Source: a virus
IMG/VR virus record: IMGVR_UViG_3300022744_000001
Coordinates: 130,022 to 194,021 of that record
Length of the DNA stretch: 64,000 bases
Direction: 5' to 3' (one strand)
Part shown: piece after piece, positions 1 through 64,000 of the stretch
Position numbering within the stretch: the first letter of the stretch is position 1
Layout: each line of letters begins with the position of its first letter
Notes under the pieces: model-generated
Seen by the model: only the letters and a program-made list of their open reading frames with translations
Told to the model about the DNA's origin: nothing
The model's database searches: none
Program-made: the position numbers and the translations under genes

Positions 1-121
1 ATCGGGCCGGACATTCGCTGACCCGTGGACGAGCCTTGCGACTGCCTCGTGACGGTTCTCCCAACCCCTGACGTCTCTCCGCAGGTGCGCGCTCAGATCA
101 TTCGAGACACGGCCGCCGTGG

Positions 122-418
122 TCACGGGGGCGTTGGCGAAGCTGAAGGCTTCCGAGCCCGACGTTCGAGCTTCTTGTACAGGCCGACGCCGATCGAGTGG
201 GCGGAGATGATCTCGTAGCGCCACCCCTTGTGCCGCGTGTAGAAGCGCAAGACGACCTGGTACTCCCAACCGTAGGTGTCGTCCTCTTCCGTATCTACGA
301 CCGCACGGACGTAGTATTTGCCCGGTTTGCCGGTACGGACGGGGTGCCCGTGGCCGATCTCGGGCCCAAGGAAGACGTCCCCGATTTCCGGGGGCGGTGG
401 ATTCTTGCTTATCGCCAT
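122..418 (-). CDS. hypothetical protein
   Basis: 98-aa ORF with protein-like composition at the start of a minus-strand block; no recognisable motif. Confidence 0.4.
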   Translation of the reverse strand: MAISKNPPPPEIGDVFLGPEIGHGHPVRTGKPGKYYVRAVVDTEEDDTYGWEYQVVLRFYTRHKGWRYEIISAHSIGVGLYKKLERRARKPSASPTPP

Positions 419-428
419 CGACCCGGGC

Positions 429-845
429 TTAGCCTTCTTTGGGGTACTTGGCGAGGAGGGCTTGCAGGTCGGCCAGGAGGGCGCGCTTGGTCGCGCTGTT
501 CAGGTGGCGGTAGCGAATGCCGTTCACTGCCTCGGAGGTGGCCTTGAGGTTCTGGTCGAGGCTGCGTTCCGTGTTCGCCTCAGCGATGTCGGCCCGGATG
601 TGGGGCAGGTCGGGGCGGTAGACCGTGTAGGAGAAGCCGCCCGCACCCTGGCTCACACGGCTCCCAGTGTCCTTCTTGAGGCGGATCCCGTTCGCGAGCA
701 CGATCTGGGTCGCGGTTGTGCGCTCGACCTTGATCTCTTGCAGGTTGCTGTAGTCGCGACCGTTGAAGGCCAGGAATACATCACCGGGCTTGGCGTTCTC
801 GCGAGCTTCGCGCTCGAGCTTCATATGGGTTTGAAAGTCGCTCAT
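429..845 (-). CDS. hypothetical protein
   Basis: Internal ATG (MSDFQTHMKLE...) chosen inside the 215-aa ORF; the upstream part is Pro/Ala/Arg low-complexity and looks like a high-GC artefact. Confidence 0.55.
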   Translation of the reverse strand: MSDFQTHMKLEREARENAKPGDVFLAFNGRDYSNLQEIKVERTTATQIVLANGIRLKKDTGSRVSQGAGGFSYTVYRPDLPHIRADIAEANTERSLDQNLKATSEAVNGIRYRHLNSATKRALLADLQALLAKYPKEG

Positions 846-1138
846 CGATCTCTCCTTACCCCGGTAACGTGCCAGGTCGAGCGTTTCTATACCGGCTCGG
901 TGTACTTGACCCGGTGCGTACTCGGTACCTTTTCCAGCTCCGCGAGAATGAGTTCGGGGAGCCCCAGCTTCGGGATACCAAGGCGGAGGCTCGGGAGCGG
1001 CTCGAGCGGGAGCGGCGGGCTGTAGATAGCCTCTTCGGGGAGTGCCCTGTCCAGGCCGTCTTTGAGCACATGACACAGCAGGCTGTCAGGACGATGCAGG
1101 AAGAGGAGGATCGTCGCTTCTTTGAGCTTGTGGGGGCC

Positions 1139-1390
1139 TTAGAGAGCGAAGAACTGGTCCCGGGTCATTCCCCGCTCGACCTCGTAGAAGCGGACCCAGG
1201 ACTCGAGTTCGGCCCGGGTCATGCTCCCTTGGCCTCGGCACCCTTCCCAGGCTCGAGCCGGGCACCCTTCGAACGTATGCTCGTGACAGCAACACGCACA
1301 CGGGGCTAGCTCGTGGAGCTTGTCCACGTCCCCAGCCCATAGGGCAGCTTTGAGTTCGCGATCGAAATCAGTCACGCTGGGGGCCTCCAA
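1139..1390 (-). CDS. hypothetical Cys-rich small protein
   Basis: 83-aa ORF with a CACCCHEH/CxxC cluster, in the same strand block. Confidence 0.4.
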   Translation of the reverse strand: MEAPSVTDFDRELKAALWAGDVDKLHELAPCACCCHEHTFEGCPARAWEGCRGQGSMTRAELESWVRFYEVERGMTRDQFFAL

Positions 1391-1701
1391 CCGGCTTTGA
1401 CCGCCTCATCCATCCAAGGGAGCCAAAGCAGGGCCTTCTCTGCCTCGCAGACCTCTTCGGCGGCTTTGCAGGCCGCAAGCCCATCGTTCGCTGTCCCCTC
1501 GAGCGTCTTTCTCTGGTGGCGGAAGTTGCAGACTTCCACCCGCCACTGGTACACACCGTCCTCGGTCTTTGACACTCTGGCCACGATCGAGGCGGGCCAG
1601 TGCTCCCACATTCGACACACCCAAGGGGAGTAGTTGAGCGCTTTGGCTCCCCATTCATACTTCGTCCCCTTGGGAGGGAAGTAGTCCAGAAAGCGGCTCA
1701 T
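1372..1701 (-). CDS. hypothetical protein
   Basis: 109-aa ORF with Trp/Cys-containing globular-like composition, overlaps neighbours by a few nt. Confidence 0.5.
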   Translation of the reverse strand: MSRFLDYFPPKGTKYEWGAKALNYSPWVCRMWEHWPASIVARVSKTEDGVYQWRVEVCNFRHQRKTLEGTANDGLAACKAAEEVCEAEKALLWLPWMDEAVKAGWRPPA

Positions 1702-1994
1702 TGGCTTCCCTTGGGTTTGATGCCAGACTCGGGCAGCTCGGCCGCGGCAATCACTCGCTTGTACCGTTCCAGGGTCTCCGCGGAGGGCGGGAAGATCTCC
1801 GGGTCACGAAGCCGCTCAATCTCCCGGACCGCCCAGGCAAGGAGGCGGGTGGGGACCGTCTTGGGGGGCTCTCTGCCATTCTCCCCAATGATGGGGCGCG
1901 TCCGCCTATCGAGGGCCCTTTTGCACTCCTCGAGCGTTGGTATGGAGCGGGCTTCCGGCCGCTTCCCGTAAACCATGCGCTTCTTCGCAGCCAT
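1698..1994 (-). CDS. hypothetical protein
   Basis: 98-aa ORF whose stop overlaps the downstream gene (operon-like). Confidence 0.5.
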   Translation of the reverse strand: MAAKKRMVYGKRPEARSIPTLEECKRALDRRTRPIIGENGREPPKTVPTRLLAWAVREIERLRDPEIFPPSAETLERYKRVIAAAELPESGIKPKGSQ

Positions 1995-2136
1995 GGAGCC
2001 GATTGTATCTCGAGCTTCTATGATTTTCCAAGGCGGATTCGATCGCAGCGTCTACCCTTGCCTTGGTTTGCGGGTCTGCGCTAAAGACCCTGCCTTCGTC
2101 CACCCATTTCAAACTCATGATGAAGGGCTACACCAC

Positions 2137-2388
2137 ATGACCGTCATGTTCCAGAGTAAAAGCCACGAGTTGCACCTTCCCAACGGGACCGCGGCTGAGC
2201 TTCTCACCCTGCTTGGGATCCCTGTGGGTATTGGCACGGAGGGCAAAGTCGAGACGGTCAAGGTTCGAGAGAGTTTGGAGGCCGCTCGCGCGAAAGCCTC
2301 GGGGGCGATGCTCGAATACCTCAAAGACCTCGAGCAAATCATCAGCGAAATCGAGACTCACGGCGGCACAGCTCTCGAGTGGTTCTAA
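2137..2388 (+). CDS. hypothetical protein
   Basis: Internal start (MTVMFQSK...) inside ORF 1975..2388; the C-terminus is helical and charged. Confidence 0.35.
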   Translation: MTVMFQSKSHELHLPNGTAAELLTLLGIPVGIGTEGKVETVKVRESLEAARAKASGAMLEYLKDLEQIISEIETHGGTALEWF

Positions 2389-2396
2389 GAAAACCG

Positions 2397-2419
2397 CCTT
2401 CCGGTGTAGGGAGGGCATG
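2397..2419 (+). promoter_or_regulatory. start-proximal promoter-like motif (class 1)
   Basis: CCGGTGTAGGGAGGGCATG ending at the start codon. Confidence 0.45.
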
Positions 2420-3019
2420 CTTTTCTATGACAATGGCGAGAAAATCGAGAAGCCACACGTCTTCCAGCTCTATGACAGCAGCAAAGTGATGGGGGAATAC
2501 CGTTCCTGCATCTGGCTGAATGCGGGTGACCATGACATCTGGATTCGGTTTCGGAACCCGGCGATGGAGCACTCGACGCAGTACGAGGGCCCGGAGTGGC
2601 GTCATCGGGTGACGCTCTCTCAGCGGACGCCGTACCCGTTGATGGTGCCCGAAAGGTGGGATCCGTTTCATGACGGGCAACGGGAGTGGGCAATCCATGG
2701 GGGGCTCAGCTCGTCGTCCATGGAGTACACGACTCCGCTCCTCGGCGGCGTGTGCAAGGTTTCCGCATACAGCAGCTCGGCGCTCAACGCTGTGTGGACG
2801 TCCCCGGGGATGAACTTTTCCATGGTCCCGAGTCAAGCCGGGCACCTGCGGGACATCTTGGTCACGACGTTCGACCAGATGCAAAAGCGCATCTTCGACT
2901 TCGCGGACTTGGTTCAGCAGAAGCGGAGCCCGGCTGCGAAGGTGGCTCTGGGCGGCAAGGTCGAATGCCCGACGCACAAGTACGCATACGACGCGGCCAA
3001 GGGCTGTCCCTGGTGTTGA
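2417..3019 (+). CDS. hypothetical protein, paralogue family A (C-terminal VEC..H..YDA.KGC..C motif)
   Basis: Start follows the CCGGTGTAGGGAGGGCATG motif; shares QYEGPEW and the C-terminal GKVECPTHKYAYDAAKGCPWC motif with the CDS at 25249..25812. Confidence 0.7.
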   Translation: MLFYDNGEKIEKPHVFQLYDSSKVMGEYRSCIWLNAGDHDIWIRFRNPAMEHSTQYEGPEWRHRVTLSQRTPYPLMVPERWDPFHDGQREWAIHGGLSSSSMEYTTPLLGGVCKVSAYSSSALNAVWTSPGMNFSMVPSQAGHLRDILVTTFDQMQKRIFDFADLVQQKRSPAAKVALGGKVECPTHKYAYDAAKGCPWC

Positions 3020-3027
3020 GGTAGGCC

Positions 3028-3213
3028 ATGAACAAGAAGACGAATGACGGGCCGAGTTTCGCCGTTACCAAGACCTGTGACGGTTGCAAGCACTTCGTGG
3101 AGAAGGATGCAAACGACCGTGACGGGGGCAAGATCGGCTACTGCGGGGCCTCCAACAACCAGGTCATCCCCGGTGGGGGCCTCATCACTCCCGCCTGGTG
3201 CCCGAAGAGCTAG
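3028..3213 (+). CDS. small Cys-rich protein
   Basis: 61-aa ORF with CDGC...YCG...WCP (a 4-Cys zinc-ribbon-like pattern). Confidence 0.45.
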   Translation: MNKKTNDGPSFAVTKTCDGCKHFVEKDANDRDGGKIGYCGASNNQVIPGGGLITPAWCPKS

Positions 3214-3494
3214 TTCGCTGCTGCGTTCCCTCGGGCGAGGCGACATTCCGTGTTCCGGTACTGGCAGCCTACGTCCTTGTTCACGGGGCACTCGAGGGCG
3301 ACCAGGGTGTCGTCCACCTTGGCTGTGCACGAGACGTACCCGTTCTGGTCCGTGTCGAATTCCTGGCAGCGAGCCGTGATGTGGGTAGCGTCCGGGTAGA
3401 ACGTCTTGGCCCAGTCGATGGCGTCCGCGTTGCCCACGTGCCGTGCAAAGCATGCGGTGGCGAGAACGATTGTGCAGAGAAGCAGTTGTTTCAT
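3210..3494 (-). CDS. secreted Cys-rich small protein (signal peptide/lipobox-like LATAC)
   Basis: N-terminal MKQLLLCTIVLATAC signal; the D.D..GYVSC...LEC...GC pattern is shared with 38843..39157. Confidence 0.6.
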   Translation of the reverse strand: MKQLLLCTIVLATACFARHVGNADAIDWAKTFYPDATHITARCQEFDTDQNGYVSCTAKVDDTLVALECPVNKDVGCQYRNTECRLARGNAAAN

Positions 3495-3551
3495 GCTTCC
3501 AAGTACACCGGACGCAAACTTTTGCCGGAGGTTTGCGGTGTAATCGATTTC

Positions 3552-4427
3552 ATGTCTCACGAGAAAATCATCGAACTTGGGGCGCAGATTTCAACGCTCC
3601 AACAACAAATCAAGGGTTTGGCGGAGGCCAACAAAAAACGGGACACTCTTGCAGCTGAGGTGTCCCGTCTTGAGGGGGAGGTTGAGAGTCTGGGAAAGTT
3701 GTTGCAGGCAGCTCGGGAGCAGTTGGACAAGTTGGGTCCGCGAGTGGACGGGCAGAAGTTGGTGTTGGAGCTGTCGAGGAAGGAAAGCGAGCTGAAGCGC
3801 CTCATTACCCCTCAACCCATCACTTACTACGAGGCTATCCACGCGGTCATCGAGGACCTTACATCTGTTGGTTATACCCGGCAGGGGGGTTTGAGGTACG
3901 CCTATTTCGCGGGTAGGCCCGGAGAGAAAATCCTTGGTCAAACCTTCGACCAGATGCGTCGTGATGGGTGGCTTATTCGGAGCGCTATCAGGGGGCGTTA
4001 CATTTTTGGTTCAGCTCGTAGCGCTCCGGACATTCAAGCCATACTGGCACGCGTTGTTAGGGCCTACCCTTCGAGTCTTACTTTCGAGGACTACCGGGAG
4101 CAGTGGTACTCAGTGGCTTTTCTAGCTGAACTGGGTTACCTCACGGTTTCGGAGGCGGACCGGATCGTTAGTATGCCCCCGAAATCGTTTACCCGTTTGC
4201 TGCATGAGCTGCATGGCATGGATCTTCAGCAGGCGGCCAAGCATTTCGAGACGTGCTTGATCTCGTCGGGTGAATACGACTTTGTCCTTTTTGGGGCACC
4301 TGTTGCGCGGGAACTATTCGCCAAGGTCCAAAGCTCTCCTCGCGCAATTGGAGTACACCCCTACTCGCTTGTGGAGGGCAAGCTTTGCCGCAATGCCCCA
4401 CAGCCCCAGGCAGTGACGGTCGGTTAG
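3552..4427 (+). CDS. coiled-coil protein, hypothetical
   Basis: GGTGTAATCGATTTCATG motif at the start; N-terminal heptad-rich segment then a globular C-terminal domain. Confidence 0.7.
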   Translation: MSHEKIIELGAQISTLQQQIKGLAEANKKRDTLAAEVSRLEGEVESLGKLLQAAREQLDKLGPRVDGQKLVLELSRKESELKRLITPQPITYYEAIHAVIEDLTSVGYTRQGGLRYAYFAGRPGEKILGQTFDQMRRDGWLIRSAIRGRYIFGSARSAPDIQAILARVVRAYPSSLTFEDYREQWYSVAFLAELGYLTVSEADRIVSMPPKSFTRLLHELHGMDLQQAAKHFETCLISSGEYDFVLFGAPVARELFAKVQSSPRAIGVHPYSLVEGKLCRNAPQPQAVTVG

Positions 4428-4444
4428 CCGGTGTATCTGAGGGC

Positions 4445-5107
4445 ATGTCGAAGATCTATTTTGATCCGAAAACCATCATGAAAATGGGTCGAGTCGGAGT
4501 CAGCGTCAAGTTCGCTTCGCACGAGATGAAGCAAATCGTGCAGGTGGCTTTGAACCGACACAAATCTCAACGAGGGGCGAACCGACACGACCACAGTGTC
4601 AAAAGCAACGAGGGGGTCAAGAACGACCTTATCGGTGCGTTGGGGGAGGTCGCGGTTCGTGATGCGTTTGACTTCAAGGAAGCGGACCACATCACGGTCC
4701 TTCCCATTCCTCAGTGGGAGGCGATGCGGCGGGAGAAGAACCTGACCGACGTGGGCGGTTTCGAGGTGCGCTCGGTGGGTCGTGACCCAGAAGGGAGCCA
4801 GAAGACGAGCCTCATCGCGAAGCAGGACACGGATGCAGGCAAGAAGGACGTCATCTTTGTTCTGGCTGTACCCACGAAGACCTGGGGCCTTTTTGACTCC
4901 ACGGTTTTGGTCATGGGTTGGGCTTATGGTCGGGAGATCATGGTTCCGGAGTACATGGAGTTGAACGTTGACCGCCCAAACTATTTCATGCCCTTGGGTG
5001 ACACACGGTCGATCGAGTCGCTCTATGAGCTTCAGGGTAAGCCGTTCCCCAAGACCTTGCTCGAACAGGACGAAGAGAACTACCGCGACTTGAATCTCGC
5101 CGTGTAG
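4445..5107 (+). CDS. hypothetical protein
   Basis: CCGGTGTATCTGAGGGCATG motif at the start; 220 aa with coherent composition. Confidence 0.7.
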   Translation: MSKIYFDPKTIMKMGRVGVSVKFASHEMKQIVQVALNRHKSQRGANRHDHSVKSNEGVKNDLIGALGEVAVRDAFDFKEADHITVLPIPQWEAMRREKNLTDVGGFEVRSVGRDPEGSQKTSLIAKQDTDAGKKDVIFVLAVPTKTWGLFDSTVLVMGWAYGREIMVPEYMELNVDRPNYFMPLGDTRSIESLYELQGKPFPKTLLEQDEENYRDLNLAV

Positions 5108-5108
5108 A

Positions 5109-5471
5109 TCAGGCGGGCTTGATCTTCCGCCCGTTCTTGTGCTTGACCTCGACCTTGATCGTGATGTCGTCGTCAACCTTGAGGATCACCGGGATTGCCA
5201 GTTTGGTCAGGAAACTCTTGTTGACACCCGCGGGCTTCACCTTCACCGGTTTCCGAAACTGCTGTTTGAGGAGCCCCTCGACGATGTCGATGGGGGTTTT
5301 GCCCTTTGGCACCACGCCCCAAACCGAGTCGATATCGTTGCCGTCAACTTCAACGCGAAGGTCAAACTCCGCGGGCTCGGTGAGGTCGATTTTCTCGGCG
5401 GTGGGCAGGTCAGCTGCGGCGGCCACACGGAGGATCATTTCGGCGTCGTTGGGCATGACTACCTCTCGCAC
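5109..5471 (-). CDS. hypothetical protein
   Basis: 120-aa ORF; the start could instead be at MPNDAEM (5456). Confidence 0.55.
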   Translation of the reverse strand: MREVVMPNDAEMILRVAAAADLPTAEKIDLTEPAEFDLRVEVDGNDIDSVWGVVPKGKTPIDIVEGLLKQQFRKPVKVKPAGVNKSFLTKLAIPVILKVDDDITIKVEVKHKNGRKIKPA

Positions 5472-5480
5472 AAAAAGATT

Positions 5481-5663
5481 TTAGGGCCCCAGTTTGTACC
5501 GCTCCTTCTCAGCGGCGAGCATGGTATCGGCGACCCGTTCTGCTTCCTGTGGAGTGCTCCCCCGCGAAAGAGCAGCGATGGCGTAGGCACGCCACCCCTC
5601 GGCATCCAATGCGGTTTTGATCTCGACACGAGGCGGGGCAATTTGGGCACGAGTTCCATTCAT
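5481..5663 (-). CDS. small hypothetical protein
   Basis: 60-aa ORF between two minus-strand genes. Confidence 0.3.
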   Translation of the reverse strand: MNGTRAQIAPPRVEIKTALDAEGWRAYAIAALSRGSTPQEAERVADTMLAAEKERYKLGP

Positions 5664-5679
5664 GGGGATGGGTACACCA

Positions 5680-6411
5680 TCACCACAAGTGCTCGCTGAT
5701 CAAGATGCCGGGTTCCATAGTTTCTGGAACCTGACCGGCCGCGTGGGCGACGTCCCAAGCCTCGCGGCGGCCGACAAACTGGTCGTAGTTGGTCAAGAAG
5801 CCTTGCACGTGGTTCTCGACTCTATCGCGACCAAGGGTCTTGATTGCGTGAAGGATGACTTCGTCGTGTCGAGCCGGGGCAGGGAGGGCCCAGACGGTCC
5901 CGTCGGCGGTGCGGATTGCGGCGGCGGTTACCCGGGGTTGGGCTCGTCGAAACTGATGCTCCTCTTCGTTGTGGTCGAGCTTGCCGAGCTTGGCCAAACT
6001 AACGAGCGTTTTGTGCAGGAAGTTCCCCACTGGGTTGTTCGTCCACATGACCCCTTTGTGCTTGATGAAGGACTCTTGCCCGGGCTCCCACAAGCCGAGG
6101 GCGACCCCCAACTGGTGCTCGACACAGTCCCAGTCATCCCAGGTCTTGCTCACGGTCTCGAGAAAGGACTCTGTGGCCTTCGGTTTGATTCGGGCGGCTT
6201 TGAGCTTGTCCCGCTCGTACTCGATGACCAGTTTGGCATCACGTAGCCCCATGTTGTACGAGATGAAGGGCTGGCCGTTTACCACGCTCGTCACCTCGAC
6301 CTCGCCGCTACGTTTGCGGTAGGACTTGATGGCGGGAATCAACTGATTTTCGAGGATGAAGGTGCGCTCTTCATCGTTGATTGGCGGGAAATCATCGCGA
6401 TTGAACGTCAT
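5680..6411 (-). CDS. hypothetical protein
   Basis: Start at MTFNRDD gives a 4-nt overlap with the upstream gene's stop; 243 aa. Confidence 0.65.
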   Translation of the reverse strand: MTFNRDDFPPINDEERTFILENQLIPAIKSYRKRSGEVEVTSVVNGQPFISYNMGLRDAKLVIEYERDKLKAARIKPKATESFLETVSKTWDDWDCVEHQLGVALGLWEPGQESFIKHKGVMWTNNPVGNFLHKTLVSLAKLGKLDHNEEEHQFRRAQPRVTAAAIRTADGTVWALPAPARHDEVILHAIKTLGRDRVENHVQGFLTNYDQFVGRREAWDVAHAAGQVPETMEPGILISEHLW

Positions 6412-6890
6412 GGCTTGAACCCTTCCCAATCAACTTCATTCGAATAAACGAGGCGACCTTGCGAGGTATAGTTTACGTCGTGATGGTTGTCGTTCGCATG
6501 AAACCATTGGAGCGCCAGCGTGCGCTCGGGGCCTTCCAAGAGCAAACCGTGTGAAGCTAGTTCGCATCGAATCTCAGACCAATGCACAGTGCCGGGCTTG
6601 CAAGGCTTGTGCACGTACACGACACCATCAAACTCGCTTGTGACCCCCATCGTGTGCTCCTTGTGCTGGTGGAGCCACTCCAAGTGGATGGGCCCGATGC
6701 CATGGGCTTGGAGGCCGAGGTAGAAGTTCCCCTCCTCGAGCAGCTCCTTCAACGCGAGCAGGTCCGGCAAGTGGTTGAGAAGGAACTTCATCGAACCACA
6801 CCCGTTGTCCACGCCCCTCATGGGGCAGGTTTCAGCGCACGTTACGCAGTAGAGGTAGTGGTTGTGCCTTTTGTTTTCGGCCCGCGTCAT
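6408..6890 (-). CDS. hypothetical His/Cys-rich protein
   Basis: 160 aa with an N-terminal CxxCxxxC and a HLEWLHQHKEH His cluster (possible metal site). Confidence 0.6.
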   Translation of the reverse strand: MTRAENKRHNHYLYCVTCAETCPMRGVDNGCGSMKFLLNHLPDLLALKELLEEGNFYLGLQAHGIGPIHLEWLHQHKEHTMGVTSEFDGVVYVHKPCKPGTVHWSEIRCELASHGLLLEGPERTLALQWFHANDNHHDVNYTSQGRLVYSNEVDWEGFKP

Positions 6891-6925
6891 GGTTCCGACT
6901 ACACCACTTCGGTGTCATGTGGGGC

Positions 6926-7225
6926 ATGGCCAAGCCGATCACTCCAAAGGAAGTTCAGGACCTCAAGAACGCAACCTTTCCTGATGAGGTAATCGAGGTT
7001 TTCAACGAGTTGATCGTGGAAAACTGGGATGGGCACAGCGCCACCATCAAGCAAGATGTGGCGGCAGGGCGGATTGCCAAGCGGATGAAGATCACGCGAG
7101 CCAAGGTTTTTGACCGAAGCCTTCTCGACATAGAAGACGTGTTTCAAAAGGCAGGCTGGAAAGTCGATTACGACAAGCCTGGGTACAACGAAACCTACGA
7201 CGCATTTTTCCGATTCACGAAATGA
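6926..7225 (+). CDS. hypothetical protein
   Basis: TTCGGTGTCATGTGGGGCATG motif at the start; 99 aa. Confidence 0.65.
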   Translation: MAKPITPKEVQDLKNATFPDEVIEVFNELIVENWDGHSATIKQDVAAGRIAKRMKITRAKVFDRSLLDIEDVFQKAGWKVDYDKPGYNETYDAFFRFTK

Positions 7226-7252
7226 ACCCGGTGACCAGGTGTTAACCTCGGC

Positions 7253-7453
7253 ATGGACGACGGTGCAAAGGTCATTCTAGCCATTGTGCTCATGATTTTG
7301 GTGGGTGTTGCCTGCTGCTATGATCGCGCGCAGAACGAACAGGTGGAAAAGGCTTGTGTTCAGAAGCATTGCGCGGACGGGTCACACCCTGAGTGGTATC
7401 AGCCGTACAGGAGCCGGGGAATCTGCATTTGCCCGGGCGTTCTTGAGCCTTGA
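7253..7453 (+). CDS. small membrane/Cys-rich protein
   Basis: One transmembrane segment followed by a CC...C..HC...CIC cluster. Confidence 0.4.
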   Translation: MDDGAKVILAIVLMILVGVACCYDRAQNEQVEKACVQKHCADGSHPEWYQPYRSRGICICPGVLEP

Positions 7454-7470
7454 GGTGTACTAGGGGCATG
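7448..7470 (+). promoter_or_regulatory. start-proximal promoter-like motif (class 1)
   Basis: GAGGTGTACTAGGGGCATG; identical 19-mer core to the one at 35833..35853. Confidence 0.45.
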
Positions 7471-7746
7471 AGGAAACTTCTGCTCTTGCTCTCCCTCACT
7501 GCTTGCGCGGTAGACCCCGTAGAAACCAGGATCACGAGCAACCCGAACGTATCGGTTGCTCTGCTCTTCGAACATGAAGGGTGCCGGGTCTACCGGTTCT
7601 ATGACAACGGGGCGTCGCGTTACTACGCCAAGTGCCAGGGCGGGACTGCGACGGTCATGCATCAGGTCCAGAGTGGAGAGAACAACACGCGACCGGAGGA
7701 AATCACCACGGTCAACGTGGTGCCCCCGCATCAGGACGAGCCATGA
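7468..7746 (+). CDS. putative lipoprotein
   Basis: GAGGTGTACTAGGGGCATG motif; N-terminal MRKLLLLLSLTAC signal with lipobox. Confidence 0.6.
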   Translation: MRKLLLLLSLTACAVDPVETRITSNPNVSVALLFEHEGCRVYRFYDNGASRYYAKCQGGTATVMHQVQSGENNTRPEEITTVNVVPPHQDEP

Positions 7747-7958
7747 AGATTGGGGACAAGGTCTCGGCGACCCTCACGGTCACCGTGGACAGCGGCCCTA
7801 TCGGCGACTCCATTGCGGAGGAAACCTACGAAGGGATCGTCACGCAAACGGGTCGGGCCAAGTGCTTCATCGAGATCATGAAGGGGCCGAAAGACGGCGT
7901 TTACATGGTCGGTGAGGTTGGCGGTTTCGAAATGTCCCGCGTTCGCTTACGGAAGTGA
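7743..7958 (+). CDS. small hypothetical protein
   Basis: Start overlaps the previous stop (ATGA); 71 aa. Confidence 0.5.
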   Translation: MKIGDKVSATLTVTVDSGPIGDSIAEETYEGIVTQTGRAKCFIEIMKGPKDGVYMVGEVGGFEMSRVRLRK

Positions 7959-7977
7959 CTTCCGGTGTAAGCGGGGC

Positions 7978-8547
7978 ATGGATTTCAACGGCTACAAGCT
8001 GACTCGCTCCGACGCTCCCTCATGCTGGAGCAAGGGCGGGAACGGGCACCTGGTGCTCCCTCTCACGGGAGAGCATTTCGTTCGGCTCATCCACTACACG
8101 GACTGCCCGTTCCCGCATCTCGAGGTTTGCGGCCTTGGGGGCGAGGTTCTTGGCTGGTGCCGGATCGGCAAGGATGCGGTCGCTTGGGACAAGGCCCAAC
8201 GGTTGGTTGAGCTTCGGCTCTCTCGTGGAGATGGGCCTCGGGACCTGGCCAACTGGCTCGACGCGTTTCGTGTCCAAGACAGGCGGCCGAGCGATACCCC
8301 AAACGATTTGGTTCGAATTCGCCAGACGGTCGAATCTGTGCTGGGGTCGATGCACTACCTGGTCAAGGCAGTCAAGGACGCAGAAGTCGTCGTCGAATCG
8401 GTGGGGAGAAGGCTGAGCGACGTCACCACAATCAACGTGCACCTGGGCAACTTGAAGTCAAAGGTGTCCCGGTTGCGCGACCTCACCGGGGCGGCTGACT
8501 ATGTGGATCTGGAAGAGAAGCCGCCGACCCAGCCTGACCTTGCGTAG
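7978..8547 (+). CDS. hypothetical protein
   Basis: CCGGTGTAAGCGGGGCATG motif at the start; 189 aa. Confidence 0.65.
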   Translation: MDFNGYKLTRSDAPSCWSKGGNGHLVLPLTGEHFVRLIHYTDCPFPHLEVCGLGGEVLGWCRIGKDAVAWDKAQRLVELRLSRGDGPRDLANWLDAFRVQDRRPSDTPNDLVRIRQTVESVLGSMHYLVKAVKDAEVVVESVGRRLSDVTTINVHLGNLKSKVSRLRDLTGAADYVDLEEKPPTQPDLA

Positions 8548-8728
8548 CTGCCCAAGCACGAACATCGTCGATGGCTGCTTCCACGTGCCCTTGGGCGGCC
8601 CTCAAGTGGGCTTTGAACCCCTCTTCGGTTTCAGCTCCCTCCGCTGCCTGAATGCTTTCGCGGATCTTCTCAACCTTTTCCAGGATGAGATCGCACAGGG
8701 TGCCCTTTGGGGCCGTTGAATTCTCCAT
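8483..8728 (-). CDS. small hypothetical protein
   Basis: Internal start MENSTAP...; helical and charged. Its start sits only a few nt from the start of the divergent RHH gene. Confidence 0.3.
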   Translation of the reverse strand: MENSTAPKGTLCDLILEKVEKIRESIQAAEGAETEEGFKAHLRAAQGHVEAAIDDVRAWAATQGQAGSAASLPDPHSQPPR

Positions 8729-8731
8729 GGT

Positions 8732-8965
8732 TTGTCGCATACCATGGTGGCTATGGCGCGACAACCCACAGCAGTACGGGCAGAAACCCTTTTCAAACCC
8801 TCCGTGCACCGTCGATTCAAGGCGGCGGCCAAGCGCCACAACATCTCGGTGGCTGAGGCTCTTCGGTGCGCGGCCGAGCACTGGTTGCTGTTGGACGAGG
8901 TGGAGCACGAGGACGCCCAGCAACAGGCCCGTTATGTGCGGGCCAGGGAACGGAAGCGGAAGTGA
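8732..8965 (+). CDS. ribbon-helix-helix (CopG/Arc-like) DNA-binding protein
   Basis: KPSVHRRFKAAAKRHNISVAEALRCAAEHWL fits the beta-strand/helix/helix RHH pattern. Confidence 0.55.
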   Translation: MSHTMVAMARQPTAVRAETLFKPSVHRRFKAAAKRHNISVAEALRCAAEHWLLLDEVEHEDAQQQARYVRARERKRK

Positions 8966-9008
8966 CCTTCCCCGAGCTGGCCCTAAACCACTTGTAGGTG
9001 GTGTCGGT

Positions 9009-9605
9009 ATGCTCCTTCGGATCGCTCAACGTTTTCTCGAGGCCCGGTCGCTCGATTGGAAACGGTTCAAGGCCCTTGAGACCCCAGATGAGATGATCGC
9101 GTTCTGCATCGAGCAGGGCTTGCGACCCATGGGGGAGTCGAACCGGGTCGTGTTCGCGCTCAACTCTTCCAAGGTGCTGAAAATCGCAAAGCGTGACGCG
9201 TTGGGGCGTGACCAGAACCTGTCCGAGGCCAAGATCGCCAGCGACTCTCAGGCGGCCCCCGTGCTCACGAAGGTATTCGATTATGACCCGGAAGGCTGGT
9301 GGCTTGTAGCGGAGCTTGTGCGGCCCCTCAAGAGCGTCAAAGAGTGGCAGCAGATGATGGGCGGCGTGGAGCACTTGACTCCAAGAGTGCTCTACTCGTT
9401 GGCCCTACGAAATTTCCACCCGAACTACGTGACTGACACGGAGAAGAAAGAGCTGGCTTTCCCACGCGTGCAAAAGCTCGTTGAGCCTTTCACTGTTGTG
9501 GTGCGCAAACATCTTGTTCAAGAGCTAGGGAGCTACGACCACTGGGGCAAAACGTCCGATGGGCGGCTCGTGGTTCTCGACTACGGCTACCAGTTTAGCG
9601 GCTAG
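9009..9605 (+). CDS. hypothetical protein with protein-kinase-like motifs
   Basis: VLKIAK (VAIK-like), HPNY (catalytic-loop-like) and VVLDYGY (DFG-like) in 198 aa; shortened GGTGTCGGTATG motif at the start. Confidence 0.6.
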   Translation: MLLRIAQRFLEARSLDWKRFKALETPDEMIAFCIEQGLRPMGESNRVVFALNSSKVLKIAKRDALGRDQNLSEAKIASDSQAAPVLTKVFDYDPEGWWLVAELVRPLKSVKEWQQMMGGVEHLTPRVLYSLALRNFHPNYVTDTEKKELAFPRVQKLVEPFTVVVRKHLVQELGSYDHWGKTSDGRLVVLDYGYQFSG

Positions 9606-9625
9606 GTTCTGGTGTACCCCTCGGC

Positions 9626-9802
9626 ATGAAGATGAGAGTCACGAAAAAGCGCATCGAAACGATTCGGAGAGAACACACGGACATGGGCGAGCATGGCATT
9701 GATGCCGAGTCCGCTTGGGAGCTAGCCGAAGAGCTACTCAAAGCCGTGGACGAGCGGGATGAGTTGCTTGCCAAGTTGACTGAGGGCGGGTCGAAGGCTT
9801 AG
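9626..9802 (+). CDS. small hypothetical protein (58 aa)
   Basis: Below the ORF-track cutoff; CTGGTGTACCCCTCGGCATG motif directly at its ATG. Confidence 0.3.
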   Translation: MKMRVTKKRIETIRREHTDMGEHGIDAESAWELAEELLKAVDERDELLAKLTEGGSKA

Positions 9803-9857
9803 GGTAGCCCCAGCTCACCTGCCATGCGTAGGAGGAGCAGAGGGGTCGTTCTTGGAA

Positions 9858-9880
9858 ACGGGGGCGGCCCTCGTTTTTTC
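9858..9880 (+). terminator. putative intrinsic terminator
   Basis: ACGGGGG-cgg-CCCTCGT hairpin (one G.U pair) followed by TTTTTT. Confidence 0.35.
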
Positions 9881-9916
9881 GTGGAAAAGCACTGGGCTTG
9901 CGGTACAAATCCCCAG

Positions 9917-10288
9917 ATGGCGACGAAGAAACAAGCCCCTCCCCGCTTCCACAAGCTCTTCACCTGGGTTTGCCGGGAGCGCATCGTGGACCTTTTCCCT
10001 ACTGCGGAGCAGTTGGTAGAGGCCCTCACGGTCGAGTCCCTGCCTGACATCGACGTGCCGGGGGAGCTTTACGCGGCCGTCGTGGAGTTCCGGCACCTGC
10101 GGACGGTGGACCGGCTCCGGCGAGCCCAGACCTTCGTGTGGCGGGAGGACAATGCGCTTCAGGCCGACGTGAAGCGCAAAGACATCCTCGAGCGCGTCCC
10201 CAAGCTCACGGACGAACAGGTCGAGCTTCTGTACGTGGCCCTGAGCCGACTGCTTTACGGTCCGCCGCCGAAGGTGGCCAAGGGCTGA
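9917..10288 (+). CDS. hypothetical protein
   Basis: Start at MATKKQ; 123 aa. Confidence 0.6.
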   Translation: MATKKQAPPRFHKLFTWVCRERIVDLFPTAEQLVEALTVESLPDIDVPGELYAAVVEFRHLRTVDRLRRAQTFVWREDNALQADVKRKDILERVPKLTDEQVELLYVALSRLLYGPPPKVAKG

Positions 10289-10294
10289 AAAGAC

Positions 10295-10330
10295 AGAGCC
10301 CCAAGGGTTGGGGCCTCGGGGCTCTTATCC
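10295..10330. terminator. putative terminator hairpin between convergent genes
   Basis: AGAGCCCC...GGGGCTCT perfect 8-bp inverted repeat immediately after the stop at 10288. Confidence 0.5.
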
Positions 10331-10396
10331 CGGCCGTCCTAACGACGACCTCGTGGGCTAGGCCCACGCCCAAGATGGCCGCACCCCCTCCCGCCG

Positions 10397-10693
10397 TCAA
10401 GTGAACGGTTTCGGGTACAGGGGCGCATGAGCCGGGCAGAAGTGGCCCATAGCTCGAGGCTCGCACCGGCCCCCAAACTGCTTGCGCTCCCAGCGATCCC
10501 TGAGCTTGACCATAGGGGCAACATCCACAAACCCTTCGGCCAAAGCCACTTGAAAGACGCTGCGGTGTATTCCTTGAGGTCGAAGCCGACTCACAGCCTC
10601 GAAAGTCAGCTCTTCGTCAATGAAATTGCGCGGGCACTGGTTCCCGTTCTCGTCTTCGTGCTCACAGCGAACGACAGCTTGCAGCGTAATCAT
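10397..10693 (-). CDS. hypothetical protein
   Basis: 98-aa ORF, convergent on the 10295 hairpin. Confidence 0.5.
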   Translation of the reverse strand: MITLQAVVRCEHEDENGNQCPRNFIDEELTFEAVSRLRPQGIHRSVFQVALAEGFVDVAPMVKLRDRWERKQFGGRCEPRAMGHFCPAHAPLYPKPFT

Positions 10694-10844
10694 GCCAAAA
10701 ACCTCACACCTGCTGATAGCCTACCTCATCTGGGGCCTCTTTGCTTTGTGGTTTGGCGGATTTATGTGCGCACATCCACAGTGGTTTGACTGGGTAGGGC
10801 TCCCTCTTGGTTGTTGCTGCGACAAAACGGGGCACTGGTTCTAG
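10692..10844 (+). CDS. small membrane protein
   Basis: Start MPKTSHLLIAYLIWGLFALWF; its ATG overlaps the CAT of the divergent gene's start by 2 nt. Confidence 0.4.
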   Translation: MPKTSHLLIAYLIWGLFALWFGGFMCAHPQWFDWVGLPLGCCCDKTGHWF

Positions 10845-10863
10845 GCGAAATTCGACTCGGCAC

Positions 10864-10913
10864 GGTATAGAACCCTCAACCCCTGCGCGTTTCTAGGGCA
10901 AGAGGGAAAGCCA
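10864..10913 (+). promoter_or_regulatory. class-2 upstream motif (GGTATAGAAC-N11-GCGCGTT-N2-TAG)
   Basis: First of three near-identical upstream elements (also 11172..11220 and 12399..12434). Confidence 0.45.
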
Positions 10914-11165
10914 ATGTCTACGCTGAGTCGCCAGATTGTTGATTCCAACCACTGCCACGAGAATTCGATCACGATTCGCCCGAACGAACACTTGGGCATG
11001 ACGATCGAAATCGACTACAAGCCGCACCCGGCAGGTTGGGTTCGCGAGGTGATGATCGCGTATTTCCAGGGTCCCCTCTACGAGGAGCCCGCGTGGGAAG
11101 GCCCGACGCCCCTGGACCTCGTGCTCTCGAACTTCGCTGAAACCTACCACCAGAAGAACGCGTGA
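10914..11165 (+). CDS. hypothetical protein
   Basis: 83 aa, preceded by the class-2 motif. Confidence 0.6.
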   Translation: MSTLSRQIVDSNHCHENSITIRPNEHLGMTIEIDYKPHPAGWVREVMIAYFQGPLYEEPAWEGPTPLDLVLSNFAETYHQKNA

Positions 11166-11171
11166 TTCTGA

Positions 11172-11220
11172 GTATAGAACGCGCCACCCTCGCGCGTTCA
11201 TAGAGCAAGGAGAAGATGCC
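11172..11220 (+). promoter_or_regulatory. class-2 upstream motif with perfect dyad GAACGCGC-N7-GCGCGTTC
   Basis: GTATAGAACGCGCcaccctcGCGCGTTCaTAG; the 8-bp inverted repeat suggests an operator. Confidence 0.45.
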
Positions 11221-11433
11221 ATGGCAACGCTCAACACGCTCAAGGCCGCTGTCAAAGCCAACGATTACAAGCTCATTGCGGAGAACGTTCGCGGTTTTCG
11301 CAAGGCTGGTTTCAACGCCCGGGAAATCTACCGCATGGCTCTCGCAGCCGACCCTAACCTGGACTTTGACACGTGGACCGACACGGTGGCCACGGCTCTC
11401 GAGAAAAACCCGGAGAACCACAATGCCCGCTGA
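11221..11433 (+). CDS. hypothetical protein
   Basis: 70 aa, helical. Confidence 0.6.
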   Translation: MATLNTLKAAVKANDYKLIAENVRGFRKAGFNAREIYRMALAADPNLDFDTWTDTVATALEKNPENHNAR

Positions 11434-11767
11434 CCTGACCAAGATGTCTCACGCTGAGAAGGAAGCCTACGCCGCCAAGATGAAGCGGGCTTTCAGCCTT
11501 GTGGACCCGAGCATGTCCGGGGGTCACTGGAAGGATGTAATCAGCACCACGGCGACGCAGGACCTGTGGGACCGCCTCTGCAAGCTTCACGAGATCGCGT
11601 TCGAGGACATTCTCGAGGCCATCGAGTTCTACACGGCTACCAAGCCGGTGGTGCACAAGGAGCCGACCCAAGCGGCCATGAACGGGGCTGTGCGGCCGAG
11701 CAATCAGGAACTGCTGGTCTCGGTGCGAGCGGCGGGATACCGCCAGGGCCCGGCTGGAGACCACTAG
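11423..11767 (+). CDS. hypothetical protein
   Basis: Start MPADLTKM overlaps the previous gene by 11 nt. Confidence 0.55.
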   Translation: MPADLTKMSHAEKEAYAAKMKRAFSLVDPSMSGGHWKDVISTTATQDLWDRLCKLHEIAFEDILEAIEFYTATKPVVHKEPTQAAMNGAVRPSNQELLVSVRAAGYRQGPAGDH

Positions 11768-12129
11768 ACCAGACGAAGCCGCGGCACGAGGGGAGCAAAC
11801 CGAGGCACCCCGGCGACCTCGTCCTGCCACATGGCCCACGGCCGTACCCAGACCTCTCCCCCAGGCTTGAGCGCCACGTAAATGGCCGCCTTTTCCCCGG
11901 CTACGTAAGCCTTCGAGAGCCCTGCTGGAATGCACACCGCTAGGCCCTCTCGACCTTGGAACACGATGACGCCTGTGGGGATGGCCACCTTGCCGTCGTC
12001 CCCTTGAATCTCGGCCGCTTCGCTGAGCCTTCCAGTGCAAATGACGGCCGCGCCCTCCTCGAAATCCGAGACGATGAGTGCTTCCCCAAGGAAGCCGTAC
12101 GTTCCGCCCTTGTAATGCCGGTAAATCAT
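11764..12129 (-). CDS. DUF1653-family protein
   Basis: N-terminal MIYRHYKGGTYGFLGEA matches the hallmark start of the DUF1653 family. Confidence 0.7.
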   Translation of the reverse strand: MIYRHYKGGTYGFLGEALIVSDFEEGAAVICTGRLSEAAEIQGDDGKVAIPTGVIVFQGREGLAVCIPAGLSKAYVAGEKAAIYVALKPGGEVWVRPWAMWQDEVAGVPRFAPLVPRLRLV

Positions 12130-12146
12130 GCCCGCTTTTACACCGC

Positions 12147-12347
12147 CTAGCTGGCAGCCCAGAGCAGCGTGTGTACCGCTTGCTCGAGCGCCTGGGCCCG
12201 CAGAGCGTCGTCCTCGACCTCGAGCCACACATCCTCCCGATCCAGCTCGAGAACCGTCACCTCGAGCCCCCTACGCACCACCTGGACCCGAACCGGCCCC
12301 AAGCTGTCCCGCAACTCCCCTGCCCAAATCACTTTGTCCGTGCTCAT
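12147..12347 (-). CDS. small hypothetical protein
   Basis: Upstream of the DUF1653 gene on the same strand. Confidence 0.4.
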   Translation of the reverse strand: MSTDKVIWAGELRDSLGPVRVQVVRRGLEVTVLELDREDVWLEVEDDALRAQALEQAVHTLLWAAS

Positions 12348-12398
12348 GCGCAAAGGCTACGATGGCCCCAGGACAAAATATGTCGCGGCTCGCGGCTC

Positions 12399-12434
12399 GG
12401 TATAGAAACCCGCCCGCTTGCGCGTTCGTAGGAC
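12399..12434 (+). promoter_or_regulatory. class-2 upstream motif
   Basis: GGTATAGAAAcccgcccgcttGCGCGTTcgTAGgacATG. Confidence 0.45.
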
Positions 12435-12824
12435 ATGGAAAACCAATACAAGCGCACCGTCGAAGGCTCGATGCACGAGGCTCTCCTCAACCGTCTCTTG
12501 AAGGTCGGGAACGTGATTCGGGACGCTATCCCGGACCACTTCGCGGCCACTCGTCGCTGGTCGGGCCCGGCCCGGCAGGACCTGCCCCTGACCGTGTACG
12601 TCGAGTGCGAGGGCTACGCCTACGCCGACAACACGACCAAGGCGAACCTCATCGTCATGATCACGTTCGACCCGACCACCTGCACCACGGAAGTGCGGAT
12701 GAGCTACGGCGACGACACCAATCGGGCTATTCACGACCGTCGCACGTTCGCCCTGACCGAGGCCCACATAGCTGAGGCGTCTCTCGAGATGGTTCTTCGC
12801 CAGCTCGGCTCGGTGGTCCGCTGA
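12435..12824 (+). CDS. hypothetical protein
   Basis: 129 aa. Confidence 0.6.
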   Translation: MENQYKRTVEGSMHEALLNRLLKVGNVIRDAIPDHFAATRRWSGPARQDLPLTVYVECEGYAYADNTTKANLIVMITFDPTTCTTEVRMSYGDDTNRAIHDRRTFALTEAHIAEASLEMVLRQLGSVVR

Positions 12825-13023
12825 ACAAATAGGGGACGTCGGGGACCATTCGATTGATTTTAGCCTTGACCGCAGCCTCCAACAGCGTTTCGCACCCAGA
12901 AGCTTCAAGGATGTAGTCAGTTAGCTCTTCTACTGTCTTGGTAAGTGGCGAGCACTCTTTGTAGTAATGAGCCACAAGCTTCAGAAACTCGTGGAGTTCG
13001 ATGCGTGAGTCGTTCGATCTCAT
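12727..13023 (-). CDS. hypothetical protein
   Basis: Start at MRSNDSRIEL; the C-terminus overlaps the convergent gene by ~100 nt, so the true end is uncertain. Confidence 0.35.
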   Translation of the reverse strand: MRSNDSRIELHEFLKLVAHYYKECSPLTKTVEELTDYILEASGCETLLEAAVKAKINRMVPDVPYLFSGPPSRAGEEPSRETPQLCGPRSGRTCDGRE

Positions 13024-13087
13024 TGGCAATCCTATTAGCACAAAGGGCATGATTTGCAGAGGGGTTCTGCTATGAAGCCCGCCCCCA

Positions 13088-13408
13088 ATGAGTGTTCGTC
13101 GTATGCCTTCCCCCAACACTGATCAGACCCTCCTAAAGCTGCGAAAACGCATCAAAGAAGCGCCATCGGATCTCCCTCCCCGCTTCGATGGCATGAAACT
13201 TGTCCGCTATGTGCGACAAGGGCGTGGCCCAGACGCAGATTTTGCGTGGGCCATCTACATCAGCCACGACCCCTGCCACGACCGACGCGGCCACAAGGCG
13301 AATCGGCACACGGTTTTGGCGGTTCACCGACTCAACGGGACGTTCAAGATCCTGGGTCGGGAGCTTCCACTGAAGCATGCTCGAGCGCTGGCCAAGGGGG
13401 AGCTTTGA
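13088..13408 (+). CDS. hypothetical protein
   Basis: 106 aa. Confidence 0.5.
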   Translation: MSVRRMPSPNTDQTLLKLRKRIKEAPSDLPPRFDGMKLVRYVRQGRGPDADFAWAIYISHDPCHDRRGHKANRHTVLAVHRLNGTFKILGRELPLKHARALAKGEL

Positions 13409-13424
13409 TCGGGGTAGTAGGGGC

Positions 13425-13700
13425 ATGCCCAAACTACGACTTCAATGGGAGGACTACCCCACGCACTCCCAATTTCGCTGTGCTGGCCAACACCTTGAAG
13501 TTTACCCTCAGCAGTCCCATTTGGGTTTGATCAAAGGTTTCCTTTGGATAGCGGGGAAGCGTTCGGGGGTCTCTCGGACCCGTGAGTGGGCCAAATTCCG
13601 GGCGGAGGCCGCGGTGTATGCCAACCTGCTTGCCATGGCCGGTGCGTTCGGGCTTGAGGTAAAACCCTGTGAAGAAAAAGCTGGTAGCGCGAAATCATGA
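13425..13700 (+). CDS. hypothetical protein
   Basis: CGGGGTAGTAGGGGCATG motif at the start. Confidence 0.5.
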   Translation: MPKLRLQWEDYPTHSQFRCAGQHLEVYPQQSHLGLIKGFLWIAGKRSGVSRTREWAKFRAEAAVYANLLAMAGAFGLEVKPCEEKAGSAKS

Positions 13701-13902
13701 GCCAGGGCACCTGGACGAGTTCCGGAAGCTCCTCCTGGGAAAAGTCATTGTCGAGGTCCAAGCAGGCCGAGGTGACGAGGGGGACCACCTGTATTTGCGG
13801 TTGGAAGACCTTCACACAGGTGTGCGCGAGGGTGTAACCGTCTCGGTGGGCTCGATCTACGCTGAGCTGCTGTTCGAGAAGAAACCCAAGAAGTCGGTAT
13901 AG
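13669..13902 (+). CDS. hypothetical protein
   Basis: 77 aa, overlaps the previous gene. Confidence 0.45.
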   Translation: MKKKLVARNHEPGHLDEFRKLLLGKVIVEVQAGRGDEGDHLYLRLEDLHTGVREGVTVSVGSIYAELLFEKKPKKSV

Positions 13903-13931
13903 GGACTCGACCTCTCCCGCGTTCTCAGGGC

Positions 13932-14213
13932 ATGCGTACCAAGAGGACATACAGGGTGGTGAACTTCCGGCTCTTCGGCGTCCGCGGCCGAGAGGTTCTC
14001 GTGCTCCGGGCTGAGGAAGCTCGCGAGGCTCGGGCGCAGGGTGAGCGGCTGGTGCGCGAGGCGTGCATCAACTTCACCGGGCTCAAGGTGCTCGAGACGA
14101 CCTCCGAGGTTCTCTCCGGCTGGACAGGCTCGCTGACCCCCTCCGACGTCTTCTCTTGGGAGGCGGCTTGGGGGCGGCGGTTCGCGAAGAGCCAGGATGC
14201 TCGGTGGCGCTGA
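13932..14213 (+). CDS. hypothetical protein
   Basis: 93 aa, Arg/Glu-rich. Confidence 0.5.
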   Translation: MRTKRTYRVVNFRLFGVRGREVLVLRAEEAREARAQGERLVREACINFTGLKVLETTSEVLSGWTGSLTPSDVFSWEAAWGRRFAKSQDARWR

Positions 14214-14231
14214 CCGGTGTACCTAGCCCCC

Positions 14232-14708
14232 ATGACCAGCCAGAAGAAGCTCGGGCGGGGGCCCTCGGACGCCAATAGGCGGACGTCTCGGTACGGGGAC
14301 GAGCCAACCTACGAGAAGGTTCGGAGGCACGGTCGAACCATCTACCTCAAACACGTCGGCGGGAATCGCTCGGCCTACCGCCCCAGCGCGAAGCGGTGGC
14401 GGCTGGAAGACCTCTACGCGGCCATCAAAGCCCACCTCCTCGAGAAGCGGATCGGCTCCTCAGTGGAGCACTTGGCGGACCGCTTCAAGGCCAAGCCGGG
14501 GCTCGTGCACCAGTGCCTGCACCGGATGATTCGCGAGGGCACGGGGCTCTACGAGACGGCCAACAGTGGCCCCCACGACACGAGGCGGGACTACGGCCCC
14601 AAGTGGAAGGGGCGCCCGTACCCCATCGTAGACCTATCTCACTGGCCCAACGGTTGGATTGCGACCTACTACGCCTTCAGGGACGAACCCAAGACGGTCA
14701 GCGACTAA
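14232..14708 (+). CDS. hypothetical protein, possible winged-helix
   Basis: CCGGTGTACCTAGCCCCCATG motif at the start; the SSVEHLADRFKAKPGLVHQCLHRMIREG segment is HTH-like. Confidence 0.6.
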   Translation: MTSQKKLGRGPSDANRRTSRYGDEPTYEKVRRHGRTIYLKHVGGNRSAYRPSAKRWRLEDLYAAIKAHLLEKRIGSSVEHLADRFKAKPGLVHQCLHRMIREGTGLYETANSGPHDTRRDYGPKWKGRPYPIVDLSHWPNGWIATYYAFRDEPKTVSD

Positions 14709-15022
14709 GGGAGCCAGAGGAACCCAGGGACGGGCACCCACTGCCCTTGGAAACGTGGAGCTTTCGCGACCAAGACAGGCCCGGTGCTCGTTTTGACCCA
14801 GATCGCGCGTTGGCCGAAGTCATCGTAGAGCACCCATCGCACTTCCCATGCGTAGTCTTTGGCGCATTCTTGTACCCACTGCTCCGCTTGATAGTCGTAG
14901 TCCACCTCATTGTCAGCACAATGTGTGGGGCTGTTCTGTCGGGGGCTCTTGATGGGGTCGTTGTATTTGTCGTCGTGGTGTTCAAGGCGCATGGGGTGCC
15001 CCATAGTAGCTGAGCCAAACAC
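14705..15022 (-). CDS. hypothetical protein
   Basis: 105 aa, Trp-rich; start ambiguous (M1, M7 or M11). Confidence 0.45.
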   Translation of the reverse strand: MFGSATMGHPMRLEHHDDKYNDPIKSPRQNSPTHCADNEVDYDYQAEQWVQECAKDYAWEVRWVLYDDFGQRAIWVKTSTGPVLVAKAPRFQGQWVPVPGFLWLP

Positions 15023-15242
15023 CTCGGAAAATCAGAATGTCGAGGGCTATCAGCGCGATCGGAGTCAGATAAACGACCCCGGCAATGAAGAGGGCATAAG
15101 CCCACACTGCCAAGTAGTACAGGATTTCGATGGCCCTACTTGGGCTCGAGCACGAGGAAACGCTCGATTTTGCTGTGGTCGTTCTCATCGACTTCCATCG
15201 CAATGTAACCGTACCCGATAGAGTCAACACCGAAAATCCCAT
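14982..15242 (-). CDS. possible small membrane protein
   Basis: Hydrophobic ILYYLAVWAYALFIAGVVYLTPIALIALDILIF stretch; start unclear; overlaps the 3' end of 15136..15444 out of frame. Confidence 0.2.
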   Translation of the reverse strand: MGFSVLTLSGTVTLRWKSMRTTTAKSSVSSCSSPSRAIEILYYLAVWAYALFIAGVVYLTPIALIALDILIFRGVWLSYYGAPHAP

Positions 15243-15444
15243 TGATCAGGCCCAGAATCCCCACACGATTGTGTGCGGCGGAATCCAAAGTGACCTGAAT
15301 TGTCGGGTGGGCGGCTAGACTCTCGTTGCAGGGGACCCTGTATTTGAAGAGGGCTTCGACGGCTTTGCGGTCGAGAGTCAGAGCTTCATTCAAGACTTTC
15401 ACAGCGTTCTCGACCTGGGGGCGGTTGGGGAAATCAGTAGTCAT
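15136..15444 (-). CDS. hypothetical protein
   Basis: 102 aa. Confidence 0.55.
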   Translation of the reverse strand: MTTDFPNRPQVENAVKVLNEALTLDRKAVEALFKYRVPCNESLAAHPTIQVTLDSAAHNRVGILGLINGIFGVDSIGYGYIAMEVDENDHSKIERFLVLEPK

Positions 15445-15556
15445 ATCGAAACACTACACCGGGACGCACGGTACCGGAGACGTTTCAAGTAGCAAGGGCA
15501 GCCGAAATAAGCTAGTACGCTGGCCAGCAGGGCGACCTAGTGTGAAACTCATCGAA

Positions 15557-16117
15557 ATGTCACTCCATCTGCTGAGGACTGCTCCGACACGCTCCATAGC
15601 GGCGGGAGTAGTTATTTTGGTGAGTATTTCGCTCGTTGCTTTCCTGGACGCCTTGGACGGGGGCTCCACGCTGGGCTCGCTGTACACGATTGGAGTGGTG
15701 GCCAGCGCCTGGAGATGGGAGTTCCGAGGGGCGGTTGTTACTGTTGTGGTTTCCCTGGCCGCGGCTTTGACATCGGACTACTGGGGCGTCGAGCACCACG
15801 TAGAGTGCATGTCTATCTCTGGTATCTGGTGGACAGAGTTGGCTCGAGCATGTTCATTCCTGACTGCGGGAATGACAACAGCGAGCCTGCGTTTTACGCT
15901 GCGGGAACGAAACGCTTTTGTCACTCAGCTCGAGAAGGCCATGGCCGAAATTCAAGCGCTCGAGGCGTGCCTCCCCATCTGCGCTTGGTGCAAGCGCATT
16001 CGAGAAGGGGAGAAGTGGATGGAATACGACCGTTATTTAGCGACCAAGACCGCTATCACGCACGGCATCTGCCCCGAGTGTGCTCACAATCTTAGGCCGT
16101 CGATTCGGGCCGAATGA
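15557..16117 (+). CDS. membrane sensor-like protein with C-terminal CxxC...HGICPxC zinc-ribbon domain
   Basis: Four predicted TM helices, a coiled-coil, then LPICAWCKRIREGEKWMEYDRYLATKTAITHGICPECAHNL. That motif is seen at the C-termini of PAS/sensor proteins of delta-proteobacteria. Confidence 0.6.
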   Translation: MSLHLLRTAPTRSIAAGVVILVSISLVAFLDALDGGSTLGSLYTIGVVASAWRWEFRGAVVTVVVSLAAALTSDYWGVEHHVECMSISGIWWTELARACSFLTAGMTTASLRFTLRERNAFVTQLEKAMAEIQALEACLPICAWCKRIREGEKWMEYDRYLATKTAITHGICPECAHNLRPSIRAE

Positions 16118-16143
16118 ACCAAGCCCAGGCTTCGCCGAACCCC

Positions 16144-16359
16144 TCAACAGGGTCGAAGTAAGGCCATCCCGTCGTGGATGTTGGGGGCCCAGACGCGGAT
16201 GCCTTGCGGGGGCTCTCCAGGGCGCACGAACACGGTGAGGTTGCGAGAACCCTTCCACCACTCAAAGCTCTCCTCTTCGGCGCTCCCAGCTCGATGGGGC
16301 TCGACCCAGGTTGCCCCGGCCGCGGCCTTCCAGCGCTCTACCAGTTGGTCGCCGGTCAT
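16144..16359 (-). CDS. hypothetical protein
   Basis: 71 aa. Confidence 0.45.
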   Translation of the reverse strand: MTGDQLVERWKAAAGATWVEPHRAGSAEEESFEWWKGSRNLTVFVRPGEPPQGIRVWAPNIHDGMALLRPC

Positions 16360-16583
16360 AGTAGCTTGAATGCCCCGTTCTCACCAAAGAGGGCATCGAA
16401 GACCTTCTTGCGCAGATCGATCTTCGCTTGCTCGGTAGCCATGTAGTCGTCCCCCGTGCGCACGTGAGCCGTCACGTGGGCGACGGGCTCGAGCATGCTG
16501 ATCGCAGCGAGCAGAGGTTGAATGTCGTCGTCGCGGATCTCGCGCTTCAGGTGCACGGTGAGAGTGCGAATGCGGTCGGTCAT
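16356..16583 (-). CDS. hypothetical protein
   Basis: 75 aa, overlapping stops and starts. Confidence 0.5.
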   Translation of the reverse strand: MTDRIRTLTVHLKREIRDDDIQPLLAAISMLEPVAHVTAHVRTGDDYMATEQAKIDLRKKVFDALFGENGAFKLL

Positions 16584-16586
16584 GGT

Positions 16587-16946
16587 TCACCACCCTGGCT
16601 CTTTCGACACGCACGTGGTGCCATCGAAAATCCAACGCCACGAGCCGTCCTCCGAACTCAGCTCGAGGAACGAACCCGCCTTCACATAAGGGGCGATGGC
16701 CTTGAACATCTCTTTCTCTTCCCCCAACTTCTCGTTGGTCAGAGAGATGTTGGTGATGTTCCCTTGACCATCGTTCTTGGCTTCGTAGCCCCAGACCTCG
16801 AGTAGCTCTTCCAAGGTCTCGCAAGAGTCGGTATCCCCCTTTCTGACCCAATGGCCGTAGATCGGTTTGGCTGCGGCGAGCGCGGCTTCTTTGTGCTCGG
16901 CTGCGATGAAAAACTGTTTTCTGCTCAGGTGAATGCTCACGCTCAT
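16587..16946 (-). CDS. hypothetical protein
   Basis: 119 aa. Confidence 0.55.
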   Translation of the reverse strand: MSVSIHLSRKQFFIAAEHKEAALAAAKPIYGHWVRKGDTDSCETLEELLEVWGYEAKNDGQGNITNISLTNEKLGEEKEMFKAIAPYVKAGSFLELSSEDGSWRWIFDGTTCVSKEPGW

Positions 16947-16979
16947 GCGAGCGACTACACCGGCGGTGTTATGTTTCGC

Positions 16980-17294
16980 ATGGCATTCTATGCGTACGTG
17001 AAACAGAGAGGCGGCTGCGACTACACAATCGCGTGTGGCCAGAAGCTAACTCGATTGGAAGCTTTGACTTTGGAGGCGGCTCGAAAGGAAGCACAGGAGA
17101 TGTACGAGAACTACGGGCCCGAGGATGGCTTGAAGAATATCGAGATCATCGAGGGGCGAGTGGTTGAAACGATCGACCTAAAGGCTGTGCAGTTGGAAAG
17201 AGAGCGGGCGGAGAAAGAACGAGAAGAAACCCGTGAAAAAGAGCGCGAGCGGGCCGAGTACGAGCGGCTCAAAGCCAAGTTTGGGGACAAGTGA
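16980..17294 (+). CDS. hypothetical protein (Glu/Arg-rich C-terminus)
   Basis: GGCGGTGTTATGTTTCGCATG motif at the start. Confidence 0.5.
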   Translation: MAFYAYVKQRGGCDYTIACGQKLTRLEALTLEAARKEAQEMYENYGPEDGLKNIEIIEGRVVETIDLKAVQLERERAEKEREETREKERERAEYERLKAKFGDK

Positions 17295-17716
17295 TGGAAG
17301 AGAAGCCAATCATGTTCGGCATTCTCGAAAAACCGGATGAACCCGAACCGCCCCAGTACAAGAAGGGCAAACCGTGTTTGGCGCTCGTGGCGAGCGACGG
17401 GCAAGGCGTCATGCTGCTCGACCAGATCGGGGCGGGGCTCGATTTCTGGTTCGGGGAGTGCGGCACGGACCCCAACGACGAATTCCAAGACGCCCCCGTG
17501 GGCTTGTCCATCTGGGAGGGGCATCTGCATTCGAAACCTCCGGGGTGGTTCGAGGAAGGCATCTGCGAGCTTCGTGGGGACTACCGAGCTATCACAGCCG
17601 AGGAGTGGGAGAGCTACCGGGTCAACGGGTCCTTCTGGAACGCAGCAGACTGGTTCGAGCAGGGGCCCGCAGAACCGGCCGAGACTGACCCACCACTCGA
17701 GGAGCTTATCAAGTGA
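17291..17716 (+). CDS. hypothetical protein
   Basis: 141 aa, acidic. Confidence 0.6.
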   Translation: MMEEKPIMFGILEKPDEPEPPQYKKGKPCLALVASDGQGVMLLDQIGAGLDFWFGECGTDPNDEFQDAPVGLSIWEGHLHSKPPGWFEEGICELRGDYRAITAEEWESYRVNGSFWNAADWFEQGPAEPAETDPPLEELIK

Positions 17717-18057
17717 AATCGCCCGTGCGCCTTGATTACTTGGTTCTCCGGTGTCGAGACATTGAGCAGAGCAAACGCTTCTACGAGGCGTTGGGCTTGC
17801 GCTTCAAGCCCGAGCAGCACGAGACAGGCCCTGCTCACTACGCAAGCACGCTTGCGGAGGGTGTGGTTTTGGAGCTGTATCCGACCACAAAAGAGGTGGC
17901 CTCCCAACGTTTTGGGCTTTCCTTGAACGGGGTGGCTAACCGATACTGGCGCGCAAACCGTCGGGGCGGCGAACTCCTACGCCCATGGGACGGCTACACA
18001 TGCACGCTTCGTGACCCCAGTGGGCACGTGGTGGATTTGTGCGAGGAAAACGAATGA
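17713..18057 (+). CDS. VOC/glyoxalase-family protein
   Basis: LDYLVLRCRDIEQSKRFYEALGLRF is a typical glyoxalase/bleomycin-resistance N-terminal beta-alpha-beta motif. Confidence 0.7.
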   Translation: MKSPVRLDYLVLRCRDIEQSKRFYEALGLRFKPEQHETGPAHYASTLAEGVVLELYPTTKEVASQRFGLSLNGVANRYWRANRRGGELLRPWDGYTCTLRDPSGHVVDLCEENE

Positions 18058-18452
18058 CGACGACAACTGAGCCAGAGCTGGTGCGGTTCGAATGGTCGAA
18101 ACGGCAACGGGAGTTGCTCACTATGGGGTGCACCGTTGTGCACTCAGTGGCCACAACCCTCCTCGTCGAGCGTGTCGAAGGGGAGCAGGTCTTCACTCGG
18201 AACGGGGGTCGCTTGCACCTCGATTTGTGCAACCCGAAAACCATGAAACCTCCAACACTTGCGTTCATCCGCAAACTGGCCATCGAGCTGATCGGGGACT
18301 CCGAAGTCAAAGAGGACCCCGGCCCGCTCGGGACCAAAATCAGCATGGCTTTTTTCGAACGAGATGGGCTCACGCTGATTTCGGAGCACGTTTTTTACGG
18401 GGACCGTGACACGAGGACGCGGCGCGCGGTAGAATTCCTCCGGTGTTACTAG
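18054..18452 (+). CDS. hypothetical protein
   Basis: Start MTTTTEPELV overlaps the previous stop. Confidence 0.55.
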   Translation: MTTTTEPELVRFEWSKRQRELLTMGCTVVHSVATTLLVERVEGEQVFTRNGGRLHLDLCNPKTMKPPTLAFIRKLAIELIGDSEVKEDPGPLGTKISMAFFERDGLTLISEHVFYGDRDTRTRRAVEFLRCY

Positions 18453-18456
18453 GCGC

Positions 18457-18927
18457 ATGAAACGCATCGAAGAATTCGCAGAGGGTTTGAAGATTCTGGC
18501 CAAGTACGATTCCGACGGGTTCAGCGTGTGTGCTGAGCATGACGTTGTGTATGCGGGGCCCGGGGACGCAGATGAGGTTGACCCCGAGGACGCGGATCGG
18601 CTTCAGGAGCTGGGGTGGCACATCGACTCCGACGTGCACCGGTGGAGAAAATACATGACGAAGATGAAGGCTTCGGGCAGTTACATCCACGACTTTCCGC
18701 CGGTGTTGGTTGTACGGACCGACCTCACCGCGGATGAGGTTCGGGAGATCGCTCGAGAAAAGCTCGGGATTGAGGACCTCGAACCGATGGTCAACAACGA
18801 CCTGATCCACAACAAGGTGTTCGTCGAGATTGAGCCCCCAGACGCCAACGGCATGGCCTTGGCGCTCTACAACCATGACGGGGTCTATTCGGTTCGGCGG
18901 TACAAGCCGAGGCCGAAACCCGTATAG
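18457..18927 (+). CDS. hypothetical protein
   Basis: CCGGTGTTACTAGGCGCATG motif at the start. Confidence 0.6.
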   Translation: MKRIEEFAEGLKILAKYDSDGFSVCAEHDVVYAGPGDADEVDPEDADRLQELGWHIDSDVHRWRKYMTKMKASGSYIHDFPPVLVVRTDLTADEVREIAREKLGIEDLEPMVNNDLIHNKVFVEIEPPDANGMALALYNHDGVYSVRRYKPRPKPV

Positions 18928-18956
18928 ACTCCCGGCCGCTCGCGCGTTACCAGGGC

Positions 18957-19352
18957 ATGGGCAAAGACAAGAAGAAGGCCCCACACCGGAAACAGTGCAA
19001 GGCGTGCCCGTGGCGCAAAGACGTGGTTCCGGAGCGGGACATCCCAAACGGCTACTGCAAGACGAGGCACGAGAACCTCAAGAACACCATCGCGCGTCCG
19101 GGCGAGATCGTGTTCGGTGCGCTCCGAGTGATGGCTTGCCACGATAGCCCGGTTGGTCGCGAGGAGCCGTGCGTGGGTTGGGTCATGCACCAGCTGGGGC
19201 CCGGCAACAACATCGGGCTCCGGATGCGCGCCTTGGACGGTCGCTACAACAACTACGAGACGGTGGGCGAGCAGCACACTACGCTGGAAGCCACCCTGGG
19301 GCTCGAGGACGACGAGGAAGAGATCGACTGGGGCGACGAAGAGGACGAGTAG
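18957..19352 (+). CDS. hypothetical Cys-rich protein
   Basis: CKACPWRK...C...C pattern and an acidic tail; CGCGCGTTACCAGGGCATG upstream. Confidence 0.6.
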   Translation: MGKDKKKAPHRKQCKACPWRKDVVPERDIPNGYCKTRHENLKNTIARPGEIVFGALRVMACHDSPVGREEPCVGWVMHQLGPGNNIGLRMRALDGRYNNYETVGEQHTTLEATLGLEDDEEEIDWGDEEDE

Positions 19353-19721
19353 TCAGAGGTCCTTCAAGGCGACCCAGGCCCCATCAACCTCGACCTCGAT
19401 ATCGTCGGGGCCGACCTTCTTTTTGCTCACGAACTGGTGTCCTAAGAAGCGGCCGTACTTGTTCTGGTCCGGCTTCGTGTCCGCAGGCCACGGGAATCGA
19501 AGCAGCACGTTTCCATAGTGCTGTTTGATGTAGTCGGGGTCGTCTGAGAAGAACAGGTGAGCCCCGTCATCGTACTCGCTGTACGCATCGTTGAATGACG
19601 CAGCGGCTCCAGGAATGAGCCCTCGGCTTTTGATGGTGGTCAGCCTATCGGACCGTGTCCCATGGTAGGCGAATCGGCTGGCCAGGAACTTCCGAGCTAC
19701 GCGCAGAGGTAAGTGCGTCAT
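19353..19721 (-). CDS. hypothetical protein, possible ADP-ribosyltransferase-fold (YHGT motif)
   Basis: FAYHGTRSDRLTTIKSRGLIPG resembles the HGT strand of the Tpt1/ART fold; this is weak. Confidence 0.5.
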   Translation of the reverse strand: MTHLPLRVARKFLASRFAYHGTRSDRLTTIKSRGLIPGAAASFNDAYSEYDDGAHLFFSDDPDYIKQHYGNVLLRFPWPADTKPDQNKYGRFLGHQFVSKKKVGPDDIEVEVDGAWVALKDL

Positions 19722-20082
19722 GGTGCATAAACCCCCGACACAAGTAGATCACATCCCGCTCGAGCAATGCCTCGACCGTCGGGTCTACAAGCTCCGAGCG
19801 CGTGGTTTGCGCCTTGGGGTCTTCAACGCGTTGAACTCCAGGTTCATCGGCATTCGATGCGAGTGGGGCATCGACGTCCTGGGGCAGGAACTCCACTGGG
19901 ACGTGGGCGAGCCACATGGCACGGCAAAGCCTATGGAGCTGCTCCCAGACGTGCTATCCAGCCACGTCCCCCTGGTCAAGCACCTCCCATCCAAAGAGGG
20001 CGAGAGGGTGCTCCAAGAGAACGAGGAGCTGTTCGCATTCCTCATGGACGTCGAGCAGCGCTACCTCGACTGGCGGGGCTGA
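19720..20082 (+). CDS. hypothetical protein
   Basis: High GC3 in the coding frame; its ATG overlaps the CAT of the divergent gene's start; competing antisense ORFs exist. Confidence 0.3.
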   Translation: MVHKPPTQVDHIPLEQCLDRRVYKLRARGLRLGVFNALNSRFIGIRCEWGIDVLGQELHWDVGEPHGTAKPMELLPDVLSSHVPLVKHLPSKEGERVLQENEELFAFLMDVEQRYLDWRG

Positions 20083-20083
20083 G

Positions 20084-20650
20084 CTACTTGCCCAGCTGGT
20101 CGAAGGCGGGCGGGCTCCACACCGGCGGGCGGTCGTGAAGCTCAGGCAGCGGGGCGGGCTCCAGGGCGGGCTCTGGGGCTGCCTGGTCTGGGAGAGCTTC
20201 GGCCATCTGCGGCTCCGAGATGGAAGCATCGACCACGGGGGCAGGCGGAGGCTTGGGCTTTGTCGGCTTTTTCATGCCGGAGCCGATTCGACCGTACCCA
20301 CTGCCGAACCCGCTACCGCTACCCGATCCAGCGCCATGGCCAATCGTGCCGAAGCTGCCCAGGCCGATGCCCGCAACGGGCTCGGGAGGGGCCGAGATTT
20401 TCTTCGGCTGCTGCGCTTCCATGTAGCCCTCAAGATAGGACCGGAGCGCCACGAGGTCGTCATGGTTGCGAGCAGTGGCCGCAGAAGCCTCCTGGACGGC
20501 TTTCGCAAGCGTCTCGTAGGACATCTTCGTGCTCGTCTGGTCCTGGGGTTTGAAGGCCGCTCCGATGGCCGCAACGAGGGCGGTCAACGCTGTTACCAGC
20601 GTCACCCATTCTTTGACGGGGCTCGAGCTTTTGGGGTCGGTTTCAGCCAC
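20084..20650 (-). CDS. membrane-anchored Gly/Pro-rich protein
   Basis: GTG start preceded by AGGAGG; one TM helix, then a GSGSGSGFGSGYG run, then a PKPPPAPV linker (TonB/anti-sigma-like architecture). Confidence 0.6.
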   Translation of the reverse strand: MAETDPKSSSPVKEWVTLVTALTALVAAIGAAFKPQDQTSTKMSYETLAKAVQEASAATARNHDDLVALRSYLEGYMEAQQPKKISAPPEPVAGIGLGSFGTIGHGAGSGSGSGFGSGYGRIGSGMKKPTKPKPPPAPVVDASISEPQMAEALPDQAAPEPALEPAPLPELHDRPPVWSPPAFDQLGK

Positions 20651-20697
20651 AACTACCTCCTGTGAAAGAAAGGCGCACAAGAGGTGTACTGGTCGGG

Positions 20698-20940
20698 ATG
20701 AATCTCGAGGAATGCCTAGCCGCGACGACACGGCTGAACAGCTACGTTGACGAGTTGATCAAGGCCATTGAGGGGCGCGACGAACTCGAGGTGCGTCACT
20801 TGGCGGGCCATGTCAAGTACGAGGCCAAAAGGATTCGAGCTTTGCTCGGGATCACGGAGGGTGGAAATGAAAATGAAAATGCAAGCGTACACGGCGCAAT
20901 CGACTCGGATGGGGTACATCCTGGGGCTTCCGACTCTTGA
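20698..20940 (+). CDS. small hypothetical protein
   Basis: GAGGTGTACTGGTCGGGATG motif at the start; C-terminus low-complexity and overlaps the next gene. Confidence 0.35.
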   Translation: MNLEECLAATTRLNSYVDELIKAIEGRDELEVRHLAGHVKYEAKRIRALLGITEGGNENENASVHGAIDSDGVHPGASDS

Positions 20941-21241
20941 AAGAACGCTGGTTAAAGCGAAAGAGCTGGGAGAGAAGCTCTACGGAGACAAAGACCCGTA
21001 TGTGTTTCAGCCCCAGACCCATGAAGTCCCCACGAATGTCCACGTCTACCAGAACGTGCCGCCAGCTTGGATGTTCGTCGGCTATTTCAGCGGTGAGCCC
21101 ACCCCGGCTGACAAGAATGCCATGGGCGCAACGTTGACCGTTGTGTGGTTCAGCGACGTGGCAACGCCGATTTTCGATGACGTCATTCCCGAGGTTCAAG
21201 CGATTTGGGACGAGCACGCGAAGAACTACAACGACCTCTAA
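20867..21241 (+). CDS. hypothetical protein
   Basis: GGAGGG SD-like sequence before the MKMKMQAY start. Confidence 0.55.
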   Translation: MKMKMQAYTAQSTRMGYILGLPTLERTLVKAKELGEKLYGDKDPYVFQPQTHEVPTNVHVYQNVPPAWMFVGYFSGEPTPADKNAMGATLTVVWFSDVATPIFDDVIPEVQAIWDEHAKNYNDL

Positions 21242-21471
21242 TCCTCTTCCCACTCACAAGGGATGAGGCTGGTCCACTCCACGATCGCCGCTTGAACGCG
21301 ACCCCAACGGGTCTTGCGCCAGTATGAAGGGAGCATCCGAGTCAAGCTGCGATTGGGGTGCGATGCGATCATGGCAAGGTCGAAAACCAGGCCGAGGACC
21401 AACGAAACCACGGCGATCACGAGCAGGTATTTCGCGAAAAACCCCAGCGCGATTGTGAGACGCGTCAGCAT
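21238..21471 (-). CDS. small membrane protein
   Basis: Two hydrophobic helices. Confidence 0.45.
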   Translation of the reverse strand: MLTRLTIALGFFAKYLLVIAVVSLVLGLVFDLAMIASHPNRSLTRMLPSYWRKTRWGRVQAAIVEWTSLIPCEWEED

Positions 21472-21500
21472 GAGCCTAACTTACACTCTCGCGCTCCAAG

Positions 21501-21758
21501 TCAAGGCTCAATTCTACTTCCTCCCCCATGGCAATCTATTGCCGGGGTTTTCGACGGCACATACGGGTTGTTGACCCAGCTCGCTTCGAAGTAGAGGAGT
21601 GGGCGCGGCCAACCCCAGACCATCCACAGACGGTGGACGGGTTTCCCACAGATCGTGCGGTCGATGTACTCCGCTAGGTTCTCCCCCTCGATGAACCTAC
21701 CTTCGAAGAAGATTCGGCGAACGGGCCTCGGGTCATACTGGCGGTCGTACTGCCTCAT
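21501..21758 (-). CDS. hypothetical protein
   Basis: 85 aa. Confidence 0.45.
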   Translation of the reverse strand: MRQYDRQYDPRPVRRIFFEGRFIEGENLAEYIDRTICGKPVHRLWMVWGWPRPLLYFEASWVNNPYVPSKTPAIDCHGGGSRIEP

Positions 21759-21783
21759 TAGGCTGGGTACACCGGCACCGCGG

Positions 21784-22158
21784 TCAAAGCTTCTGGGCTA
21801 GAATGAGGCAGTTCATCGGTCTCGAGTGACGCCCAACGGCCCAGTCCTTCAACTCCCCGGTGAACCCGAACAAGAGGGCAATTTCCTGCGCCATCATTGG
21901 GTTGGGTAGCGCGGTCGTCTTGCCGTGGTCCACGGAGATGCTCAGGTGGCGGTACGCCCCGGAAGGCGTTCTCGTGAAGGAAAAGACGCAGCGAAAGTCG
22001 TTGAGCCACGTGGTGTGGTTGGGGTTGTCTCCGGGCGTGGGGCCCTTGTGCACAGGGAAGCTTGGCACGTAGAGGTTCTCGGGCTTGGAGGCATACTCCA
22101 CGATGCGAGCAACCTTCTCTCGAGCTTCGTCATTGACGTTGAGGATTCGGATCGTCAC
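21784..22158 (-). CDS. hypothetical protein
   Basis: GTG start with GGAGA upstream; the Cys-rich N-terminal extension of the ORF was rejected. Confidence 0.5.
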   Translation of the reverse strand: MTIRILNVNDEAREKVARIVEYASKPENLYVPSFPVHKGPTPGDNPNHTTWLNDFRCVFSFTRTPSGAYRHLSISVDHGKTTALPNPMMAQEIALLFGFTGELKDWAVGRHSRPMNCLILAQKL

Positions 22159-22343
22159 GGTATCTCCGGTGTTTAATCGTAGCGATGGGAAACCCAAAGG
22201 GCCAGAGCGAAGCCAAGAAGCCCCGCAACAGCCGCAGGCCACCAGGGGGCGGGGACGTAGATAGCCATGGCGGTCCCAGCGCTGGCACCCCCAGCAAGGC
22301 CGGTAACGAGGCGCGTGAGGGTGTTCGGTTTGTCTGTGACTCG

Positions 22344-22553
22344 ATGCGGCATCTTGTCTGCGTCCCCTATACTCTCGCGAATTTACACCGGATGGCGGAA
22401 ATCCTGGGAATCGGGCGTCACTGGTTCCATCGGGCCAAGTACCCCCACTACGACATCCCGAAACGCCGCGTCCGCGAGATCATGGGCCGCGTCGAGGTCG
22501 TGACACCACGCGAGCTTTTGCGTATTGTCCAGGCGGGAGTCAAGGATGTCTGA
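22344..22553 (+). CDS. DUF4031-family protein
   Basis: ILGIGRHWFHRAKYPHYDIP matches the hWFH...PHYD signature of DUF4031. Confidence 0.55.
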   Translation: MRHLVCVPYTLANLHRMAEILGIGRHWFHRAKYPHYDIPKRRVREIMGRVEVVTPRELLRIVQAGVKDV

Positions 22554-23166
22554 GCACTTTTCACAGTTCAAATGCAAGCCCGTCTACGTGAAGTTCATGG
22601 ACTTGCGTGTCGGGGACGAGTACATCGACGAATACGATGGCGGGGTGAGCATCGAGCAGGTCAAGGAACGCACGGAAACACATCTTGTTGCGTTCGATAG
22701 TCAAGGCGAATCGTGGTTTTACGACTTCGCGACCCTGTCTGAGCGATTGATGACTCGCGGGGTTTTGGTCATTTACCGCGAGCACCAGGACGTGACGCTC
22801 TATCGTCCCGTGGGGGACCGAGAGCTACAGCTCATCAAGGAGCTGGGCAAGTTCCCGCCGCGGCTCCCTGACCAGCTCATCTTCTATCCCGTCACGAACG
22901 AGCGCTACGCCTGGGAGATCGCCGAGGGCTGGAACCGCAAGGACGGCATCCACGTGGTCAAATTCACGGTGCGGGGCGACGTGCTGGCCAAGTATCCTGT
23001 GCAGACCGTGGGTCGTTCCTACCACACGGAGCACTGGATTCCCGCTGAGGAACTCGAGGCGTTCAATGCGGCGATCCTCGGACCCATCGAGGAGATCTTC
23101 AAGCGACTCCCGGATCTCTATGAAGAGCAGGTCTCGCAGATGCTCGAGGCCGGTGTACCCGAGTGA
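22546..23166 (+). CDS. hypothetical protein
   Basis: Start overlaps the previous stop; 206 aa. Confidence 0.65.
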   Translation: MSEHFSQFKCKPVYVKFMDLRVGDEYIDEYDGGVSIEQVKERTETHLVAFDSQGESWFYDFATLSERLMTRGVLVIYREHQDVTLYRPVGDRELQLIKELGKFPPRLPDQLIFYPVTNERYAWEIAEGWNRKDGIHVVKFTVRGDVLAKYPVQTVGRSYHTEHWIPAEELEAFNAAILGPIEEIFKRLPDLYEEQVSQMLEAGVPE

Positions 23167-23511
23167 ATGGGGCACGGCCGAAAAGCGTACAAACGAGTCG
23201 CCTATATCAGCAACAAATGGGCGCTCATCTCGGATGAGGTTGACCCTGGCATCCTTCGGCGCGTGCCCACTCGAGTCGCGTTTTTCGACTGTGGGTATTG
23301 CGGCCAGCTTGCTGGGCATCGGTGCATGGCGAACGGCTCCAGAATCTCCGGAGCCCACGGCGACCGAGGGCACGGCAAGCATGTGAAGTTCGAAGACCGG
23401 GTTGCGATGGCGGGAGGACTCATCGCAACCAAGCGCTTTGACGAAGTACAGCTCTTGGACGTCCGCGGTGTGCTTCGCAAAGCCGATGACGAGGACGACG
23501 ACGAGGGCTAG
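23167..23511 (+). CDS. hypothetical protein
   Basis: GCCGGTGTACCCGAGTGAATG motif at the start. Confidence 0.55.
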   Translation: MGHGRKAYKRVAYISNKWALISDEVDPGILRRVPTRVAFFDCGYCGQLAGHRCMANGSRISGAHGDRGHGKHVKFEDRVAMAGGLIATKRFDEVQLLDVRGVLRKADDEDDDEG

Positions 23512-24194
23512 ACCAGGTCGGGGTCGTTGCGGAAGACGTAATCCACGCTCTTCTGGTAGAGGCTCTTGAACCGATTGAAGAGCCAGGCGCCCAGGCGGCG
23601 AACCGGGTCATTCAAGATGGTGCCCACGAGCGAGAAAGGCCAGAGCAGCATCCACGCAGTGATGCGGCTCTTGTTCTCGGCCGCAGTTGGGCGATACTTC
23701 AAGTGCGCCTTGTAGATCCCGATGTGCTCTTTGAAAGCCTCCTCGAACGTCTGTACCTTGGGGCTGGGTACAGGCTTCGATGGGATGGACGGGGGACGAA
23801 GGTTGTCCTTTTCCCGTTGTGCCTCCCGTTGTGCCTGCTCGTGGGCTCTGATGGCCTCCCACTCCTGCAAGTCCCTCTCTTGCTTCGCTCGCAACTCTTG
23901 GTAGGGCTTTTTGAACAGCTCCTTCGCTTCACGGAATTCGTCGCGGAAGCGGTACAAGAAGCTGAACCACTTGATGAACGACCACGGGACACCAGTCGCG
24001 ATGTAGACCCCCGCGTAGGTGGCCGACTCAATCACGTGCATTCGCACATACGTGATGATGTCGAACACGTTGAAGTAGTGCATGGCAACCACCGAAGCGA
24101 TCAACGTGAGGGTAGCCAAACCCCACTTCTCGATTTCAGTGAAAATCGTTCCTACAATGAAGATTGCCAACGCAATCATGCCAATCAAAAACAT
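23508..24194 (-). CDS. membrane protein with coiled-coil
   Basis: Three to four TM segments plus a long Glu/Arg/Gln-rich helix. Confidence 0.7.
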   Translation of the reverse strand: MFLIGMIALAIFIVGTIFTEIEKWGLATLTLIASVVAMHYFNVFDIITYVRMHVIESATYAGVYIATGVPWSFIKWFSFLYRFRDEFREAKELFKKPYQELRAKQERDLQEWEAIRAHEQAQREAQREKDNLRPPSIPSKPVPSPKVQTFEEAFKEHIGIYKAHLKYRPTAAENKSRITAWMLLWPFSLVGTILNDPVRRLGAWLFNRFKSLYQKSVDYVFRNDPDLV

Positions 24195-24236
24195 TCGGTT
24201 TCCCTTTCGTTCTTGATTGGCAGTACACCGCGACTA

Positions 24237-24701
24237 TCACTCCAGCGGGCAAAGACTGACCAGGAGGGGCTTGGCAGGGTCGTAGGGCCACTCACGGCCG
24301 CTCCCGTCCACCGCGTTCATGATGCCTGCGTTCGGCCAGCACTTGACCGCGTAGAGGCCCTGGGGCTCCGGGAACCCGTAGGTTCCGGACTCGTTGGGTT
24401 GCAGCTCGAGATTCAACCCCGCGATCGGCAAGACCCAGTAGAACTCTTTCTCGTAGTTCCCGTCCCAGAGGGACCAGGAGAGCTTACTCCCGTCTTCTGG
24501 GGCCAGCAGGGTGCCTTCCCTGAGCCGTTCCGCCTCCGAGCGCACCGGTGGGTCCTTCTCGCGGAGCATCGACGGGCGAAGCTCCCAGAAGTCTTCCTGC
24601 GAGGTCCGGGTGATGGCCTGAGACTGGCGGGGGTTGAGCGGAGGCAGCTGGCGAGCCCAGCGGGTTCGGGTTCGTTGAATGCGGCGAGTAGCACTACCCA
24701 T
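24237..24701 (-). CDS. hypothetical protein
   Basis: 154 aa. Confidence 0.55.
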   Translation of the reverse strand: MGSATRRIQRTRTRWARQLPPLNPRQSQAITRTSQEDFWELRPSMLREKDPPVRSEAERLREGTLLAPEDGSKLSWSLWDGNYEKEFYWVLPIAGLNLELQPNESGTYGFPEPQGLYAVKCWPNAGIMNAVDGSGREWPYDPAKPLLVSLCPLE

Positions 24702-25137
24702 AAATCACTCGCGCGCCCCGGGTGGGCACCTGCCACCGGTTCCGAACCTCGTGAATGTCCGTGGACAGGTGGTAGGCCCCCTCAAGAACGTAGATGGGAT
24801 GAGAGCCCCTCCCGAATTGAGACCGAACGCGCCTTGGGTTTCCCGCGACTTCGACCTTGACCGCGACTGCCCATTCCTTGAGCCCCGGCCACAAGGAATT
24901 CCAGAAGTCTTCGGGGGTGGCATAGACGTCGGCCCCCAGGCTGTCCGGGTTGTTGCACTCATCGGCGCAGATCGACTTGATCTCGGCAAAAAGCTCGTCT
25001 TGGCTCAAGTCGGCCAGCTTTTTGCTACAGGTTACGCCAATCCACCCGTAGCTGGTTTCCGGCTCGCGTGCCCACTGGCCCAACCCCACCGCGGCTAGCC
25101 CGCCCGCGACCAAACCCAAGAAACCTCTTCGTTGCAT
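24694..25137 (-). CDS. secreted protein (Tat-like RRGFLGLVAGG signal)
   Basis: Internal start MQRRGFLGLVAGGLAAVGLGQWA; the longer N-terminal extension runs antisense to 25249..25812. Confidence 0.55.
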   Translation of the reverse strand: MQRRGFLGLVAGGLAAVGLGQWAREPETSYGWIGVTCSKKLADLSQDELFAEIKSICADECNNPDSLGADVYATPEDFWNSLWPGLKEWAVAVKVEVAGNPRRVRSQFGRGSHPIYVLEGAYHLSTDIHEVRNRWQVPTRGARVIYG

Positions 25138-25248
25138 TTCCCGTACCTCCCATCTCTTTGACACCGACTGCATTTTCTGTGAGCGGGGAAACTCCCAGGT
25201 GCAATTTCTGCTGGCGTTTCTCATAGGCTTTGAGTAAAGCCGTCGCCC

Positions 25249-25812
25249 ATGCTCATCTTCCTGAACAACAAAGAGCATCGCTATCACCGCGTGGACGGCC
25301 CTCACGTCATCATTGACCACGTGCCTGCCGGAACCTTTGACTTTCACATCAAGTTTCGGCCACGGCATACCAGAGACTCTGACCAATACGAGGGGCCGGA
25401 GTACAAAGGGAAGATCTCGGGAACTCAAACCTTCTCGGCCTATATCGAGGTGCCGCGACGCTTCGACCCCATCAACGAGAATGGGACCCAGTGGAGTGTG
25501 GAACGCAGGGCCCACCATATTCAGTACAGCCAGGCGCTCTACGGCGGGTCTTTGATCGTGACCCCTTCGGTTGATGGGAGCGTGGATGTTGCATGGGGTT
25601 TTGGGTCGCTCAAACTGACCGAGCATGTCAACGAAGACACGCTGTTCACGGTGTTGAGCGAGGGGCGTCGGGTCATGTCCAACCAGATCCGCTACTGGGT
25701 CGATTCGATTCGGCCGTACATTGCCCAGGATGCCAAGCCCAAGTCGGGCATGGTCGAGTGCAAGAGCCACGGCTTTTACGACGCGTCTAAGGGTTGCACT
25801 TACTGCAAGTGA
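25249..25812 (+). CDS. hypothetical protein, paralogue family A
   Basis: QYEGPEY and the C-terminal GMVECKSHGFYDASKGCTYCK motif match 2417..3019. Confidence 0.7.
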   Translation: MLIFLNNKEHRYHRVDGPHVIIDHVPAGTFDFHIKFRPRHTRDSDQYEGPEYKGKISGTQTFSAYIEVPRRFDPINENGTQWSVERRAHHIQYSQALYGGSLIVTPSVDGSVDVAWGFGSLKLTEHVNEDTLFTVLSEGRRVMSNQIRYWVDSIRPYIAQDAKPKSGMVECKSHGFYDASKGCTYCK

Positions 25813-25829
25813 GCCTGTACCCTGAGACC

Positions 25830-26045
25830 ATGGACGACGTGCCTCAGAATTACTGGCAGCTGGGCCGCAAGCACGGCTGGAAGGTCGCAGTTGCTGTAGG
25901 GTTTATGCACGTCATTAGTGGCCCTGTGTACTACTGGCGCCGGTTCAAGTGGTGGGTCACTGGGGAGCTACATGAACCAGCTGACGACCCAAATGAGCAG
26001 GACGGGGAGCCCGAAGATCACCAGGAGAAAGACGAGAGCCATTAG
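25830..26045 (+). CDS. small membrane protein
   Basis: One TM helix, acidic tail. Confidence 0.4.
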   Translation: MDDVPQNYWQLGRKHGWKVAVAVGFMHVISGPVYYWRRFKWWVTGELHEPADDPNEQDGEPEDHQEKDESH

Positions 26046-26091
26046 CTGGTCTTTCGGCTCGGTCGGCATCTCCCCGTAGGGCCAATCCTCA

Positions 26092-26457
26092 TCATCCATG
26101 GGCGCCTCGGCGTGCCAGGTTCTTGGCTGTCCCGCTCTTCTCACGCCCCGGGCGGACCCAGGCGATATCGTGCGTCGAGGCCGCGGTCATCGCTTCGTCT
26201 CGCTCACGGTCGCTCTTGAAGCCGCCCACTGTGCGAAACTGGAGCCCGAAGTTGTTCCGAGGCGTTTCGAACATATGGTAGACGGTGACCCGATTGCACA
26301 CAGACAAGAACAACTGTGCATGGGAATCCGCGCCCCGGGCATCGCCCACGACGAACGAGGCTCCGGCCGCGAGCGCGTCTCGGATTCGGGGCTCGTAGTG
26401 TTTGGTGAACTCCTCGCGGGTAAGGTCGAGGTGACCGGAGATGAAGTAAATCATCAC
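26092..26457 (-). CDS. SLOG/YpsA-like Rossmann-fold protein
   Basis: IYFISGHLDL...ASFVVGDARGADSHAQ fits the SLOG-type glycine-rich nucleotide-binding pattern. Confidence 0.5.
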   Translation of the reverse strand: MMIYFISGHLDLTREEFTKHYEPRIRDALAAGASFVVGDARGADSHAQLFLSVCNRVTVYHMFETPRNNFGLQFRTVGGFKSDRERDEAMTAASTHDIAWVRPGREKSGTAKNLARRGAHG

Positions 26458-26732
26458 CGCTCCATGTAGTGAAAAGGGTTATAGCCACTGTTCAGGCTGA
26501 CCCCAAGGCGCGCGGCCATGTTGAGGAATTCCTGGTTGTCGGTCACGACGGTGAACTGATTCGGCGCGAGCTTGACCTGGACGTCCGAGTGTTTGCCGAG
26601 CACTTCTCCGAAGTAAACCACCTTCCCGTAGCTCTCCTCGAGTTGCTTCTGCCCCTCTTCGTCCAGGACGAAACGCCCGGTCAGACTCCCCATGCGACCG
26701 CAGTCAAGTTCGAATTCGTAGAGTTTTCTCAT
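26454..26732 (-). CDS. hypothetical protein
   Basis: 92 aa, overlaps the neighbouring gene. Confidence 0.5.
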   Translation of the reverse strand: MRKLYEFELDCGRMGSLTGRFVLDEEGQKQLEESYGKVVYFGEVLGKHSDVQVKLAPNQFTVVTDNQEFLNMAARLGVSLNSGYNPFHYMER

Positions 26733-26749
26733 CCCTACGGATACACCGC

Positions 26750-27256
26750 CTAGCGGTCTTGCAGCTTCCCGCGACGGTGGATCGTGACGGCGTTCCAGAA
26801 CGCAGTGTCGAGTCTCGGGTGCCCTTCCGTGATGTTGCCGATGCCCACGATCCAGAACGGCTCCCGGCGGTTCCCTTCGAGGGGCTCGACGCTCAGGCTG
26901 ATCTGGTAAGCCGGGACGCTCGCCCTGTCGGCAAGGTGTAGAAGTAGTCGCATGACTTCGGCGGAAGCCTCGGGGCTCAGGACGTCCTCGGGCACCGGCG
27001 GCTGCTTCTTTGCCTCCGCGTTCGCGACGAGCTGGCGGTTCTCTTCCAGGGTCAGGCCCCCGAAGTTCGGGTTGCGGACGCCCAGGGCAATCTCAGCCAG
27101 GCAGCGAGGACAGTTGCCCGTGGCCCAGTGATCACCCTCGTACTCCTCGCTCTGGTGTTTGAGGTTGAGGATGTGTTCGAGAGCTGCTTTGGTCTCTGGC
27201 TTCATTAGCGAAGGTTCGACTGTTCTCCACCGCAATTCAAGCTCTTCCCTGTTCAT
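26750..27256 (-). CDS. hypothetical protein
   Basis: 168 aa. Confidence 0.55.
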   Translation of the reverse strand: MNREELELRWRTVEPSLMKPETKAALEHILNLKHQSEEYEGDHWATGNCPRCLAEIALGVRNPNFGGLTLEENRQLVANAEAKKQPPVPEDVLSPEASAEVMRLLLHLADRASVPAYQISLSVEPLEGNRREPFWIVGIGNITEGHPRLDTAFWNAVTIHRRGKLQDR

Positions 27257-27281
27257 CCCCCTAAACCTCCAAGGTTTCCCT

Positions 27282-27770
27282 ATGGCATCCGCCGAAGAAG
27301 TGCAAGCGTTTGTAGAGAATCTCGCAGAAAACCTTCAAGCCAGGCTCGAGCTACCCCGGGTCTATGTCCAGGTCAGCACGCACGGTACGTGGCGCATCGA
27401 AGCCCATCTCCTCGAGAACGGGGGTGAGGGTCAGGCCACAGCGGAGCATGTAACCCTGGAAGAAACCATCGTGGAGTTTGAGGAGAGCGTCCAGAAGGAG
27501 CGGGACCGCATCGTCGCGGCCATGGACTGGTCGGACTGCATCGACACGGAGGAGGCTTCCAAAGGTCGCCTGGAGGCCATCGAGGCCCAGCTAGCGGCCC
27601 GGTTCGGGCTCACGGGTGACGTGCGCGCCCAGCTCCGCCAGATGGATTTGGAAAACAAGCTGGACGAGGACAACTTGGTAGCAGATTGGCACCAGGAAGT
27701 GGCTTGGTACGAGAGCTGCTGGGAAGATAACCCGAGTCAAATCGAGCCACTAGAGACCCAATCTCATTGA
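27282..27770 (+). CDS. hypothetical acidic protein
   Basis: 162 aa. Confidence 0.6.
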   Translation: MASAEEVQAFVENLAENLQARLELPRVYVQVSTHGTWRIEAHLLENGGEGQATAEHVTLEETIVEFEESVQKERDRIVAAMDWSDCIDTEEASKGRLEAIEAQLAARFGLTGDVRAQLRQMDLENKLDEDNLVADWHQEVAWYESCWEDNPSQIEPLETQSH

Positions 27771-27783
27771 CTTTCAGCCTAAA

Positions 27784-27829
27784 CCGAACCAGGCCAGCAA
27801 CGAAAAACCGTTGCGTTTGCCTGGTTCGG
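27784..27829 (+). terminator. long imperfect hairpin (terminator or RNA structure)
   Basis: CCGAACCAGGC...GCCTGGTTCGG 11-bp stem plus an inner GCAACG/CGTTGC stem around an AAAAA loop, directly after the stop at 27770. Confidence 0.4.
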
Positions 27830-27863
27830 TGTAAAGAGAGGCGAAAATCAACGCGGGGTAGCT

Positions 27864-28529
27864 GTGGCGGACGAGAAGAAACCAGAGAAGCCGAAGAAAA
27901 GCTGGACAACGCTGTTCGTGCGGGACGAAGAGGAAGCCCCCGCTGCGGCCCCTCCCGTGCCTGCACCTATCCCTGGGGCGGCTACCCGCCCTGCGGTGAT
28001 TCCTATGCCCGCTCCCATGCCTGTGGCGGAGGTGGTGGACCAGGGGATGGTGGACCGCATCCTCGGCGCGCTCCTGGAGTCGGCTCCGGAGGGGTACAAG
28101 GATTTCGTCGCGGACCTGTCCACGCTGGCGGAGGCTCTGCCGACTGAGGACCTGCTCTACAAGGCCGCGCTACGGCTCGCGGTGAGCAAACAGGGGCACT
28201 CGGTGCCCGGGCTCCTGCTCGACTTCGACAAGTGCCTTCGCTTGCTCGAGGAACAGGACCGGTCCTTCAACGTTGATGTGGAAGAGCAGGTCAAGAATCG
28301 GGTCGGGGGTCGCCAAGCCGAGGTCGCTCGCTTGGAAGGGGAAATCAACGCGCTGCGAGAGCAGATGGCCCAGCTCCAAGCTCAGCGAGATGCCGAAGCA
28401 GCGGCCATCGCAACCGACACGGCGAAAATCGAGTCGGCCAAGGTGAAGTTCAAGGGGGCCTACCAAGTGGCCTACTCCCAGCTCCTCGACCAGAAGAACA
28501 AGCTTTCGCTGTATGGCGGAAAGGGTTGA
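27864..28529 (+). CDS. coiled-coil protein (PspA-like composition)
   Basis: GTG start; Pro/Ala-rich N-terminus then long Ala/Glu/Gln heptads. Confidence 0.65.
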   Translation: MADEKKPEKPKKSWTTLFVRDEEEAPAAAPPVPAPIPGAATRPAVIPMPAPMPVAEVVDQGMVDRILGALLESAPEGYKDFVADLSTLAEALPTEDLLYKAALRLAVSKQGHSVPGLLLDFDKCLRLLEEQDRSFNVDVEEQVKNRVGGRQAEVARLEGEINALREQMAQLQAQRDAEAAAIATDTAKIESAKVKFKGAYQVAYSQLLDQKNKLSLYGGKG

Positions 28530-29581
28530 ACGTCGTGAACCAGATCGTGAAAAAGAGCTACTGGGAGAAGCCAGAGGGCAAGTTGGGGGCAGGTCTTCTC
28601 ACGGTAGGAACCGTGGGCGCTGGCATCGCAGGACTGCTCTTCTGGTCGCAGATCGTGACCTGGGTAATCGCCCTGCTCGCGAACACGCTGATCGCAGCGG
28701 GTTTGGGCATTGCCGTCATCACCTTGTTTTTCCTGGCCACGAACCCCAACATTCAGGCGGCCATTGAGTTCCTCTTCAAGCGAGGGACGTACAACCTGAC
28801 CAACGCGATCTACACGATCGACCCCATCGGCGTGCTCCGTGTCGCGGTCATGAACATGCGCAAAAAGGTCAAGGAAATGACCGCGCTGAAGCAAGACCTT
28901 GCGCAGCACGTCAAGCTCCTTGCTCGCACGATCCGGCAGAACGAGGCGGAAAGCCAGAAGGCAGCCCAGAGTCTCGAGAGACTGGACAAGTACGATCGCT
29001 TCGTCGAGAAGCGGCAGGCTGAACGTCTCGCCAACTCAAACGTGGACTATCGTGCGGCCCTCAAGCAGCTCCAGGGTATCGACGCGTGCTTGGACATCTA
29101 CATCAAGGTGACGACGGCGCTGGCCCAGGACTCGGAGAACGAGGCCAACAACCAAGAGAAGGACCGCAACAACCTGCTCAAGAGTCACCGCATCCTCAAG
29201 GCCGCGGCCAAGACTTTGAAGGACCATGAGGCGGCGATGGATATGTTCAACCAGGGCTTGGAAATCCTGGTCGCTGAGCGTACGAACCTTCTCGCTGAGG
29301 TGGACAACTTCGCCCAAATCATCACGGATGCCGTGGGCAAGATCGACGTCGATGCTGGCATCGTCGGTCCCGACGGCAACACGGTCAACGAGTGGGAGCA
29401 GAACGCCCACGTGCTCGAGAAGAAGGTGGACCTGCTTCTCCTCGGTCCCGGTCAGCCCAACCCGCTGAACACAGCGATCGACGCAACCCCCAAGAACCTC
29501 GCCTACGCGAACCGAACCACGAAGAGGGTCACTGGTCGTTCGACCTATACCGACCTGTTCGGCGACGACGACAAGAAGTGA
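28526..29581 (+). CDS. membrane-anchored coiled-coil protein
   Basis: Two N-terminal TM helices then ~250 aa of coiled-coil; TTG or GTG start. Confidence 0.7.
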   Translation: MNVVNQIVKKSYWEKPEGKLGAGLLTVGTVGAGIAGLLFWSQIVTWVIALLANTLIAAGLGIAVITLFFLATNPNIQAAIEFLFKRGTYNLTNAIYTIDPIGVLRVAVMNMRKKVKEMTALKQDLAQHVKLLARTIRQNEAESQKAAQSLERLDKYDRFVEKRQAERLANSNVDYRAALKQLQGIDACLDIYIKVTTALAQDSENEANNQEKDRNNLLKSHRILKAAAKTLKDHEAAMDMFNQGLEILVAERTNLLAEVDNFAQIITDAVGKIDVDAGIVGPDGNTVNEWEQNAHVLEKKVDLLLLGPGQPNPLNTAIDATPKNLAYANRTTKRVTGRSTYTDLFGDDDKK

Positions 29582-29617
29582 ACGTTTTCTAGGGCAAGAA
29601 AGAAGGAATCAAATCAA

Positions 29618-31306
29618 ATGGCATCGAGACTAACACCCCTGACCAAAGGCATCATTGGCGCCGTTCTTTTCGGCGGGATGGCCTACGGGTACATGCACCT
29701 GAAGAAGAACGGCACCATCCCCGCGAGCCCCGAGGCCGCGGAGGCTGCCAACAACGCCAGTGGCGGGGGAGAGGCGTTCCCGGCCCTTGGCGGCGGAGGC
29801 GGCGGCAACAAAGCCTTCCTGAGCGACGTAGGCACCATGGCGAACCCCCTCACGGTGAGCCTGGTGGAGTTCCAGGGGTACGCAGGCTTGCTCGCTGCGA
29901 ACGGTGGCTCCCTGGTCACCCAGCCGGGCTCCATCATGGCGGAGAAGGGAGTCTACGTGAAGGCCATCCTCCAGAACGACGTCCCGGCCCTGCCCGCCCT
30001 GTTTGGCTCGGGCATCGCCCACTGCGCGTGGCGAACCTCGGACTTCTGGGCTCAGGAGCAGCCGAACGTTCGCACGGCGGGCTTCGACGGCCGCGGCATC
30101 GTGATCGTGGACAACACCCAAGGTGCGGACGCGATCATCGCCAAAGACCCCGCGATTCGTAGCGTCGAGGACTTGGCAGGGCACACCGTGGGCCTCTTGG
30201 AGTTCACCCCGTCCCACGGCCTTCTGCTCTACGCCCTCGAGAATTCGAGCCTCAGCGCCCGGAAGCAAGCATCGGTCAAGGTCATCCCCACCAACATCGA
30301 TGAGGGGCTCGCTGGGGTCCGCGCCCAGCTCGAGAGCAGCAACGTGGATGCCGTGGTGCTCTGGGACCCGGAGCTGTCCGTGGCTCTGGAGACCATCCCC
30401 GGTGCCCACGTGGTCTATTCGACCAAGGACGCCAGCTCGCTCATCTACGACGTCATGGTATGCGACAACCGAATCGTGTCGGACAAGGCCAACGACGACG
30501 TCCTGACCGCTTTCGTGGATGGCTGGCTCGAGGGCAACAAGCGGGTCAATGCCAACCCGAAGCTCGGCACCCAGGCGCTCGTCGCCAACGAGGAGATGTA
30601 CAAGCTCCTGGCTGGAAAGAAGAGCCCCGAGTTCATCACGCACCTGTTCAAAAACCTGGTGCTCACCAACCTGACGGACAACGTGCGCATCCTCGGCTTG
30701 GCAGGAGACACAAACCAGTACGAGAACGTCTATGCCATGTTCGATCGCATCTACCGCGGCACGAAACGCACGCTGAAGGACCAGAACGCACCGATCATTC
30801 AGCCGAGCAACTCGTTCGAGTACAAGTACATCAAGAGGTTGCAGGCGAAGGACTCGTCCGTGACGGCCGCGGCTCAGAAGCCGGAGTTCGTGTTCACGGC
30901 AAGCGAGGCCCAGGTGGCGGCCAAGAAGGCCCCCGTGCTCACCAAGCCGGTCGAGATCAACTTCGCCACCAACAGCACGGAGTTGACCAAGGACGGTGAG
31001 AACGTCATCGACAACGACCTCATGCCGATCCTCCAGAGCAACAGCTCGGCCTACGTGCGCGTCAGTGGCAACACGGACTCGACGGGCTCCGCCGCGGTCA
31101 ACCATCGCATCTCCTACGGCCGCGCCAACGTCGTGGTGAAGTACATGGTCGAGCAGTGGGGTATCAGCCACGACCGTTTCCTGGTCGAAGGTAACGGCCC
31201 GGATAAACCCCTCTGCAACGAGCTGAGCCCCGAAGACGGCCTCTCCCTTGAGCAGTGCCGTGCCCGTAACCGCACAACCCGAGTAGCTGTCCTCCCAAGA
31301 GAATGA
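29618..31306 (+). CDS. ABC transporter substrate-binding protein (NMT1/SsuA-like) fused to a C-terminal OmpA/MotB-like domain
   Basis: N-terminal TM/signal; SsuA/TauA-like periplasmic binding fold; the C-terminal ...VSGNTDSTGSAAVNHRISYGRANVV...NRTTRVAVL matches the OmpA-C peptidoglycan-binding motif. Confidence 0.8.
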   Translation: MASRLTPLTKGIIGAVLFGGMAYGYMHLKKNGTIPASPEAAEAANNASGGGEAFPALGGGGGGNKAFLSDVGTMANPLTVSLVEFQGYAGLLAANGGSLVTQPGSIMAEKGVYVKAILQNDVPALPALFGSGIAHCAWRTSDFWAQEQPNVRTAGFDGRGIVIVDNTQGADAIIAKDPAIRSVEDLAGHTVGLLEFTPSHGLLLYALENSSLSARKQASVKVIPTNIDEGLAGVRAQLESSNVDAVVLWDPELSVALETIPGAHVVYSTKDASSLIYDVMVCDNRIVSDKANDDVLTAFVDGWLEGNKRVNANPKLGTQALVANEEMYKLLAGKKSPEFITHLFKNLVLTNLTDNVRILGLAGDTNQYENVYAMFDRIYRGTKRTLKDQNAPIIQPSNSFEYKYIKRLQAKDSSVTAAAQKPEFVFTASEAQVAAKKAPVLTKPVEINFATNSTELTKDGENVIDNDLMPILQSNSSAYVRVSGNTDSTGSAAVNHRISYGRANVVVKYMVEQWGISHDRFLVEGNGPDKPLCNELSPEDGLSLEQCRARNRTTRVAVLPRE

Positions 31307-31551
31307 CCGACTGGGAGACAGCCTGGGTTGTCCTTGTGGTGGTGCTTGTGCCGCCGCTCCTGTCCCCCTTCCTGGCAGTCTGGGTGTACCCGATTCAGGC
31401 GGGGTTGTACCTGCCGTTTTGCGCGCTGCTCTACCTGGTCAGTCGGAAGGGTCGAGATAGTCGAGAGAGGTTTACCCAGGGGTTCTGTGTTGCAGTTTTC
31501 GTAGCCCAAATAGCGGGCTTCGTTCTTTACCTAGCCGCGCACATCGAATGA
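31303..31551 (+). CDS. small membrane protein
   Basis: Two TM segments. Confidence 0.45.
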   Translation: MTDWETAWVVLVVVLVPPLLSPFLAVWVYPIQAGLYLPFCALLYLVSRKGRDSRERFTQGFCVAVFVAQIAGFVLYLAAHIE

Positions 31552-31557
31552 GGAGTC

Positions 31558-32343
31558 ATGTGGAATCCGTATAAATCGCTGCCCGCCACGACGGGGAACG
31601 CTTTGAGTGTAGGGTCGGTTGCTGTGGTGCTCTTGGTCTGGTCGCTGCTGAGCGGCTTGGACATTGTGCCGCCCTCCAAGCTCCCGTCGCCCTGGGAGAC
31701 CGCACAGGCTCTTGTTCACTTGGCTTGGGACGGCAAGGAGAGCTTGCTCGGGCAAGCCATCCTGGCCTCGGTCATGCGCATCGTGTGGGCCAGCATCTTC
31801 GTGTTCGTCATCGGCATCATCTTCGGCGTGGGAATGGGGGCTTCCCCGGTCATCAATGCGATCATCTCGCCCCTCATTGACCCGTTTCGTTCTGCCCCGG
31901 TGGCGGCGCTTCTGCCCATCCTGATCATGTGGTTTGGCATCGGCGAGACCATGAAAGTCGTGTTCCTGTACATCGGCGCCGTGGTCTACTTCATCCCCAT
32001 GGTTCGGGATGCGGTTCGTAGCGTCCCACAGAACTACTGGATCAGTGCCTACGACTTGAACGCAACGAAGTTCGAGTCGGTGATGAAAGGCGTGGTCCCC
32101 CTGGCCAAACCCCGTATCGCGGATGCCTTCGTGGCGGCAGTGTCCATCGAGTGGACGTACATCACGGTGGCGGAGTTCGTGAATGCGCAATCCGGGCTCG
32201 GCCAGATCATCTCGAATGCGAAGCGGTTCTCAGCGATGGACAGCATCTTTGCCACCATCGGCGTGATCATCGCGCTCGCCCTCATCACCTACCACGGCAT
32301 GATGGCGATCAAAAAGAACCTCTACCCCTGGGAAGTCGAGTAG
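31558..32343 (+). CDS. ABC transporter permease (SsuC/TauC/NrtB-type)
   Basis: Six TM helices with a BPD-type permease loop. Confidence 0.85.
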   Translation: MWNPYKSLPATTGNALSVGSVAVVLLVWSLLSGLDIVPPSKLPSPWETAQALVHLAWDGKESLLGQAILASVMRIVWASIFVFVIGIIFGVGMGASPVINAIISPLIDPFRSAPVAALLPILIMWFGIGETMKVVFLYIGAVVYFIPMVRDAVRSVPQNYWISAYDLNATKFESVMKGVVPLAKPRIADAFVAAVSIEWTYITVAEFVNAQSGLGQIISNAKRFSAMDSIFATIGVIIALALITYHGMMAIKKNLYPWEVE

Positions 32344-32345
32344 CC

Positions 32346-32684
32346 ATGGAAGTTCGCCTTCGAAGGGATACCTCCCGACCTACCGAGTACATGATGCGCT
32401 GGCTTGGTGCTGTAGCGGCCCTCCACGCGTTTCGGGAGCACCAGGACCGAACCAAGCGGCCCACTGCATGGTCGCATCACGATACTTTGGCTCTCATCGC
32501 CACGAATGTTCGCAAGCATATGACCGACCCGAGATGGTTTCTCCGGCCCACGGAGGAAGACATCACGAAGGTCATCGCGTACGGGCACGAGAACTTTCGC
32601 GAATACCTCAGTGATGGGTTGAGAGACCTGAACCAACTTCAAACCTTCTTTGATCTTCTCAACCAGGACGCCGTGGCATCATGA
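32346..32684 (+). CDS. hypothetical protein inside the ABC operon
   Basis: 113 aa between the permease and ATPase genes. Confidence 0.5.
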   Translation: MEVRLRRDTSRPTEYMMRWLGAVAALHAFREHQDRTKRPTAWSHHDTLALIATNVRKHMTDPRWFLRPTEEDITKVIAYGHENFREYLSDGLRDLNQLQTFFDLLNQDAVAS

Positions 32685-33544
32685 GTGAAAACACGAAATA
32701 CCCCATGCTTGTCCTTGACAAGATCACGCAGGACTTCCCTTCCCCAGAGGGTCCGGTACGAGTTCTCGACGACATTTCACTCGCCTTCGACGGTCCTGGG
32801 ATGAACATGCTCATGGGGCCCTCGGGCTCGGGCAAGTCCACGCTCATGCGGCTCATGGGCGGCGTGCGCATTCCTTTCGACGTGAAGTGCCCGACGTCCG
32901 GCCGAATCTTCATCGACGGCAAGGAAGTGGGAGACGACCAGCACGACGACGTGGTGACCGTCTTCCAAGCGTACAACAACCGGCCCGACCTCACTGTGTT
33001 CGAGAACGTCATGTTCCCGTTCACCCTGAAATACTGGCGAAAGAAGGTCTCCAAGGAAGAGGCCAAGAAGCGGGTGACCGACATACTCGAGGTCGTGGGT
33101 CTGGCGGACAAGGCCAAGCTCCGGCCCGCGGCCCTCAGCGGCGGCCAGAAGCAGCGTGTGGCCATCGCTCGAGCCCTGGCCCTCCGCCCCCGCATCCTGC
33201 TCATGGACGAACCTTTCGGCGCGCTCGACGCCCAGACCCGGGCGGACCTGCAACGGTTCATGGTCAAGATGCACAAGGAATACCCGTGCCTCACCATCTT
33301 CGTGACCCATGACGTCACGGAGGCCATCACGTTGGGGGATCGGATCATCGTGCTCTCTGCTCGACCGGCACGCATTGCAGAGCAGATCGTGGTCGCCCAA
33401 CCCCAAGACCAGCGGGCGGAATGGCTGCACTCGGCGGAGGCCAAGCTGTACGAACAGCAGATCATCCAGGTCTTGCAGAACACGAAAAGCCCTGGCCAGG
33501 TTCGTGTCAGCGTCGGCGTGAGCCCCGCTCCGGCAACCCCGTGA
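32681..33544 (+). CDS. ABC transporter ATP-binding protein
   Basis: Walker A GPSGSGKST, signature LSGGQKQR, Walker B ILLMDEP, H-loop VTHD. Confidence 0.9.
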   Translation: MSENTKYPMLVLDKITQDFPSPEGPVRVLDDISLAFDGPGMNMLMGPSGSGKSTLMRLMGGVRIPFDVKCPTSGRIFIDGKEVGDDQHDDVVTVFQAYNNRPDLTVFENVMFPFTLKYWRKKVSKEEAKKRVTDILEVVGLADKAKLRPAALSGGQKQRVAIARALALRPRILLMDEPFGALDAQTRADLQRFMVKMHKEYPCLTIFVTHDVTEAITLGDRIIVLSARPARIAEQIVVAQPQDQRAEWLHSAEAKLYEQQIIQVLQNTKSPGQVRVSVGVSPAPATP

Positions 33545-33726
33545 CCGACAAGCGCAAGATTTTGATCCGAACCCTTCTCGCGGAAACGGGTGCTTCCTAC
33601 AGCACGTGTGCGAAGTACCTCGACAAGCACAAAGGGAACTACGACACGGCCCTGGCTGAGCTGAAATTCGGCCCGAAAAAGAAGGGAGGACGACGTGCCC
33701 GCAGTGCAGAAGACCCCAAAGCCTAG
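33541..33726 (+). CDS. small UBA-like protein
   Basis: GTG start; ILIRTLLAETGASYSTCAKYLDKHKGNYDTALAEL resembles the EF-Ts N-terminal UBA-like helices. Confidence 0.45.
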   Translation: MTDKRKILIRTLLAETGASYSTCAKYLDKHKGNYDTALAELKFGPKKKGGRRARSAEDPKA

Positions 33727-33973
33727 ATGCAAGCACGAGGTCGAAGAGGGCGGTGGGTCGCACTCGTGGTTCACTCAGTGTAGCCGAGCCGAGCACCACA
33801 CGGGGGAGCACCGCTACCACCTCTCGTTCAAGGAAATGTTGGCCGAGGGCACGGCGGTCTACAACATCGAGCGCGAAACCAAGTGCCGTGAGCAAGAAAT
33901 CGTAAAGCATCACGAGCAAATCGCGAAGCTGCAAGAAGAGATCAAGAACCTACGAACGAAGGGCGAGCCATGA
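33695..33973 (+). CDS. hypothetical protein
   Basis: GTG start preceded by GGAGGA. Confidence 0.5.
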   Translation: MPAVQKTPKPRCKHEVEEGGGSHSWFTQCSRAEHHTGEHRYHLSFKEMLAEGTAVYNIERETKCREQEIVKHHEQIAKLQEEIKNLRTKGEP

Positions 33974-34836
33974 CCAACGCAGAAATTACGAGGCACGAGG
34001 TTGAGGCCCTCTACAGCCGTGAGGCTGTTGTTGAGCCGGTCATGCGAGCCATTGGTCGCGCATGCGAAGAGCCGATGGCCATGGTTCGGTTTCTGAGTCG
34101 GTACGCCAACCTCAACGGGTGGTTTGGTTCCGGCGTGGCGGCCCTGGCGGGCAAGATTGGCCGCAGTCGTTCTGTGTTCCTCGACCCCGAGGAGCCCATC
34201 GAGGATATTGCGGATCGTTCTGTGCTCGTGGGCTCGTATTTCTTCGACGCGGCTCGAGACGAGTTCGACGACCGGGATACGCCTCATCGGGATACACACC
34301 GGTGCCTTGCTCAAGCGTGCATCAAAGCCACGTATTTTTACTACCTGAATACAAGCCAACTGAGGGGCCACCAGGTTTTCACGACCGTCAATGAGATGCT
34401 CAAACAACCGTTGTGGTTGCAGGGCATCGGGTCGCGAGTGGCCACGGGCTACGGCGTGACCACGTCGGACATCAGCATCGAGTTGTTCCGCTCCATGGGC
34501 TACCACTTGGGGAGCGAGATTCTGGCCGACGCGGAGTTCTCTCTGATCGACGTGGCCATGCGAAATCGGCTCCCTGCTTTGACCCACTACCTCCAAACCA
34601 CGGAGGTCGAAATCGCAGGACAGAAGCACAACGGGTACGCCTGGATCGGCTTACACTCGGGTCATGGGGCATCCAAGGAAGCCGACCACTTCGCTTGGGC
34701 AACCCAGGGGGTCAATGAGGCGCTCAAGTACACCCGTCCGGAGAACCGAGACGAGCTGCGTCACCAAGTGCACCTGGGAATCGGCTCGTTCGTGCGTGAC
34801 CACCAGGAGTTCTTCGCTCACGTGAGTCTCGACTGA
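33970..34836 (+). CDS. hypothetical protein (possibly a heme-oxygenase-like helical fold)
   Basis: 288 aa, all-helical; His/Asp-rich HRDTHRC...DHFAWAT segments. Confidence 0.6.
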   Translation: MTNAEITRHEVEALYSREAVVEPVMRAIGRACEEPMAMVRFLSRYANLNGWFGSGVAALAGKIGRSRSVFLDPEEPIEDIADRSVLVGSYFFDAARDEFDDRDTPHRDTHRCLAQACIKATYFYYLNTSQLRGHQVFTTVNEMLKQPLWLQGIGSRVATGYGVTTSDISIELFRSMGYHLGSEILADAEFSLIDVAMRNRLPALTHYLQTTEVEIAGQKHNGYAWIGLHSGHGASKEADHFAWATQGVNEALKYTRPENRDELRHQVHLGIGSFVRDHQEFFAHVSLD

Positions 34837-35135
34837 TGACTCCGGATGAAGCAGTTGCAGCTCTGGAAAAGGCGGGCTTGGTAGCCCAGCACTTCACGGA
34901 GAGGGACGAATACCTCCGCATTCAAGGCGGGACGTCCATACAAGTACGTGGAGGCTTCAGGGGGTATGTGAACCCCTTCGTGGTTGCTGAGCTAGACGAC
35001 GGGACTTACGAGGCCATCCTTCCACGGCCCGGTTACGTACATCCTCACATCGTGCCGGTGGAGTCGTTGGAGGCCGCGGTGGGCGCCGTGCTCGAGAACT
35101 TCCACGCCTCCCCTTTGACGATCGGGGACGAATAG
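34836..35135 (+). CDS. hypothetical protein
   Basis: 99 aa. Confidence 0.5.
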   Translation: MTPDEAVAALEKAGLVAQHFTERDEYLRIQGGTSIQVRGGFRGYVNPFVVAELDDGTYEAILPRPGYVHPHIVPVESLEAAVGAVLENFHASPLTIGDE

Positions 35136-35356
35136 AAAGACAGGAACACCAGCTCCTGTTGCTTGCCCGTCGCGGGGTTGAACAGCATCAGCTTGGCGCC
35201 GGGAGTGGCTTTGAGCATCTCGTAGATGGCGTAGTAGGTCCTCAACGCATCGCGAAGCACACCTGAAACAGAGGATACCCGAGTCTCCCTCTTCAGCTCG
35301 TTGAGCAACGACGTGTACTTCTCATTGAGATTCAACTGGATTCTCTTATCAGCCAT
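35045..35356 (-). CDS. ribbon-helix-helix-like protein
   Basis: MADKRIQLNLNEKYTSLLNELKRE... fits a beta-strand followed by two helices; the C-terminal extent is uncertain. Confidence 0.5.
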   Translation of the reverse strand: MADKRIQLNLNEKYTSLLNELKRETRVSSVSGVLRDALRTYYAIYEMLKATPGAKLMLFNPATGKQQELVFLSFYSSPIVKGEAWKFSSTAPTAASNDSTGTM

Positions 35357-35386
35357 GTGGCTACTAACACCGGTGTAGAGGGTGCC

Positions 35387-35833
35387 ATGAGAGTTTCCTA
35401 TGGAAGAAGGCTCGGCAAACGGAAGCTGAAGAAGCTGCTTGGGGCGCACACCTTCAACCGTCTTACCGAGATGCCCGCGGCCCCCAAGGTCGGGGACATC
35501 ATCACGACGTGCGAGGGGCTCAACCGGATCATCACCGTGATCAACCCCGACATCCGGCGAGTTCGGAACCGCGCCGCAATCATGGACTACGAAATCCTGG
35601 TGGACTCGGGGATGTACCACTCACTTCTCAGCTGCTGTAACTGGCCAGCGCTGACCAAGGCTGAGATTGAGAAGGACTGGGCCTACTGGGCCACGCCAGA
35701 GGGTCGGAAGCAGGTCGCAGACGACTACGGGTGCCCAGAATGGATAACCGTCGCGGAGGCTCTTGCGAACGGGGAAATCTTGTTCGATGAGCGTGGGGTT
35801 CCCACGGCCCGGTACAACGAGCTGAGAACCTGA
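35387..35833 (+). CDS. hypothetical protein
   Basis: ACCGGTGTAGAGGGTGCCATG motif at the start. Confidence 0.6.
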   Translation: MRVSYGRRLGKRKLKKLLGAHTFNRLTEMPAAPKVGDIITTCEGLNRIITVINPDIRRVRNRAAIMDYEILVDSGMYHSLLSCCNWPALTKAEIEKDWAYWATPEGRKQVADDYGCPEWITVAEALANGEILFDERGVPTARYNELRT

Positions 35834-35853
35834 TCCGGTGTACTAGGGGCATG
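35833..35853 (+). promoter_or_regulatory. start-proximal promoter-like motif (class 1)
   Basis: CCGGTGTACTAGGGGCATG. Confidence 0.45.
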
Positions 35854-36042
35854 AAGGTCAAGCTCCAATCGAGGGATGGTGAACCTGTTGCGGAGATCGA
35901 AATCCCGCTCTTCAAGATGCTCCCAGGGGTCATTGTGTGGGGAGAGCGAACATTCGTGCACTACGGCCCGGATCTTAGCCCCTCCAACCCCCTCACTCCC
36001 GTGTACATGGAAGTGTTCGCCTATACGGTACCCGTCGTATGA
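35851..36042 (+). CDS. small hypothetical protein
   Basis: CCGGTGTACTAGGGGCATG motif, identical core to the one at 7468. Confidence 0.45.
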   Translation: MKVKLQSRDGEPVAEIEIPLFKMLPGVIVWGERTFVHYGPDLSPSNPLTPVYMEVFAYTVPVV

Positions 36043-36458
36043 CTCGCTACGTCGTTCCGCTCCTCGGCATGGGGATCGCCACCTACCGGATCTACCGATT
36101 CGGCACCCCGAACAGTGCGTGGGTCGCTCTGTGGCTCGTGCTCGGCACGGCGGCCATCATGGTGGCCTTCGTTTGGTACGGCCTGCGGAAGGCGGCCCAG
36201 GGGGCGCCAAAGGCCCTCTTCGAGGTCACCTGCTCCTGTGGGGAGAGCCTTCTCCGGGCGGGTCCTGGGACGGCGAGCGAGATGTCCTTCACGCTGCAAT
36301 GCCCCCGGTGCAACGAACGAGTTCGGGTAGACCCGTTCTCGAACGAGGGGGACGGCGGCTCCATCGTGATCGAAGCTCGTATCGAGGGTCGGTTACGGGT
36401 CAAAGGCCCCTTGACCCTCTCCTCGAAAGGTCCCCTCACTCGGGTTCTGGCGCGCTAA
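36039..36458 (+). CDS. membrane protein with Zn-ribbon
   Basis: Two TM helices plus CSCG...CPRC. Confidence 0.55.
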   Translation: MTRYVVPLLGMGIATYRIYRFGTPNSAWVALWLVLGTAAIMVAFVWYGLRKAAQGAPKALFEVTCSCGESLLRAGPGTASEMSFTLQCPRCNERVRVDPFSNEGDGGSIVIEARIEGRLRVKGPLTLSSKGPLTRVLAR

Positions 36459-36534
36459 CCTCCCGGAGCAACCAGCCGAGAACAAGGTAGGCCAGGGCGA
36501 CGAGGACGGCGGCTCCAAAAATCCTGAGTGACAT
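36436..36534 (-). CDS. possible 32-aa hydrophobic peptide
   Basis: MSLRIFGAAVLVALAYLVLGWLLREVSAPEPE; below the ORF cutoff. Confidence 0.2.
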   Translation of the reverse strand: MSLRIFGAAVLVALAYLVLGWLLREVSAPEPE

Positions 36535-36619
36535 GGGCTAGTTAACACCGAGCCCCTAGACTCGAACAGCCCATAGCGCTATGTAGCCCAATATGGGCGC
36601 ATATCGCGAAGATAAGCCG

Positions 36620-36736
36620 ATGATTTACGTGCTAATCACGGTCGCAGTGATCTCGGCCGTTCTAACCATCGACCTTTTTTGGCGGCGGGCTGCCCAGATG
36701 CCGAAACCCCCTGTCACTTCTTCCGGGCATCCCTAA
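36620..36736 (+). CDS. possible 38-aa hydrophobic peptide
   Basis: MIYVLITVAVISAVLTIDLFWRRAAQMPKPPVTSSGHP. Confidence 0.2.
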   Translation: MIYVLITVAVISAVLTIDLFWRRAAQMPKPPVTSSGHP

Positions 36737-37136
36737 TTGCCAGCTCCTTGAGGGTCGCGTCGGCCTCCTTGAGCCGCTGCGCGAACTCCGGATCGACCTT
36801 CTTGAGCCCCTTCCCCCGACGCTTGAGGAGCGCGCGAGCGTCCTCCAGGGTCATAGGGTCGAGGCCGTTGGGGAGCTGGCAGTCGCGCTTGTAGAAGTCC
36901 CTCGCATCGTTGTTGATGGTCTCCTGCACCAAAGGGTCGAGCACCTCGGAGAGGCCGATTCCCGTCAACCACGAAAGCCGGGCTTTGTCCGCAAGGAAAT
37001 CATGAAGCGCCATGCTTTGTTCGTCGGTCAAGGCGCGGAGACCCTTTTCCTCGGTGAGATTTTCCGGGATGAGGTCGGTGGGTCTCTCCCCGCAGAGCAG
37101 GGTGAGTAGGTCGAGTATGGCTTCTGCGTAGGTCAT
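36714..37136 (-). CDS. hypothetical protein
   Basis: Start MTYAEAILDL. Confidence 0.55.
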   Translation of the reverse strand: MTYAEAILDLLTLLCGERPTDLIPENLTEEKGLRALTDEQSMALHDFLADKARLSWLTGIGLSEVLDPLVQETINNDARDFYKRDCQLPNGLDPMTLEDARALLKRRGKGLKKVDPEFAQRLKEADATLKELAIRDARKK

Positions 37137-37226
37137 GGTTGGTAGTTTCAACTCCCGGCCCTATCAGGGCTTCAAAAGTATCAACTAAACCCGTGGTGCG
37201 CTCAATGCTCCGGTGTCAAAAGGGGC

Positions 37227-37436
37227 ATGAACATCACAGAAGCCGAACTCAAGCAGCTCGAAAACACCAAAAGTGAAGACGAGTGGAACGACACCTGCAC
37301 CCAGATCAAGAAGGCGCGGAATGGGATGTACCCGCCCGATTGGTGGGCCAAGGTGATGGTGTCGGGGATGGGTCGGCGGGTCATGGAGGGCTGGTCGAAG
37401 CCGGGGACCCCAGATATCCAGGTCACCTCCGAATGA
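37227..37436 (+). CDS. small hypothetical protein
   Basis: CCGGTGTCAAAAGGGGCATG motif at the start. Confidence 0.45.
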   Translation: MNITEAELKQLENTKSEDEWNDTCTQIKKARNGMYPPDWWAKVMVSGMGRRVMEGWSKPGTPDIQVTSE

Positions 37437-37681
37437 CCCCTCGAGAAGAGGCTGAGCGCGACCCCAAGGTGCGGCAGATCTCCCGCATCCTGCTCAGGAT
37501 GTACCTGGGGTATCTGGTGCTGTTCTTGTTGCTGATCTGGCTCAAAGCGTCGCCATGGCTCATCTTGTCCGTGTGCATCTCCGGGCTCATTGCCGCACCG
37601 GTGATGCTGGTCGTCTTTTGGGTCGCGTACCTTGACGCTCGAGCTAGGGTTTCCCGCCGACGACGTGGGCTCGAACCGTGA
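37433..37681 (+). CDS. small membrane protein
   Basis: Start overlaps the previous stop; two TM helices. Confidence 0.5.
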   Translation: MTPREEAERDPKVRQISRILLRMYLGYLVLFLLLIWLKASPWLILSVCISGLIAAPVMLVVFWVAYLDARARVSRRRRGLEP

Positions 37682-38858
37682 TGGGGGCGTCCTCGGGCCC
37701 GCGCCAGTAGGGCTCGATGTGGATGGCCTTCCGGAGGCTGTGATTTGGCCCGTGGGCCTGGAACTTCCAGTGGCCCCGGACCAGGCTTTGGATGGTCGGG
37801 GAGCTTCGGCGCTTGCCTTCCAGGTAGTCGGCGAGGGCAGGCCGCACGTCAAGCTCGATGGGTTTGCCGACCCTAAAAGTCCGGGCGAGGGGCTCCGGGT
37901 TCGTCCGGCCCCCTTCCTTGGGGCTCATCATCGCGCTCTTGTGTTTGCCCACCTGCTTGACGTTGGCGGGGTCGCTCATGGCCAGGCACGTGTTCAAGAC
38001 CAAGCGGGTGAGAAGAACGAGGGTACGAGAGTCCCGGGTGTCGAGGCTCCCTCCCGTCGCTTCGGGGAAGGCTGTGAGGGACTTGTCCGAGGTCATCTCC
38101 CGTACCGGCCATTTGGTGCGGTGCAGGTTCACGGAACGGCTGTGGGCCAAGATGGACCACTTGTCCCCGATGGTAGTCACGTGGATGAAGTCGATGGGCT
38201 CATCCACCCCAGACTCAGAATTCGCAGTGAAAAGAAAGTTGGTTGGTAGGTCGATGATGAACGACGACCATGGAGGCAGGATCTCAACGTCGGGGACCGA
38301 GGTCGCCATGAGAGCAGCGGCGTAGCGGTGACCTCCGAGCTGGAGCACCGGGTAGGCGTTGTGAGCCCACTGGGCGGCCCCCAGCATCAGCTCCTGGCTC
38401 GAGGGGTCCTCCTGGAGCGCTTTGTAGGCCCACGTGGCGTTGACCTGCACCAGCATGTTCAGCATGGCTTTGCCCATGCGAGCGGTGGTGTCGAGGGTGT
38501 CCATGCGGTAGCCGTTGCCGAAGGTGAGAGGCCACCAGTATTGACCCAAACTCATGAGGTAGTCCTTCGTCACTACCGTGGTCCCAGGCGGACCATCCAT
38601 GTACACCAGGGGTTTCCCGCCCTCTGGAGCTGCAATGCACACAGCAAGCTGCGCCATCTCGCGCGCTTTGGCCAGGAAGTCATCCGGCGGCACCAGGCGG
38701 TTTGGGTCGGGGGTTCTCTGCAAAAGAACTTGCCTGACCCGTTCCGGAAGGTCGAGCTTCGCGGCAACAAGGTTCACCAGGTCGAGAAAACTATGCACGT
38801 GCTGTTCCTCGGTGTCAGAGCAAGAGTACACCTGGGGGACGTATGCTGAAGGCGGCAT
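37644..38858 (-). CDS. hypothetical 404-aa protein
   Basis: The largest unassigned ORF; coherent composition; C-terminal VRGHWKFQAHGPNHSLRKAIHIEPYWRGP segment was not recognised. Confidence 0.7.
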   Translation of the reverse strand: MPPSAYVPQVYSCSDTEEQHVHSFLDLVNLVAAKLDLPERVRQVLLQRTPDPNRLVPPDDFLAKAREMAQLAVCIAAPEGGKPLVYMDGPPGTTVVTKDYLMSLGQYWWPLTFGNGYRMDTLDTTARMGKAMLNMLVQVNATWAYKALQEDPSSQELMLGAAQWAHNAYPVLQLGGHRYAAALMATSVPDVEILPPWSSFIIDLPTNFLFTANSESGVDEPIDFIHVTTIGDKWSILAHSRSVNLHRTKWPVREMTSDKSLTAFPEATGGSLDTRDSRTLVLLTRLVLNTCLAMSDPANVKQVGKHKSAMMSPKEGGRTNPEPLARTFRVGKPIELDVRPALADYLEGKRRSSPTIQSLVRGHWKFQAHGPNHSLRKAIHIEPYWRGPEDAPITVRAHVVGGKP

Positions 38859-39157
38859 CTGACAGATGGGGTCTGGAAAAGGTGGTGTTCGTGGTTCTCG
38901 GCGGCGTCATGGCGACCGTGGCAGGGTCCTACCTGCTCGCCTGGGCCAGCTCGGAGAACACGGCGTTAGCTCGAGCACGTCGTTTCGCTCGAGCGGAGGG
39001 CCTGAAGAACTCCGGCGTTTCGTGCACCGTCGAGGACCCCGATAGGGACGGGTTCGTCTCATGCAGCATCGCATTGAAGGACTTCTTCTTTCCCCTCGAA
39101 TGCACAACCGAGTGGACGTTGGGCCCCGGGTGTCGCATCGGTGAGCTGGCGCCCTGA
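38843..39157 (+). CDS. secreted Cys-rich small protein (paralogue of 3210..3494)
   Basis: N-terminal hydrophobic segment; the DPDRDGFVSC...LECTTEW...GC pattern is shared. Confidence 0.5.
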   Translation: MLKAASDRWGLEKVVFVVLGGVMATVAGSYLLAWASSENTALARARRFARAEGLKNSGVSCTVEDPDRDGFVSCSIALKDFFFPLECTTEWTLGPGCRIGELAP

Positions 39158-39180
39158 GCTGTGGCGGTGTAGTCCCTGGC

Positions 39181-39420
39181 ATGGAGAACGCCAAGGACTC
39201 TCTCGAGGTCCTGACGACACGCAATTTGCTTGCTCCCTACGTGACCGGGCTGGACCTCGAAATCGTCGTGATGATGCTTGACGGCAAGAGGCCAACAGAG
39301 ATCGCTCGTGCGCTAGGTCTGACCGAGGGGCGGGTTCGCCACCGCTATTTCACGGTGTTTCGGAGGTTGGACGTGGTCTGTAAGCTCCTGCAACGGCTCC
39401 CGGTGGTGCTCCCCGTATGA
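39181..39420 (+). CDS. small sigma-70 region-4/LuxR-type HTH protein
   Basis: LDLEIVVMMLDGKRPTEIARALGLTEGRVRHRY is HTH-like; GGCGGTGTAGTCCCTGGCATG motif at the start. Confidence 0.55.
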   Translation: MENAKDSLEVLTTRNLLAPYVTGLDLEIVVMMLDGKRPTEIARALGLTEGRVRHRYFTVFRRLDVVCKLLQRLPVVLPV

Positions 39421-39743
39421 CCGAGCTTCTGCAACGGGTTCGGTTCGGCGTTGTGGTGGACCGCAAGCTCGAGCTTGCCCCCAACGTGCATCGTCTCTGC
39501 CACGCCTTTGGGCTCACCACTGCTGAGGCCCTGGTGGCCTACGCGCGCTCAAACCCTGTCGGTGTCGCCCTCGGCCTGTGCTGGACCGAGGAGGAAGTGC
39601 TCGAGGCAGCCACGGATCTGGAAAAGAGCTTGAAGCCGCCGCCCGAGGTCGAATGTGGCAACTGCCGGGGAACTGGCTTTTTGTGCTACGCCTGCGGGCC
39701 AAAGGAGGTGGCTGGTGTAATCGAGGGGTGGACAAAGGGGTAA
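39417..39743 (+). CDS. hypothetical protein with C-terminal CxxC...CxxC
   Basis: ECGNCRGTGFLCYACG. Confidence 0.55.
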   Translation: MTELLQRVRFGVVVDRKLELAPNVHRLCHAFGLTTAEALVAYARSNPVGVALGLCWTEEEVLEAATDLEKSLKPPPEVECGNCRGTGFLCYACGPKEVAGVIEGWTKG

Positions 39744-39913
39744 CCTTCCAACAGGCCATCCTACTCGGGCTCGCCTTCGGCTTTGCTTCTGGGGTGGGCT
39801 TCTACCTCATTACGAACCGGGGCGATATCGCAGCCCTCGTAGGGCTTGCAGAGGCGGTCGTTGGGGTGGCGACATTTCCCATGGTCATGCCTCGGAGACA
39901 TCGCAGATGGTAG
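39728..39913 (+). CDS. small membrane protein
   Basis: GTG start; two TM helices. Confidence 0.3.
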   Translation: MDKGVTFQQAILLGLAFGFASGVGFYLITNRGDIAALVGLAEAVVGVATFPMVMPRRHRRW

Positions 39914-40042
39914 ACAAAACAGGACGCAGGGCAGGGAAAACAGGGGACCCGTTTTTCTGGAGCAAGCTCGCCCGCGGGTGGATCGACCCTGACTGGTGGA
40001 AAAAGCCCCCGTATAACCAGCCACAGCAGCGGTGTACTGAGA

Positions 40043-40369
40043 ATGATGGAACAGAATAACTCAGAAGTCGCTGCTCGAATCATGAACCTCGTTGTGGAGA
40101 GGTACCAGAAGGACGGCCCTCTCGTCCTTGCCCCGACCATCTACAACCAAGTCTTCGAAGCGCTGGAGGCTAACTCCACGTCTCTCGACCTCCACGGCCC
40201 GGAGATGCAGGAGGTGTTCTCCAATCTCGTCGAAATCGTTCGGTCGGTGGCGGTAGACGTTCTCCCCGAAGACCTTCGGGACGTGCTGATGAACCGCTTC
40301 GCGTCAGCGATGGAAGGTTTCGAGGACCGGATGCAGGCTCAACTCGACGGGGTCAGTCCAACTCGTTGA
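40043..40369 (+). CDS. hypothetical protein
   Basis: GCGGTGTACTGAGAATG motif at the start. Confidence 0.55.
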   Translation: MMEQNNSEVAARIMNLVVERYQKDGPLVLAPTIYNQVFEALEANSTSLDLHGPEMQEVFSNLVEIVRSVAVDVLPEDLRDVLMNRFASAMEGFEDRMQAQLDGVSPTR

Positions 40370-40781
40370 TCGCGGCAACGAAGGCGTCTTCCAAACTCTC
40401 ACCCCGGCGGATGTTGCGTTTGAAGGCAATCTCGGCAAGGGTAGCTCGAGCCGCTTTCTTGCGCGGGTCTCGTTCCATGTCCGCGGCTACCAGTCGAGCG
40501 AGACGAGCCATGGTCATGATTTGGTCTTCGCGAATCTCCTCAACTCGTTTGAGTGCGAGTTCGCTTTGGTTGTGACAAGAGTCAAAGGAATCCTTCAACG
40601 GGGGATGAGATTCCTTGGCTAGGTTGTGCTCGATGAGCTGGTCTTTCGTTATAACCGAAGAGACTCCGCTCCAGATGGTCTTGCTACCAGCGTACAATGA
40701 CGCGACAAGACTCAACCCTACCCCAATTAGGGTAAGGTAAGACTTAGCTTTCTCGGCAGGCCGAAGAGACGGTGTCGCCAC
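40353..40781 (-). CDS. membrane-anchored hypothetical protein
   Basis: N-terminal TM helix. Confidence 0.5.
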   Translation of the reverse strand: MATPSLRPAEKAKSYLTLIGVGLSLVASLYAGSKTIWSGVSSVITKDQLIEHNLAKESHPPLKDSFDSCHNQSELALKRVEEIREDQIMTMARLARLVAADMERDPRKKAARATLAEIAFKRNIRRGESLEDAFVAAINELD

Positions 40782-40804
40782 ATTGGGTCTACACCAGAAA
40801 TGGG

Positions 40805-41239
40805 TTACCCAAGATGAAAGACCTCTGTCACCCCGTGGTCGGCCACCAGGACAGCCAACCCGGTCGCCTCTTGCAGCTTCCGACCGGACTCAGCGTCGTA
40901 CAGCGTGAGCGCTTCCAAGAGGCCCTGTCGGGTCGCGAGACCTCGAGCGAAGGGGACTTCCCCCTTGTCCCGGTGCTGCTGCCAATCATGCCCGGGCATG
41001 AGCGCGTCGGCGAGTGCGCCCCCAAAGGGAGTATCCACGTTCAAGAGCACAATGACTACCTCGCGGGGGTCGAGCCCTCGTTCCTTGACCCGGTTCGCAA
41101 AGTGGCGGACCCGTTCCTCTTGCTGGGTGAATGTGTTCCGGCAGTTGAACTTCTCGACTGCTTGGATCACCCCCAAGGCTACGGGGTCCTCCAAGACAAG
41201 CTGCCCGTTCACCTCTCGTACGATCCCGATCTCAGACAT
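40805..41239 (-). CDS. hypothetical protein
   Basis: Internal start MSEIGIVREV; the upstream extension is Arg/Ser low-complexity. Confidence 0.55.
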   Translation of the reverse strand: MSEIGIVREVNGQLVLEDPVALGVIQAVEKFNCRNTFTQQEERVRHFANRVKERGLDPREVVIVLLNVDTPFGGALADALMPGHDWQQHRDKGEVPFARGLATRQGLLEALTLYDAESGRKLQEATGLAVLVADHGVTEVFHLG

Positions 41240-41477
41240 GGTCACCTCCCTGCTTTTGCTGGAGTCGTTCCTCGACCTTCTCGACCAGCATTTCGATCTG
41301 CTCGTCCGTGGCCTCGTAGACCTGAAGGTCCGGCGTGGGGGAGAGCAACCAGCTCTCCGTAGGGAAGCGCTGGGCCAAGGACGACTCGCCCCCAAGGGCA
41401 GCTTGTAGGAGCACGCATCCGGGCCGAATCAGGTTGCAATCGAACGCGATCTTTCGCGTTGCCTTGGATTCTGTCAT
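41232..41477 (-). CDS. small hypothetical protein
   Basis: Start MTESKATRK. Confidence 0.4.
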   Translation of the reverse strand: MTESKATRKIAFDCNLIRPGCVLLQAALGGESSLAQRFPTESWLLSPTPDLQVYEATDEQIEMLVEKVEERLQQKQGGDHV

Positions 41478-41558
41478 TTGGGCCGAGAGTCTTGCACAAC
41501 ACGTGCCGGAAAACAACTGGCAACCAGCGCTTTGATGGTGGGCCGGTGTAACCAGGGT

Positions 41559-41951
41559 ATGCCGCGCGTCATGGCTTGGATCAAGGGTGTGCTCGGGCCT
41601 CGAGTTCGTACCTGGCACGTTGAGGCTGTCTTCGTGGCTGTCTTCCTGTGTTCCGTGGCCATGTGGAGCAAGAAGGGGCTCATTGAGTGGGTGGGCACTC
41701 TGGCGGTCTTCTTCACCTGGTTGCATGCGTCTGTGGCGGACCGGCTTGCAGAGGGGCCCGCGGCCGAGCGCTCAGGAGTGGAGTGCGCGTGGAAGCTCGT
41801 GCCGTACTACTACGTTAAGGAAGCTCTTTGGTGTGCCTATTTCTCTTGGCTCGGCGCATGGTCTGCACTGGCTGGGTCGGTTCTATTTATCGGGTACGGT
41901 ATGTGGCGTCGAGCGTGGCGCAGGTACCAAGCTGGGTTGCCACCAGCATAG
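41559..41951 (+). CDS. membrane protein
   Basis: CCGGTGTAACCAGGGTATG motif at the start; three to four TM helices. Confidence 0.5.
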   Translation: MPRVMAWIKGVLGPRVRTWHVEAVFVAVFLCSVAMWSKKGLIEWVGTLAVFFTWLHASVADRLAEGPAAERSGVECAWKLVPYYYVKEALWCAYFSWLGAWSALAGSVLFIGYGMWRRAWRRYQAGLPPA

Positions 41952-41958
41952 AGGAATC

Positions 41959-42198
41959 ATGGCTCATGAAATCACCCTGCAAGCGCTCTGGGTACTCGGC
42001 ACCAAACTGCTGATTGTCCCCATCGTTCTTGTTTACGGGACGGCATTGTGGGTGAGCAAGTATCGCATCGAGTTTTTCGAAGCGTTCATCTCGCCCGTTG
42101 AGTTTTTCATGGAGGGTCGAAACCTCTGGGTGAAGACCTTGTCTGCCCTCTACATCATCTGGATTGCGTACATCTTTGGGCGCGGTCTTTTGTTCTGA
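41959..42198 (+). CDS. small membrane protein
   Basis: Two TM helices. Confidence 0.45.
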   Translation: MAHEITLQALWVLGTKLLIVPIVLVYGTALWVSKYRIEFFEAFISPVEFFMEGRNLWVKTLSALYIIWIAYIFGRGLLF

Positions 42199-42205
42199 GG
42201 GGCCT

Positions 42206-42679
42206 ATGAATCATTACACTTCAATGTGCGAGTGCGGGGACGTCCAACATTGGACGGCGCAGACAAACACGCGAACGCACTGCCCGAAGTGCAATGGGAC
42301 CAACCTCAAGATCGAATGTCAAAGGGTCGGTGCGGACGACAAACTCACCCGTGCTCTTGCCCCGACCGTGGTGGTGCCCGCGATTCGGAAAGGCACCCTA
42401 TCCGATCCTCCGTTGGGCCGCAGGACCAAACGCCCCCGAGGTGCCTCGTTCCCGCCCGCCCCTCCACTCCCGGCGCCTGGGAACGTCCCCTCCGTGATGG
42501 CAGATCCGCTCGAGCTGCTCCTGACCACGCTCACGGTCAAGACCCAAACGGCCGAGGTTCAACGAGTCTGGGCGGAACGTTTCGGCACGTCCGAGGAGTT
42601 CGCCGCGGCCAAGGCGAGCCAAGAAGCGTATCAAGACACACTGAAAATGCTGCAAGACGTGCTGCGTCCGCGCAGATAG
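42206..42679 (+). CDS. hypothetical protein with N-terminal Zn-ribbon
   Basis: CECG...CPKCNG. Confidence 0.55.
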   Translation: MNHYTSMCECGDVQHWTAQTNTRTHCPKCNGTNLKIECQRVGADDKLTRALAPTVVVPAIRKGTLSDPPLGRRTKRPRGASFPPAPPLPAPGNVPSVMADPLELLLTTLTVKTQTAEVQRVWAERFGTSEEFAAAKASQEAYQDTLKMLQDVLRPRR

Positions 42680-42719
42680 TGCGGGACTGCACCAGCGATT
42701 TCCGCTAGATTTTTCGCTG

Positions 42720-43019
42720 GTGCCCAAGCACTTCCGCCCGCCGTCCAAGAAAGAGGAAGCCCTGCTTCAGGCGCTGCTCAAGCGCGAAGGGTTCGGGCTC
42801 GACCTCGCCCAACGGTGCAAGATCTCAAGGGGCACCGTCTACGTGACGTTGAGCCGTCTCGAGGTCAAGGGCTATGTCGTGTCTCGGCAGGAGACACGTG
42901 AAGGCGCCATCGGCCTTCCGATCCGGATCTACGCGATCACAGAGCTGGGGAAGCGGCTGCTCGAGGCGCTCAAGCTAGCTCAGGAGCATCTCAATTCTTC
43001 TCCCCGCCCCCGCGGATGA
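42720..43019 (+). CDS. PadR/MarR-like winged-helix regulator
   Basis: GTG start; ISRGTVYVTLSRLEVKGYV is wHTH-like. Confidence 0.5.
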   Translation: MPKHFRPPSKKEEALLQALLKREGFGLDLAQRCKISRGTVYVTLSRLEVKGYVVSRQETREGAIGLPIRIYAITELGKRLLEALKLAQEHLNSSPRPRG

Positions 43020-43428
43020 CCCCGAACTTGCGCTTGGGGGGCTCGGAGGTGGTGGCCGGGACCTGGGCGTCCACCGGAGGCAGGTCCTTCACGGTGGTGG
43101 CCGTGGACGACGACGTGGCTACGGGCTCTTCACGGTGGAACGCGACGACGTAGTTCTCTTGGTTCGTGAACTGCGCACAGGCGCCCCAGGGGATCTTCAC
43201 GAAGTACAGGTTCCCTTTGAAGCTCAACGTTCCCGACCAGCCTTCGTCGGTGAGCTTCAAGTCAGGGATCTGTGGCCCCGATTCGAAAGCGAGCTTGAAC
43301 GCCACAGCCTCTTGCCCTTGCAGGTGAGGGGGCACTTCCACTCCCGGGTAGGTCAAATCGACCGATACCCAGGGAAACGAGTGCTTCAAGAGGGTTTGGA
43401 GGAGTTCTTTCTTCATCCGGTTGTTCAT
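42991..43428 (-). CDS. SspB-like ClpXP adaptor protein
   Basis: VDLTYPGVEVPPHLQGQEAVAFKLAFESG...LYFVKIPWGACAQF matches the SspB substrate-binding domain pattern and is followed by a disordered tail. Confidence 0.55.
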   Translation of the reverse strand: MNNRMKKELLQTLLKHSFPWVSVDLTYPGVEVPPHLQGQEAVAFKLAFESGPQIPDLKLTDEGWSGTLSFKGNLYFVKIPWGACAQFTNQENYVVAFHREEPVATSSSTATTVKDLPPVDAQVPATTSEPPKRKFGVIRGGGEKN

Positions 43429-43472
43429 GCACCTAAAGCCTTGCGAAAAGTAGATTCGGTGTAGTCGTGGGC

Positions 43473-43970
43473 ATGACCGACGACGAGGCCGAAGCCCTGC
43501 TTGTGAAACTGTCCGAGCACTACAAGACACCGGTGATGCCAGTGACTCGCTACTGCAAGTCGTTCGAGCAGTGGCGGGAGGCGCTGGACAACCGAGTGCG
43601 CCGTCATCTGGAGAAGCTGTATCCGGATGTGAAAGCGGACAGGAAGTCCCCGGAGTACGAAGCGGCTTGGAAGCTCTACCATCAGGAGAAAGCCGCTCTA
43701 CCCGAGGAGGAGGAACGGAGGAGGCGGGTAGGGCGTTTGCGTGACCTGGAACAGGACATGCGTGGTATCAATCAGGTGAGCCTCATGATCCGCAAGTCGA
43801 GCCTCCTGTTTCGGCTCATCTACTGCGGCGAGAAGCTCCGACCTACCATGTGCCCCGAGCACAAAGGGGAGTGGTCAGGGCTGGAGATGCCTCCCATACC
43901 CGAACACGGCATCGAGGGGAACGTTTGCCCTCACGGCTGCCACTTGACCGGGTGGATTCCGGAAAGGTGA
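43473..43970 (+). CDS. hypothetical protein
   Basis: TTCGGTGTAGTCGTGGGCATG motif at the start. Confidence 0.6.
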   Translation: MTDDEAEALLVKLSEHYKTPVMPVTRYCKSFEQWREALDNRVRRHLEKLYPDVKADRKSPEYEAAWKLYHQEKAALPEEEERRRRVGRLRDLEQDMRGINQVSLMIRKSSLLFRLIYCGEKLRPTMCPEHKGEWSGLEMPPIPEHGIEGNVCPHGCHLTGWIPER

Positions 43971-43974
43971 GTCA

Positions 43975-44565
43975 ATGCCAAACCCTCCTCGCGCCGAAGA
44001 CTTCGAATACGACGAAACCTGGAATCCTTCCGGGTTTCGTGTAGACCCTCAAACAGGCGAGGTAATTGGGACGACCTCAGCAGGAGGCGGGGGTTCGGAC
44101 AGAGAGCGCCACCCCTCTATCGAAGTGGGCCTCAAAGCGGAGGATGTGCAAGGCGGTAGGGTTGAGGAAGGTCAGTTCTATGCCCTTCTGAAGCCTATGC
44201 TGGCGTTGGTGCAAGCACGCAAAGCTGAAGGTATTTGCGAGTTCCGAGTGTGGGACCGAAGCGAGAACACCTGTTTCACGGTGCCTGAGAACACTCGGTT
44301 TCTCTGGTATCAGGGCGAGTTGGAACTCGAGGGCTCTCTCGCCAAAAACGTGGGTCCCGGGACGATCTTCATCCACCGGCCAACGAATCGCCTGTTCTTC
44401 ATCGGGCCCGAGGCGCGGGAAAAGCAGCGAGTGCAAGTGCTAGCGGACTGGGATGTCAAGCTGAATTTAGGAGAAACACTCTGGGCTCGCGAGGTCTCGC
44501 TGTACTACAATCCGAAGATTGATTGGGGCCCGAAGCAGGCAAGTCGGTTTGACCTGATCGGCTAG
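43975..44565 (+). CDS. hypothetical protein
   Basis: 196 aa. Confidence 0.6.
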   Translation: MPNPPRAEDFEYDETWNPSGFRVDPQTGEVIGTTSAGGGGSDRERHPSIEVGLKAEDVQGGRVEEGQFYALLKPMLALVQARKAEGICEFRVWDRSENTCFTVPENTRFLWYQGELELEGSLAKNVGPGTIFIHRPTNRLFFIGPEAREKQRVQVLADWDVKLNLGETLWAREVSLYYNPKIDWGPKQASRFDLIG

Positions 44566-44568
44566 GAG

Positions 44569-44766
44569 GTGCGGATGCGACGGCACTTGGCCAAAGTTCT
44601 CACGGTTTCCCCTTGGCTTCTGGCTCTGGTCGGCGTGTTTGGAAAAGGGGCCGGGGGCGTCCAGCTTGTTGTGGCCCTCCTCGTCTGGATCGCAGCCGTT
44701 GCGGGGATGCTCCTGGTGGCTACGCTCATCGAAGCCAGCCGCCTCAAGGAGCCAGAAGATGAGTGA
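44569..44766 (+). CDS. small membrane protein
   Basis: GGAGG SD; two TM helices. Confidence 0.5.
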   Translation: MRMRRHLAKVLTVSPWLLALVGVFGKGAGGVQLVVALLVWIAAVAGMLLVATLIEASRLKEPEDE

Positions 44767-44944
44767 AGCCGTTCGAGCCTATTGCCCCCGGTGCAAAGGG
44801 TGTCTGCTGGGAGGAGAGTGGTTTCAAGGGCGCGTGTGCGGCACATGCCATGGCGAGACCATTCCGGAGGACGATGCCCCGCCCGAGGGGGAAGCTCCGC
44901 CGCTCGAGCCCGGGGTGGTCGCCGACTTACTCGCGCTCGACTGA
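44759..44944 (+). CDS. small Zn-ribbon protein
   Basis: CPRCKG...CGTCHG. Confidence 0.45.
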   Translation: MSEAVRAYCPRCKGCLLGGEWFQGRVCGTCHGETIPEDDAPPEGEAPPLEPGVVADLLALD

Positions 44945-44975
44945 CCGATACTGTGTTTATGGCCTTGACATAGAC

Positions 44976-45593
44976 ATGGACGTAAAGGTCTGTATTGGGT
45001 GTCGTCACGAGAAGCCTTTAGAGGACTTCACTAAACACCCTCGCATGAAAAGTGGGCGGCAAAGCCGGTGTCGAGAGTGCACTCGCAATGGGCGAAGGGA
45101 TAAAGCAAACAACAATCGAGGGAAGGGTCTATGCTTTTGTGGTGAGAAGCCAGCCCCCAACTCGAAACTGTGTTTGTTTCATCAGGACAAAGCGAGCCAC
45201 TACCACCGCAATTACATGAAGGATCCAGTAAAGAAGTCGGCGCTTCAGAAGCGGAACCGAGAGTTGCAACAACAGCTCAAGCTGGAAACTTTCGACGCCT
45301 ATGGGGGCCGAAGTTGTAGCTGTTGTGGCGAGCACCGAATCGAGTTCCTATCCATAGACCACATTCAAGGTTCGCCCAGACGAGGGTCTAGGCTTGGAGT
45401 GAAAAATGGAGAAGGGCAGTTCAAAGCACCTCCTAGACAAGCCACCAATCGAACTGGTGGTGGCTTGTACCGTTGGCTGAAAAAGAACAGCTACCCGAAA
45501 GGGTTTCGAGTGCTTTGCATGAACTGCAACTTCGCACACGGGCATGCTGGCTATTGCCCTCACGAACTGGAACGACAGGCCGTCTCAGCCTAG
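44976..45593 (+). CDS. HNH endonuclease with N-terminal Zn-finger
   Basis: CSCCGEHRIEFLSIDHIQG...LCMNCNFAHGH is an HNH motif. Confidence 0.7.
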   Translation: MDVKVCIGCRHEKPLEDFTKHPRMKSGRQSRCRECTRNGRRDKANNNRGKGLCFCGEKPAPNSKLCLFHQDKASHYHRNYMKDPVKKSALQKRNRELQQQLKLETFDAYGGRSCSCCGEHRIEFLSIDHIQGSPRRGSRLGVKNGEGQFKAPPRQATNRTGGGLYRWLKKNSYPKGFRVLCMNCNFAHGHAGYCPHELERQAVSA

Positions 45594-45610
45594 TCGGTGT
45601 TATCTACACC

Positions 45611-45874
45611 ATGAAAACGATGCTTGCTGCCCTCGGGGTTCTTCTCGCCACGCAAACCAGAGAGGGGTGTGACCCCCCGAAACAGCGCCCGTTGGAACCG
45701 GGGGAGCACGCCACCTTCATCAGCGAACTCACCTACGTGAAGGACGATCGCGTGGGAATCTGCTACGCGGTGAAAGCTTCGCGTACGCATAACGGCTACA
45801 TGGTTCAAGCTTTTACAGCGGTCCCGTGTGACAAGGTTGAGATACTGACCAACCAGAAAATCCGATGCCAATGA
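45611..45874 (+). CDS. small secreted protein
   Basis: MKTMLAALGVLLATQ signal peptide. Confidence 0.5.
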   Translation: MKTMLAALGVLLATQTREGCDPPKQRPLEPGEHATFISELTYVKDDRVGICYAVKASRTHNGYMVQAFTAVPCDKVEILTNQKIRCQ

Positions 45875-46476
45875 CCGACCTAACACGTAACAGAATCAGC
45901 AAATTCCTCAGCTATGTGCTCCGCCACCATCCGGAGGCTGTCGGGCTCCAACTCGACGAGAACGGCTGGGTGAGCCTCAACCTGCTCGTTGATGCGTGCA
46001 ACGCCAAGGGGCAGGAGATGACTCGAGGTCAGGTCATCGACGTCGTGAACACGAGCGAGAAGAAACGGTTCGCGCTCAGCGAGGATGGGCAGCGCATCCG
46101 GGCAAGCCAGGGGCACTCGGTCGAAGTGGATTTGGCCTACGAGGAGAAGGCACCCCCGATGGTGCTCTACCACGGGACCGTGGCCAAGTTCCTGCAACCA
46201 ATCCAGGCCGAGGGGCTCAAGAAGATGGCGCGTCACCACGTGCATCTATCTGAGGATGTCGAGACTGCTGAACGAGTAGGGATGCGTCGCGGCCGTCCCG
46301 TCGTCCTTCGCGTCGATGCGGATGAGATGGCCGCAGCCGGGCACCGATTCTACCAGTCCGCCAACGGCGTATGGCTCACCGAGCACGTTCCGGCGAAGTA
46401 CATCGGGTTCCCCGATGGAGCGACCTGGGTTTACCTTCACGAGATCCGCAATGACGAACAAACCGCTCACGGTTGA
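45865..46476 (+). CDS. kptA: RNA 2'-phosphotransferase Tpt1/KptA
   Basis: SKFLSYVLRHHPE, RASQGHS, LYHGT and RHHVHLS...GVWLT match the Tpt1 family motifs across the full length. Confidence 0.85.
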   Translation: MPMTDLTRNRISKFLSYVLRHHPEAVGLQLDENGWVSLNLLVDACNAKGQEMTRGQVIDVVNTSEKKRFALSEDGQRIRASQGHSVEVDLAYEEKAPPMVLYHGTVAKFLQPIQAEGLKKMARHHVHLSEDVETAERVGMRRGRPVVLRVDADEMAAAGHRFYQSANGVWLTEHVPAKYIGFPDGATWVYLHEIRNDEQTAHG

Positions 46477-46699
46477 GAAGCTCCTCAACGGCGTCATCAT
46501 CGACACCCTTGGGGGTCCCGGCGGCGGGCCCGACGCCTGCAACTGCCATGCAGCGGCCAAAGCCTTCATTGCGCTCAAGCTGCTGAACCTGCCCATCGAG
46601 GATGAAGAGGCGATGCGGCACGGGTTGCGTGAGGACAACCTGTACAACATGGACTTCCTTGAAGCCGAGGGGTGGCCGCGCGACAAAGATTCGGTGTAA
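46451..46699 (+). CDS. hypothetical protein
   Basis: 82 aa; its stop TAA lies inside the next GGTGTAATCG motif. Confidence 0.45.
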   Translation: MTNKPLTVEKLLNGVIIDTLGGPGGGPDACNCHAAAKAFIALKLLNLPIEDEEAMRHGLREDNLYNMDFLEAEGWPRDKDSV

Positions 46700-46709
46700 T
46701 CGAGGCATG
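46687..46709 (+). promoter_or_regulatory. start-proximal promoter-like motif (class 1), pointing antisense into the phosphatase gene
   Basis: TTCGGTGTAATCGAGGCATG; the downstream ORF largely overlaps the minus-strand phosphatase CDS. Confidence 0.4.
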
Positions 46710-46791
46710 CACATCTGCGGGGACGAAATCAACGCAGCAGTCGCGTGTGTGACCTCAGCCCCTCACGCGATCCCTGCTTTCATCGGATGGG

Positions 46792-47667
46792 TTAGGGGCG
46801 TGCTTGTCGGTTTCCGTGTACGCGACCGATCGCCTGCTGAAACCCCAAGGTGCTCGGGATGTACGTCGGAACCGGGCAATACTCCTTCCGCGCTCGGACC
46901 TGAAAAATCTCCTTCGTGTTGAGACACAGGGCGGTCAAGTGGCCGCCGTGCACCGCTCCCGTGTCGATGCCCCAGCACTCGACTCCCGTGGCTTCGTTGA
47001 CGTGCCAGAGCGGTTGGGTGAGGTTGAACGCCTCGTGTCCGAACACGACGTTGCTGGGCCCGTCCCATTTGCGTGTCCAGTGGTAGGCTTCGGGCTTGGG
47101 CGGATAGCCGAGTAGCTCGGGCTTGGCGTAATCGACGGGCACGAACTTCTTCTCGTCCGTGACCCACATCAGCCGCATGACGTCGTTCAAGTCTTGCTGC
47201 TCGAGCGCAACCCCGGGCATGAGGCCGCCATGGACCAGGGTCCAATGCGTGTGCTGGGTGAAAGACGTCCAGTGCCTCCCCTCCCCTTGGGTCACGAAGT
47301 TCCCCGGCCACAGCTGCACCATGTGCGGGAGCGCCTTGAGCCACTCCAGGTCTTCCTGGCTCAGCTTCGCATTGGCCGCGGCGTCCGCGGGCTTCAGCGG
47401 TCGCATGTTGTTGGGCCGACCCGTGGTGAGCTTCAGAAGCTCGTTCTTCCGCCATCGGATGTGGATCTCGTCGTGGTTGCCCTTCACGGCTTTGAAGCCG
47501 CTCTCGCGGATGAACCGAACGACCTCAGCCCCATAAGGCCCCTTGTCAAGGAAGTCCCCCACGAAATAGACCGTGTCCCCTTGGCCAGGACCGATCTTAT
47601 CGAGCAAGTCACGTAGCTCGTAGTAGCAGCCGTGAACGTCACCAATGCAGTAAATTTTGGAGTCCAT
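46792..47667 (-). CDS. Ser/Thr phosphatase-type metallophosphoesterase (PP-lambda/ApaH-like)
   Basis: GDVHGC, GDFLDKGP and GNHD motifs. Confidence 0.85.
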   Translation of the reverse strand: MDSKIYCIGDVHGCYYELRDLLDKIGPGQGDTVYFVGDFLDKGPYGAEVVRFIRESGFKAVKGNHDEIHIRWRKNELLKLTTGRPNNMRPLKPADAAANAKLSQEDLEWLKALPHMVQLWPGNFVTQGEGRHWTSFTQHTHWTLVHGGLMPGVALEQQDLNDVMRLMWVTDEKKFVPVDYAKPELLGYPPKPEAYHWTRKWDGPSNVVFGHEAFNLTQPLWHVNEATGVECWGIDTGAVHGGHLTALCLNTKEIFQVRARKEYCPVPTYIPSTLGFQQAIGRVHGNRQARP

Positions 47668-47683
47668 CTCGAGGGATACACCG

Positions 47684-47983
47684 CTAGTCGCACACGGCTT
47701 CGACTTCAGAAATCGTCAACGACACAGGGTCGCCATCTTTGACATCCATCTCGAGCACGGGGTCGTTGTCCAAAACCCCATGCAGAGTTTCACCCTCGAC
47801 CCGACCAATCTTGACCCACATATGCTCAATGCGGGTCTCTTGGGTTCGCGGGTCCCGCCCCTCGAAAGCTTTCTTGACAAACTTTCCGACCAACGTCGAA
47901 GGGTTAACCCCTGTAAACTTCCCACTCTTTGGGGCATGATCGGGGCATACTAAACCGATATTCGCTATGCTTTCTCGTGCCAT
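47684..47983 (-). CDS. hypothetical protein
   Basis: Internal start MARESIANIG. Confidence 0.5.
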   Translation of the reverse strand: MARESIANIGLVCPDHAPKSGKFTGVNPSTLVGKFVKKAFEGRDPRTQETRIEHMWVKIGRVEGETLHGVLDNDPVLEMDVKDGDPVSLTISEVEAVCD

Positions 47984-48036
47984 TTGGTGTAGAGGATACG
48001 CGCGTAGTAGCAAAGTCAAGCTGAAAGACAGAAGCC

Positions 48037-48255
48037 ATGGACACACAAAACGGCCCCTCCCCGGACCGAGTTGAACGACGCCCTGACGGGTGGTGGGCGA
48101 TCTGCGCAAACCTTGAACCCCCGCTTCAGAAGGACGGTTGGGCGCCGTTGCAGGAGCTTGGGCCGTTCCGCTCCATCGAGGCTGCGTCGGCCATGGTCAG
48201 TTCCATGCGAAATCTGAAAAGGTTCCTGTACCCACAGCTGTCCCGGGCGGTGTAA
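48037..48255 (+). CDS. small hypothetical protein
   Basis: 72 aa. Confidence 0.35.
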   Translation: MDTQNGPSPDRVERRPDGWWAICANLEPPLQKDGWAPLQELGPFRSIEAASAMVSSMRNLKRFLYPQLSRAV

Positions 48256-48262
48256 TCGTGGG

Positions 48263-48763
48263 ATGGAACAAGTTGAGATCCGGAATGGTTACGCGTTGTT
48301 CTGGGGGCAGTGGCCGTCCAACTGGATGATCTCCCCCATGGTCATCGACGGGGTGACTTACAACTGTGTCGAGCAGTACATGATGGCGGAGAAAGCACGC
48401 CTCTTCAAAGACACAGAAACCCTCGCGAAAATCCTGGAGACTCAGCACCCGGCCGACCAGAAGATTCTCGGGCGGGAGGTGCGCGGGTACGACGATGCTA
48501 AGTGGGCAGCCGTGCGCTACGGGGTGGTTTTGCGCGCGAGCATCGAGAAGTACCGCCAAAACTACGAGTTGAAGCGTCTCCTCTTTGCTACGGGAGATGC
48601 CATCTTCGTGGAGGCCAGCCCGAAGGACCAGATTTGGGGCATCGGAATGGCGCGTAGCCATCCTGACGCAACCAACCCGGCTAAGTGGCGCGGGGAGAAC
48701 CTCCTCGGAAAGGCCATCACCGAGGCGCGCAAGATCCTGAGAGACCTGGAGGGCTCGGTGTAA
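48263..48763 (+). CDS. NADAR (YbiA/DUF1768) domain protein
   Basis: FWGQWPSNW...YNCVEQYMMAEKA...ATGDAIFVEASPKDQIWGIG matches the NADAR signature. Confidence 0.8.
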   Translation: MEQVEIRNGYALFWGQWPSNWMISPMVIDGVTYNCVEQYMMAEKARLFKDTETLAKILETQHPADQKILGREVRGYDDAKWAAVRYGVVLRASIEKYRQNYELKRLLFATGDAIFVEASPKDQIWGIGMARSHPDATNPAKWRGENLLGKAITEARKILRDLEGSV

Positions 48764-48771
48764 CTATCCGA

Positions 48772-49428
48772 GTGGTAAGGAGAAAAGCCGTCAGCGAGGT
48801 AGAGCTAGCCAAACCCGTGGTGGCCTACTTCGAATCGAACTCCTGGGAGGTTTACCAGGAGGTCAGCCACCATGGCGGCGTTGCGGATATTGTGGTGACT
48901 CGAGGCCCCGTTGTAGGGGTCGTGGAGGCCAAGAACACCCTCTCCTTGCACCTCATCGGGCAAGCTCGTCGCTGGGTCAAGTTCGCCAACCTCGTCTGGG
49001 TGGCGGTCCCCGAGGCGCGAGAGCGCTCCCACCAGAGCTTGGATGCCGCGAAGTGGGTCTGTGAGACCCTGGGCCTGGGCCTCATCACGCTCAACCGCTA
49101 CGGCGTTCGGGAGCAGGTGCGCCCGCCCTTCCTCCGCAAGGTCATCCCGGGCCTCAAAGAAGCTCTCCTGCCCCAGCACAAGCAAGCTGTGGCGGGCTCG
49201 CCCGCGGGCACCGTCTGGACGCCCTACAAGCACACGTGCCAGGAACTCCTGCAACACGTGAGGGGCAACCCCGGCGTGACGCTCAAGGCCGCCCTGAAAG
49301 CCATCAAGCACCACTACCGCAAAGACACGACCGCCCGAACCTGCATGGCCCGGAACATCGACGAAGGGATCGTGCCAGGCGTTTCCCTTCGTCGGGAAAA
49401 CGGCGAGCTTAAGTTGTATCCGGCATGA
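48772..49428 (+). CDS. PD-(D/E)xK nuclease-like protein with C-terminal helical domain
   Basis: GVADIVV...VVGVVEAK fits a D...ExK core (Hjc/NucS-like); GTG start. Confidence 0.5.
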   Translation: MVRRKAVSEVELAKPVVAYFESNSWEVYQEVSHHGGVADIVVTRGPVVGVVEAKNTLSLHLIGQARRWVKFANLVWVAVPEARERSHQSLDAAKWVCETLGLGLITLNRYGVREQVRPPFLRKVIPGLKEALLPQHKQAVAGSPAGTVWTPYKHTCQELLQHVRGNPGVTLKAALKAIKHHYRKDTTARTCMARNIDEGIVPGVSLRRENGELKLYPA

Positions 49429-49435
49429 TTTTTCT

Positions 49436-49738
49436 ATGCCAACGAAGGCCCACTGGTGTAAAGGGCTACGCCCACAGAAGGGGGACTCAATGGGATGGAA
49501 AGTTGAGCGGCACGGCGGCAAGCAGAACGACAGGTGGATCGCGGTCTACGACGGCGACGAAGAGGCCCAGGCCCGCACGATTTACGAGCAGAAGAGGCGA
49601 GAGCTTCGACAGGGTGGTGTCCGACTCTCCGAGAATGACGAGGTCAAGGAGAAGTTCGAGAAGCCTCGGCTGAACCGCGTCCCGATGCGAAACCCCAAGG
49701 CCGCCGCCGCGGCTGCTGCTGCGCGTCACAACCGATAG
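49436..49738 (+). CDS. hypothetical protein
   Basis: Poly-Ala C-terminus. Confidence 0.4.
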   Translation: MPTKAHWCKGLRPQKGDSMGWKVERHGGKQNDRWIAVYDGDEEAQARTIYEQKRRELRQGGVRLSENDEVKEKFEKPRLNRVPMRNPKAAAAAAAARHNR

Positions 49739-49747
49739 GAGCCTCCC

Positions 49748-50638
49748 ATGTGTTGCACTCTTGGGCCAGCAAAGCTGTCCGACACGATTGTCTACGCCTA
49801 CAAGATGCCCGACGGGCGTCATGTGCTCGGCTACCAGAACAAAGCCACCAGTGGCTTTGACGACGAGGGCGACAGCTTCTATGGCACTTGGCCACGCAGA
49901 GGGGCCCTGAACCCCTGGGGTGGTAAAACCCAACCCCCGCAGAGCTGGAACGCTATGGTGCTGCCCATCCCTGCAAAGGGAGAGATGACCGCGGCGAATG
50001 CAGTAGACCTCACTGCGGACAAGACCGTCCTCCGGGACTACGCCGAGCTAGTCAAAGCTCACGATCACATGAAGAGCAGGAGTCGGGGTTTCGGGGATGA
50101 CCTCATCGGCGCCGCGGCCGTGAACTCAGTGCAGGTGTTCAAGACGGGCTCATACGAGGTCGTCATGGCTCGCCAACCCAAGCTCATCCCTGACGTAGTG
50201 AAGGAGCTTCACCCAGAGGTCTCCGTGAGTAAGGACCTCATGGAGGTGTACGCGCGGTACTACCTCGGCTGGAACGTGGCCGTGTGCTTCTGGCAAGGGA
50301 CGCTCGAGCCTGAGCCCATCATGTTCACGTACGAGCCGAAATACCCAACCCACCTGTTCATCCCTACGCTCGACGCCCATGATGGTGGGGCCCCGAAGTC
50401 CCATGCATCCCTCGACCACACGATCGTGTTGGGTACGACGGGCACCACGGGGCATGGGCTTCGTCGCCAAGTTTCCCCAGTCAACCGACCCTACCTCGCC
50501 TCTCGAGTGAAGGGCTTTGAGGCTCACCAGACGACGCTGAATGGCGACTACTGGTTCCCGCTCGCCTACGAGGACATCGAATCCGAATGGGTTCAGCACG
50601 CTATGGTTCGACTCCCAGCAGGAGTGAAACCCGCGTGA
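49748..50638 (+). CDS. hypothetical protein
   Basis: 296 aa. Confidence 0.65.
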   Translation: MCCTLGPAKLSDTIVYAYKMPDGRHVLGYQNKATSGFDDEGDSFYGTWPRRGALNPWGGKTQPPQSWNAMVLPIPAKGEMTAANAVDLTADKTVLRDYAELVKAHDHMKSRSRGFGDDLIGAAAVNSVQVFKTGSYEVVMARQPKLIPDVVKELHPEVSVSKDLMEVYARYYLGWNVAVCFWQGTLEPEPIMFTYEPKYPTHLFIPTLDAHDGGAPKSHASLDHTIVLGTTGTTGHGLRRQVSPVNRPYLASRVKGFEAHQTTLNGDYWFPLAYEDIESEWVQHAMVRLPAGVKPA

Positions 50639-50775
50639 GCCCCCGCGTCAACCTCATCTGGCTGATCACCACAGTGGTTGTGCTGTTGGGGCTCCGATGG
50701 TGGGGAGCCATCGTCTGCTTGGTCGTTGGCGTCTTCATCGGCTACTACTGGCCCCGTAAAGGGCGCCGCCGGTGA
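50635..50775 (+). CDS. small membrane protein
   Basis: GTG start; two TM helices. Confidence 0.3.
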   Translation: MSPRVNLIWLITTVVVLLGLRWWGAIVCLVVGVFIGYYWPRKGRRR

Positions 50776-51417
50776 CTACTTGGCTTCTTCGGCCGTCGTG
50801 TTGATGACCGAGGGCAAGCTCTTGCCAAGAGCTGCCAGTTTCATCAGGACGGGGCGAAGAGCTGCCAACTTCTCGCTGGCCACCTCTTGGGTCGAGGCCG
50901 TCATGACGAGGCCGCAAACCTTCGAGACGTTCTCCTTCTCGGGCAGGTTGGTGACCTCGGCCAGGTAGGCGAGCAACGTGGCCCCCGCTGCCTTACCAAG
51001 CGAACGACCCAGATCGTCTTTCAGCAACGGTTGCAGCTGAGGGAACATGGCTCCGATGGCCTCGAGCGAAAGCTCTCCAGCTTCGTTGGCCAGGGCCAGA
51101 TGAGCACCGGTCTTCACGGAATCGAGAAGCTTGCTCATCGGGTTTGGAGTCGTTGCGGTTGCTGCTGCTTTTTCGGCCACTGGGGTCTCCTTTTTCGGTT
51201 CGTAGGCGTAAAGGACCTTGAAGGTCTGTTCATCGAGAACGAAGTAGTTGTTGTCGTTGTGGTGCGTGATGATCCCTGCGGGAAGCTCTTGGCCACAAGC
51301 CCACTGCATGTAGGCTCGGAGGATTCCGTTACGGGAGTCCATCCCCGTGGGAGGTATGAGTTTGTTTTTCGCTAGCAAGTCACGGATCTCGGAAACCAAT
51401 CTGGTGGTTTGCCCCAT
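50776..51417 (-). CDS. hypothetical protein
   Basis: 213 aa. Confidence 0.65.
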   Translation of the reverse strand: MGQTTRLVSEIRDLLAKNKLIPPTGMDSRNGILRAYMQWACGQELPAGIITHHNDNNYFVLDEQTFKVLYAYEPKKETPVAEKAAATATTPNPMSKLLDSVKTGAHLALANEAGELSLEAIGAMFPQLQPLLKDDLGRSLGKAAGATLLAYLAEVTNLPEKENVSKVCGLVMTASTQEVASEKLAALRPVLMKLAALGKSLPSVINTTAEEAK

Positions 51418-51474
51418 TTTCTAAACTCCCGTTGGGCTGTCTACACCAAACCGAACGTTTTGCCACAAGGAAAC

Positions 51475-51497
51475 GATTCGGTGTAATCGAGGGCATG
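51475..51497 (+). promoter_or_regulatory. start-proximal promoter-like motif (class 1)
   Basis: TTCGGTGTAATCGAGGGCATG. Confidence 0.45.
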
Positions 51498-51797
51498 ACC
51501 GTCCAAGTGTTCACTCGTGGTAAAAAAGAACCCGACTTTGAAATCGAGGAGTTCAAGGGCATCTGCCCGTTCTGCATTCAGGAGGGGCAGACGAGCCGAC
51601 TCTATGAGGGTGGTTGCTCTTCAACGATGATGTACTGCAAGCCCTTCTACGATGAGCAAGGGGTTCGACATCACCATGACTCGAACACCAAGAGTTATGG
51701 GTTCAACTGCTCAAACGGGCATCGATTCGGACTTGACCGCAAAGGCTCCTGTCAATGCGGGTGGACCGGGGGCCTGGCGAAGATCACGCTCTACTGA
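51495..51797 (+). CDS. Cys-rich Zn-binding protein
   Basis: TTCGGTGTAATCGAGGGCATG motif at the start; CPFC...CQCG. Confidence 0.55.
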   Translation: MTVQVFTRGKKEPDFEIEEFKGICPFCIQEGQTSRLYEGGCSSTMMYCKPFYDEQGVRHHHDSNTKSYGFNCSNGHRFGLDRKGSCQCGWTGGLAKITLY

Positions 51798-51820
51798 GCT
51801 TGAGGTGGTGTAGTGGGGGC

Positions 51821-52351
51821 ATGCTCATCACCGCAGACCAGCTCATTGCTCATGCTGTTGGCGACTACATCCTCCAATCGGACTGGATGGCCAACACCAA
51901 AACCCAGAAATCCAGCGCGGCCCTCGCGCATGTCCTGACCTACTTCCTCCCCTTCCTGTTCCTCACGACCTCGTGGAAGGCATTGGCGGTCATCATCGGG
52001 ACGCACTTCGTGATCGACCGTTGGCGCTTGGCTCGCTACGTTTGCTGGGCCAAAAACTTCTTGGCACCCAAGTGGATCGTTCCGATTGTCCCGCTTGCCC
52101 AGCCTTTGTCTGGGGGCTCCATCAAGCTCAACGCAGGTCGAGCCGGGGTGAGCGAGGATGACTCCGAGGACAACGAGCAAACCACCATCGCCAAGGTCTC
52201 CAAGCCGATTCGGAACCACCCGTGGTCTGAGTGCTCCGGCACGGGCTACTACAAGGAGCGGCCCCCATTTCTTGCCGTATGGCTGCTCATCGCAGCCGAC
52301 AACATCATGCACGTGATTATCAACGGGCTCGCGCTCAAGTACCTTGGTTGA
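51821..52351 (+). CDS. DUF3307-like membrane protein
   Basis: HAVGDYILQSDWMA matches the DUF3307 N-terminal motif. Confidence 0.55.
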   Translation: MLITADQLIAHAVGDYILQSDWMANTKTQKSSAALAHVLTYFLPFLFLTTSWKALAVIIGTHFVIDRWRLARYVCWAKNFLAPKWIVPIVPLAQPLSGGSIKLNAGRAGVSEDDSEDNEQTTIAKVSKPIRNHPWSECSGTGYYKERPPFLAVWLLIAADNIMHVIINGLALKYLG

Positions 52352-52359
52352 GGTCTCCC

Positions 52360-52887
52360 ATGTTCAGCTTCAGCGTCGATAAGAACAGCACGGTCACGAT
52401 CAAAATCGAACTCGGGCGTTTGAACCTACTCAAGAAGGAGAAGGCATACGTCAACTGGGCCCCTCCGTGGACCAACTTTTTCGAGGGGGTTCACTTTGGG
52501 GAGAAGCCCTCGACCTATGACCAGCTTTCCATGTGGGCCTATGCTCGAGCGCCCGGGTTCATCCGGATCGCCGGGCTCGAGATGGGTTGGATCGACGCCC
52601 CGGCGGACATCCTCAAGAAGCACCCAGAAGCCCTCGACCTCGGGATTCCTCGCCCCTCGCGCGCTACGCCGGTGAAGAGGGTGGAGATCGTGGACAACGT
52701 CGAGATCATCCGCATGGTCACGGACCGCGGAGAGGCGGTCTTCCCACGGGACATTTGGTTCAAGCTGGCAAACAAGTTCCGCAGCATGCGGATGGACAAG
52801 CAGGGCTTTACCTGGATTACCCCTGAGCTGAAAGTGCCCAATCCGGTGCTTATGTGCGCTCTTGAGGGTTTCCAGATACACGCATAA
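52360..52887 (+). CDS. hypothetical protein
   Basis: 175 aa. Confidence 0.6.
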   Translation: MFSFSVDKNSTVTIKIELGRLNLLKKEKAYVNWAPPWTNFFEGVHFGEKPSTYDQLSMWAYARAPGFIRIAGLEMGWIDAPADILKKHPEALDLGIPRPSRATPVKRVEIVDNVEIIRMVTDRGEAVFPRDIWFKLANKFRSMRMDKQGFTWITPELKVPNPVLMCALEGFQIHA

Positions 52888-52928
52888 TTCCGCGGGTGTG
52901 CGGGGTCGTTCCGGTGTCCAAATCAGAC

Positions 52929-53417
52929 ATGGGGGCAATGACTGAGGTGGACACCCAAGACGAATATATGTGCTGTATTCCGCTACGCAGCACTCTGAAA
53001 ACCACGGTATGCGCCAAGCGCCACCTGATGGCTCGGAGTGATGGGGATTGCGATGAAGGGGTACGCAGCTCAGCGTGTCGTAACTGCCCCACCGGGGAAC
53101 TCAACGTAAGCCTGGTTCAGGTCACCCGTCCAAAGGGGACTCGGGCCTTCCAGGCTTACCAGAAGATCCCTTTGTCCCCTCGAGAATGCGAAACGTGCGG
53201 CCGTGAGTATCAGCCGACAGGGTCGCGCCAGAGGTCTTGCAAGAAACCGGACTGTCAGCCTGTGGTGCCCGGTCCGTTTGCGCCGGAGACAACCCAGGTT
53301 CGTCCCCGTAAAGCTCCCCGGGAGAACCAAGGCGCAAGGGGCGACGAATCAAGGCGACAAGCTTCCGTGGTCCCTCTGAAAGCTCGAGCAACAGCAAAAC
53401 GAACAAAGACCGCATAG
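52929..53417 (+). CDS. Zn-finger protein
   Basis: Multiple CxxC pairs. Confidence 0.5.
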   Translation: MGAMTEVDTQDEYMCCIPLRSTLKTTVCAKRHLMARSDGDCDEGVRSSACRNCPTGELNVSLVQVTRPKGTRAFQAYQKIPLSPRECETCGREYQPTGSRQRSCKKPDCQPVVPGPFAPETTQVRPRKAPRENQGARGDESRRQASVVPLKARATAKRTKTA

Positions 53418-53470
53418 GTACGTACACCAACATCGAGGCGAGATACTAACAGCTCGGTGTCAGGTAAAGC

Positions 53471-54073
53471 ATGAAAAGCGGAAAAGCAAAGCTAGAAAAG
53501 CTGCGCGTGGACTGGCGAGCGATGATTGTCGAGCTGACCCGCAGTGCCTCCGAAGTCCGGATGACCTTGGAGACCTACGCCCACGTGCAGAGGTCTGGCG
53601 GCTTCAACCGCCACAACTTCCAGCCAACGAGCGAGACCGGGGTTTTCGGGCACATGCTCGAGGGGCGACGCGCGAAGGTTGTGGTTGACCAGAAGCTCGA
53701 CGACAACAACATCGTGATTGTCAAGAAGGGAGTTGGGCGACCCCATACCCTTGGCCAACTCGATGAGCTACAGCGGAGAGGGAACACGATTCGGGCGGTT
53801 CCGGTGTCCGCGAAGGCCAAACCACGGAAGCCAACTCAGATCGATCACGCCACAGATCCAGATCACAACACCGTGATACGGGTTAGGCTTGATTTCGTGG
53901 TGGAAATGAAAGGCGACCAGGTGATCCCCGATGCGTTTGGGCCCCAAGTGCGCCAATTTATCTTCCATGGCCTTCAGGGAACCAAAGTCCGTGCACACAA
54001 AGTCCTCCCCGGGACCAAGGCGAGTTGTACGGTAGTTAACATGCAACGCCTCCTCAAAGCGAAAAGAGCCTGA
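53471..54073 (+). CDS. hypothetical protein
   Basis: CTCGGTGTCAGGTAAAGCATG motif at the start. Confidence 0.6.
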   Translation: MKSGKAKLEKLRVDWRAMIVELTRSASEVRMTLETYAHVQRSGGFNRHNFQPTSETGVFGHMLEGRRAKVVVDQKLDDNNIVIVKKGVGRPHTLGQLDELQRRGNTIRAVPVSAKAKPRKPTQIDHATDPDHNTVIRVRLDFVVEMKGDQVIPDAFGPQVRQFIFHGLQGTKVRAHKVLPGTKASCTVVNMQRLLKAKRA

Positions 54074-54233
54074 CATCTTCGCCGTCCTGGTGTAAGAGGA
54101 GGTACGGCGTTCGCTCCCGAACCGCTTTGGCTACTGTGCGTTGGGTATTGACTTGAGTTGGGGAACGTCCAAGTCTATCCCGCAGGCCGAAAAGCATGGG
54201 GGCGAACGCCTACTTACGAGCTGGGGGCGGAAA

Positions 54234-54437
54234 ATGGCGACAATTCGAGTGGGGTTGGAACACCGTGGGGACGGTGTTTACCTCATCCTGAGACCAGCGG
54301 GGGAACTCCGGGAGCGTGGGTGGCGCCCTCTCGAGCGAGGCCCCTACAAGGACGAGGAAGCGGCTCGAGCTGATGAGGCTAGGGTGTTGGGGGCGATGGA
54401 GTCCGACTACACCATGACCCGACGGCGTGCCTTCTAG
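54234..54437 (+). CDS. small hypothetical protein
   Basis: Possible TTGACT-N17-AAGTCT sigma-70-like promoter upstream. Confidence 0.4.
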   Translation: MATIRVGLEHRGDGVYLILRPAGELRERGWRPLERGPYKDEEAARADEARVLGAMESDYTMTRRRAF

Positions 54438-54850
54438 CCTATCATGTCGAACCGGGTCCGGACGTCTTCGGGGCGGGCCCCGTCGATGAGGGTCTTCCGG
54501 ACGGTCACCAGCTTTGGACGAAGGAGCGAGGCCCACGGCCCCTCCGCCGTCTGAAGCTCACTCTCCCAGATTCGGACCAAAGCCATTTTGAGCTGGTAGG
54601 GGGCCTCTGCGTACCGCCAGAGATTCGAGGCGGTCACCATGATCAACGGGAAGATTTCCCGGAGGTCTTTGGGCTCGCGCTCCCAACGGCCGCTCACCGT
54701 GCCCACCAGCGTGTAGCGGCGGTTGAGGTTGGCCGCCAGGGTGAGCACGTCGTAAGGGGACAAGCCTCCGATGTCCACGTAATGCGTGTGGGTCGTAGCG
54801 CTCGTCGTCTGCTCTAGGATGAGGACCGTCACCCTAGTTTTGTACACCAA
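54434..54850 (-). CDS. hypothetical protein
   Basis: 138 aa. Confidence 0.55.
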   Translation of the reverse strand: MVYKTRVTVLILEQTTSATTHTHYVDIGGLSPYDVLTLAANLNRRYTLVGTVSGRWEREPKDLREIFPLIMVTASNLWRYAEAPYQLKMALVRIWESELQTAEGPWASLLRPKLVTVRKTLIDGARPEDVRTRFDMIG

Positions 54851-55198
54851 TCAGTCCTTGTTCACCATTTTGGTCCGACGTACGCGCCAGTTTTCAAGGT
54901 CAAACTCCTCCCCCAGGGTGCCTTGTTTGACCGTCTCGGCAACCTCCTTGGGCCCGAACGGAACCTTGTGCGGGGGCGCGCTCGCGTACGAAGGCTCGTC
55001 GAAGAACATGGTTGCGTGGTCCTTGGTCCAGAGCTTGGACTCGAGGTCAAACTGGAGGAGCTTGCCACCGCCCAAAACCGTGAGCTTGAGGCTGGGGCCC
55101 GTCCAACCCAGGCCGTAACGATCCTTGTGAGGGTCTTTGACCAAGAACTCGTACCCGGTGCCTTCGATGGTGATTTTGCGTGCGTTGGGGAGACTCAT
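54851..55198 (-). CDS. hypothetical protein
   Basis: Start MSLPNARKITIEG. Confidence 0.5.
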   Translation of the reverse strand: MSLPNARKITIEGTGYEFLVKDPHKDRYGLGWTGPSLKLTVLGGGKLLQFDLESKLWTKDHATMFFDEPSYASAPPHKVPFGPKEVAETVKQGTLGEEFDLENWRVRRTKMVNKD

Positions 55199-55212
55199 TG
55201 CTCTCTGCTTTC

Positions 55213-55419
55213 TTACGGGGTTCCAATCCAATCACGGGGAGCTTCTACTGCATGGGCGAGAAACGCCTCGCTCCACTGGAGAGAGGCTCGGTCGAAATAG
55301 TCGCGTGCATCGCGCTCTTCTGTAAATAGCGTGACGTCCGGCACCCCTTCACGGATGATGACCACCATCCAAGGCATGCCCCTCTCGGTCATAGGTTCAG
55401 CCTTGTCGTGATATACCAC
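55213..55419 (-). CDS. small hypothetical protein
   Basis: 68 aa. Confidence 0.4.
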   Translation of the reverse strand: MVYHDKAEPMTERGMPWMVVIIREGVPDVTLFTEERDARDYFDRASLQWSEAFLAHAVEAPRDWIGTP

Positions 55420-55766
55420 TGGGGTTCTGCCGGGACCGGCCAGCCCACTGCTTCGGCCGCTTTGGCAAGCCGCTCAGCCCAATCCGGCTGAGGGGTCAAG
55501 TCTGTGGGAACCGGGTAGGGAGCAGCGTTGACTCGGCAACGAGCTTCTCGAATCGCCAACCCGATCCGCTCATCGTCCGACTGAACCCCATACCAAACCG
55601 GCTCCACCCCAAACGGCTCGAGCACGGTGGCCAAGGTGTCGATGAATTTGGCAAACCCAGGCTCAAAGAGCAGAGACAACTCAACCTCTTTGGGCAAGCC
55701 ACTATTGCCAAACCGCTCTTTTTCACTAGCGGCTAGGCCGAACCATAACGTTGCCGACACATCCAT
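55389..55766 (-). CDS. hypothetical protein
   Basis: 125 aa. Confidence 0.5.
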   Translation of the reverse strand: MDVSATLWFGLAASEKERFGNSGLPKEVELSLLFEPGFAKFIDTLATVLEPFGVEPVWYGVQSDDERIGLAIREARCRVNAAPYPVPTDLTPQPDWAERLAKAAEAVGWPVPAEPQWYITTRLNL

Positions 55767-55782
55767 AGCAGGTTTCTACACC

Positions 55783-55805
55783 GTTGTGGTGTAATCGAGC
55801 GCATG
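55783..55805 (+). promoter_or_regulatory. start-proximal promoter-like motif (class 1)
   Basis: TGTGGTGTAATCGAGCGCATG. Confidence 0.45.
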
Positions 55806-56381
55806 CCAACACTGAAAGACATCAACCTTCTTGCGTTTGGGCACACGATTCAGCTCGCCGGTGCCATCTTCCAGGGGGAAGATCGCACCCTTCTCTGCTT
55901 TTTCCCGGAAGATGGGCCCGACGGGGCTCTCGAGCCTTTCGAGCTTTCCCAGGAGGACTGGCAGGCCCTGGTGAAGCAGACCGACCTTCTCGAGACCGAG
56001 GTGCTCGCCAAGGCGTCCGACGGCACCCTGGCCAAGATCGTCCTGCGCAAGAGCCAGCGGCAGATCGATGCAGGGGTGCAGTGGAAGGTCTTTCAGCGGG
56101 ACAACTACTCGTGCCGCTACTGCGCCATCACCGGTGTGCCCCTCACGGTGGACCATCTGGTGACCTGGGAGGAAGGCGGGCCGACCACTCCGGAGAACCT
56201 GCTCAGCGCCTGCAAGAAGTGCAACAAGACGCGAGGGAACCTTTCCTACGCGGATTGGCTCAAGCACCCGCGTTACCAGGACCTGTCCAGGAAGCTCAGC
56301 GAGACTGTGCGAGCGGCAAACGAGGCAGTCGTGGCCACCCTGGCTGCCATCCCCCGCAACCTGCACCAGAGGACGCGCTGA
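55803..56381 (+). CDS. HNH endonuclease
   Basis: CRYCAITGVPLTVDHLV...LLSACKKCNKTRG; TGTGGTGTAATCGAGCGCATG motif at the start. Confidence 0.75.
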   Translation: MPTLKDINLLAFGHTIQLAGAIFQGEDRTLLCFFPEDGPDGALEPFELSQEDWQALVKQTDLLETEVLAKASDGTLAKIVLRKSQRQIDAGVQWKVFQRDNYSCRYCAITGVPLTVDHLVTWEEGGPTTPENLLSACKKCNKTRGNLSYADWLKHPRYQDLSRKLSETVRAANEAVVATLAAIPRNLHQRTR

Positions 56382-56590
56382 TGGCCACCCCCGATATGTG
56401 GCGGCGGTATCGGGACAACGGCCCTCTCAAAGAGGCCGAGCTGGTCGCCCTTCACGCCGAGGTGAGTGCCGCTATGCCCTACCTCAGCTCCAACCACCGT
56501 GAAGCAGCCGACCAAGCTCGAGCGGACATGCGACGGCTCGAAAGCCGCATCATAACCGCTCAAGAGCTACCTTGGAGAGCAGAGCGGTAG
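56381..56590 (+). CDS. small hypothetical protein
   Basis: Start overlaps the HNH gene's stop. Confidence 0.4.
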   Translation: MATPDMWRRYRDNGPLKEAELVALHAEVSAAMPYLSSNHREAADQARADMRRLESRIITAQELPWRAER

Positions 56591-56592
56591 CC

Positions 56593-57474
56593 TCACAAAA
56601 GGCCCTGCTTTTTCACAGCTCGCTCCAACTTCAACAGTAGCTCGATGCCTTCGGGTGTTGTCGCCACAAGCACGAGCTTTCTTCGGTGCTCAGTCGCAAT
56701 GTGGTCGTAGCTTTCAGGGTAAGCCCAGCGACAACGTCGGCATACCGCCGGGTCTTTCTGGGTTGTGAAGTTGGGGCAAGCTCGACATTCCTTGTCCTTT
56801 TCTGTGTTGCATGAAGCGCAAACCCCTTGGAAGGCGTCGAGTCCTTCTACCTCATGCAGCTCGTTCTCTACGATTCCATACGGCACACGGTGGTCGGCCT
56901 CTTTGCACGTCTTCTCTCGGCACAATGGGCAAATACCTTCAGTCCGTGCAAACAGCTCCCTCTTCTCGGTCTTTGTCAGGGGCTTTCGCCGCCCAATTCG
57001 TCGAACAAACGTCTCGGGACTCCAACGATAAATGGTCCCGTTTCCATCTGGCCCGCGATACGGAGCGGTGGACAAGGTCACGCCGGTCCGTGTTAGTTCG
57101 AAGACCGCCACGGGGTCATACGGGATTGCTTTGATTTGGTTGGTTGTGACGTAGCCTTGCTCGAACAACAACCCTCGCACTGCCTTCGCCATTCGCACAA
57201 GCCGTCGGTCAAGTACAGCCTCTAGGTACTCGACACAAGACCGGTCAAGTAAATCTTCCACTACCTCGGAGTCAGCTCGAGGTACTTCGGCCAGGATAAG
57301 AGCCCGCCAGCTCGCTCGATCTTCCAACGGAGGGAACGCCCGTTGTTTGGGCCGCATTAAATCGAGAAGCTCCTCCGCCTCGCTTTCCTCCGCCTCAACC
57401 TCTGCGAGCTTAGCAATGGCCCACTGAGGTTCAGGCTTCGGAAGGAACATCTCCAGGTCGTCGTCCTCATCCAT
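56593..57474 (-). CDS. HNH-domain protein with acidic N-terminus and extra Cys cluster
   Basis: GICPLCREKTCKEADHRVPY...GVCASCNTEKD plus CRACPNF...CRRCRW. Confidence 0.65.
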   Translation of the reverse strand: MDEDDDLEMFLPKPEPQWAIAKLAEVEAEESEAEELLDLMRPKQRAFPPLEDRASWRALILAEVPRADSEVVEDLLDRSCVEYLEAVLDRRLVRMAKAVRGLLFEQGYVTTNQIKAIPYDPVAVFELTRTGVTLSTAPYRGPDGNGTIYRWSPETFVRRIGRRKPLTKTEKRELFARTEGICPLCREKTCKEADHRVPYGIVENELHEVEGLDAFQGVCASCNTEKDKECRACPNFTTQKDPAVCRRCRWAYPESYDHIATEHRRKLVLVATTPEGIELLLKLERAVKKQGLL

Positions 57475-57521
57475 AGCTGGAGGAATACACCGACGGGTCG
57501 TAAACGGTGTAGCTCTCCTCC

Positions 57522-57893
57522 ATGAAAATCAGCAGCGAATACGTCAAGCAGATCCAAGACACCTTCGCGAACCACGGGGACTATGACACGGACGACCTTC
57601 TCAGGTGGGTTGAAAGCCTGTGCCAGGCCGTGGAAGAGCGCGATCAGGTGATTGCCAAAGCCCTGGAATTCGCACGAGACGGGCAGGTCGATGGGGCCCA
57701 CCACAAGATGTGGACCATCGACCAGATGGTGCGTGCGTTGACATCGTGCCCCATGGAACAGAAGACGCGCACACTTCGTTCTGGAGAAACCTACCAGAAC
57801 GAAGTGCAGGGGGAGTCTGAAGAGTACAAGAAGTTCGTTAAGGACTACGAGGGAGACGGCGGCGAATACAAGTGGGATGTCGGTATCCCGTGA
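57522..57893 (+). CDS. hypothetical protein
   Basis: CGGTGTAGCTCTCCTCCATG motif at the start. Confidence 0.55.
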   Translation: MKISSEYVKQIQDTFANHGDYDTDDLLRWVESLCQAVEERDQVIAKALEFARDGQVDGAHHKMWTIDQMVRALTSCPMEQKTRTLRSGETYQNEVQGESEEYKKFVKDYEGDGGEYKWDVGIP

Positions 57894-59651
57894 TCAATCC
57901 CAGAGGTTGTTCACCGTGTTGCAGGTAGAGAGAACAACCCACCCGCCTTGCGACGTGATCCAGACCATCCGTGCCGAGGTGTTCGTGCCGATGTCGAGGC
58001 CGTTATTTTGGTTGCTCGTGAATGACACGTACACCAGGTCTGTACCGCTGTTCACGCCGTTCACAATCTCTTTGACTGCGCCGTCCGTACCATCGGCAAG
58101 ATGAGCGTAAGTGGTCCCGCCCGTCGTGTTGATGACGACACAAAACTGCTTCGTTGGGTCGAGGGGGGCCGGGTTCTCGTTGACATTGTTGTCAGTCGTT
58201 AACGTGACGACTTCGAACCCTTTGACCATGGCAGCAAGGTTGTCGAGTGCCTGAGCGACCTGCACTGGTGCGCTGGTGCCCCAGTTGGCGGGAGTCGCCG
58301 GGGTGTACCCGACAAGGTTCGCCTGGTCCAAACGGGTGAGGGTGAGCTGTCCGCTGTGGCCGGGTTGGTTGAGAGAAACTTGGCTTTCAGCGTTGGTCGT
58401 GATGGACAGGTAACCGCTGCCACGGATCGTGTTATCTGCGACCTGGCTGCTTCCGGAAAGGTACAAATCAAGACCGTAAGAGCTGAGTTCAATCAGCTCT
58501 CCATCCGGACTCCCAGACCCCTGAATTGTAGTGTTCTCGAGGTAGACAGTAGCTCCACCTTGACTCAGGTTGATGCCTGCAACACTCGAACCGTTATAAA
58601 ACGCGCAGTTTTTGGCGTAAATATTGCGGCTAAGGGGGGTGTAGGGTGCCGTTGCGCTTACGTTGAAAACGACTGAGAGGTTTTCAACCCTGAGATCTGC
58701 GTCGTTATTGAGCTGAACCCCCTCGTTGAAGATCATAGCGGAATTCAGATTTGGGGCAGCACCCCGGAATGTGATGTTCTGCTGGTCGTAGGTTCCGGCC
58801 GGGACAGCATCGTTGCTGTCGATGACAACCACGCAGGAGCGACCATAATCCTGTGCCGCAGACAGGGCCTCCGCAAGCGTGGGGTATATGTATGGGGCTC
58901 GTGTATTCGAGCGCCAGATAAAGACCGGCTCCGGAACTTGCTCGAGTTGTTCATACGAGAGTTCACCCAAAAACGAGGGTTGACTCGAACTAAACGAACT
59001 GGAGAGATCGACTCGGACAGAAGCGAAGGAAACGTTGTCCCCGGAGAGAATGTCGTAACCCGCGTCGCTTTGCTCAAAGAGCGAAAGAGTTACACCGCCC
59101 TGATTCACTACACGGAAGCAACTGCTGTTGCTGAAACCACCTCCGTAGCAGGTGACCGACAATCCCGCTTCACCAGAGCCATCGATGAGAACGAGGGGAG
59201 CTGAACTTTGGTTGTCAAGGTAGGCGTGATCAAACACCCAGTCCTCGTATACGCCAGCAATGGTGATTGGAGTTCCGTTGCTGGCGCTCTGAAGAGTCAG
59301 GTTTTTGACTGTCCCCAAATGAGTCACGGTTGCTGGGTTGCCCTCAGCGTCTCCGAGAACCAGTCGGTCTCCATTGGTGCGGTACCCACAGAGCGTGACT
59401 CCAGCGAAATCGTACGTCCCCGATCCTGTGGGGGCCCCGCCTTGAATCAAGGAGGTATCGACGTAAATCGTTGCTACCCCGGCTGCCTTCGCTGCGTCAT
59501 ACGCTTCTTGAAAGGTTGCGTAGACGTTGCCCGCGGGGCTTGGCTCGCTGTTTCGGTAGACGAAACTCGATGAGCTGCCCCCACCTCCGCCCCCTTGACC
59601 GATGTTTTTGACGATAGTGCCGAAGCCGTCGTTTTGAATCGCCATGGTCAC
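57894..59651 (-). CDS. tailspike/tail-fibre-like right-handed beta-helix protein (pectate-lyase fold)
   Basis: 585 aa, rich in Asn/Ser/Thr/Gly repeats of ~22 aa as in parallel beta-helix coils; N-terminal Gly-rich linker; local GC is lower than the window. Confidence 0.7.
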   Translation of the reverse strand: MTMAIQNDGFGTIVKNIGQGGGGGGSSSSFVYRNSEPSPAGNVYATFQEAYDAAKAAGVATIYVDTSLIQGGAPTGSGTYDFAGVTLCGYRTNGDRLVLGDAEGNPATVTHLGTVKNLTLQSASNGTPITIAGVYEDWVFDHAYLDNQSSAPLVLIDGSGEAGLSVTCYGGGFSNSSCFRVVNQGGVTLSLFEQSDAGYDILSGDNVSFASVRVDLSSSFSSSQPSFLGELSYEQLEQVPEPVFIWRSNTRAPYIYPTLAEALSAAQDYGRSCVVVIDSNDAVPAGTYDQQNITFRGAAPNLNSAMIFNEGVQLNNDADLRVENLSVVFNVSATAPYTPLSRNIYAKNCAFYNGSSVAGINLSQGGATVYLENTTIQGSGSPDGELIELSSYGLDLYLSGSSQVADNTIRGSGYLSITTNAESQVSLNQPGHSGQLTLTRLDQANLVGYTPATPANWGTSAPVQVAQALDNLAAMVKGFEVVTLTTDNNVNENPAPLDPTKQFCVVINTTGGTTYAHLADGTDGAVKEIVNGVNSGTDLVYVSFTSNQNNGLDIGTNTSARMVWITSQGGWVVLSTCNTVNNLWD

Positions 59652-60091
59652 ACCAGCCTGACGAAAAGGGTTTGAGAGGACGTGAGCGTGTTTCGCACGG
59701 TTGTCGTGGTGAACGTGTTGTTGTGGGAGATATCCACGGTGCCCGTGGCATCTACCCAGGTAGAACCTACTTGCTTCAGCACCAAGACTTGAGGAGGAAG
59801 CCCGAAGCCATGCGAGAGGGTCAGCGTATCCCCTGCACCGCCGTAGGCGTCGAGCGTGTCCTGGTCCTCCAGGGTAACGATGCCCTGGTTCTTCCAGGCA
59901 TGAAGGTCACCCTTGAATGCACTACGAAGCACCTCAGAGGTGTTTGGTAGGTACACGAATTGGCCGGGCGCCAGGTAGCGATCTTCGCCCGCTCGCCCCT
60001 CTACCTGGGATGCATGGGTGATTCGCAGGTCGCGAAGGTAAAGCCTTCTGGTCCCAACGTTGGTGATTTTCACAGGGCCTCCATCCATCAA
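59648..60091 (-). CDS. putative virion/tail-associated protein
   Basis: Immediately upstream of the tailspike gene on the same strand; beta-rich composition. Confidence 0.5.
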   Translation of the reverse strand: MMDGGPVKITNVGTRRLYLRDLRITHASQVEGRAGEDRYLAPGQFVYLPNTSEVLRSAFKGDLHAWKNQGIVTLEDQDTLDAYGGAGDTLTLSHGFGLPPQVLVLKQVGSTWVDATGTVDISHNNTFTTTTVRNTLTSSQTLFVRLV

Positions 60092-60163
60092 AGCCCCAAA
60101 AAAGGATCACCTGCTGAATGAAGGTTCGATTTTTCGGTGTCATTCGCCTATGGAGGCACACAC

Positions 60164-61414
60164 ATGCCGGTAGGCGGTAAAGCAATTGTCTTGGGAGGGG
60201 GCACGTTCTTTCACGTGAGGCCGCATCTGGCCCTAGCCGCCCCCGCATTCGGAACAACGGCGGATCAGATCGGGGCCATGCTCCGGCAAAAGGGGTGGGA
60301 GGACACCACGGTTGTCAAAACCCGCATGGCCGGAGGAGATGCCAGCCTCGTCACGAACAATGACGTGGCCAAACTCCTCAATCTCATCCTGCAAGACCGG
60401 AATGTGAAAGTGCTCGTGATGAACGTAGCGCTGTGCGATTTCGAGGGCTCTATCGCGAACGAGAATGGGCTGACCCTCAGCGGGAAAGACCAACCTCGGC
60501 TCAAGACCTCGGAGGGCGGGCAGGTCATGCAGCTGGTTCCGGCGGACAAGCTCCTGGGCCGCATCCGGAAAGAGCGCAAGGACATTTTCCTGGTCGGGTT
60601 CAAAACGACCGCAGGGGCGAGCTACGAAGAGCAATACCGAGCCGGGCTCGAGCTGCTCAAGAAGTCCTCGTGCAACCTGGTTTTCGCGAACGACGTGCAA
60701 ACCCGCCAGCAAATGATCATCACGCCGGAGCAAGCGATCTACGGCGAATCCATGCACAGGTATGAGGCGCTTGAGCTGCTGGCTCAAATGACCACGGAGC
60801 GCGCCAACCTCACGTTCACCCGTTCCACCGTAGTCGAGGGCAAGGCAGTGCCCTGGAGTGCGACAGAGGTCCCCGCCTCTTTGCGCAAGGTCGTGGACCA
60901 CCTGATCAAGCGAGGGGCCTACAAGCCGTTCCTGGGCTCAACCGTCGGGCACTTCGCGGTGAAGGTGGCCGAGGGCCGGTTCCTCACCTCGATTCGCAAA
61001 TCGAACTTCAACAAGCTGGACGAGACCGGGCTCGTTCTGGTGGAGTCGATGGGCAACGACCGAGTCATCGCCCACGGGGCTCGACCCAGTGTCGGCGGGC
61101 AGTCCCAGCGGCTGATCTTCGGGGATCACCCGGACACCGACTGCATCGTCCACGCACACGTGCCTTTGCGCGACGAGGCCGGGGTCATTCCGATCGTCCC
61201 CCAGCGCCCCTACGAGTGTGGCTCGCACGAATGCGGGAAAAACACGAGCGAAGGTCTCCACGACTTCGGAGGCGGGCTCAAGGCCGTCATGCTAGACCAG
61301 CATGGGCCAAACGTCGTGTTCAATCGCAACATGGACCCCGACCGTGTGATCGAGTTCATCGAGCGAAATTGGGACCTGACCCGAAGCACGGATGGGGTAC
61401 TGACAGCTCCATGA
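60164..61414 (+). CDS. fusion protein: CoaB-like (phosphopantothenate-cysteine ligase fold) N-domain + class II aldolase/adducin-like C-domain
   Basis: N-terminus: GGGTFFHVRP...TTVV and ...IFLVGFKTTAGASYEEQYRAGLELLKKSSCNLVFANDV parallel the CoaB GGT..VR and VGFAAET...LDLICANDV motifs. C-terminus: RPSVGGQSQRLIFGDHPDTDCIVHAHVP parallels the class II aldolase PSSE..H..IY..RPDV.AVVHTHS metal-site motif. Confidence 0.7.
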   Translation: MPVGGKAIVLGGGTFFHVRPHLALAAPAFGTTADQIGAMLRQKGWEDTTVVKTRMAGGDASLVTNNDVAKLLNLILQDRNVKVLVMNVALCDFEGSIANENGLTLSGKDQPRLKTSEGGQVMQLVPADKLLGRIRKERKDIFLVGFKTTAGASYEEQYRAGLELLKKSSCNLVFANDVQTRQQMIITPEQAIYGESMHRYEALELLAQMTTERANLTFTRSTVVEGKAVPWSATEVPASLRKVVDHLIKRGAYKPFLGSTVGHFAVKVAEGRFLTSIRKSNFNKLDETGLVLVESMGNDRVIAHGARPSVGGQSQRLIFGDHPDTDCIVHAHVPLRDEAGVIPIVPQRPYECGSHECGKNTSEGLHDFGGGLKAVMLDQHGPNVVFNRNMDPDRVIEFIERNWDLTRSTDGVLTAP

Positions 61415-61920
61415 AGGACACCTACTGCTCCCATTGTGGCGCTCTCCACCAGGACGATGACGCCTACCCTCGCAAGTGCCGCGAGTGCTTCGAGTACGTC
61501 TATCAGAACCCAACCCCTGTGGTAGTGGTTCTGTTGCCGATTGGGGAAGGGCTTCTGACCGTTCGCCGCGCTATCCCGCCGCAGGTAGGTCAACTCTGCT
61601 TGCCCGGGGGCTTCCAGGACATCGAGACCTGGCGCAACGGGTGCGCGCGAGAACTCAAGGAGGAGGCTGGCATCGTTGTGGACCCGAACGCGATCCAGCT
61701 GTTTCGTGAACCCTGCTCCACTGCTTACTGCGACATTCAGCTCATCTTCGGGCTCGCTCCCGGCTTTGCCTCGGAGGAGGAACTCCGCGCACAGGCCACG
61801 CCCCATGACGACGAAGTTAGTGAGTTGGTCGTGATTTACGAGGACTTTGGGGAGCTAGCGTTCCCCACTCACACGGAGATGGCTCGAGCCTACTTCGAAG
61901 GACGCCTTCAGAAGACGTGA
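61411..61920 (+). CDS. NudC-like Nudix hydrolase with N-terminal Zn-ribbon
   Basis: CSHCG...CREC then the Nudix box GGFQDIETWRNGCARELKEEAGI; ATGA overlap with the upstream gene. Confidence 0.8.
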   Translation: MKDTYCSHCGALHQDDDAYPRKCRECFEYVYQNPTPVVVVLLPIGEGLLTVRRAIPPQVGQLCLPGGFQDIETWRNGCARELKEEAGIVVDPNAIQLFREPCSTAYCDIQLIFGLAPGFASEEELRAQATPHDDEVSELVVIYEDFGELAFPTHTEMARAYFEGRLQKT

Positions 61921-62201
61921 AGTACGACCTGTACCCAGTGTGGATGTGGGTTCACCAGAAAGAGGGGTTCGTTCGAAAAGAGCGCCCTTCAATGGATCCC
62001 TCTAACTGGGCACAGGGGATCGTGTGGTACGAGATTCGCGACACGGAAGGCCGAATCCTGGATTCGCAGTACACCTACGAAAGCGCCATGAAGGCTCTGG
62101 AAACGGTTTTCGAGCTGGATTCAATACTACAGGCGGTGCGAGACCATGCCCGACTTCATCCTGACCCCAACGAAGCTCCTCAATCCGAAGGACATCCGTA
62201 G
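61917..62201 (+). CDS. hypothetical protein
   Basis: GTG start overlapping the Nudix gene's stop. Confidence 0.4.
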   Translation: MKYDLYPVWMWVHQKEGFVRKERPSMDPSNWAQGIVWYEIRDTEGRILDSQYTYESAMKALETVFELDSILQAVRDHARLHPDPNEAPQSEGHP

Positions 62202-62472
62202 CGTAGACCTCTCTCAGCTTGGAGAGGGCTTTGTCCACCTGGAGACGTTCGGGGGCGAGCGCGAGACACTCACGGGGCCCCAGGCCATCGAGGCCGTCAT
62301 GGCTCTTCGCCCCTCCGCGCTCGAGGGCCATCGCCTCAAATGGCCGAGGCACACCTGGGCGCTCCACAACCTGGTCGGGCACCCGCTCATGCAGCTCTTG
62401 GCGTTCGTCAAGCTCTACAAAGCAGCCATGTGGGTGCACGATGTGACTGTCCCGAAACCAAAATCGGTGTAG
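62146..62472 (+). CDS. hypothetical protein
   Basis: 108 aa. Confidence 0.5.
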   Translation: MPDFILTPTKLLNPKDIRSVDLSQLGEGFVHLETFGGERETLTGPQAIEAVMALRPSALEGHRLKWPRHTWALHNLVGHPLMQLLAFVKLYKAAMWVHDVTVPKPKSV

Positions 62473-62481
62473 TTTCCGGGC

Positions 62482-62874
62482 ATGCCAGACACGTTTGACT
62501 TCAAAGCGGGAGACCTCGTTCGAATCGCCGTTCAACCGGCGGACCAACTCGCGCAAATTGTAGGGAAAGTTGGGATCCTCAACGAGGTTGACGAAAGGAG
62601 CGCTTCCATTTCCGCGTTCAACTTGGATGGGCGGGGCAATGGGGCGGGAACCGTCCCCCTTTCCTGCCTGGTCCTCGAGACCCGCCCCGAGTGGGTTCGA
62701 GCCAAGCAACTCCGGGAGGAAGAGCAGGCTCGGTACAATGCTCGAGCGGACGCCGCCGCCGCGAAGTGGGACAAGAGCGTGGATGAGGTAGCCCAGAAAT
62801 ACGGGGTCTCTGCTCTGACCGCCGTGTGCATCTACCAGGACCTCAGCGCGGCCCACCGAGACAGCTGGCGCTAG
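62482..62874 (+). CDS. hypothetical protein
   Basis: ATCGGTGTAGTTTCCGGGCATG motif at the start. Confidence 0.55.
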   Translation: MPDTFDFKAGDLVRIAVQPADQLAQIVGKVGILNEVDERSASISAFNLDGRGNGAGTVPLSCLVLETRPEWVRAKQLREEEQARYNARADAAAAKWDKSVDEVAQKYGVSALTAVCIYQDLSAAHRDSWR

Positions 62875-63221
62875 GGCAGGTCTTCTTCGTTCGAGGCGTC
62901 GGGCAGAACTGTCCATGACCCTTCGAACGAAGAGGCATCGATCTCAACATCCCAGTTGGAGTCCACCCAGTAGATGTGGAATCCGGGCCGGGCAAAATGC
63001 AGGCGTCCCGCGGATGACCAGCGAAACACTAGGTCGCCATCGAGCTGGAATCGTGCGAGAGGGTTCGCTTGCAGGGCGGGCAGTACGCCACCCAGGAACG
63101 ATGTGTCTTCGGGCCAAGGCATACTACAGCGGAGGATAGAAAGACTTTCAATGCTTGATTCCCACCGCGAGATCCAATAGTTTCTAAAGTCAAGGTTGAC
63201 CGCTGGGCTTGAGAGGGCCAT
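62871..63221 (-). CDS. hypothetical protein
   Basis: 116 aa, Trp-rich. Confidence 0.45.
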   Translation of the reverse strand: MALSSPAVNLDFRNYWISRWESSIESLSILRCSMPWPEDTSFLGGVLPALQANPLARFQLDGDLVFRWSSAGRLHFARPGFHIYWVDSNWDVEIDASSFEGSWTVLPDASNEEDLP

Positions 63222-63243
63222 GGAAGCGGCGAGTTAACCTGGG

Positions 63244-63291
63244 GCCCGGGGTAGAGCCTTTCCTACCGGGCCTTTTTTATCGGGGTTCCCA
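63244..63291 (+). terminator. intrinsic terminator
   Basis: GGCCCGGGGTAG-agcctttc-CTACCGGGCC stem-loop followed by TTTTTTAT. Confidence 0.6.
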
Positions 63292-64000
63292 TGAAGCTCC
63301 TGACTCGTGACCAGTTTCGTGACCAGGTATTCGCTCGAGACAGAAACCGTTGTGTTTTCTGCCCTAAACCTGCCGTCGATGCCCACCACATCCTGGAACG
63401 GAGGTTGTGGCCTGATGGGGGTTATTACCTGGACAATGGGGCCTCGGTTTGCGAAGAGCACCACCTGGCTTGCGAGCGTACCGACTTCTCGGTTGAGGAG
63501 GTTCGAAAGGCATGCGGGATCACTCGAGTCGTTCTGCCCCCACACTTGAGCGAGGAGGATGCCTACGACAAGTGGGGCAACCAGGTGCTCCCCAACGGGC
63601 AGCGGCTCCGGGGCGAGCTGTTCCACACGGAGCCCGTCCAGAAGATGCTGGCGGACAAGCTCACGCTGTTCACCCCCTGGGTCAAGTACCCAAGAACATT
63701 GCATTTGCCGTGGTCTCCGGGCCTCAAAGGAGACGACAAACTCATCGACTCCCTGGCTGCCTTTGAGGGCCAGCGGGTCATCGTGACCGAGAAAATGGAT
63801 GGCGAGAACACGACGCTGTACCGCGGCTATATGCATGCTCGGAGCGTCGATGGTCGCCACCACCTCTCACGGGACTGGGTCAAGCAGTTCCACGGGGGCA
63901 TCCAGCATGACATCCCCGAGGGTTGGCGCGTCTGCGGGGAGAACGTCTATGCAGAGCACTCCATCCCCTACTCGGACCTGCGTAGCTACTTCCTCGGCTT
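63291..64000 (+). CDS. HNH domain fused to ATP-dependent RNA ligase-like nucleotidyltransferase (3' end truncated by the window)
   Basis: N-terminal CVFCPKP...DAHHILERR...CEEHH HNH motif; then KYPRTLHLPWSPG and the TEKMDGEN KxDG adenylyltransferase motif I. Confidence 0.7.
   Translation, partial: MKLLTRDQFRDQVFARDRNRCVFCPKPAVDAHHILERRLWPDGGYYLDNGASVCEEHHLACERTDFSVEEVRKACGITRVVLPPHLSEEDAYDKWGNQVLPNGQRLRGELFHTEPVQKMLADKLTLFTPWVKYPRTLHLPWSPGLKGDDKLIDSLAAFEGQRVIVTEKMDGENTTLYRGYMHARSVDGRHHLSRDWVKQFHGGIQHDIPEGWRVCGENVYAEHSIPYSDLRSYFLG

Follow-up and report, generated by a model that had tools for sequence, protein, structure and literature searches.

Late promoters of phage T4 carry TATAAATA at -10 and are recognised by gp55 together with gp33 and the gp45 clamp, and the leaders of T4 late mRNAs bear Shine-Dalgarno (SD) sites. 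The Thermus phage phiYS40, which is 152 kb long and AT-rich, relies on host RNA polymerase and -10-type promoters in a host rich in leaderless genes. Most of its middle and late mRNAs are leaderless (Sevostyanova et al. 2007, via PMC3594737), and the leaderlessness of most transcripts of a temporal class implies a dependence on leaderless translation. In Deinococcus, as in Deinococcus-Thermus and also Actinobacteria, a -10 element adjacent to the open reading frame drives leaderless genes (PMC12340547). Jumbo phages without a polymerase of their own (group 2) usually encode sigma factors (PMC7824862). The late promoters of the non-virion RNA polymerases of AR9 and phiKZ are described by AACA-N6-T-A/G and TATG, and AR9 5' untranslated regions span 26-491 nt (PMC5312081); in phiKZ no leaderless transcripts were detected (PMC8244752).

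The window analysed here, a stretch of 64,000 nucleotides, belongs to the 448-kb genome (60% GC) of an uncultivated giant phage, and roughly a third of its genes (~46 of 125) carry cGGTGTA about 15 bases 5' of ATG. A preliminary description had noticed a motif of this kind abutting many start codons, and its frequency is far above chance: there are 19 copies of GGTGTA-N9-ATG where 0.12 would be expected, GGTGTA-N8-10-ATG is found 22 times on the plus strand and 11 times on the minus strand (~0.22 expected per strand), and the hexamer as a whole is present in 64 copies against 13.2 +/- 3.3. The enrichment upstream of starts that the description invited others to look for is present: in the 60 nt that precede independently called starts, no hexamer is more enriched than GGTGTA (38 versus 3.4, p = 1.6e-26). 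ORFs of at least 45 aa are opened by 54 motif-plus-start sites, 36 of which are exact gene starts called independently in a public collection. About 20 copies of GGTGTA are intragenic or have no obvious target; ~13 copies are expected by chance.

The element, here termed class I, stands close to the start codon and at a set distance: from the first G of GGTGTA to the A of ATG (d) there are 14, 15 or 16 nt at 11, 29 and 11 of 57 sites, respectively, i.e. 14-16 nt at 51 of the 57, with a mode of 15. A C stands just before the hexamer (motif position -1) at 38 of 57 sites, and further upstream no position from -30 to -2 is conserved (none above 0.13 bit, 57 sites). The GGGC that touches ATG is weaker than the core (G 30/57, G 33/57, C 35/57) and keeps register with ATG, not with the hexamer; class I starts would thus have a pyrimidine at -1 and a purine at +1. 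Of the consensus first proposed, the c-GGTGTA core stands, the leading (C/T)C does not belong to the fixed sequence and the GGGC is just moderately conserved. The proposal that TGTANT is a sigma-70 -10 hexamer fails by the TANNNT/TATAAT definition, since the last hexamer position has no conserved T and there is no -35: a T and an A are conserved with no preference for T 4 nt after the A, and a TTGACA-like -35 element 16-18 bp upstream would fall where nothing is conserved and where back-to-back pairs leave just 0-14 bp. Nor does sigma-54 fit, its GG at -24 and GC at -12 being 10 bp apart and its start ~12 bp further 3'; here GG and GC are 13 apart and the start would fall in coding sequence. 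Scans with sigma-70-like promoter consensuses returned chance numbers (5 versus 3.7 and 3 versus 3.9).

On the plus strand, GGTGTA at d = 14 precedes ATG 2417 (2403-2419; 200 aa, a start also called independently), ATG 7468 (7454-7470; 92 aa), ATG 7978 (7964-7980; 189 aa), ATG 35851 (35837-35853; 63 aa), ATG 41559 (41545-41561; 130 aa), ATG 48263 (48249-48265; 166 aa, NADAR) and ATG 51821 (51807-51823; 176 aa, DUF3307). The commonest spacing, d = 15, is found before ATG 3552 (3537-3554; 291 aa), ATG 4445 (4430-4447; 220 aa), ATG 9626 (9611-9628; 58 aa), ATG 20698 (20683-20700; 80 aa), ATG 23167 (23152-23169; 114 aa, the motif lying within the 3' end of the preceding gene), ATG 35387 (35372-35389; 148 aa), ATG 39181 (39166-39183; 79 aa), ATG 40046 (40031-40048; 107 aa), ATG 43473 (43458-43475; 165 aa), ATG 51495 (51480-51497; 100 aa) and ATG 55803 (55788-55805; 192 aa, HNH), and d = 16 before ATG 14232 (14216-14234; 158 aa), ATG 57522 (57506-57524; 123 aa) and ATG 62482 (62466-62484; 130 aa). 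Variant hexamers occupy the same place. GGTGTT is found at d = 15 before ATG 7253 (7238-7255; 66 aa), ATG 16980 (16965-16982; 104 aa), ATG 18457 (18442-18459; 156 aa) and ATG 45611 (45596-45613; 87 aa, the first gene of an operon that includes Tpt1), at d = 16 before ATG 3028 (3012-3030; 61 aa, an independently called start) and at d = 17 before ATG 22185 (22168-22187; 122 aa). GGTGTC is found at d = 15 before ATG 6926 (6911-6928; 99 aa, called at 6917 instead in the collection), ATG 37227 (37212-37229; 69 aa) and ATG 53471 (53456-53473; 200 aa) and at d = 16 before ATG 52929 (52913-52931), which opens a 162-aa ORF that both gene callers missed. A further plus-strand copy of the class I sequence (46693-46709; d = 14, ATG 46707) opens a 71-aa ORF, absent from the gene calls, on the strand opposite the 3' end of the phosphoesterase gene and is a possible antisense promoter. 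Among its genes the window includes several of RNA-end metabolism (Tpt1, RNA ligase, NADAR and phosphoesterase).

Both strands carry the class I motif. Although it had been described as almost exclusively plus-strand, there are at least 16 minus-strand sites, including those of genes starting at 54832, 53415, 5663 and 2118. At d = 15 the motif precedes ATG 3494 (3492-3509; 94 aa, divergent from 3552), ATG 6890 (6888-6905; 160 aa, back-to-back with 6926, 5 bp between hexamers), ATG 12129 (12127-12144; 121 aa), ATG 16946 (16944-16961; 119 aa, back-to-back with 16980, 3 bp between hexamers), ATG 21758 (21756-21773; 85 aa), ATG 26732 (26730-26747; 92 aa), ATG 47667 (47665-47682; the 291-aa calcineurin-like phosphoesterase) and, as GGTGTT, ATG 35356 (35354-35371; 103 aa, weak RHH_1 match), where the hexamer adjoins that of 35387. 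The remaining minus-strand spacings are d = 14 before GTG 40781 (40779-40795; 142 aa), d = 16 before ATG 15444 (15442-15460; 102 aa, in a stretch outside the gene calls compared) and ATG 55766 (55764-55782; 125 aa, back-to-back with 55803, 5 bp between hexamers), and d = 17 before ATG 57474 (57472-57491; 293 aa). Of the 33 positions listed in the preliminary description, 28 are confirmed with the right spacing (GGTGTA at 21, GGTGTC or GGTGTT at 7, with 40043 taken as 40046 at d = 15) and three are not this motif: at 9009 the hexamer is just 9 nt from ATG, 18957 has another motif, GTATAG-N15-CGCGTT, and 13425 has a GGGGTA variant before an ORF that no caller predicted. The 19-mers reported as identical are a shared 17-mer at 7468 and 35851 and similar, non-identical sequences at 46707, 51495 and 55803.

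Eight divergent junctions have elements on both sides, and at six of the eight the hexamer abuts the start codon in both genes. These six measure 30-57 bp from ATG to ATG and 0-27 bp from hexamer to hexamer, and such tight back-to-back hexamers leave little or no space for another upstream element.

Genes with the motif largely lack SD sites. A properly spaced SD 4-mer precedes 4 of 46 motif genes and 40 of 79 others, the random rate being 13% (Fisher p = 9e-7); the bias in start codon is not significant (ATG in 43/46 motif genes versus 66/79 others, p = 0.16). Motif genes follow a same-strand neighbour after a median gap of 18 nt or stand at a divergent junction (18/46), and where a non-motif gene has an upstream neighbour on its own strand, the gap is 5 nt or less in 32 of 56 cases. 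The two expression regimes suggested earlier are recognizable as motif genes without SD and other genes with SD; the split follows operon position rather than strand, and the gene at 33695 that had been cited as minus-strand is on the plus strand.

At seven places a class I hexamer stands 28-36 nt 5' of a start codon and an SD-like run occupies part of the interval; these are candidate leadered promoters. On the plus strand, the hexamer at 27828-27866 lies 36 nt before GTG 27864 with a GGGG SD-like run between, and is a candidate leadered promoter for the cluster 27864-35135 of ABC-transporter-like genes; that at 49455-49492 lies 35 nt before ATG 49490 with AAGGGGG between. Minus-strand candidates lie 35 nt before ATG 24194 (24192-24229, AAGGGA between) and 30 nt before ATG 51417 (51415-51447, GGGAG between). 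At 38796-38845 a divergent pair of candidates cross each other, the minus side having TACACC, GAGG and GTG 38798 and the plus side GGTGTC, GGGGGA and ATG 38843. The plus-strand site at 60136-60166 reads GGTGTC-N8-A(60150), followed by a 14-nt leader, AUGGAGGCACACAC, containing GGAGG, and ATG 60164 (416 aa). Because 60150, taken earlier for a gene start, opens an ORF of 7 codons and the true start of the gene is 60164, preceded by GGAGG, this site too looks leadered.

A rarer second class shows that the promoter class is not single, as had been supposed. At eight sites GTATAG-N15-CGCGTT-N8-A shares the start-site geometry of class I, and CGCGTT-N8 is followed either by ATG (four sites) or by the A that opens a leader (four sites) of 11-14 nt consisting of AGGAG or AAGGAG plus a spacer. 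Leaderless forms are found on the plus strand at 12400-12437 (CGCGTT-N8-ATG 12435), 13897-13934 (ATG 13932) and 18922-18959 (ATG 18957). Leadered forms are found on the plus strand at 10865-10916 (leader AAGAGGGAAAGCCA, ATG 10914) and 11172-11223 (leader AAGGAGAAGAUGCC, ATG 11221) and on the minus strand at 843-892, where the element is GTATAG-N15-CACGTT-N8-A (leader AAGGAGAGAUCG, ATG 845). Leaderless and leadered forms alike have a spacer ending in (A)GGGC or AGAGC, and it is more regular in this respect than at the leadered class I sites. Since the fixed point of class II coincides with an ATG at some sites and with the opening base of an SD-bearing leader at others, it behaves as a transcription start and not as a start codon.

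Taken together, the sequence patterns suggest that these elements are probably compact promoters without a -35 that yield leaderless mRNAs, read by a factor that is probably phage-encoded. In such a scheme c-GGTGTA would be the sole recognition element, and RNA would start 8-10 bp 3' of the hexamer, at the A that follows a run rich in G and closed by C (GGGC|A). This A is the A of ATG at most sites, so that the leader would be absent or at most a few bases long. The sequence evidence supports a start that coincides with ATG or lies a few bases from it at most; initiation at a G of GGGC, giving a leader of 1-4 nt, would fit equally well. Class I mRNAs, having no SD site, would have to rely on leaderless translation, with the ribosome binding an AUG at the 5' end, and motif-less genes would be operon-internal, overlapping or abutting the preceding gene or carrying an ordinary GGAG-type SD site. 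Class II promoters would place GTATAG at -35 to -30 and CGCGTT at -14 to -9, in the geometry of class I. We infer action at the DNA level, the exact start base and the nature of the recogniser from these regularities.

The predicted promoters resemble those of Deinococcus in being a single short element near the start codon with strict spacing, and in that element-led genes lack SD sites and a parallel set of genes is SD-led. They differ in that the Deinococcus element has the consensus TANNNT and is recognised by the housekeeping sigma factor of the host, whereas cGGTGTA lacks a conserved T at the end of the hexamer and is found in a phage genome and in other contigs of its lineage. Like phiYS40, this is a large phage with leaderless transcripts, predicted here from sequence; unlike phiYS40, its genome is of 448 kb and 60% GC, its consensus is new and its probable host is proteobacterial. 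T4 late promoters likewise have one element in the -10 region, no -35 and dozens of copies per genome, but their sequence is unrelated; there, as in group 2 jumbo phages, host core polymerase with a minimal phage sigma factor reads the promoter, and neither gp55 or gp33 homologues nor a sliding clamp were found among the genes of ~80 kb examined (Pfam; tblastn with RpoD and RpoE queries). AR9 and phiKZ are also giant phages with a very short motif ~10 bp 5' of a purine start (deduced from position in our case) and no -35, although the motif differs; they encode split beta/beta' polymerases, none of which was seen in the ~80 kb of this genome.

The motif might instead act in RNA, as a substitute for the SD site read by the ribosome or a phage translation factor on mRNAs that begin further upstream. 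The short fixed distance to the start codon and the exclusion of SD sites are compatible with this, GGUG can pair with CACC of the 16S 3' tail, anti-SD pairing upstream of motif genes is somewhat stronger than in random sequence (-4.5 versus -3.2 kcal/mol), and huge phages reportedly carry translation genes. The pairing is limited to GGUG, however, as the invariant U and A that follow break it (GGUGAU would be needed), and the gap of ~11 nt to AUG exceeds the 5-9 nt of an SD site. Promoters of divergent pairs whose ATGs are 30-47 bp apart would have to lie inside the opposite gene, where nothing else is conserved; at seven places the hexamer stands 28-36 nt before a start with an SD of its own; the class II hexamer, with the same geometry, is followed by an SD-bearing leader at half of its sites; and overlapping gene junctions are largely without the motif. 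We consider this explanation unlikely. It is very improbable that the motif is a processing signal, at which an endoribonuclease cuts long transcripts just 5' of AUG to make leaderless mRNAs post-transcriptionally. Intrinsic terminators are not enriched over chance, making long read-through transcripts likely, the motif is often just 1-5 nt past an upstream stop codon, and the Tpt1, RNA ligase, NADAR and phosphoesterase genes of the window would be in keeping with it; but the origin of transcripts of divergent genes would be left unaccounted for, bipartite class II, with its -35/-10-like spacing and SD-first leaders, is typical of promoters, and no candidate nuclease was identified.

A promoter read by the unmodified host holoenzyme, with a housekeeping or alternative sigma factor, in a host with many leaderless genes of its own that carry this signal, seems quite unlikely. 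TGTA/TGTC and CGTT may resemble -10 elements of ECF-type sigma factors. In Deinococcus-Thermus, ORF-adjacent host -10 elements drive leaderless genes (PMC12340547). Searches of ~80 kb of the 448-kb genome (Pfam; tblastn with RpoD and RpoE), and of 1.26 Mb of further loci, found no sigma factor or RNA polymerase gene, as would be expected if host polymerase sufficed. However, the hexamer is not TANNNT and -35 is absent, and a phage-borne SspB suggests a proteobacterial host, whose housekeeping promoters would be TTGACA/TATAAT-like. The distribution of the motif also argues against host recognition. Looked for in related phage genomes, as had been proposed, the motif occurs at high density in IMG/VR contigs of 275-529 kb. 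It is retained before the orthologue of the DUF3307 gene (ATG 51821) in two related contigs (312 kb and 78 kb), the protein identity being 45% in L071 and 61% in L127; the back-to-back layout recurs in L071, L065 and L127. In unrelated smaller phages the DUF3307 orthologues are SD-led. To our knowledge the consensus resembles no known phage promoter, nor that of sigma-70 or sigma-54, which points to a phage-encoded sigma-like factor or polymerase as the reader of the compact promoters. A recognition factor encoded by the phage, one of the options raised in the preliminary description, is plausible, and the motif it would read follows one giant-phage lineage across GC contents from 54% to 65%.

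The hexamer GGTGTA adjoins start codons in the window far more often than chance would place it there, as the preliminary description had claimed for the element (C/T)CGGTGTA-N6-8-GGGCATG at more than 30 genes: the plus strand holds 22 copies of GGTGTA-N8-10-ATG and the minus strand 11, where Markov simulations give about 0.22 for each strand, and dinucleotide shuffles predict 0.12 copies of GGTGTA-N9-ATG (19 present) and 13.2 +/- 3.3 copies of the bare hexamer (64 present). The enrichment lies specifically upstream of starts. In an unbiased count based on the public collection's independent set of gene starts, GGTGTA ranks first among all hexamers in the 60 nt upstream of genes, with 38 of its 64 copies there (3.4 expected; p = 1.6e-26). 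Inspection of all 33 positions listed in the preliminary description leads to several corrections: the spacing at 9009 is wrong; the site at 18957 belongs to a different motif; that at 13425 is a GGGGTA variant leading an ORF (13425-13700, plus strand) predicted by no gene caller; and 60150 opens an ORF of only seven codons, the real start being the downstream 60164, which is led by a Shine-Dalgarno (SD) sequence. The sites described as identical 19-mers include one identical 17-mer and are otherwise near-identical only, and the supposed near-restriction to the plus strand does not hold, as sixteen sites are on the minus strand.

Alignment of 57 sites defines the class I motif as a cGGTGTA core, whose final A gives way to T in 11 sites and to C in five, followed by a moderately conserved GGGC directly before the ATG. 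Counted from the first G of the core, the start codon's A follows at 14 nt in 11 sites, at 15 nt in 29 and at 16 nt in 11, and no position upstream of the motif's C carries information. Where the spacing varies, GGGC keeps its place relative to the ATG and not to the hexamer, so that the start context reads C(-1)A(+1). Very often the hexamer begins only 1-5 nt after the stop codon of the preceding gene (TAGcGGTGTA, TAGgcGGTGTA, TGAccGGTGTA), both throughout the window and in five loci of other phage contigs (L023, L054, L065, L071 and L075), so that genes form stop-motif-N9-ATG units separated by gaps of 17-23 nt. A search of the literature for GGTGTA yielded nothing but matches to primers.

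Among the 125 genes of the window (the public collection's calls, with seven starts moved to the motif-adjacent codon), 46 have the motif against the start codon. A GGAG-type 4-mer at SD distance precedes only four of these 46 genes, versus 40 of the 79 others (Fisher p = 9e-7; 13% in random sequence). Eighteen of the motif genes are at divergent junctions; the rest have a same-strand neighbour upstream at a median gap of 18 nt, which just fits the motif. Genes without the motif typically overlap or abut the upstream gene, with a same-strand gap of 5 nt or less in 32 of 56 cases, mostly of the ATGA type. Thus, the two expression regimes of the preliminary description are real, but they are set by position in the transcription unit and not by strand.

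Besides the ORF at 13425, ORFs of 60-162 aa that two gene finders missed are directly behind the motif at 52929-53417 (plus strand) and at 2118-1906, 5663-5481 and 53415-53122 (minus strand); the 583-bp "intergenic" gap at 52888-53470 is probably a missed gene, and the motif could be used to correct annotation. A perfect class I site (GGTGTAatcgaggcATG; 46693-46922, plus strand) is located just past a gene end and faces the 3' end of a convergent phosphoesterase gene; it may be an antisense promoter or belong to a small overlapping gene.

The sequence context of class I points to a promoter and not to a signal for the ribosome. At eight divergent gene pairs the element is present on both sides, and in six of them (3494/3552, 6890/6926, 16946/16980, 35356/35387, 55766/55803 and 57474/57522) both hexamers abut start codons, with 30-57 bp between the ATGs and 0-27 bp between the hexamers. 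Each of two divergent genes requires a promoter of its own, and no other conserved element is found between these six pairs, which argues for the promoter reading; the same back-to-back layout recurs in three related contigs (L071, L065 and L127). Sigma-70-type promoters occur in the window at chance frequency, and intrinsic terminators are likewise not enriched above chance. Seven further copies of GGTGTA or GGTGTC (at 27828, 49455, 24229, 51447 and 60136, and the crossing pair 38811/38832) precede a start codon by 28-36 nt, and a G-rich SD-like run separates the two; at that distance a role in positioning the ribosome makes no sense.

A second, bipartite motif, GTATAG-N15-C(G/A)CGTT-N8-A (class II), was spotted while the intergenic regions were being read. 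It occurs six times in the window (0.00 expected), at 843-892 on the minus strand and at 10865-10916, 11172-11223, 12400-12437, 13897-13934 and 18922-18959 on the plus strand. Two further copies (L124:4350-4390 and L124:5139-5190) are to the left of the window on the 448-kb contig, so that all eight copies are within the first ~26 kb of that contig, reaching ~19 kb into the window. Its downstream hexamer precedes the fixed A by 14 nt, exactly the placement of GGTGTA, and the 8-nt spacer between them terminates in (A)GGGC or AGAGC, matching class I. The fixed A is the A of ATG at four of the eight sites; at the other four it opens an 11-14 nt leader, consisting of AGGAG or AAGGAG and a spacer, that precedes the ATG. 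The invariant point therefore behaves like a transcription start and not like a start codon, and this geometry assigns the G-rich spacer to the promoter rather than to translation. IMG/VR yielded no match to class II with its spacer. One copy ends a 625-bp stretch without a called gene (10289-10913), which may contain a non-coding region; nearby, the gene at 9917-10288 is flanked by two strong, GC-rich, T-tailed hairpins on opposite strands (9842-9871, plus; 10295-10325, minus) that may be real terminators.

These observations bear directly on the alternatives. That the motif acts in RNA, as a signal to the ribosome, is rather unlikely: the divergent pairs, the sites with leaders and the class II geometry all speak against it, and the invariant UA does not extend pairing with the anti-SD sequence; pairing and spacing also rule out an SD variant. 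A processing site at which longer transcripts are cut to yield leaderless mRNAs is very improbable, as it leaves unexplained both the origin of the divergent transcripts and the existence of the bipartite class. A palindromic regulator site was rejected, single sites not being palindromic. As for a promoter read by the unmodified host holoenzyme, which we consider distinctly unlikely, the class I consensus fits neither the -10 (TAnnnT) and -35 definitions of sigma-70 nor, in its spacing, that of sigma-54, and the housekeeping promoters of a proteobacterial host would, we infer, look nothing like it.

By exact matches of its proteins, the window (60% GC) corresponds to positions 7117-71116 of a 448,224-bp metagenomic contig (ena:ERZ27252002:k141_47206) and is also present on a 90-kb Logan contig; the source is a megaphage, and a cellular chromosome is ruled out. 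Searches of the window found no tRNA genes, no Rfam families and no nucleotide relatives among 50,697 deposited phage genomes, and an exact 18-mer from 51480 has no match in IMG/VR. Gene content consists mainly of small ORFans with few recognizable families. A motif-free, operon-like block at 27864-35135 encodes two coiled-coil/membrane proteins, a 562-aa substrate-binding/OmpA-domain protein, an ABC permease and an ABC ATPase, and is kept at 43-57% identity in other giant IMG/VR contigs; homologues of the binding-protein/OmpA gene are 43-54% identical on IMG/VR contigs 257 and 368 kb long and 26% identical in Bacillus phage G, Lak megaphages and a 735-kb uncultured phage. Other products include a T4_Y16D domain protein, an HNH protein, an AcrVA2-like protein (37644-38798, minus), a PadR-type regulator (42720-43019, plus) and a homologue of the ClpXP adaptor SspB (42991-43428, minus) for which a search of 5.8 billion proteins gave only three relatives, each on a phage-like contig. 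A 793-aa protein just beyond the right end shares ~34% identity with one from Vi01-like phages. Genes related to RNA ends and NAD cluster at 45611-48763 and 61411-64000, namely Tpt1 (RNA 2'-phosphotransferase, 45871-46476), a calcineurin-like phosphoesterase (46792-47667, minus) for which a peptide-pattern search of IMG/VR gave no relatives, NADAR (48263-48763), NUDIX (61411-61920) and an RNA ligase (from about 63291), which suggests an RNA repair or anti-defence module. Pfam Serglycin matches were discarded as artefacts of the GS linkers between concatenated proteins.

The motif extends to related phages. A degenerate scan of IMG/VR gave mostly chance matches and several motif-dense loci, all from giant contigs (3300048599_000213, 312 kb; 3300035182_002586, 529 kb; 3300037313_001869, 435 kb; 3300012988_000016, 309 kb), in which GTGTA/GGTGT is again the top upstream k-mer. 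The motif of the DUF3307 gene (51821) is kept in a 45% identical orthologue on a 312-kb contig (L071) and in a 61% identical orthologue on a 78-kb contig (L127), where the divergent partner has it too. On a 275-kb contig (L130) the orthologue is SD-led and four other motif sites have 16-nt spacing; orthologues in unrelated smaller phages are SD-led. Four relatives of the ABC cluster (L001-L003 and L057) show no GGTGTA enrichment, indicating that the motif is not universal among megaphages; it is a trait of a lineage.

The motif is a solid result at the sequence level, and a leaderless promoter is its probable mechanism. Class I would be a promoter without a -35 element, with a start at the A of ATG placing its hexamer at about -15 to -10 and a start at the first G of GGGC placing it at about -11 to -6; either start would yield a leaderless or nearly leaderless mRNA. 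The late promoters of T4 have the consensus TATAAATA, from which class I differs in sequence while sharing the architecture of a single element with no -35. It differs also from the late promoters of AR9 and phiKZ (AACA-N6-TA/G, TATG; PMC5312081). The promoters of leaderless Deinococcus genes have a similar ORF-adjacent -10 element (PMC12340547), and Thermus phage phiYS40 has a comparable leaderless middle and late programme (PMC3594737) and favours leaderless translation by shifting IF2 and IF3 levels. Jumbo phages without their own polymerase generally encode a minimal and an RpoD-like sigma factor (PMC7824862), a pair that a -10-only class and a bipartite class would fit. No sigma or polymerase gene was found in the ~80 kb of this genome that was read or in 1.26 Mb of other loci, and RpoD and RpoE queries (approximate sequences) gave no match in the family. 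The phage-borne SspB hints at a proteobacterial host, its three phage matches giving no host clue. We tentatively propose, as a possibility, that a lineage of 275-530 kb phages has a private expression channel, in which a phage-encoded, -35-independent factor would begin transcription precisely at the AUG in over a third of the genes and the messages would bypass SD sequences through 70S/IF2-type leaderless translation, perhaps favoured by phage factors.

To our knowledge, hardly any study has addressed transcription in huge phages outside the phiKZ and AR9 groups. Phage transcripts without leaders are already known, as are -10 elements adjacent to ORFs and phage promoters with a -10 element only; what is new is the consensus sequences, their use at ~37% of the genes of a 448-kb phage whose other genes have ordinary SD sites, and the class I motif's presence across a set of 275-529 kb uncultivated phages. 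Our literature search found no paper linking leaderless expression with megaphages, and a 2026 review of jumbo phages makes no mention of leaderless mRNAs. The two consensus sequences could help to find the matching sigma factor or polymerase. If the private channel exists, no leaderless-dominated programme would have been described before it in a megaphage whose host uses SD sequences and is probably proteobacterial, and cGGTGTA and the bipartite GTATAG/CGCGTT class would make up a new promoter specificity. The promoter reading, if right, would also supply a sequence rule, one that already flags ORFs missed by gene callers, to mark transcription units and true start codons across an uncultivated giant-phage lineage, and it would suggest that these phages separate their own translation from the SD-dependent route of the host.

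Follow-up and report, generated by a model that had tools for sequence, protein, structure and literature searches.

Independent NAD+/ADP-ribose genes in a probable accessory region of a huge phage, with a proposed NAD-dependent RNA repair as the best-supported sub-module

Five genes for proteins with NAD- or ADP-ribose-related folds lie in one 64,000-nucleotide stretch of viral DNA (the window), which raises the question of whether they act as one system. The window is part of a 448,224-bp contig that is huge-phage-like, from an uncultured phage with a genome of roughly 450 kb. Its proteins resembled those of megaphages, with many PHROG matches, and no near relative of the genome was found among 50,697 phage records. 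The window is probably an accessory region of the early or host-takeover type. It also encodes an AcrVA2-like anti-CRISPR homologue.

All five open reading frames have GC3 periodicity of the coding type and public assemblies of this sequence annotate each of them as a gene, the SLOG gene ending at 26454. They are scattered over 42 kb, on either strand, with about 85 other genes between them, and no operon or conserved linkage joining them was found in the window or in the related loci compared. The annotated sequence covered about 78 kb (the window and its flanks) of the 448-kb contig and yielded no Macro, 2H, cRec or NAD-salvage/NAD-reconstitution genes. An earlier note had read the five genes as a coordinated toolkit against NADases, DarT or Thoeris. 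Its family and fold calls were right and a conflict role is plausible, but the toolkit is unsupported by anatomy and context, given the spread of the genes, the lack of synteny and the lack of NAD-salvage genes. Profile searches placed Tpt1, NADAR and Nudix in their Pfam families, as the note had expected, but gave no Pfam match for the SLOG protein.

The five genes do not form one operon or system. Each is an independent member of an NAD+/ADP-ribose repertoire whose enrichment in large phages has been described (Iyer et al. 2021, 2022; PMC7824862; PMC9503650). In jumbo and other large phages, such genes are mostly stand-alone, are enriched in very large genomes and lie in accessory or early regions beside RNA-repair genes, and Macro, NADAR, SLOG and Nudix co-occur as stand-alone early genes (PMC7824862; PMC9503650). 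The window has the same domains as this published network (KptA, ART, NADAR, SLOG and Nudix). It differs in the absence of Macro, 2H, cRec and NAD-salvage genes from the 78 kb covered, and in that its SLOG and small ART proteins fall in families without a Pfam, PHROG or NCBIfam model.

The Tpt1/KptA RNA 2'-phosphotransferase, g95 (45871..46476, + strand), has its first in-frame ATG at 45865, whereas the public gene call begins at 45871. It matched PF01885 (E=2.6e-53) and, at the equivalog level, NCBIfam NF002014 (263 bits, cut-off 239). Alignment to Runella Tpt1 (E=1.3e-58) identified R18, H19, R77 and R121 as the catalytic tetrad R-H-R-R, so the call of a full-length Tpt1/KptA was confirmed. 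Judged from its sequence, g95 is unambiguously an NAD-using enzyme. The chemistry of Tpt1 is RNA 2'-phosphate removal. Like Tpt1 of the fungal and plant Trl1-Tpt1 pathway and of Runella slithyformis, g95 has two lobes and an intact tetrad. Three annotated jumbo phages showed no conserved gene order around Tpt1.

g97 (46792..47667, - strand), a metallophosphoesterase of the lambda-phosphatase/ApaH/Pnkp type (PF00149, E=1e-15), lies 316 bp from the Tpt1 operon and is convergent with it. Its PHROG matches were phrog_246, a NinI-like phosphatase, and phrog_8238, a Pnkp-like 'RNA ligase' family. NCBIfam matches to ApaH, bacterial Pnkp (TIGR04075) and PrpE were all under their cut-offs, and g97 resembles ApaH and Ser/Thr phosphatases equally well. 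Its sequence puts it in the lambda-PPase/Pnkp clade as a candidate RNA-end-healing esterase. According to Keppetipola and Shuman, Clostridium thermocellum Pnkp and phage lambda phosphatase reportedly constitute an end-healing module. g97 belongs to the calcineurin-like clade of these enzymes, and its TIGR04075 match is partial. Unlike C. thermocellum Pnkp, it stands alone with no fused kinase or ligase domains, and ApaH and PrpE score equally, all below cut-off.

An HNH-RNA ligase gene (63291..64000, + strand) runs on to about 64304 past the window end, so that the window holds its 5' part, 236 of 337 codons. PF09414 is assigned to it in a precomputed annotation table. The protein matched phrog_24030, an RNA ligase family (E=5.8e-128), and HNH PHROGs at its N-terminus, and the translation from 63291 has a KxDG motif (EKMDGEN). 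The gene, which encodes a full-length phage RNA ligase, lies 1.4 kb 3' of the Nudix gene on the same strand and 17 kb from Tpt1. The position of Tpt1 beside a lambda-phosphatase/Pnkp-type esterase, together with a Nudix gene 1.4 kb from an RNA ligase, fits NAD-dependent RNA repair. As in the Trl1-Tpt1 pathway, genes for an RNA ligase and for an esterase of the end-healing type lie near g95. In contrast to that pathway, the esterase is a binuclear metallophosphoesterase instead of a 2H CPDase, no kinase was found, and the ligase, unlike Trl1, belongs to PF09414 and has an HNH head. In jumbo phages, KptA has been assigned to RNA repair, where it would work with RNA ligases and with esterases of the 2H or calcineurin-like type (PMC9503650; PMC7824862).

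The analysis shows that the genes are real and what their folds, families and conserved catalytic residues are; from this we infer all of the following substrates and the linkage of steps. Host ribonucleases would cut tRNA or mRNA, and the esterase (46792-47667) would heal the 2',3'-cyclic or 2'-phosphate ends. The break would then be sealed by the HNH-RNA ligase (63291 onward), and Tpt1 (45871-46476) would move any residual 2'-phosphate to NAD+. Plausibly, the ADP-ribose-derived by-products would be degraded by the Nudix protein and NADAR, or NADAR may instead take ADP-ribose off guanine bases. NADARs were shown to be inactive on the phosphate-linked ADP-ribose of Tpt1-type enzymes (PMC11833690). 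No candidate P-loop polynucleotide kinase or 2H esterase was found in the window and its 8-kb right flank, including by a PHROG scan, and a search for tRNA genes found none; the sequence covered thus lacks parts of the pathway. The differing strands of Tpt1, the esterase and NADAR also count against a repair module, as do the 17 kb between Tpt1 and the ligase, the lack of conserved gene order around Tpt1 in the three jumbo phages and the equal likeness of the esterase to ApaH and Ser/Thr phosphatases.

The NADAR protein (48263..48763, + strand) matched PF08719 (E=1.1e-47) and passed TIGR02464, 'riboflavin biosynthesis intermediates N-glycosidase' (150 bits, cut-off 73.7), in agreement with its original assignment. 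The closest solved structure was 8BAU (E=1.7e-17), with YbiA (2B3W) ranking behind. E37, K44, E117, D122 and W125 align with described ADP-ribose-binding and catalytic residues (PMC11543638), and the protein has kept these residues like the guanine-ADP-ribosyl hydrolases (DarT1-NADAR antitoxins, P. nicotianae 8BAU, T4 NADAR and E. coli YbiA). NADARs, including T4 NADAR and YbiA-type proteins, remove the guanine-linked ADP-ribose added by DarT1 or ScARP (PMC11543638; PMC11833690). Unlike DarT1-associated NADARs, the one in the window has neither an adjoining DarT nor a basic N-terminal extension. Its active-site residue is Glu, as in YbiA, whereas the antitoxins have Asp and phage NADARs are reported to have His (PMC11543638).

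The Nudix protein (61411..61920, + strand; 169 aa) is a Zn-ribbon hydrolase of the 3CNG type, with a PF00293 match (E=1.4e-8), an intact Nudix box (GGx5Ex7REUxEExGU) and CxxC...CxxC just before it. Its best PDB match was 3CNG (2.5e-8), an uncharacterised protein, followed by NadM-Nudix (1.7e-3) and NudC (1.8e-3), to both of which it is distantly related. NCBIfam matches were all far under cut-off, the best of them being weak similarities to NadM-type ADP-ribose pyrophosphatase models. The previous description as NudC-like was correct about the Nudix family and only weakly true otherwise. A four-Cys zinc ribbon directly before the Nudix fold is shared with NudC (alignment of residues 4-90), but NudC itself was rejected because the NudC N-terminal domain and SQPWPFPxS are missing and NF001299 gives 19.8 bits where the cut-off is 158. 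The Nudix start overlaps (ATGA) the stop of a gene for a 416-aa protein (60164..61414, + strand) whose N-half is CoaB/DFP-like and whose C-half resembles class II aldolases (PF04127 and PF00596, weak; phrog_35624). The 595-kb phage LR756511.1 has a homologue of the 416-aa protein (51% identity), but its partner there is a nucleoside-deoxyribosyltransferase-like ORF. Since the Nudix gene is translationally coupled to the unrelated-looking CoaB/aldolase-like gene, it may belong to another pathway.

The SLOG-fold protein g58 (26092..26454, - strand; 120 aa) had no profile match in Pfam, PHROG or NCBIfam, and its fold was assigned from an AF2 model (pLDDT 94.6) and Foldseek. The structural neighbours were DprA, LOG, ShosA, the MoCo-carrier protein and the SLOG domain of ThsA, at TM 0.62-0.72 and as low as 0.50 for ThsA; DprA and LOG (0.65-0.72) were closer than ThsA. 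Like the SLOG superfamily (LOG, DprA, YpsA and the ThsA C-terminal domain), g58 has a three-layer Rossmannoid fold. Read by eye, its Gly-rich 'GDARGAD' and 'PGREKSGT' occupy the places of GGGxGxMG and PGGxGT in LOG; g58 is shorter than LOG and DprA. The earlier SLOG/YpsA-like call stands for the fold. A specific YpsA likeness was rejected; YpsA was absent from the top Foldseek matches, and a link to ADP-ribose is not demonstrable. Its homologues, with 65-74% identity, fall into more than 1,147 clusters, and no Pfam domain is assigned to any of them, so g58 represents a very conserved free-standing family. Its sequence could not be linked to any solved SLOG, and its homologues had no NAD-related neighbours. 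g58 is predicted to be a free-standing nucleotide-binding or nucleotide-processing protein.

The least-charted part of the set is g44 (19353..19721, - strand), a 122-aa minimal ADP-ribosyltransferase-fold protein that corresponds to Tpt1/KptA reduced to its NAD-binding lobe. The suspicion of an ART fold, raised from a YHGT motif, was borne out by the compact fold, the beta-1 His of the H-Y-E ART class and a conserved Y-H-x-T signature. g44 shares a split-sheet fold of about 110 aa with other minimal ARTs (the KptA NAD lobe, the rifampin ART Arr, the Rhs toxins TreX/TreTu and the anti-CRISPR AcrIF11). Unlike Tpt1, it has no RNA lobe and none of the four tetrad residues, and has its own invariant LRFPxP Arg, which is absent from Tpt1. 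Its family has no model in Pfam, PHROG or NCBIfam and comprises at least 687 unannotated clusters, occurring alone or, like ART-PolyVal, embedded in MuF-containing and other polyvalent-type proteins. The two domains are distinct, as P0183 has both side by side. In one family member the domain is joined to a 2H cyclic phosphodiesterase of the tRNA-ligase type, a fusion that was counted for RNA repair. Y-H-x-T...G-L-x-P, [FYW]-F and the invariant Arg are 87-99% conserved over 188 copies of the domain, which argues for a selected ligand site. The canonical catalytic-Glu position is variable (Q 26%, E 19%, N 14%, S 11%). g44 is predicted to act on its own as an effector, most likely binding NAD+ and ADP-ribosylating a host or nucleic-acid target.

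Two other explanations of the set were weighed. That the five proteins jointly counter NAD-depleting or ADP-ribosylating immunity (DarT, Thoeris, TIR/SIR2 NADases) seems unlikely. NADAR would strip ADP-ribose from phage DNA, Nudix and SLOG would destroy ADP-ribose-derived signals, and Tpt1 and the small ART would manipulate NAD/ADP-ribose pools. The window NADAR does retain the catalytic residues for guanine-linked ADP-ribose (PMC11543638; PMC11833690), and phage Macro, NADAR, SLOG and Nudix have been proposed in a survey to counter mainly soluble ADP-ribose signals and toxins (PMC9503650). The AcrVA2-like homologue suggests an anti-defence neighbourhood, and ThsA is among the neighbours of g58. 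However, the genes are unlinked, the 78 kb holds no NAD-reconstitution, Macro or 2H genes, and NADAR has neither the DNA-binding extension at the N-terminus nor the Asp variant that are usual in NADARs associated with DarT1. Also, g58 is nearer DprA/LOG than ThsA and its homologues lack NAD-related neighbours, the Nudix protein is not NudC, and Tpt1 acts in RNA 2'-phosphate removal.

Quite improbable, in our view, is that the genes have unrelated metabolic or housekeeping roles and co-occur merely because a 450-kb genome holds about 800 genes. NADAR would, like YbiA, be an N-glycosidase acting on reactive metabolites of the riboflavin pathway or on other ribosyl metabolites, consistent with its TIGR02464 score and YbiA-type Glu. 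The Nudix and CoaB/aldolase-like proteins would serve nucleotide or cofactor metabolism, consistent with their coupling and the different partner in LR756511. SLOG would be a LOG/DprA-like nucleotide or ssDNA binder, as its best neighbours suggest, and g44 a non-catalytic NAD/ADP-ribose binder or pseudo-enzyme, in line with its unconserved catalytic-Glu position. The dispersal of the genes also agrees. On the other hand, the NAD-site signature of g44 is conserved, its domain is found again in effector-like proteins of several domains, alongside MuF, ART-PolyVal, GNAT, Nudix and 2H, and Tpt1 unambiguously uses NAD. Published statistics also show that these domains co-occur in large DNA viruses above expectation (PMC9503650).

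On balance, we lean towards a huge-phage accessory region with independent NAD/ADP-ribose genes, in which NAD-dependent RNA repair is the best-supported sub-module and the other genes look like accessories of their own that process or transfer ADP-ribose. Such repair would fit counter-defence against RNA-cleaving rather than NAD-targeting immunity.

The window has a G+C content of approximately 60%, and a codon-usage gene call puts about 123 genes, most of them small, on its two strands. Exact-protein look-ups placed it within a 448,224-bp metagenomic contig, ena:ERZ27252002:k141_47206 (a window position is approximately the contig position minus 7,116), and also found its sequence on a 90-kb Logan contig. 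A megablast of 6 kb of the window against 50,697 phage genomes returned no nucleotide-level relatives. We took the window to be an accessory region in the genome of a huge phage because of the ~450-kb contig, the many window genes that match PHROG families, a 363-kb IMG/VR contig carrying a homolog of the small ART-fold protein g44, and the megaphage homologs of an OmpA-domain protein. This 562-aa protein (29618-31306, +) has 26%-identical homologs in Bacillus phage G (gp249), the Lak megaphages, and the 735-kb uncultured phage LR756501. A less likely source is a phage-like megaplasmid, which would fit with no structural genes having been seen in the window. Only one gene of the window hints at a place in the virion: its 583-aa product (57894-59645, -) weakly matches a right-handed beta-helix family (PF13229, E=7e-4) and could be depolymerase- or tail-fiber-like.

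Several other features of the region were recorded. The OmpA-domain gene is part of a co-directional, transporter-like cluster (27864-34836, +) that also includes a BPD_transp_1 permease (31558-32343, +), an ABC ATPase (32681-33544, +), and several unknown genes, and this is unusual cargo for a phage. A PadR-family regulator (42720-43019, +) convergently overlaps a homolog of the SspB-like ClpXP adaptor (42991-43428, -). Domains of unknown function were found at 5680-6411 (T4_Y16D, -), 22185-22553 (DUF4031, +), and 51821-52351 (DUF3307, +). Searches of the 64-kb window for tRNA and tmRNA genes, and for Rfam families at the gathering threshold, found none. Many tRNAs are common in huge phages and, since the window has none, any tRNA genes must sit elsewhere on the contig.

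Five genes of the window had been assigned to NAD or ADP-ribose handling in an earlier note. All five ORFs are real, as they have coding-type GC3 and are called as genes in public assemblies. They are spread over 42 kb among approximately 85 other genes on both strands and form no operon. The HMM check that the note had proposed recovered three of its families in Pfam, namely Tpt1, NADAR, and Nudix, and did not recover SLOG.

The Tpt1/KptA gene, g95, is at 45871-46476 (+) with its public start; the first in-frame ATG, used in the earlier note, is at 45865. Its product scored 181 bits against PF01885 (cut-off 26, E=2.6e-53) and 263 bits against the NCBIfam equivalog NF002014 (cut-off 239). It is two-lobed and aligns end to end with the Tpt1 of Runella (E=1.3e-58), which is biochemically characterized, and with that of C. 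thermocellum. The catalytic R-H-R-R tetrad of the Tpt1 literature is kept at R18-H19 (VLRHHP), R77 (RIRASQGHS), and R121 (MARHHVHLS). With both family thresholds passed, g95 is a predicted Tpt1/KptA RNA 2'-phosphotransferase, in agreement with the note.

The Tpt1 operon converges with a metallophosphoesterase gene, g97 (46792-47667, -), 316 bp away. From its sequence, g97 is predicted to belong to the lambda-phosphatase/ApaH/Pnkp clade and could equally be ApaH-like or a protein phosphatase. The NADAR gene is 0.6 kb beyond g97, with a DUF2314 gene (47684-47983, -) between the two. A 337-aa HNH-RNA ligase starts at 63291 (+), 1.4 kb downstream of the Nudix gene and on the same strand, and extends past the window end; it matches PF09414 and phrog_24030 (E=5.8e-128), and its KxDG motif reads EKMDGEN. 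A search for polynucleotide kinase (Walker A) and 2H (two HxT/S) motifs turned up the ABC ATPase, plus a spurious match within the metallophosphoesterase, and nothing else; no kinase or 2H esterase was found in the accessible ~78 kb. Among the small genes around Tpt1, Nudix, and the ligase, PHROG scans were informative only for an endonuclease VII/HNH-like gene (44850-45593, +) just upstream of the Tpt1 operon. This is one of three HNH-type modules in the window, the others being an HNH endonuclease (55803-56381, +) and the HNH head of the RNA ligase. In jumbo phages, KptA has been assigned to an NAD-dependent pathway that repairs tRNA cut by RNases, with RNA ligases and 2H or calcineurin-like esterases as its partners (PMC9503650; PMC7824862).

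The NADAR assignment (48263-48763, +) was confirmed, with 162.8 bits against PF08719 (cut-off 35.1, E=1.1e-47) and the TIGR02464 threshold also passed. The nearest solved relative is 8BAU (E=1.7e-17), and E. coli YbiA ranks behind it. E37, K44, E117, D122, and W125 align with E43, K50, E125, D130, and W133 of the P. nicotianae NADAR, positions that contact ADP-ribose or are catalytic (Schuller et al., PMC11543638). The E125 equivalent, Glu117, marks the window protein as a YbiA-type variant, whereas NADARs linked to DarT1 as antitoxins carry Asp and the reported phage NADARs carry His at this position (PMC11543638). We rejected a DarT1-associated antitoxin (DarTG1) as an identity for this protein, since there is no adjacent DarT or ART gene, the residue is Glu and not Asp, and the domain begins near residue 19; unlike the DarT1-associated NADARs, it has no basic N-terminal extension. 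NADARs have been shown not to act on the phosphate-linked ADP-ribose made by Tpt1-type enzymes (PMC11833690).

The gene described earlier as a NudC-like Nudix, g120 (61411-61920, +), proved to be a Nudix and not a NudC. It matches PF00293 (E=1.4e-8), and four cysteines (C6, C9, C23, and C26; CxxC...CxxC) form a zinc ribbon ahead of a segment, G65-I87, that fits the Nudix box GGx5Ex7REUxEExGU. The box and the zinc-binding cysteines are shared with NudC, with which g120 aligns over residues 4-90. NudC was rejected because the 169-aa protein lacks the NudC N-terminal domain and the SQPWPFPxS motif and reached only 19.8 bits against NF001299 (cut-off 158). All NCBIfam matches were far under their cut-offs, the best being models of NadM-type ADPR pyrophosphatases (E ~5e-5). 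Among PDB sequences, the best relative was 3CNG, an uncharacterized zinc-ribbon Nudix (E=2.5e-8), and NadM-Nudix and NudC reached only ~2e-3. The start of g120 is joined by an ATGA overlap to the stop of g119 (60164-61414, +), which encodes a 416-aa protein with a weak CoaB/DFP-like N-terminal half and a class II aldolase-like C-terminal half containing CIVHAHVP. The N-terminal half matches phrog_35624 and stands alone in Caulobacter phages of the CcrBL9/CcrSC type and Pseudomonas phages of the PE09 type. A 51%-identical homolog of g119 was found in the 595-kb phage LR756511.1 (locus L013, 19546-21323), where the ORF that precedes it and is coupled to it is not a Nudix and, read by eye, resembles a nucleoside deoxyribosyltransferase. 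Possibly, g119 acts in a nucleotide-modifying pathway.

The two remaining genes could be placed only through structure prediction. The 120-aa protein g58 (26092-26454, -), which had been called SLOG/YpsA-like, has no Pfam, PHROG, or NCBIfam match even at E up to 1. Its AlphaFold model, built from a 36-sequence alignment, has a pLDDT of 94.6, and the high-probability Foldseek neighbors are DprA, LOG, ShosA, and the MoCo-carrier protein (TM 0.61-0.72), with DprA and LOG at 0.62-0.72. The SLOG domain of ThsA is a weaker neighbor (TM 0.50), DHFR and TRPM account for a few matches of low TM in between, and YpsA is absent from the top matches. The model supports a SLOG fold, a Rossmannoid three-layer alpha/beta arrangement. 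The family profile found no solved SLOG and no meaningful match among PDB sequences, so the call is a structural one, and at the sequence level g58 did not fall into a described SLOG family such as LOG, DprA, YpsA, or DUF2493. Lak megaphages, Hahella chejuensis (HCH_02576), and many metagenomic contigs carry homologs, and the neighborhoods of two of them, the Hahella gene and one on a 307-kb contig, shared nothing. The fold stood and YpsA did not; nothing ties g58 specifically to ADP-ribose, and the contexts of its homologs are uninformative. More than 1,147 clusters make up the family, and their identity to g58 is 65-74%. This is a striking degree of conservation for an accessory gene of a phage; the SGH, GDARGxD, YHMF.PRNN, and WVRPGREKSGT motifs are invariant in the family (P0006-P0125), and some members bear an N-terminal extension of ~85 aa that is unrelated to any window gene.

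The small YHGT protein g44 (122 aa; 19353-19721, -), which is abutted convergently by a DUF6283 gene (18957-19352, +), had been suggested to be Tpt1/ART-like, and this was borne out. Its AlphaFold model (pLDDT 87.9) matched ADP-ribosyltransferases exclusively, and the Foldseek top 50 consisted of KptA/Tpt1, PARP10/12/15, diphtheria-toxin homologs, DarT1, and cholera toxin. Judged from this model, g44 has a split beta-sheet ART fold. KptA was also the only match of the family profile among PDB sequences (E=0.003), through the YHGT...GLxP segment, and the profile is colinear with residues 94-195 of the window Tpt1 (hhalign E=1.9e-4, probability 47%). Weak PARP matches were seen in 6 of 32 family members. 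Only 5 close homologs were found at first and 32 after a profile search; an exhaustive HMM search extended the family to at least 687 clusters at E<=1e-3. A tblastn search of the 50,697 deposited phage genomes found no homolog of g44, and a related-locus search of IMG/VR with its profile found two loci only.

Across 188 copies of the domain, 11 positions are 87-99% conserved (Y19, H20, T22, G34, L35, P37, F58, R75, F76, P79, and W116); H20 is kept in 96%, Y19 in 94%, and F58 in 89%, and position 57 is F, Y, or W in 98%. The family thus has the predicted NAD-contacting strand-1 His and the aromatic residue on the next core strand of the H-Y-E class. The catalytic Glu, expected where the fifth core strand starts, is missing from g44, which has Q96, and the position varies in the family, with Q in 26%, E in 19%, N in 14%, and S in 11%. 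Active ARTs without this Glu exist, such as Tpt1 (H-H-V) and PARP10 (H-Y-I). A second Tpt1 was rejected, since g44 has neither the RNA-binding N-lobe nor the R-H-R-R tetrad; the position of the fourth Tpt1 Arg (R121) appears to be Gly53 in g44 by a hand alignment of HVHLSED with HLFFSDD, a stretch where hhalign is gapped. The model and the alignment point to an ART-fold NAD-lobe module.

Of 167 g44-family proteins retrieved, 93 stand alone (<=160 aa) and 39 exceed 300 aa. In the larger proteins, the domain is combined with Nudix and Topo-IB, with MuF and Topo-IB, with PARP-like and DUF4116 domains, with a tRNA-ligase-type 2H cyclic phosphodiesterase (above the Pfam cut-off), or with ART-PolyVal, GNAT, mCpol, or ATLF-like domains. 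Fourteen proteins have two to three g44-type domains in tandem, and several that exceed 1,000 aa lack any other Pfam domain (P0127, P0148, P0153, P0158, P0183, P0197, and P0210 are multidomain or tandem examples). In their domain make-up, these proteins are effector- or polyvalent-protein-like. ART-PolyVal itself was rejected as an identity for g44, which has no Pfam match, and both domains co-occur in P0183. One proposal, which we regard as a long shot, is that g44 represents an undescribed ART clade, a freed Tpt1/KptA NAD lobe predicted to ADP-ribosylate RNA- or DNA-end phosphates or another host target. Such a clade would have its own site (Y-H-x-T, G-L-x-P, [FYW]-F, and L-R-F-P-x-P) and no fixed catalytic Glu. 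In huge phages the module would work on its own; alternatively, it would be one of the blades of polyvalent proteins that are injected, with 2H, Nudix, GNAT, MuF, or Topo-IB domains as its neighbors.

An IMG/VR related-locus search with Tpt1 found nothing. Approximately 130 window and flank proteins were compared by tblastn with the loci around Tpt1 homologs in three annotated jumbo phages, g44 homologs on other huge contigs, and the g119 homolog in LR756511. Only the query genes themselves and one NADAR 15 kb away were matched, indicating no conserved synteny. In large phages, Macro, NADAR, SLOG, and Nudix proteins, described as acting on ADP-ribose derivatives, co-occur and are mostly encoded by early genes that stand alone (PMC9503650; PMC7824862). 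The explanation toward which we lean, with a little better than even confidence, is that the window holds this known repertoire: an RNA-repair arm, a Nudix and a NADAR that may clear its by-products, and the SLOG protein and small ART alongside. The arm would consist of the esterase, the ligase, and Tpt1. The by-products that Nudix and NADAR may clear would be of the ADPr>P type, or else NADAR may take ADP-ribose off bases, and the SLOG protein and the putative ART effector would be unlinked to the arm. The weak points are that the accessible ~78 kb showed neither a kinase nor a 2H esterase nor a tRNA gene, that the gene to which the Nudix is translationally coupled looks unrelated, that the esterase is ambiguous, and that NADARs were found inactive on the phosphate-linked ADP-ribose of Tpt1-type enzymes (PMC11833690).

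The earlier note had instead proposed a dedicated toolkit against DarT, Thoeris, or NADase defenses. We consider this unlikely overall and possible for the NADAR in particular; the family and fold calls of the note held up, while the toolkit found no support from linkage, NAD-salvage partners, or family-specific features. In its favor, a 384-aa gene (37644-38798, -) with a precomputed PF26125 (AcrVA2-like) match, a homolog of an anti-CRISPR (Cas12a) family, suggests that anti-defense genes reside in this region. It is also improbable that the five genes are purely metabolic or a coincidence. The TIGR02464 match and YbiA-type Glu of the NADAR, the DprA/LOG-like SLOG fold, and the variable Glu position of g44 could all be read this way, but the strongly conserved NAD-site signature and the effector-type fusions of the g44 domain fit poorly with it.

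An uncultured ~450-kb, 60%-GC phage therefore joins the giant phages with a multi-enzyme NAD/ADP-ribose repertoire. The value of this is confirmatory, and finding Tpt1, NADAR, Nudix, SLOG, and ART together in such a phage would not surprise specialists. Several concrete and cheap targets for biochemistry are provided: the YbiA-type phage NADAR, the zinc-ribbon Nudix of the solved but functionally uncharacterized 3CNG type, and the Tpt1-esterase-ligase trio, with which it could be asked whether phages run a 2'-phosphate-generating RNA-repair route. The 120-aa SLOG family, with more than 1,100 clusters, and the minimal KptA-like ART family, with at least 687, are further targets. Neither has a model in Pfam, PHROGs, or NCBIfam, and these two families, the ART foremost, are the less-charted items. 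If the small ART is active, the catalog of phage ADP-ribosylating effectors would widen, and if the proposed clade is real, g44 would represent a new phage effector chemistry, akin to RNA-end modification and not to the classical protein-targeting toxins.
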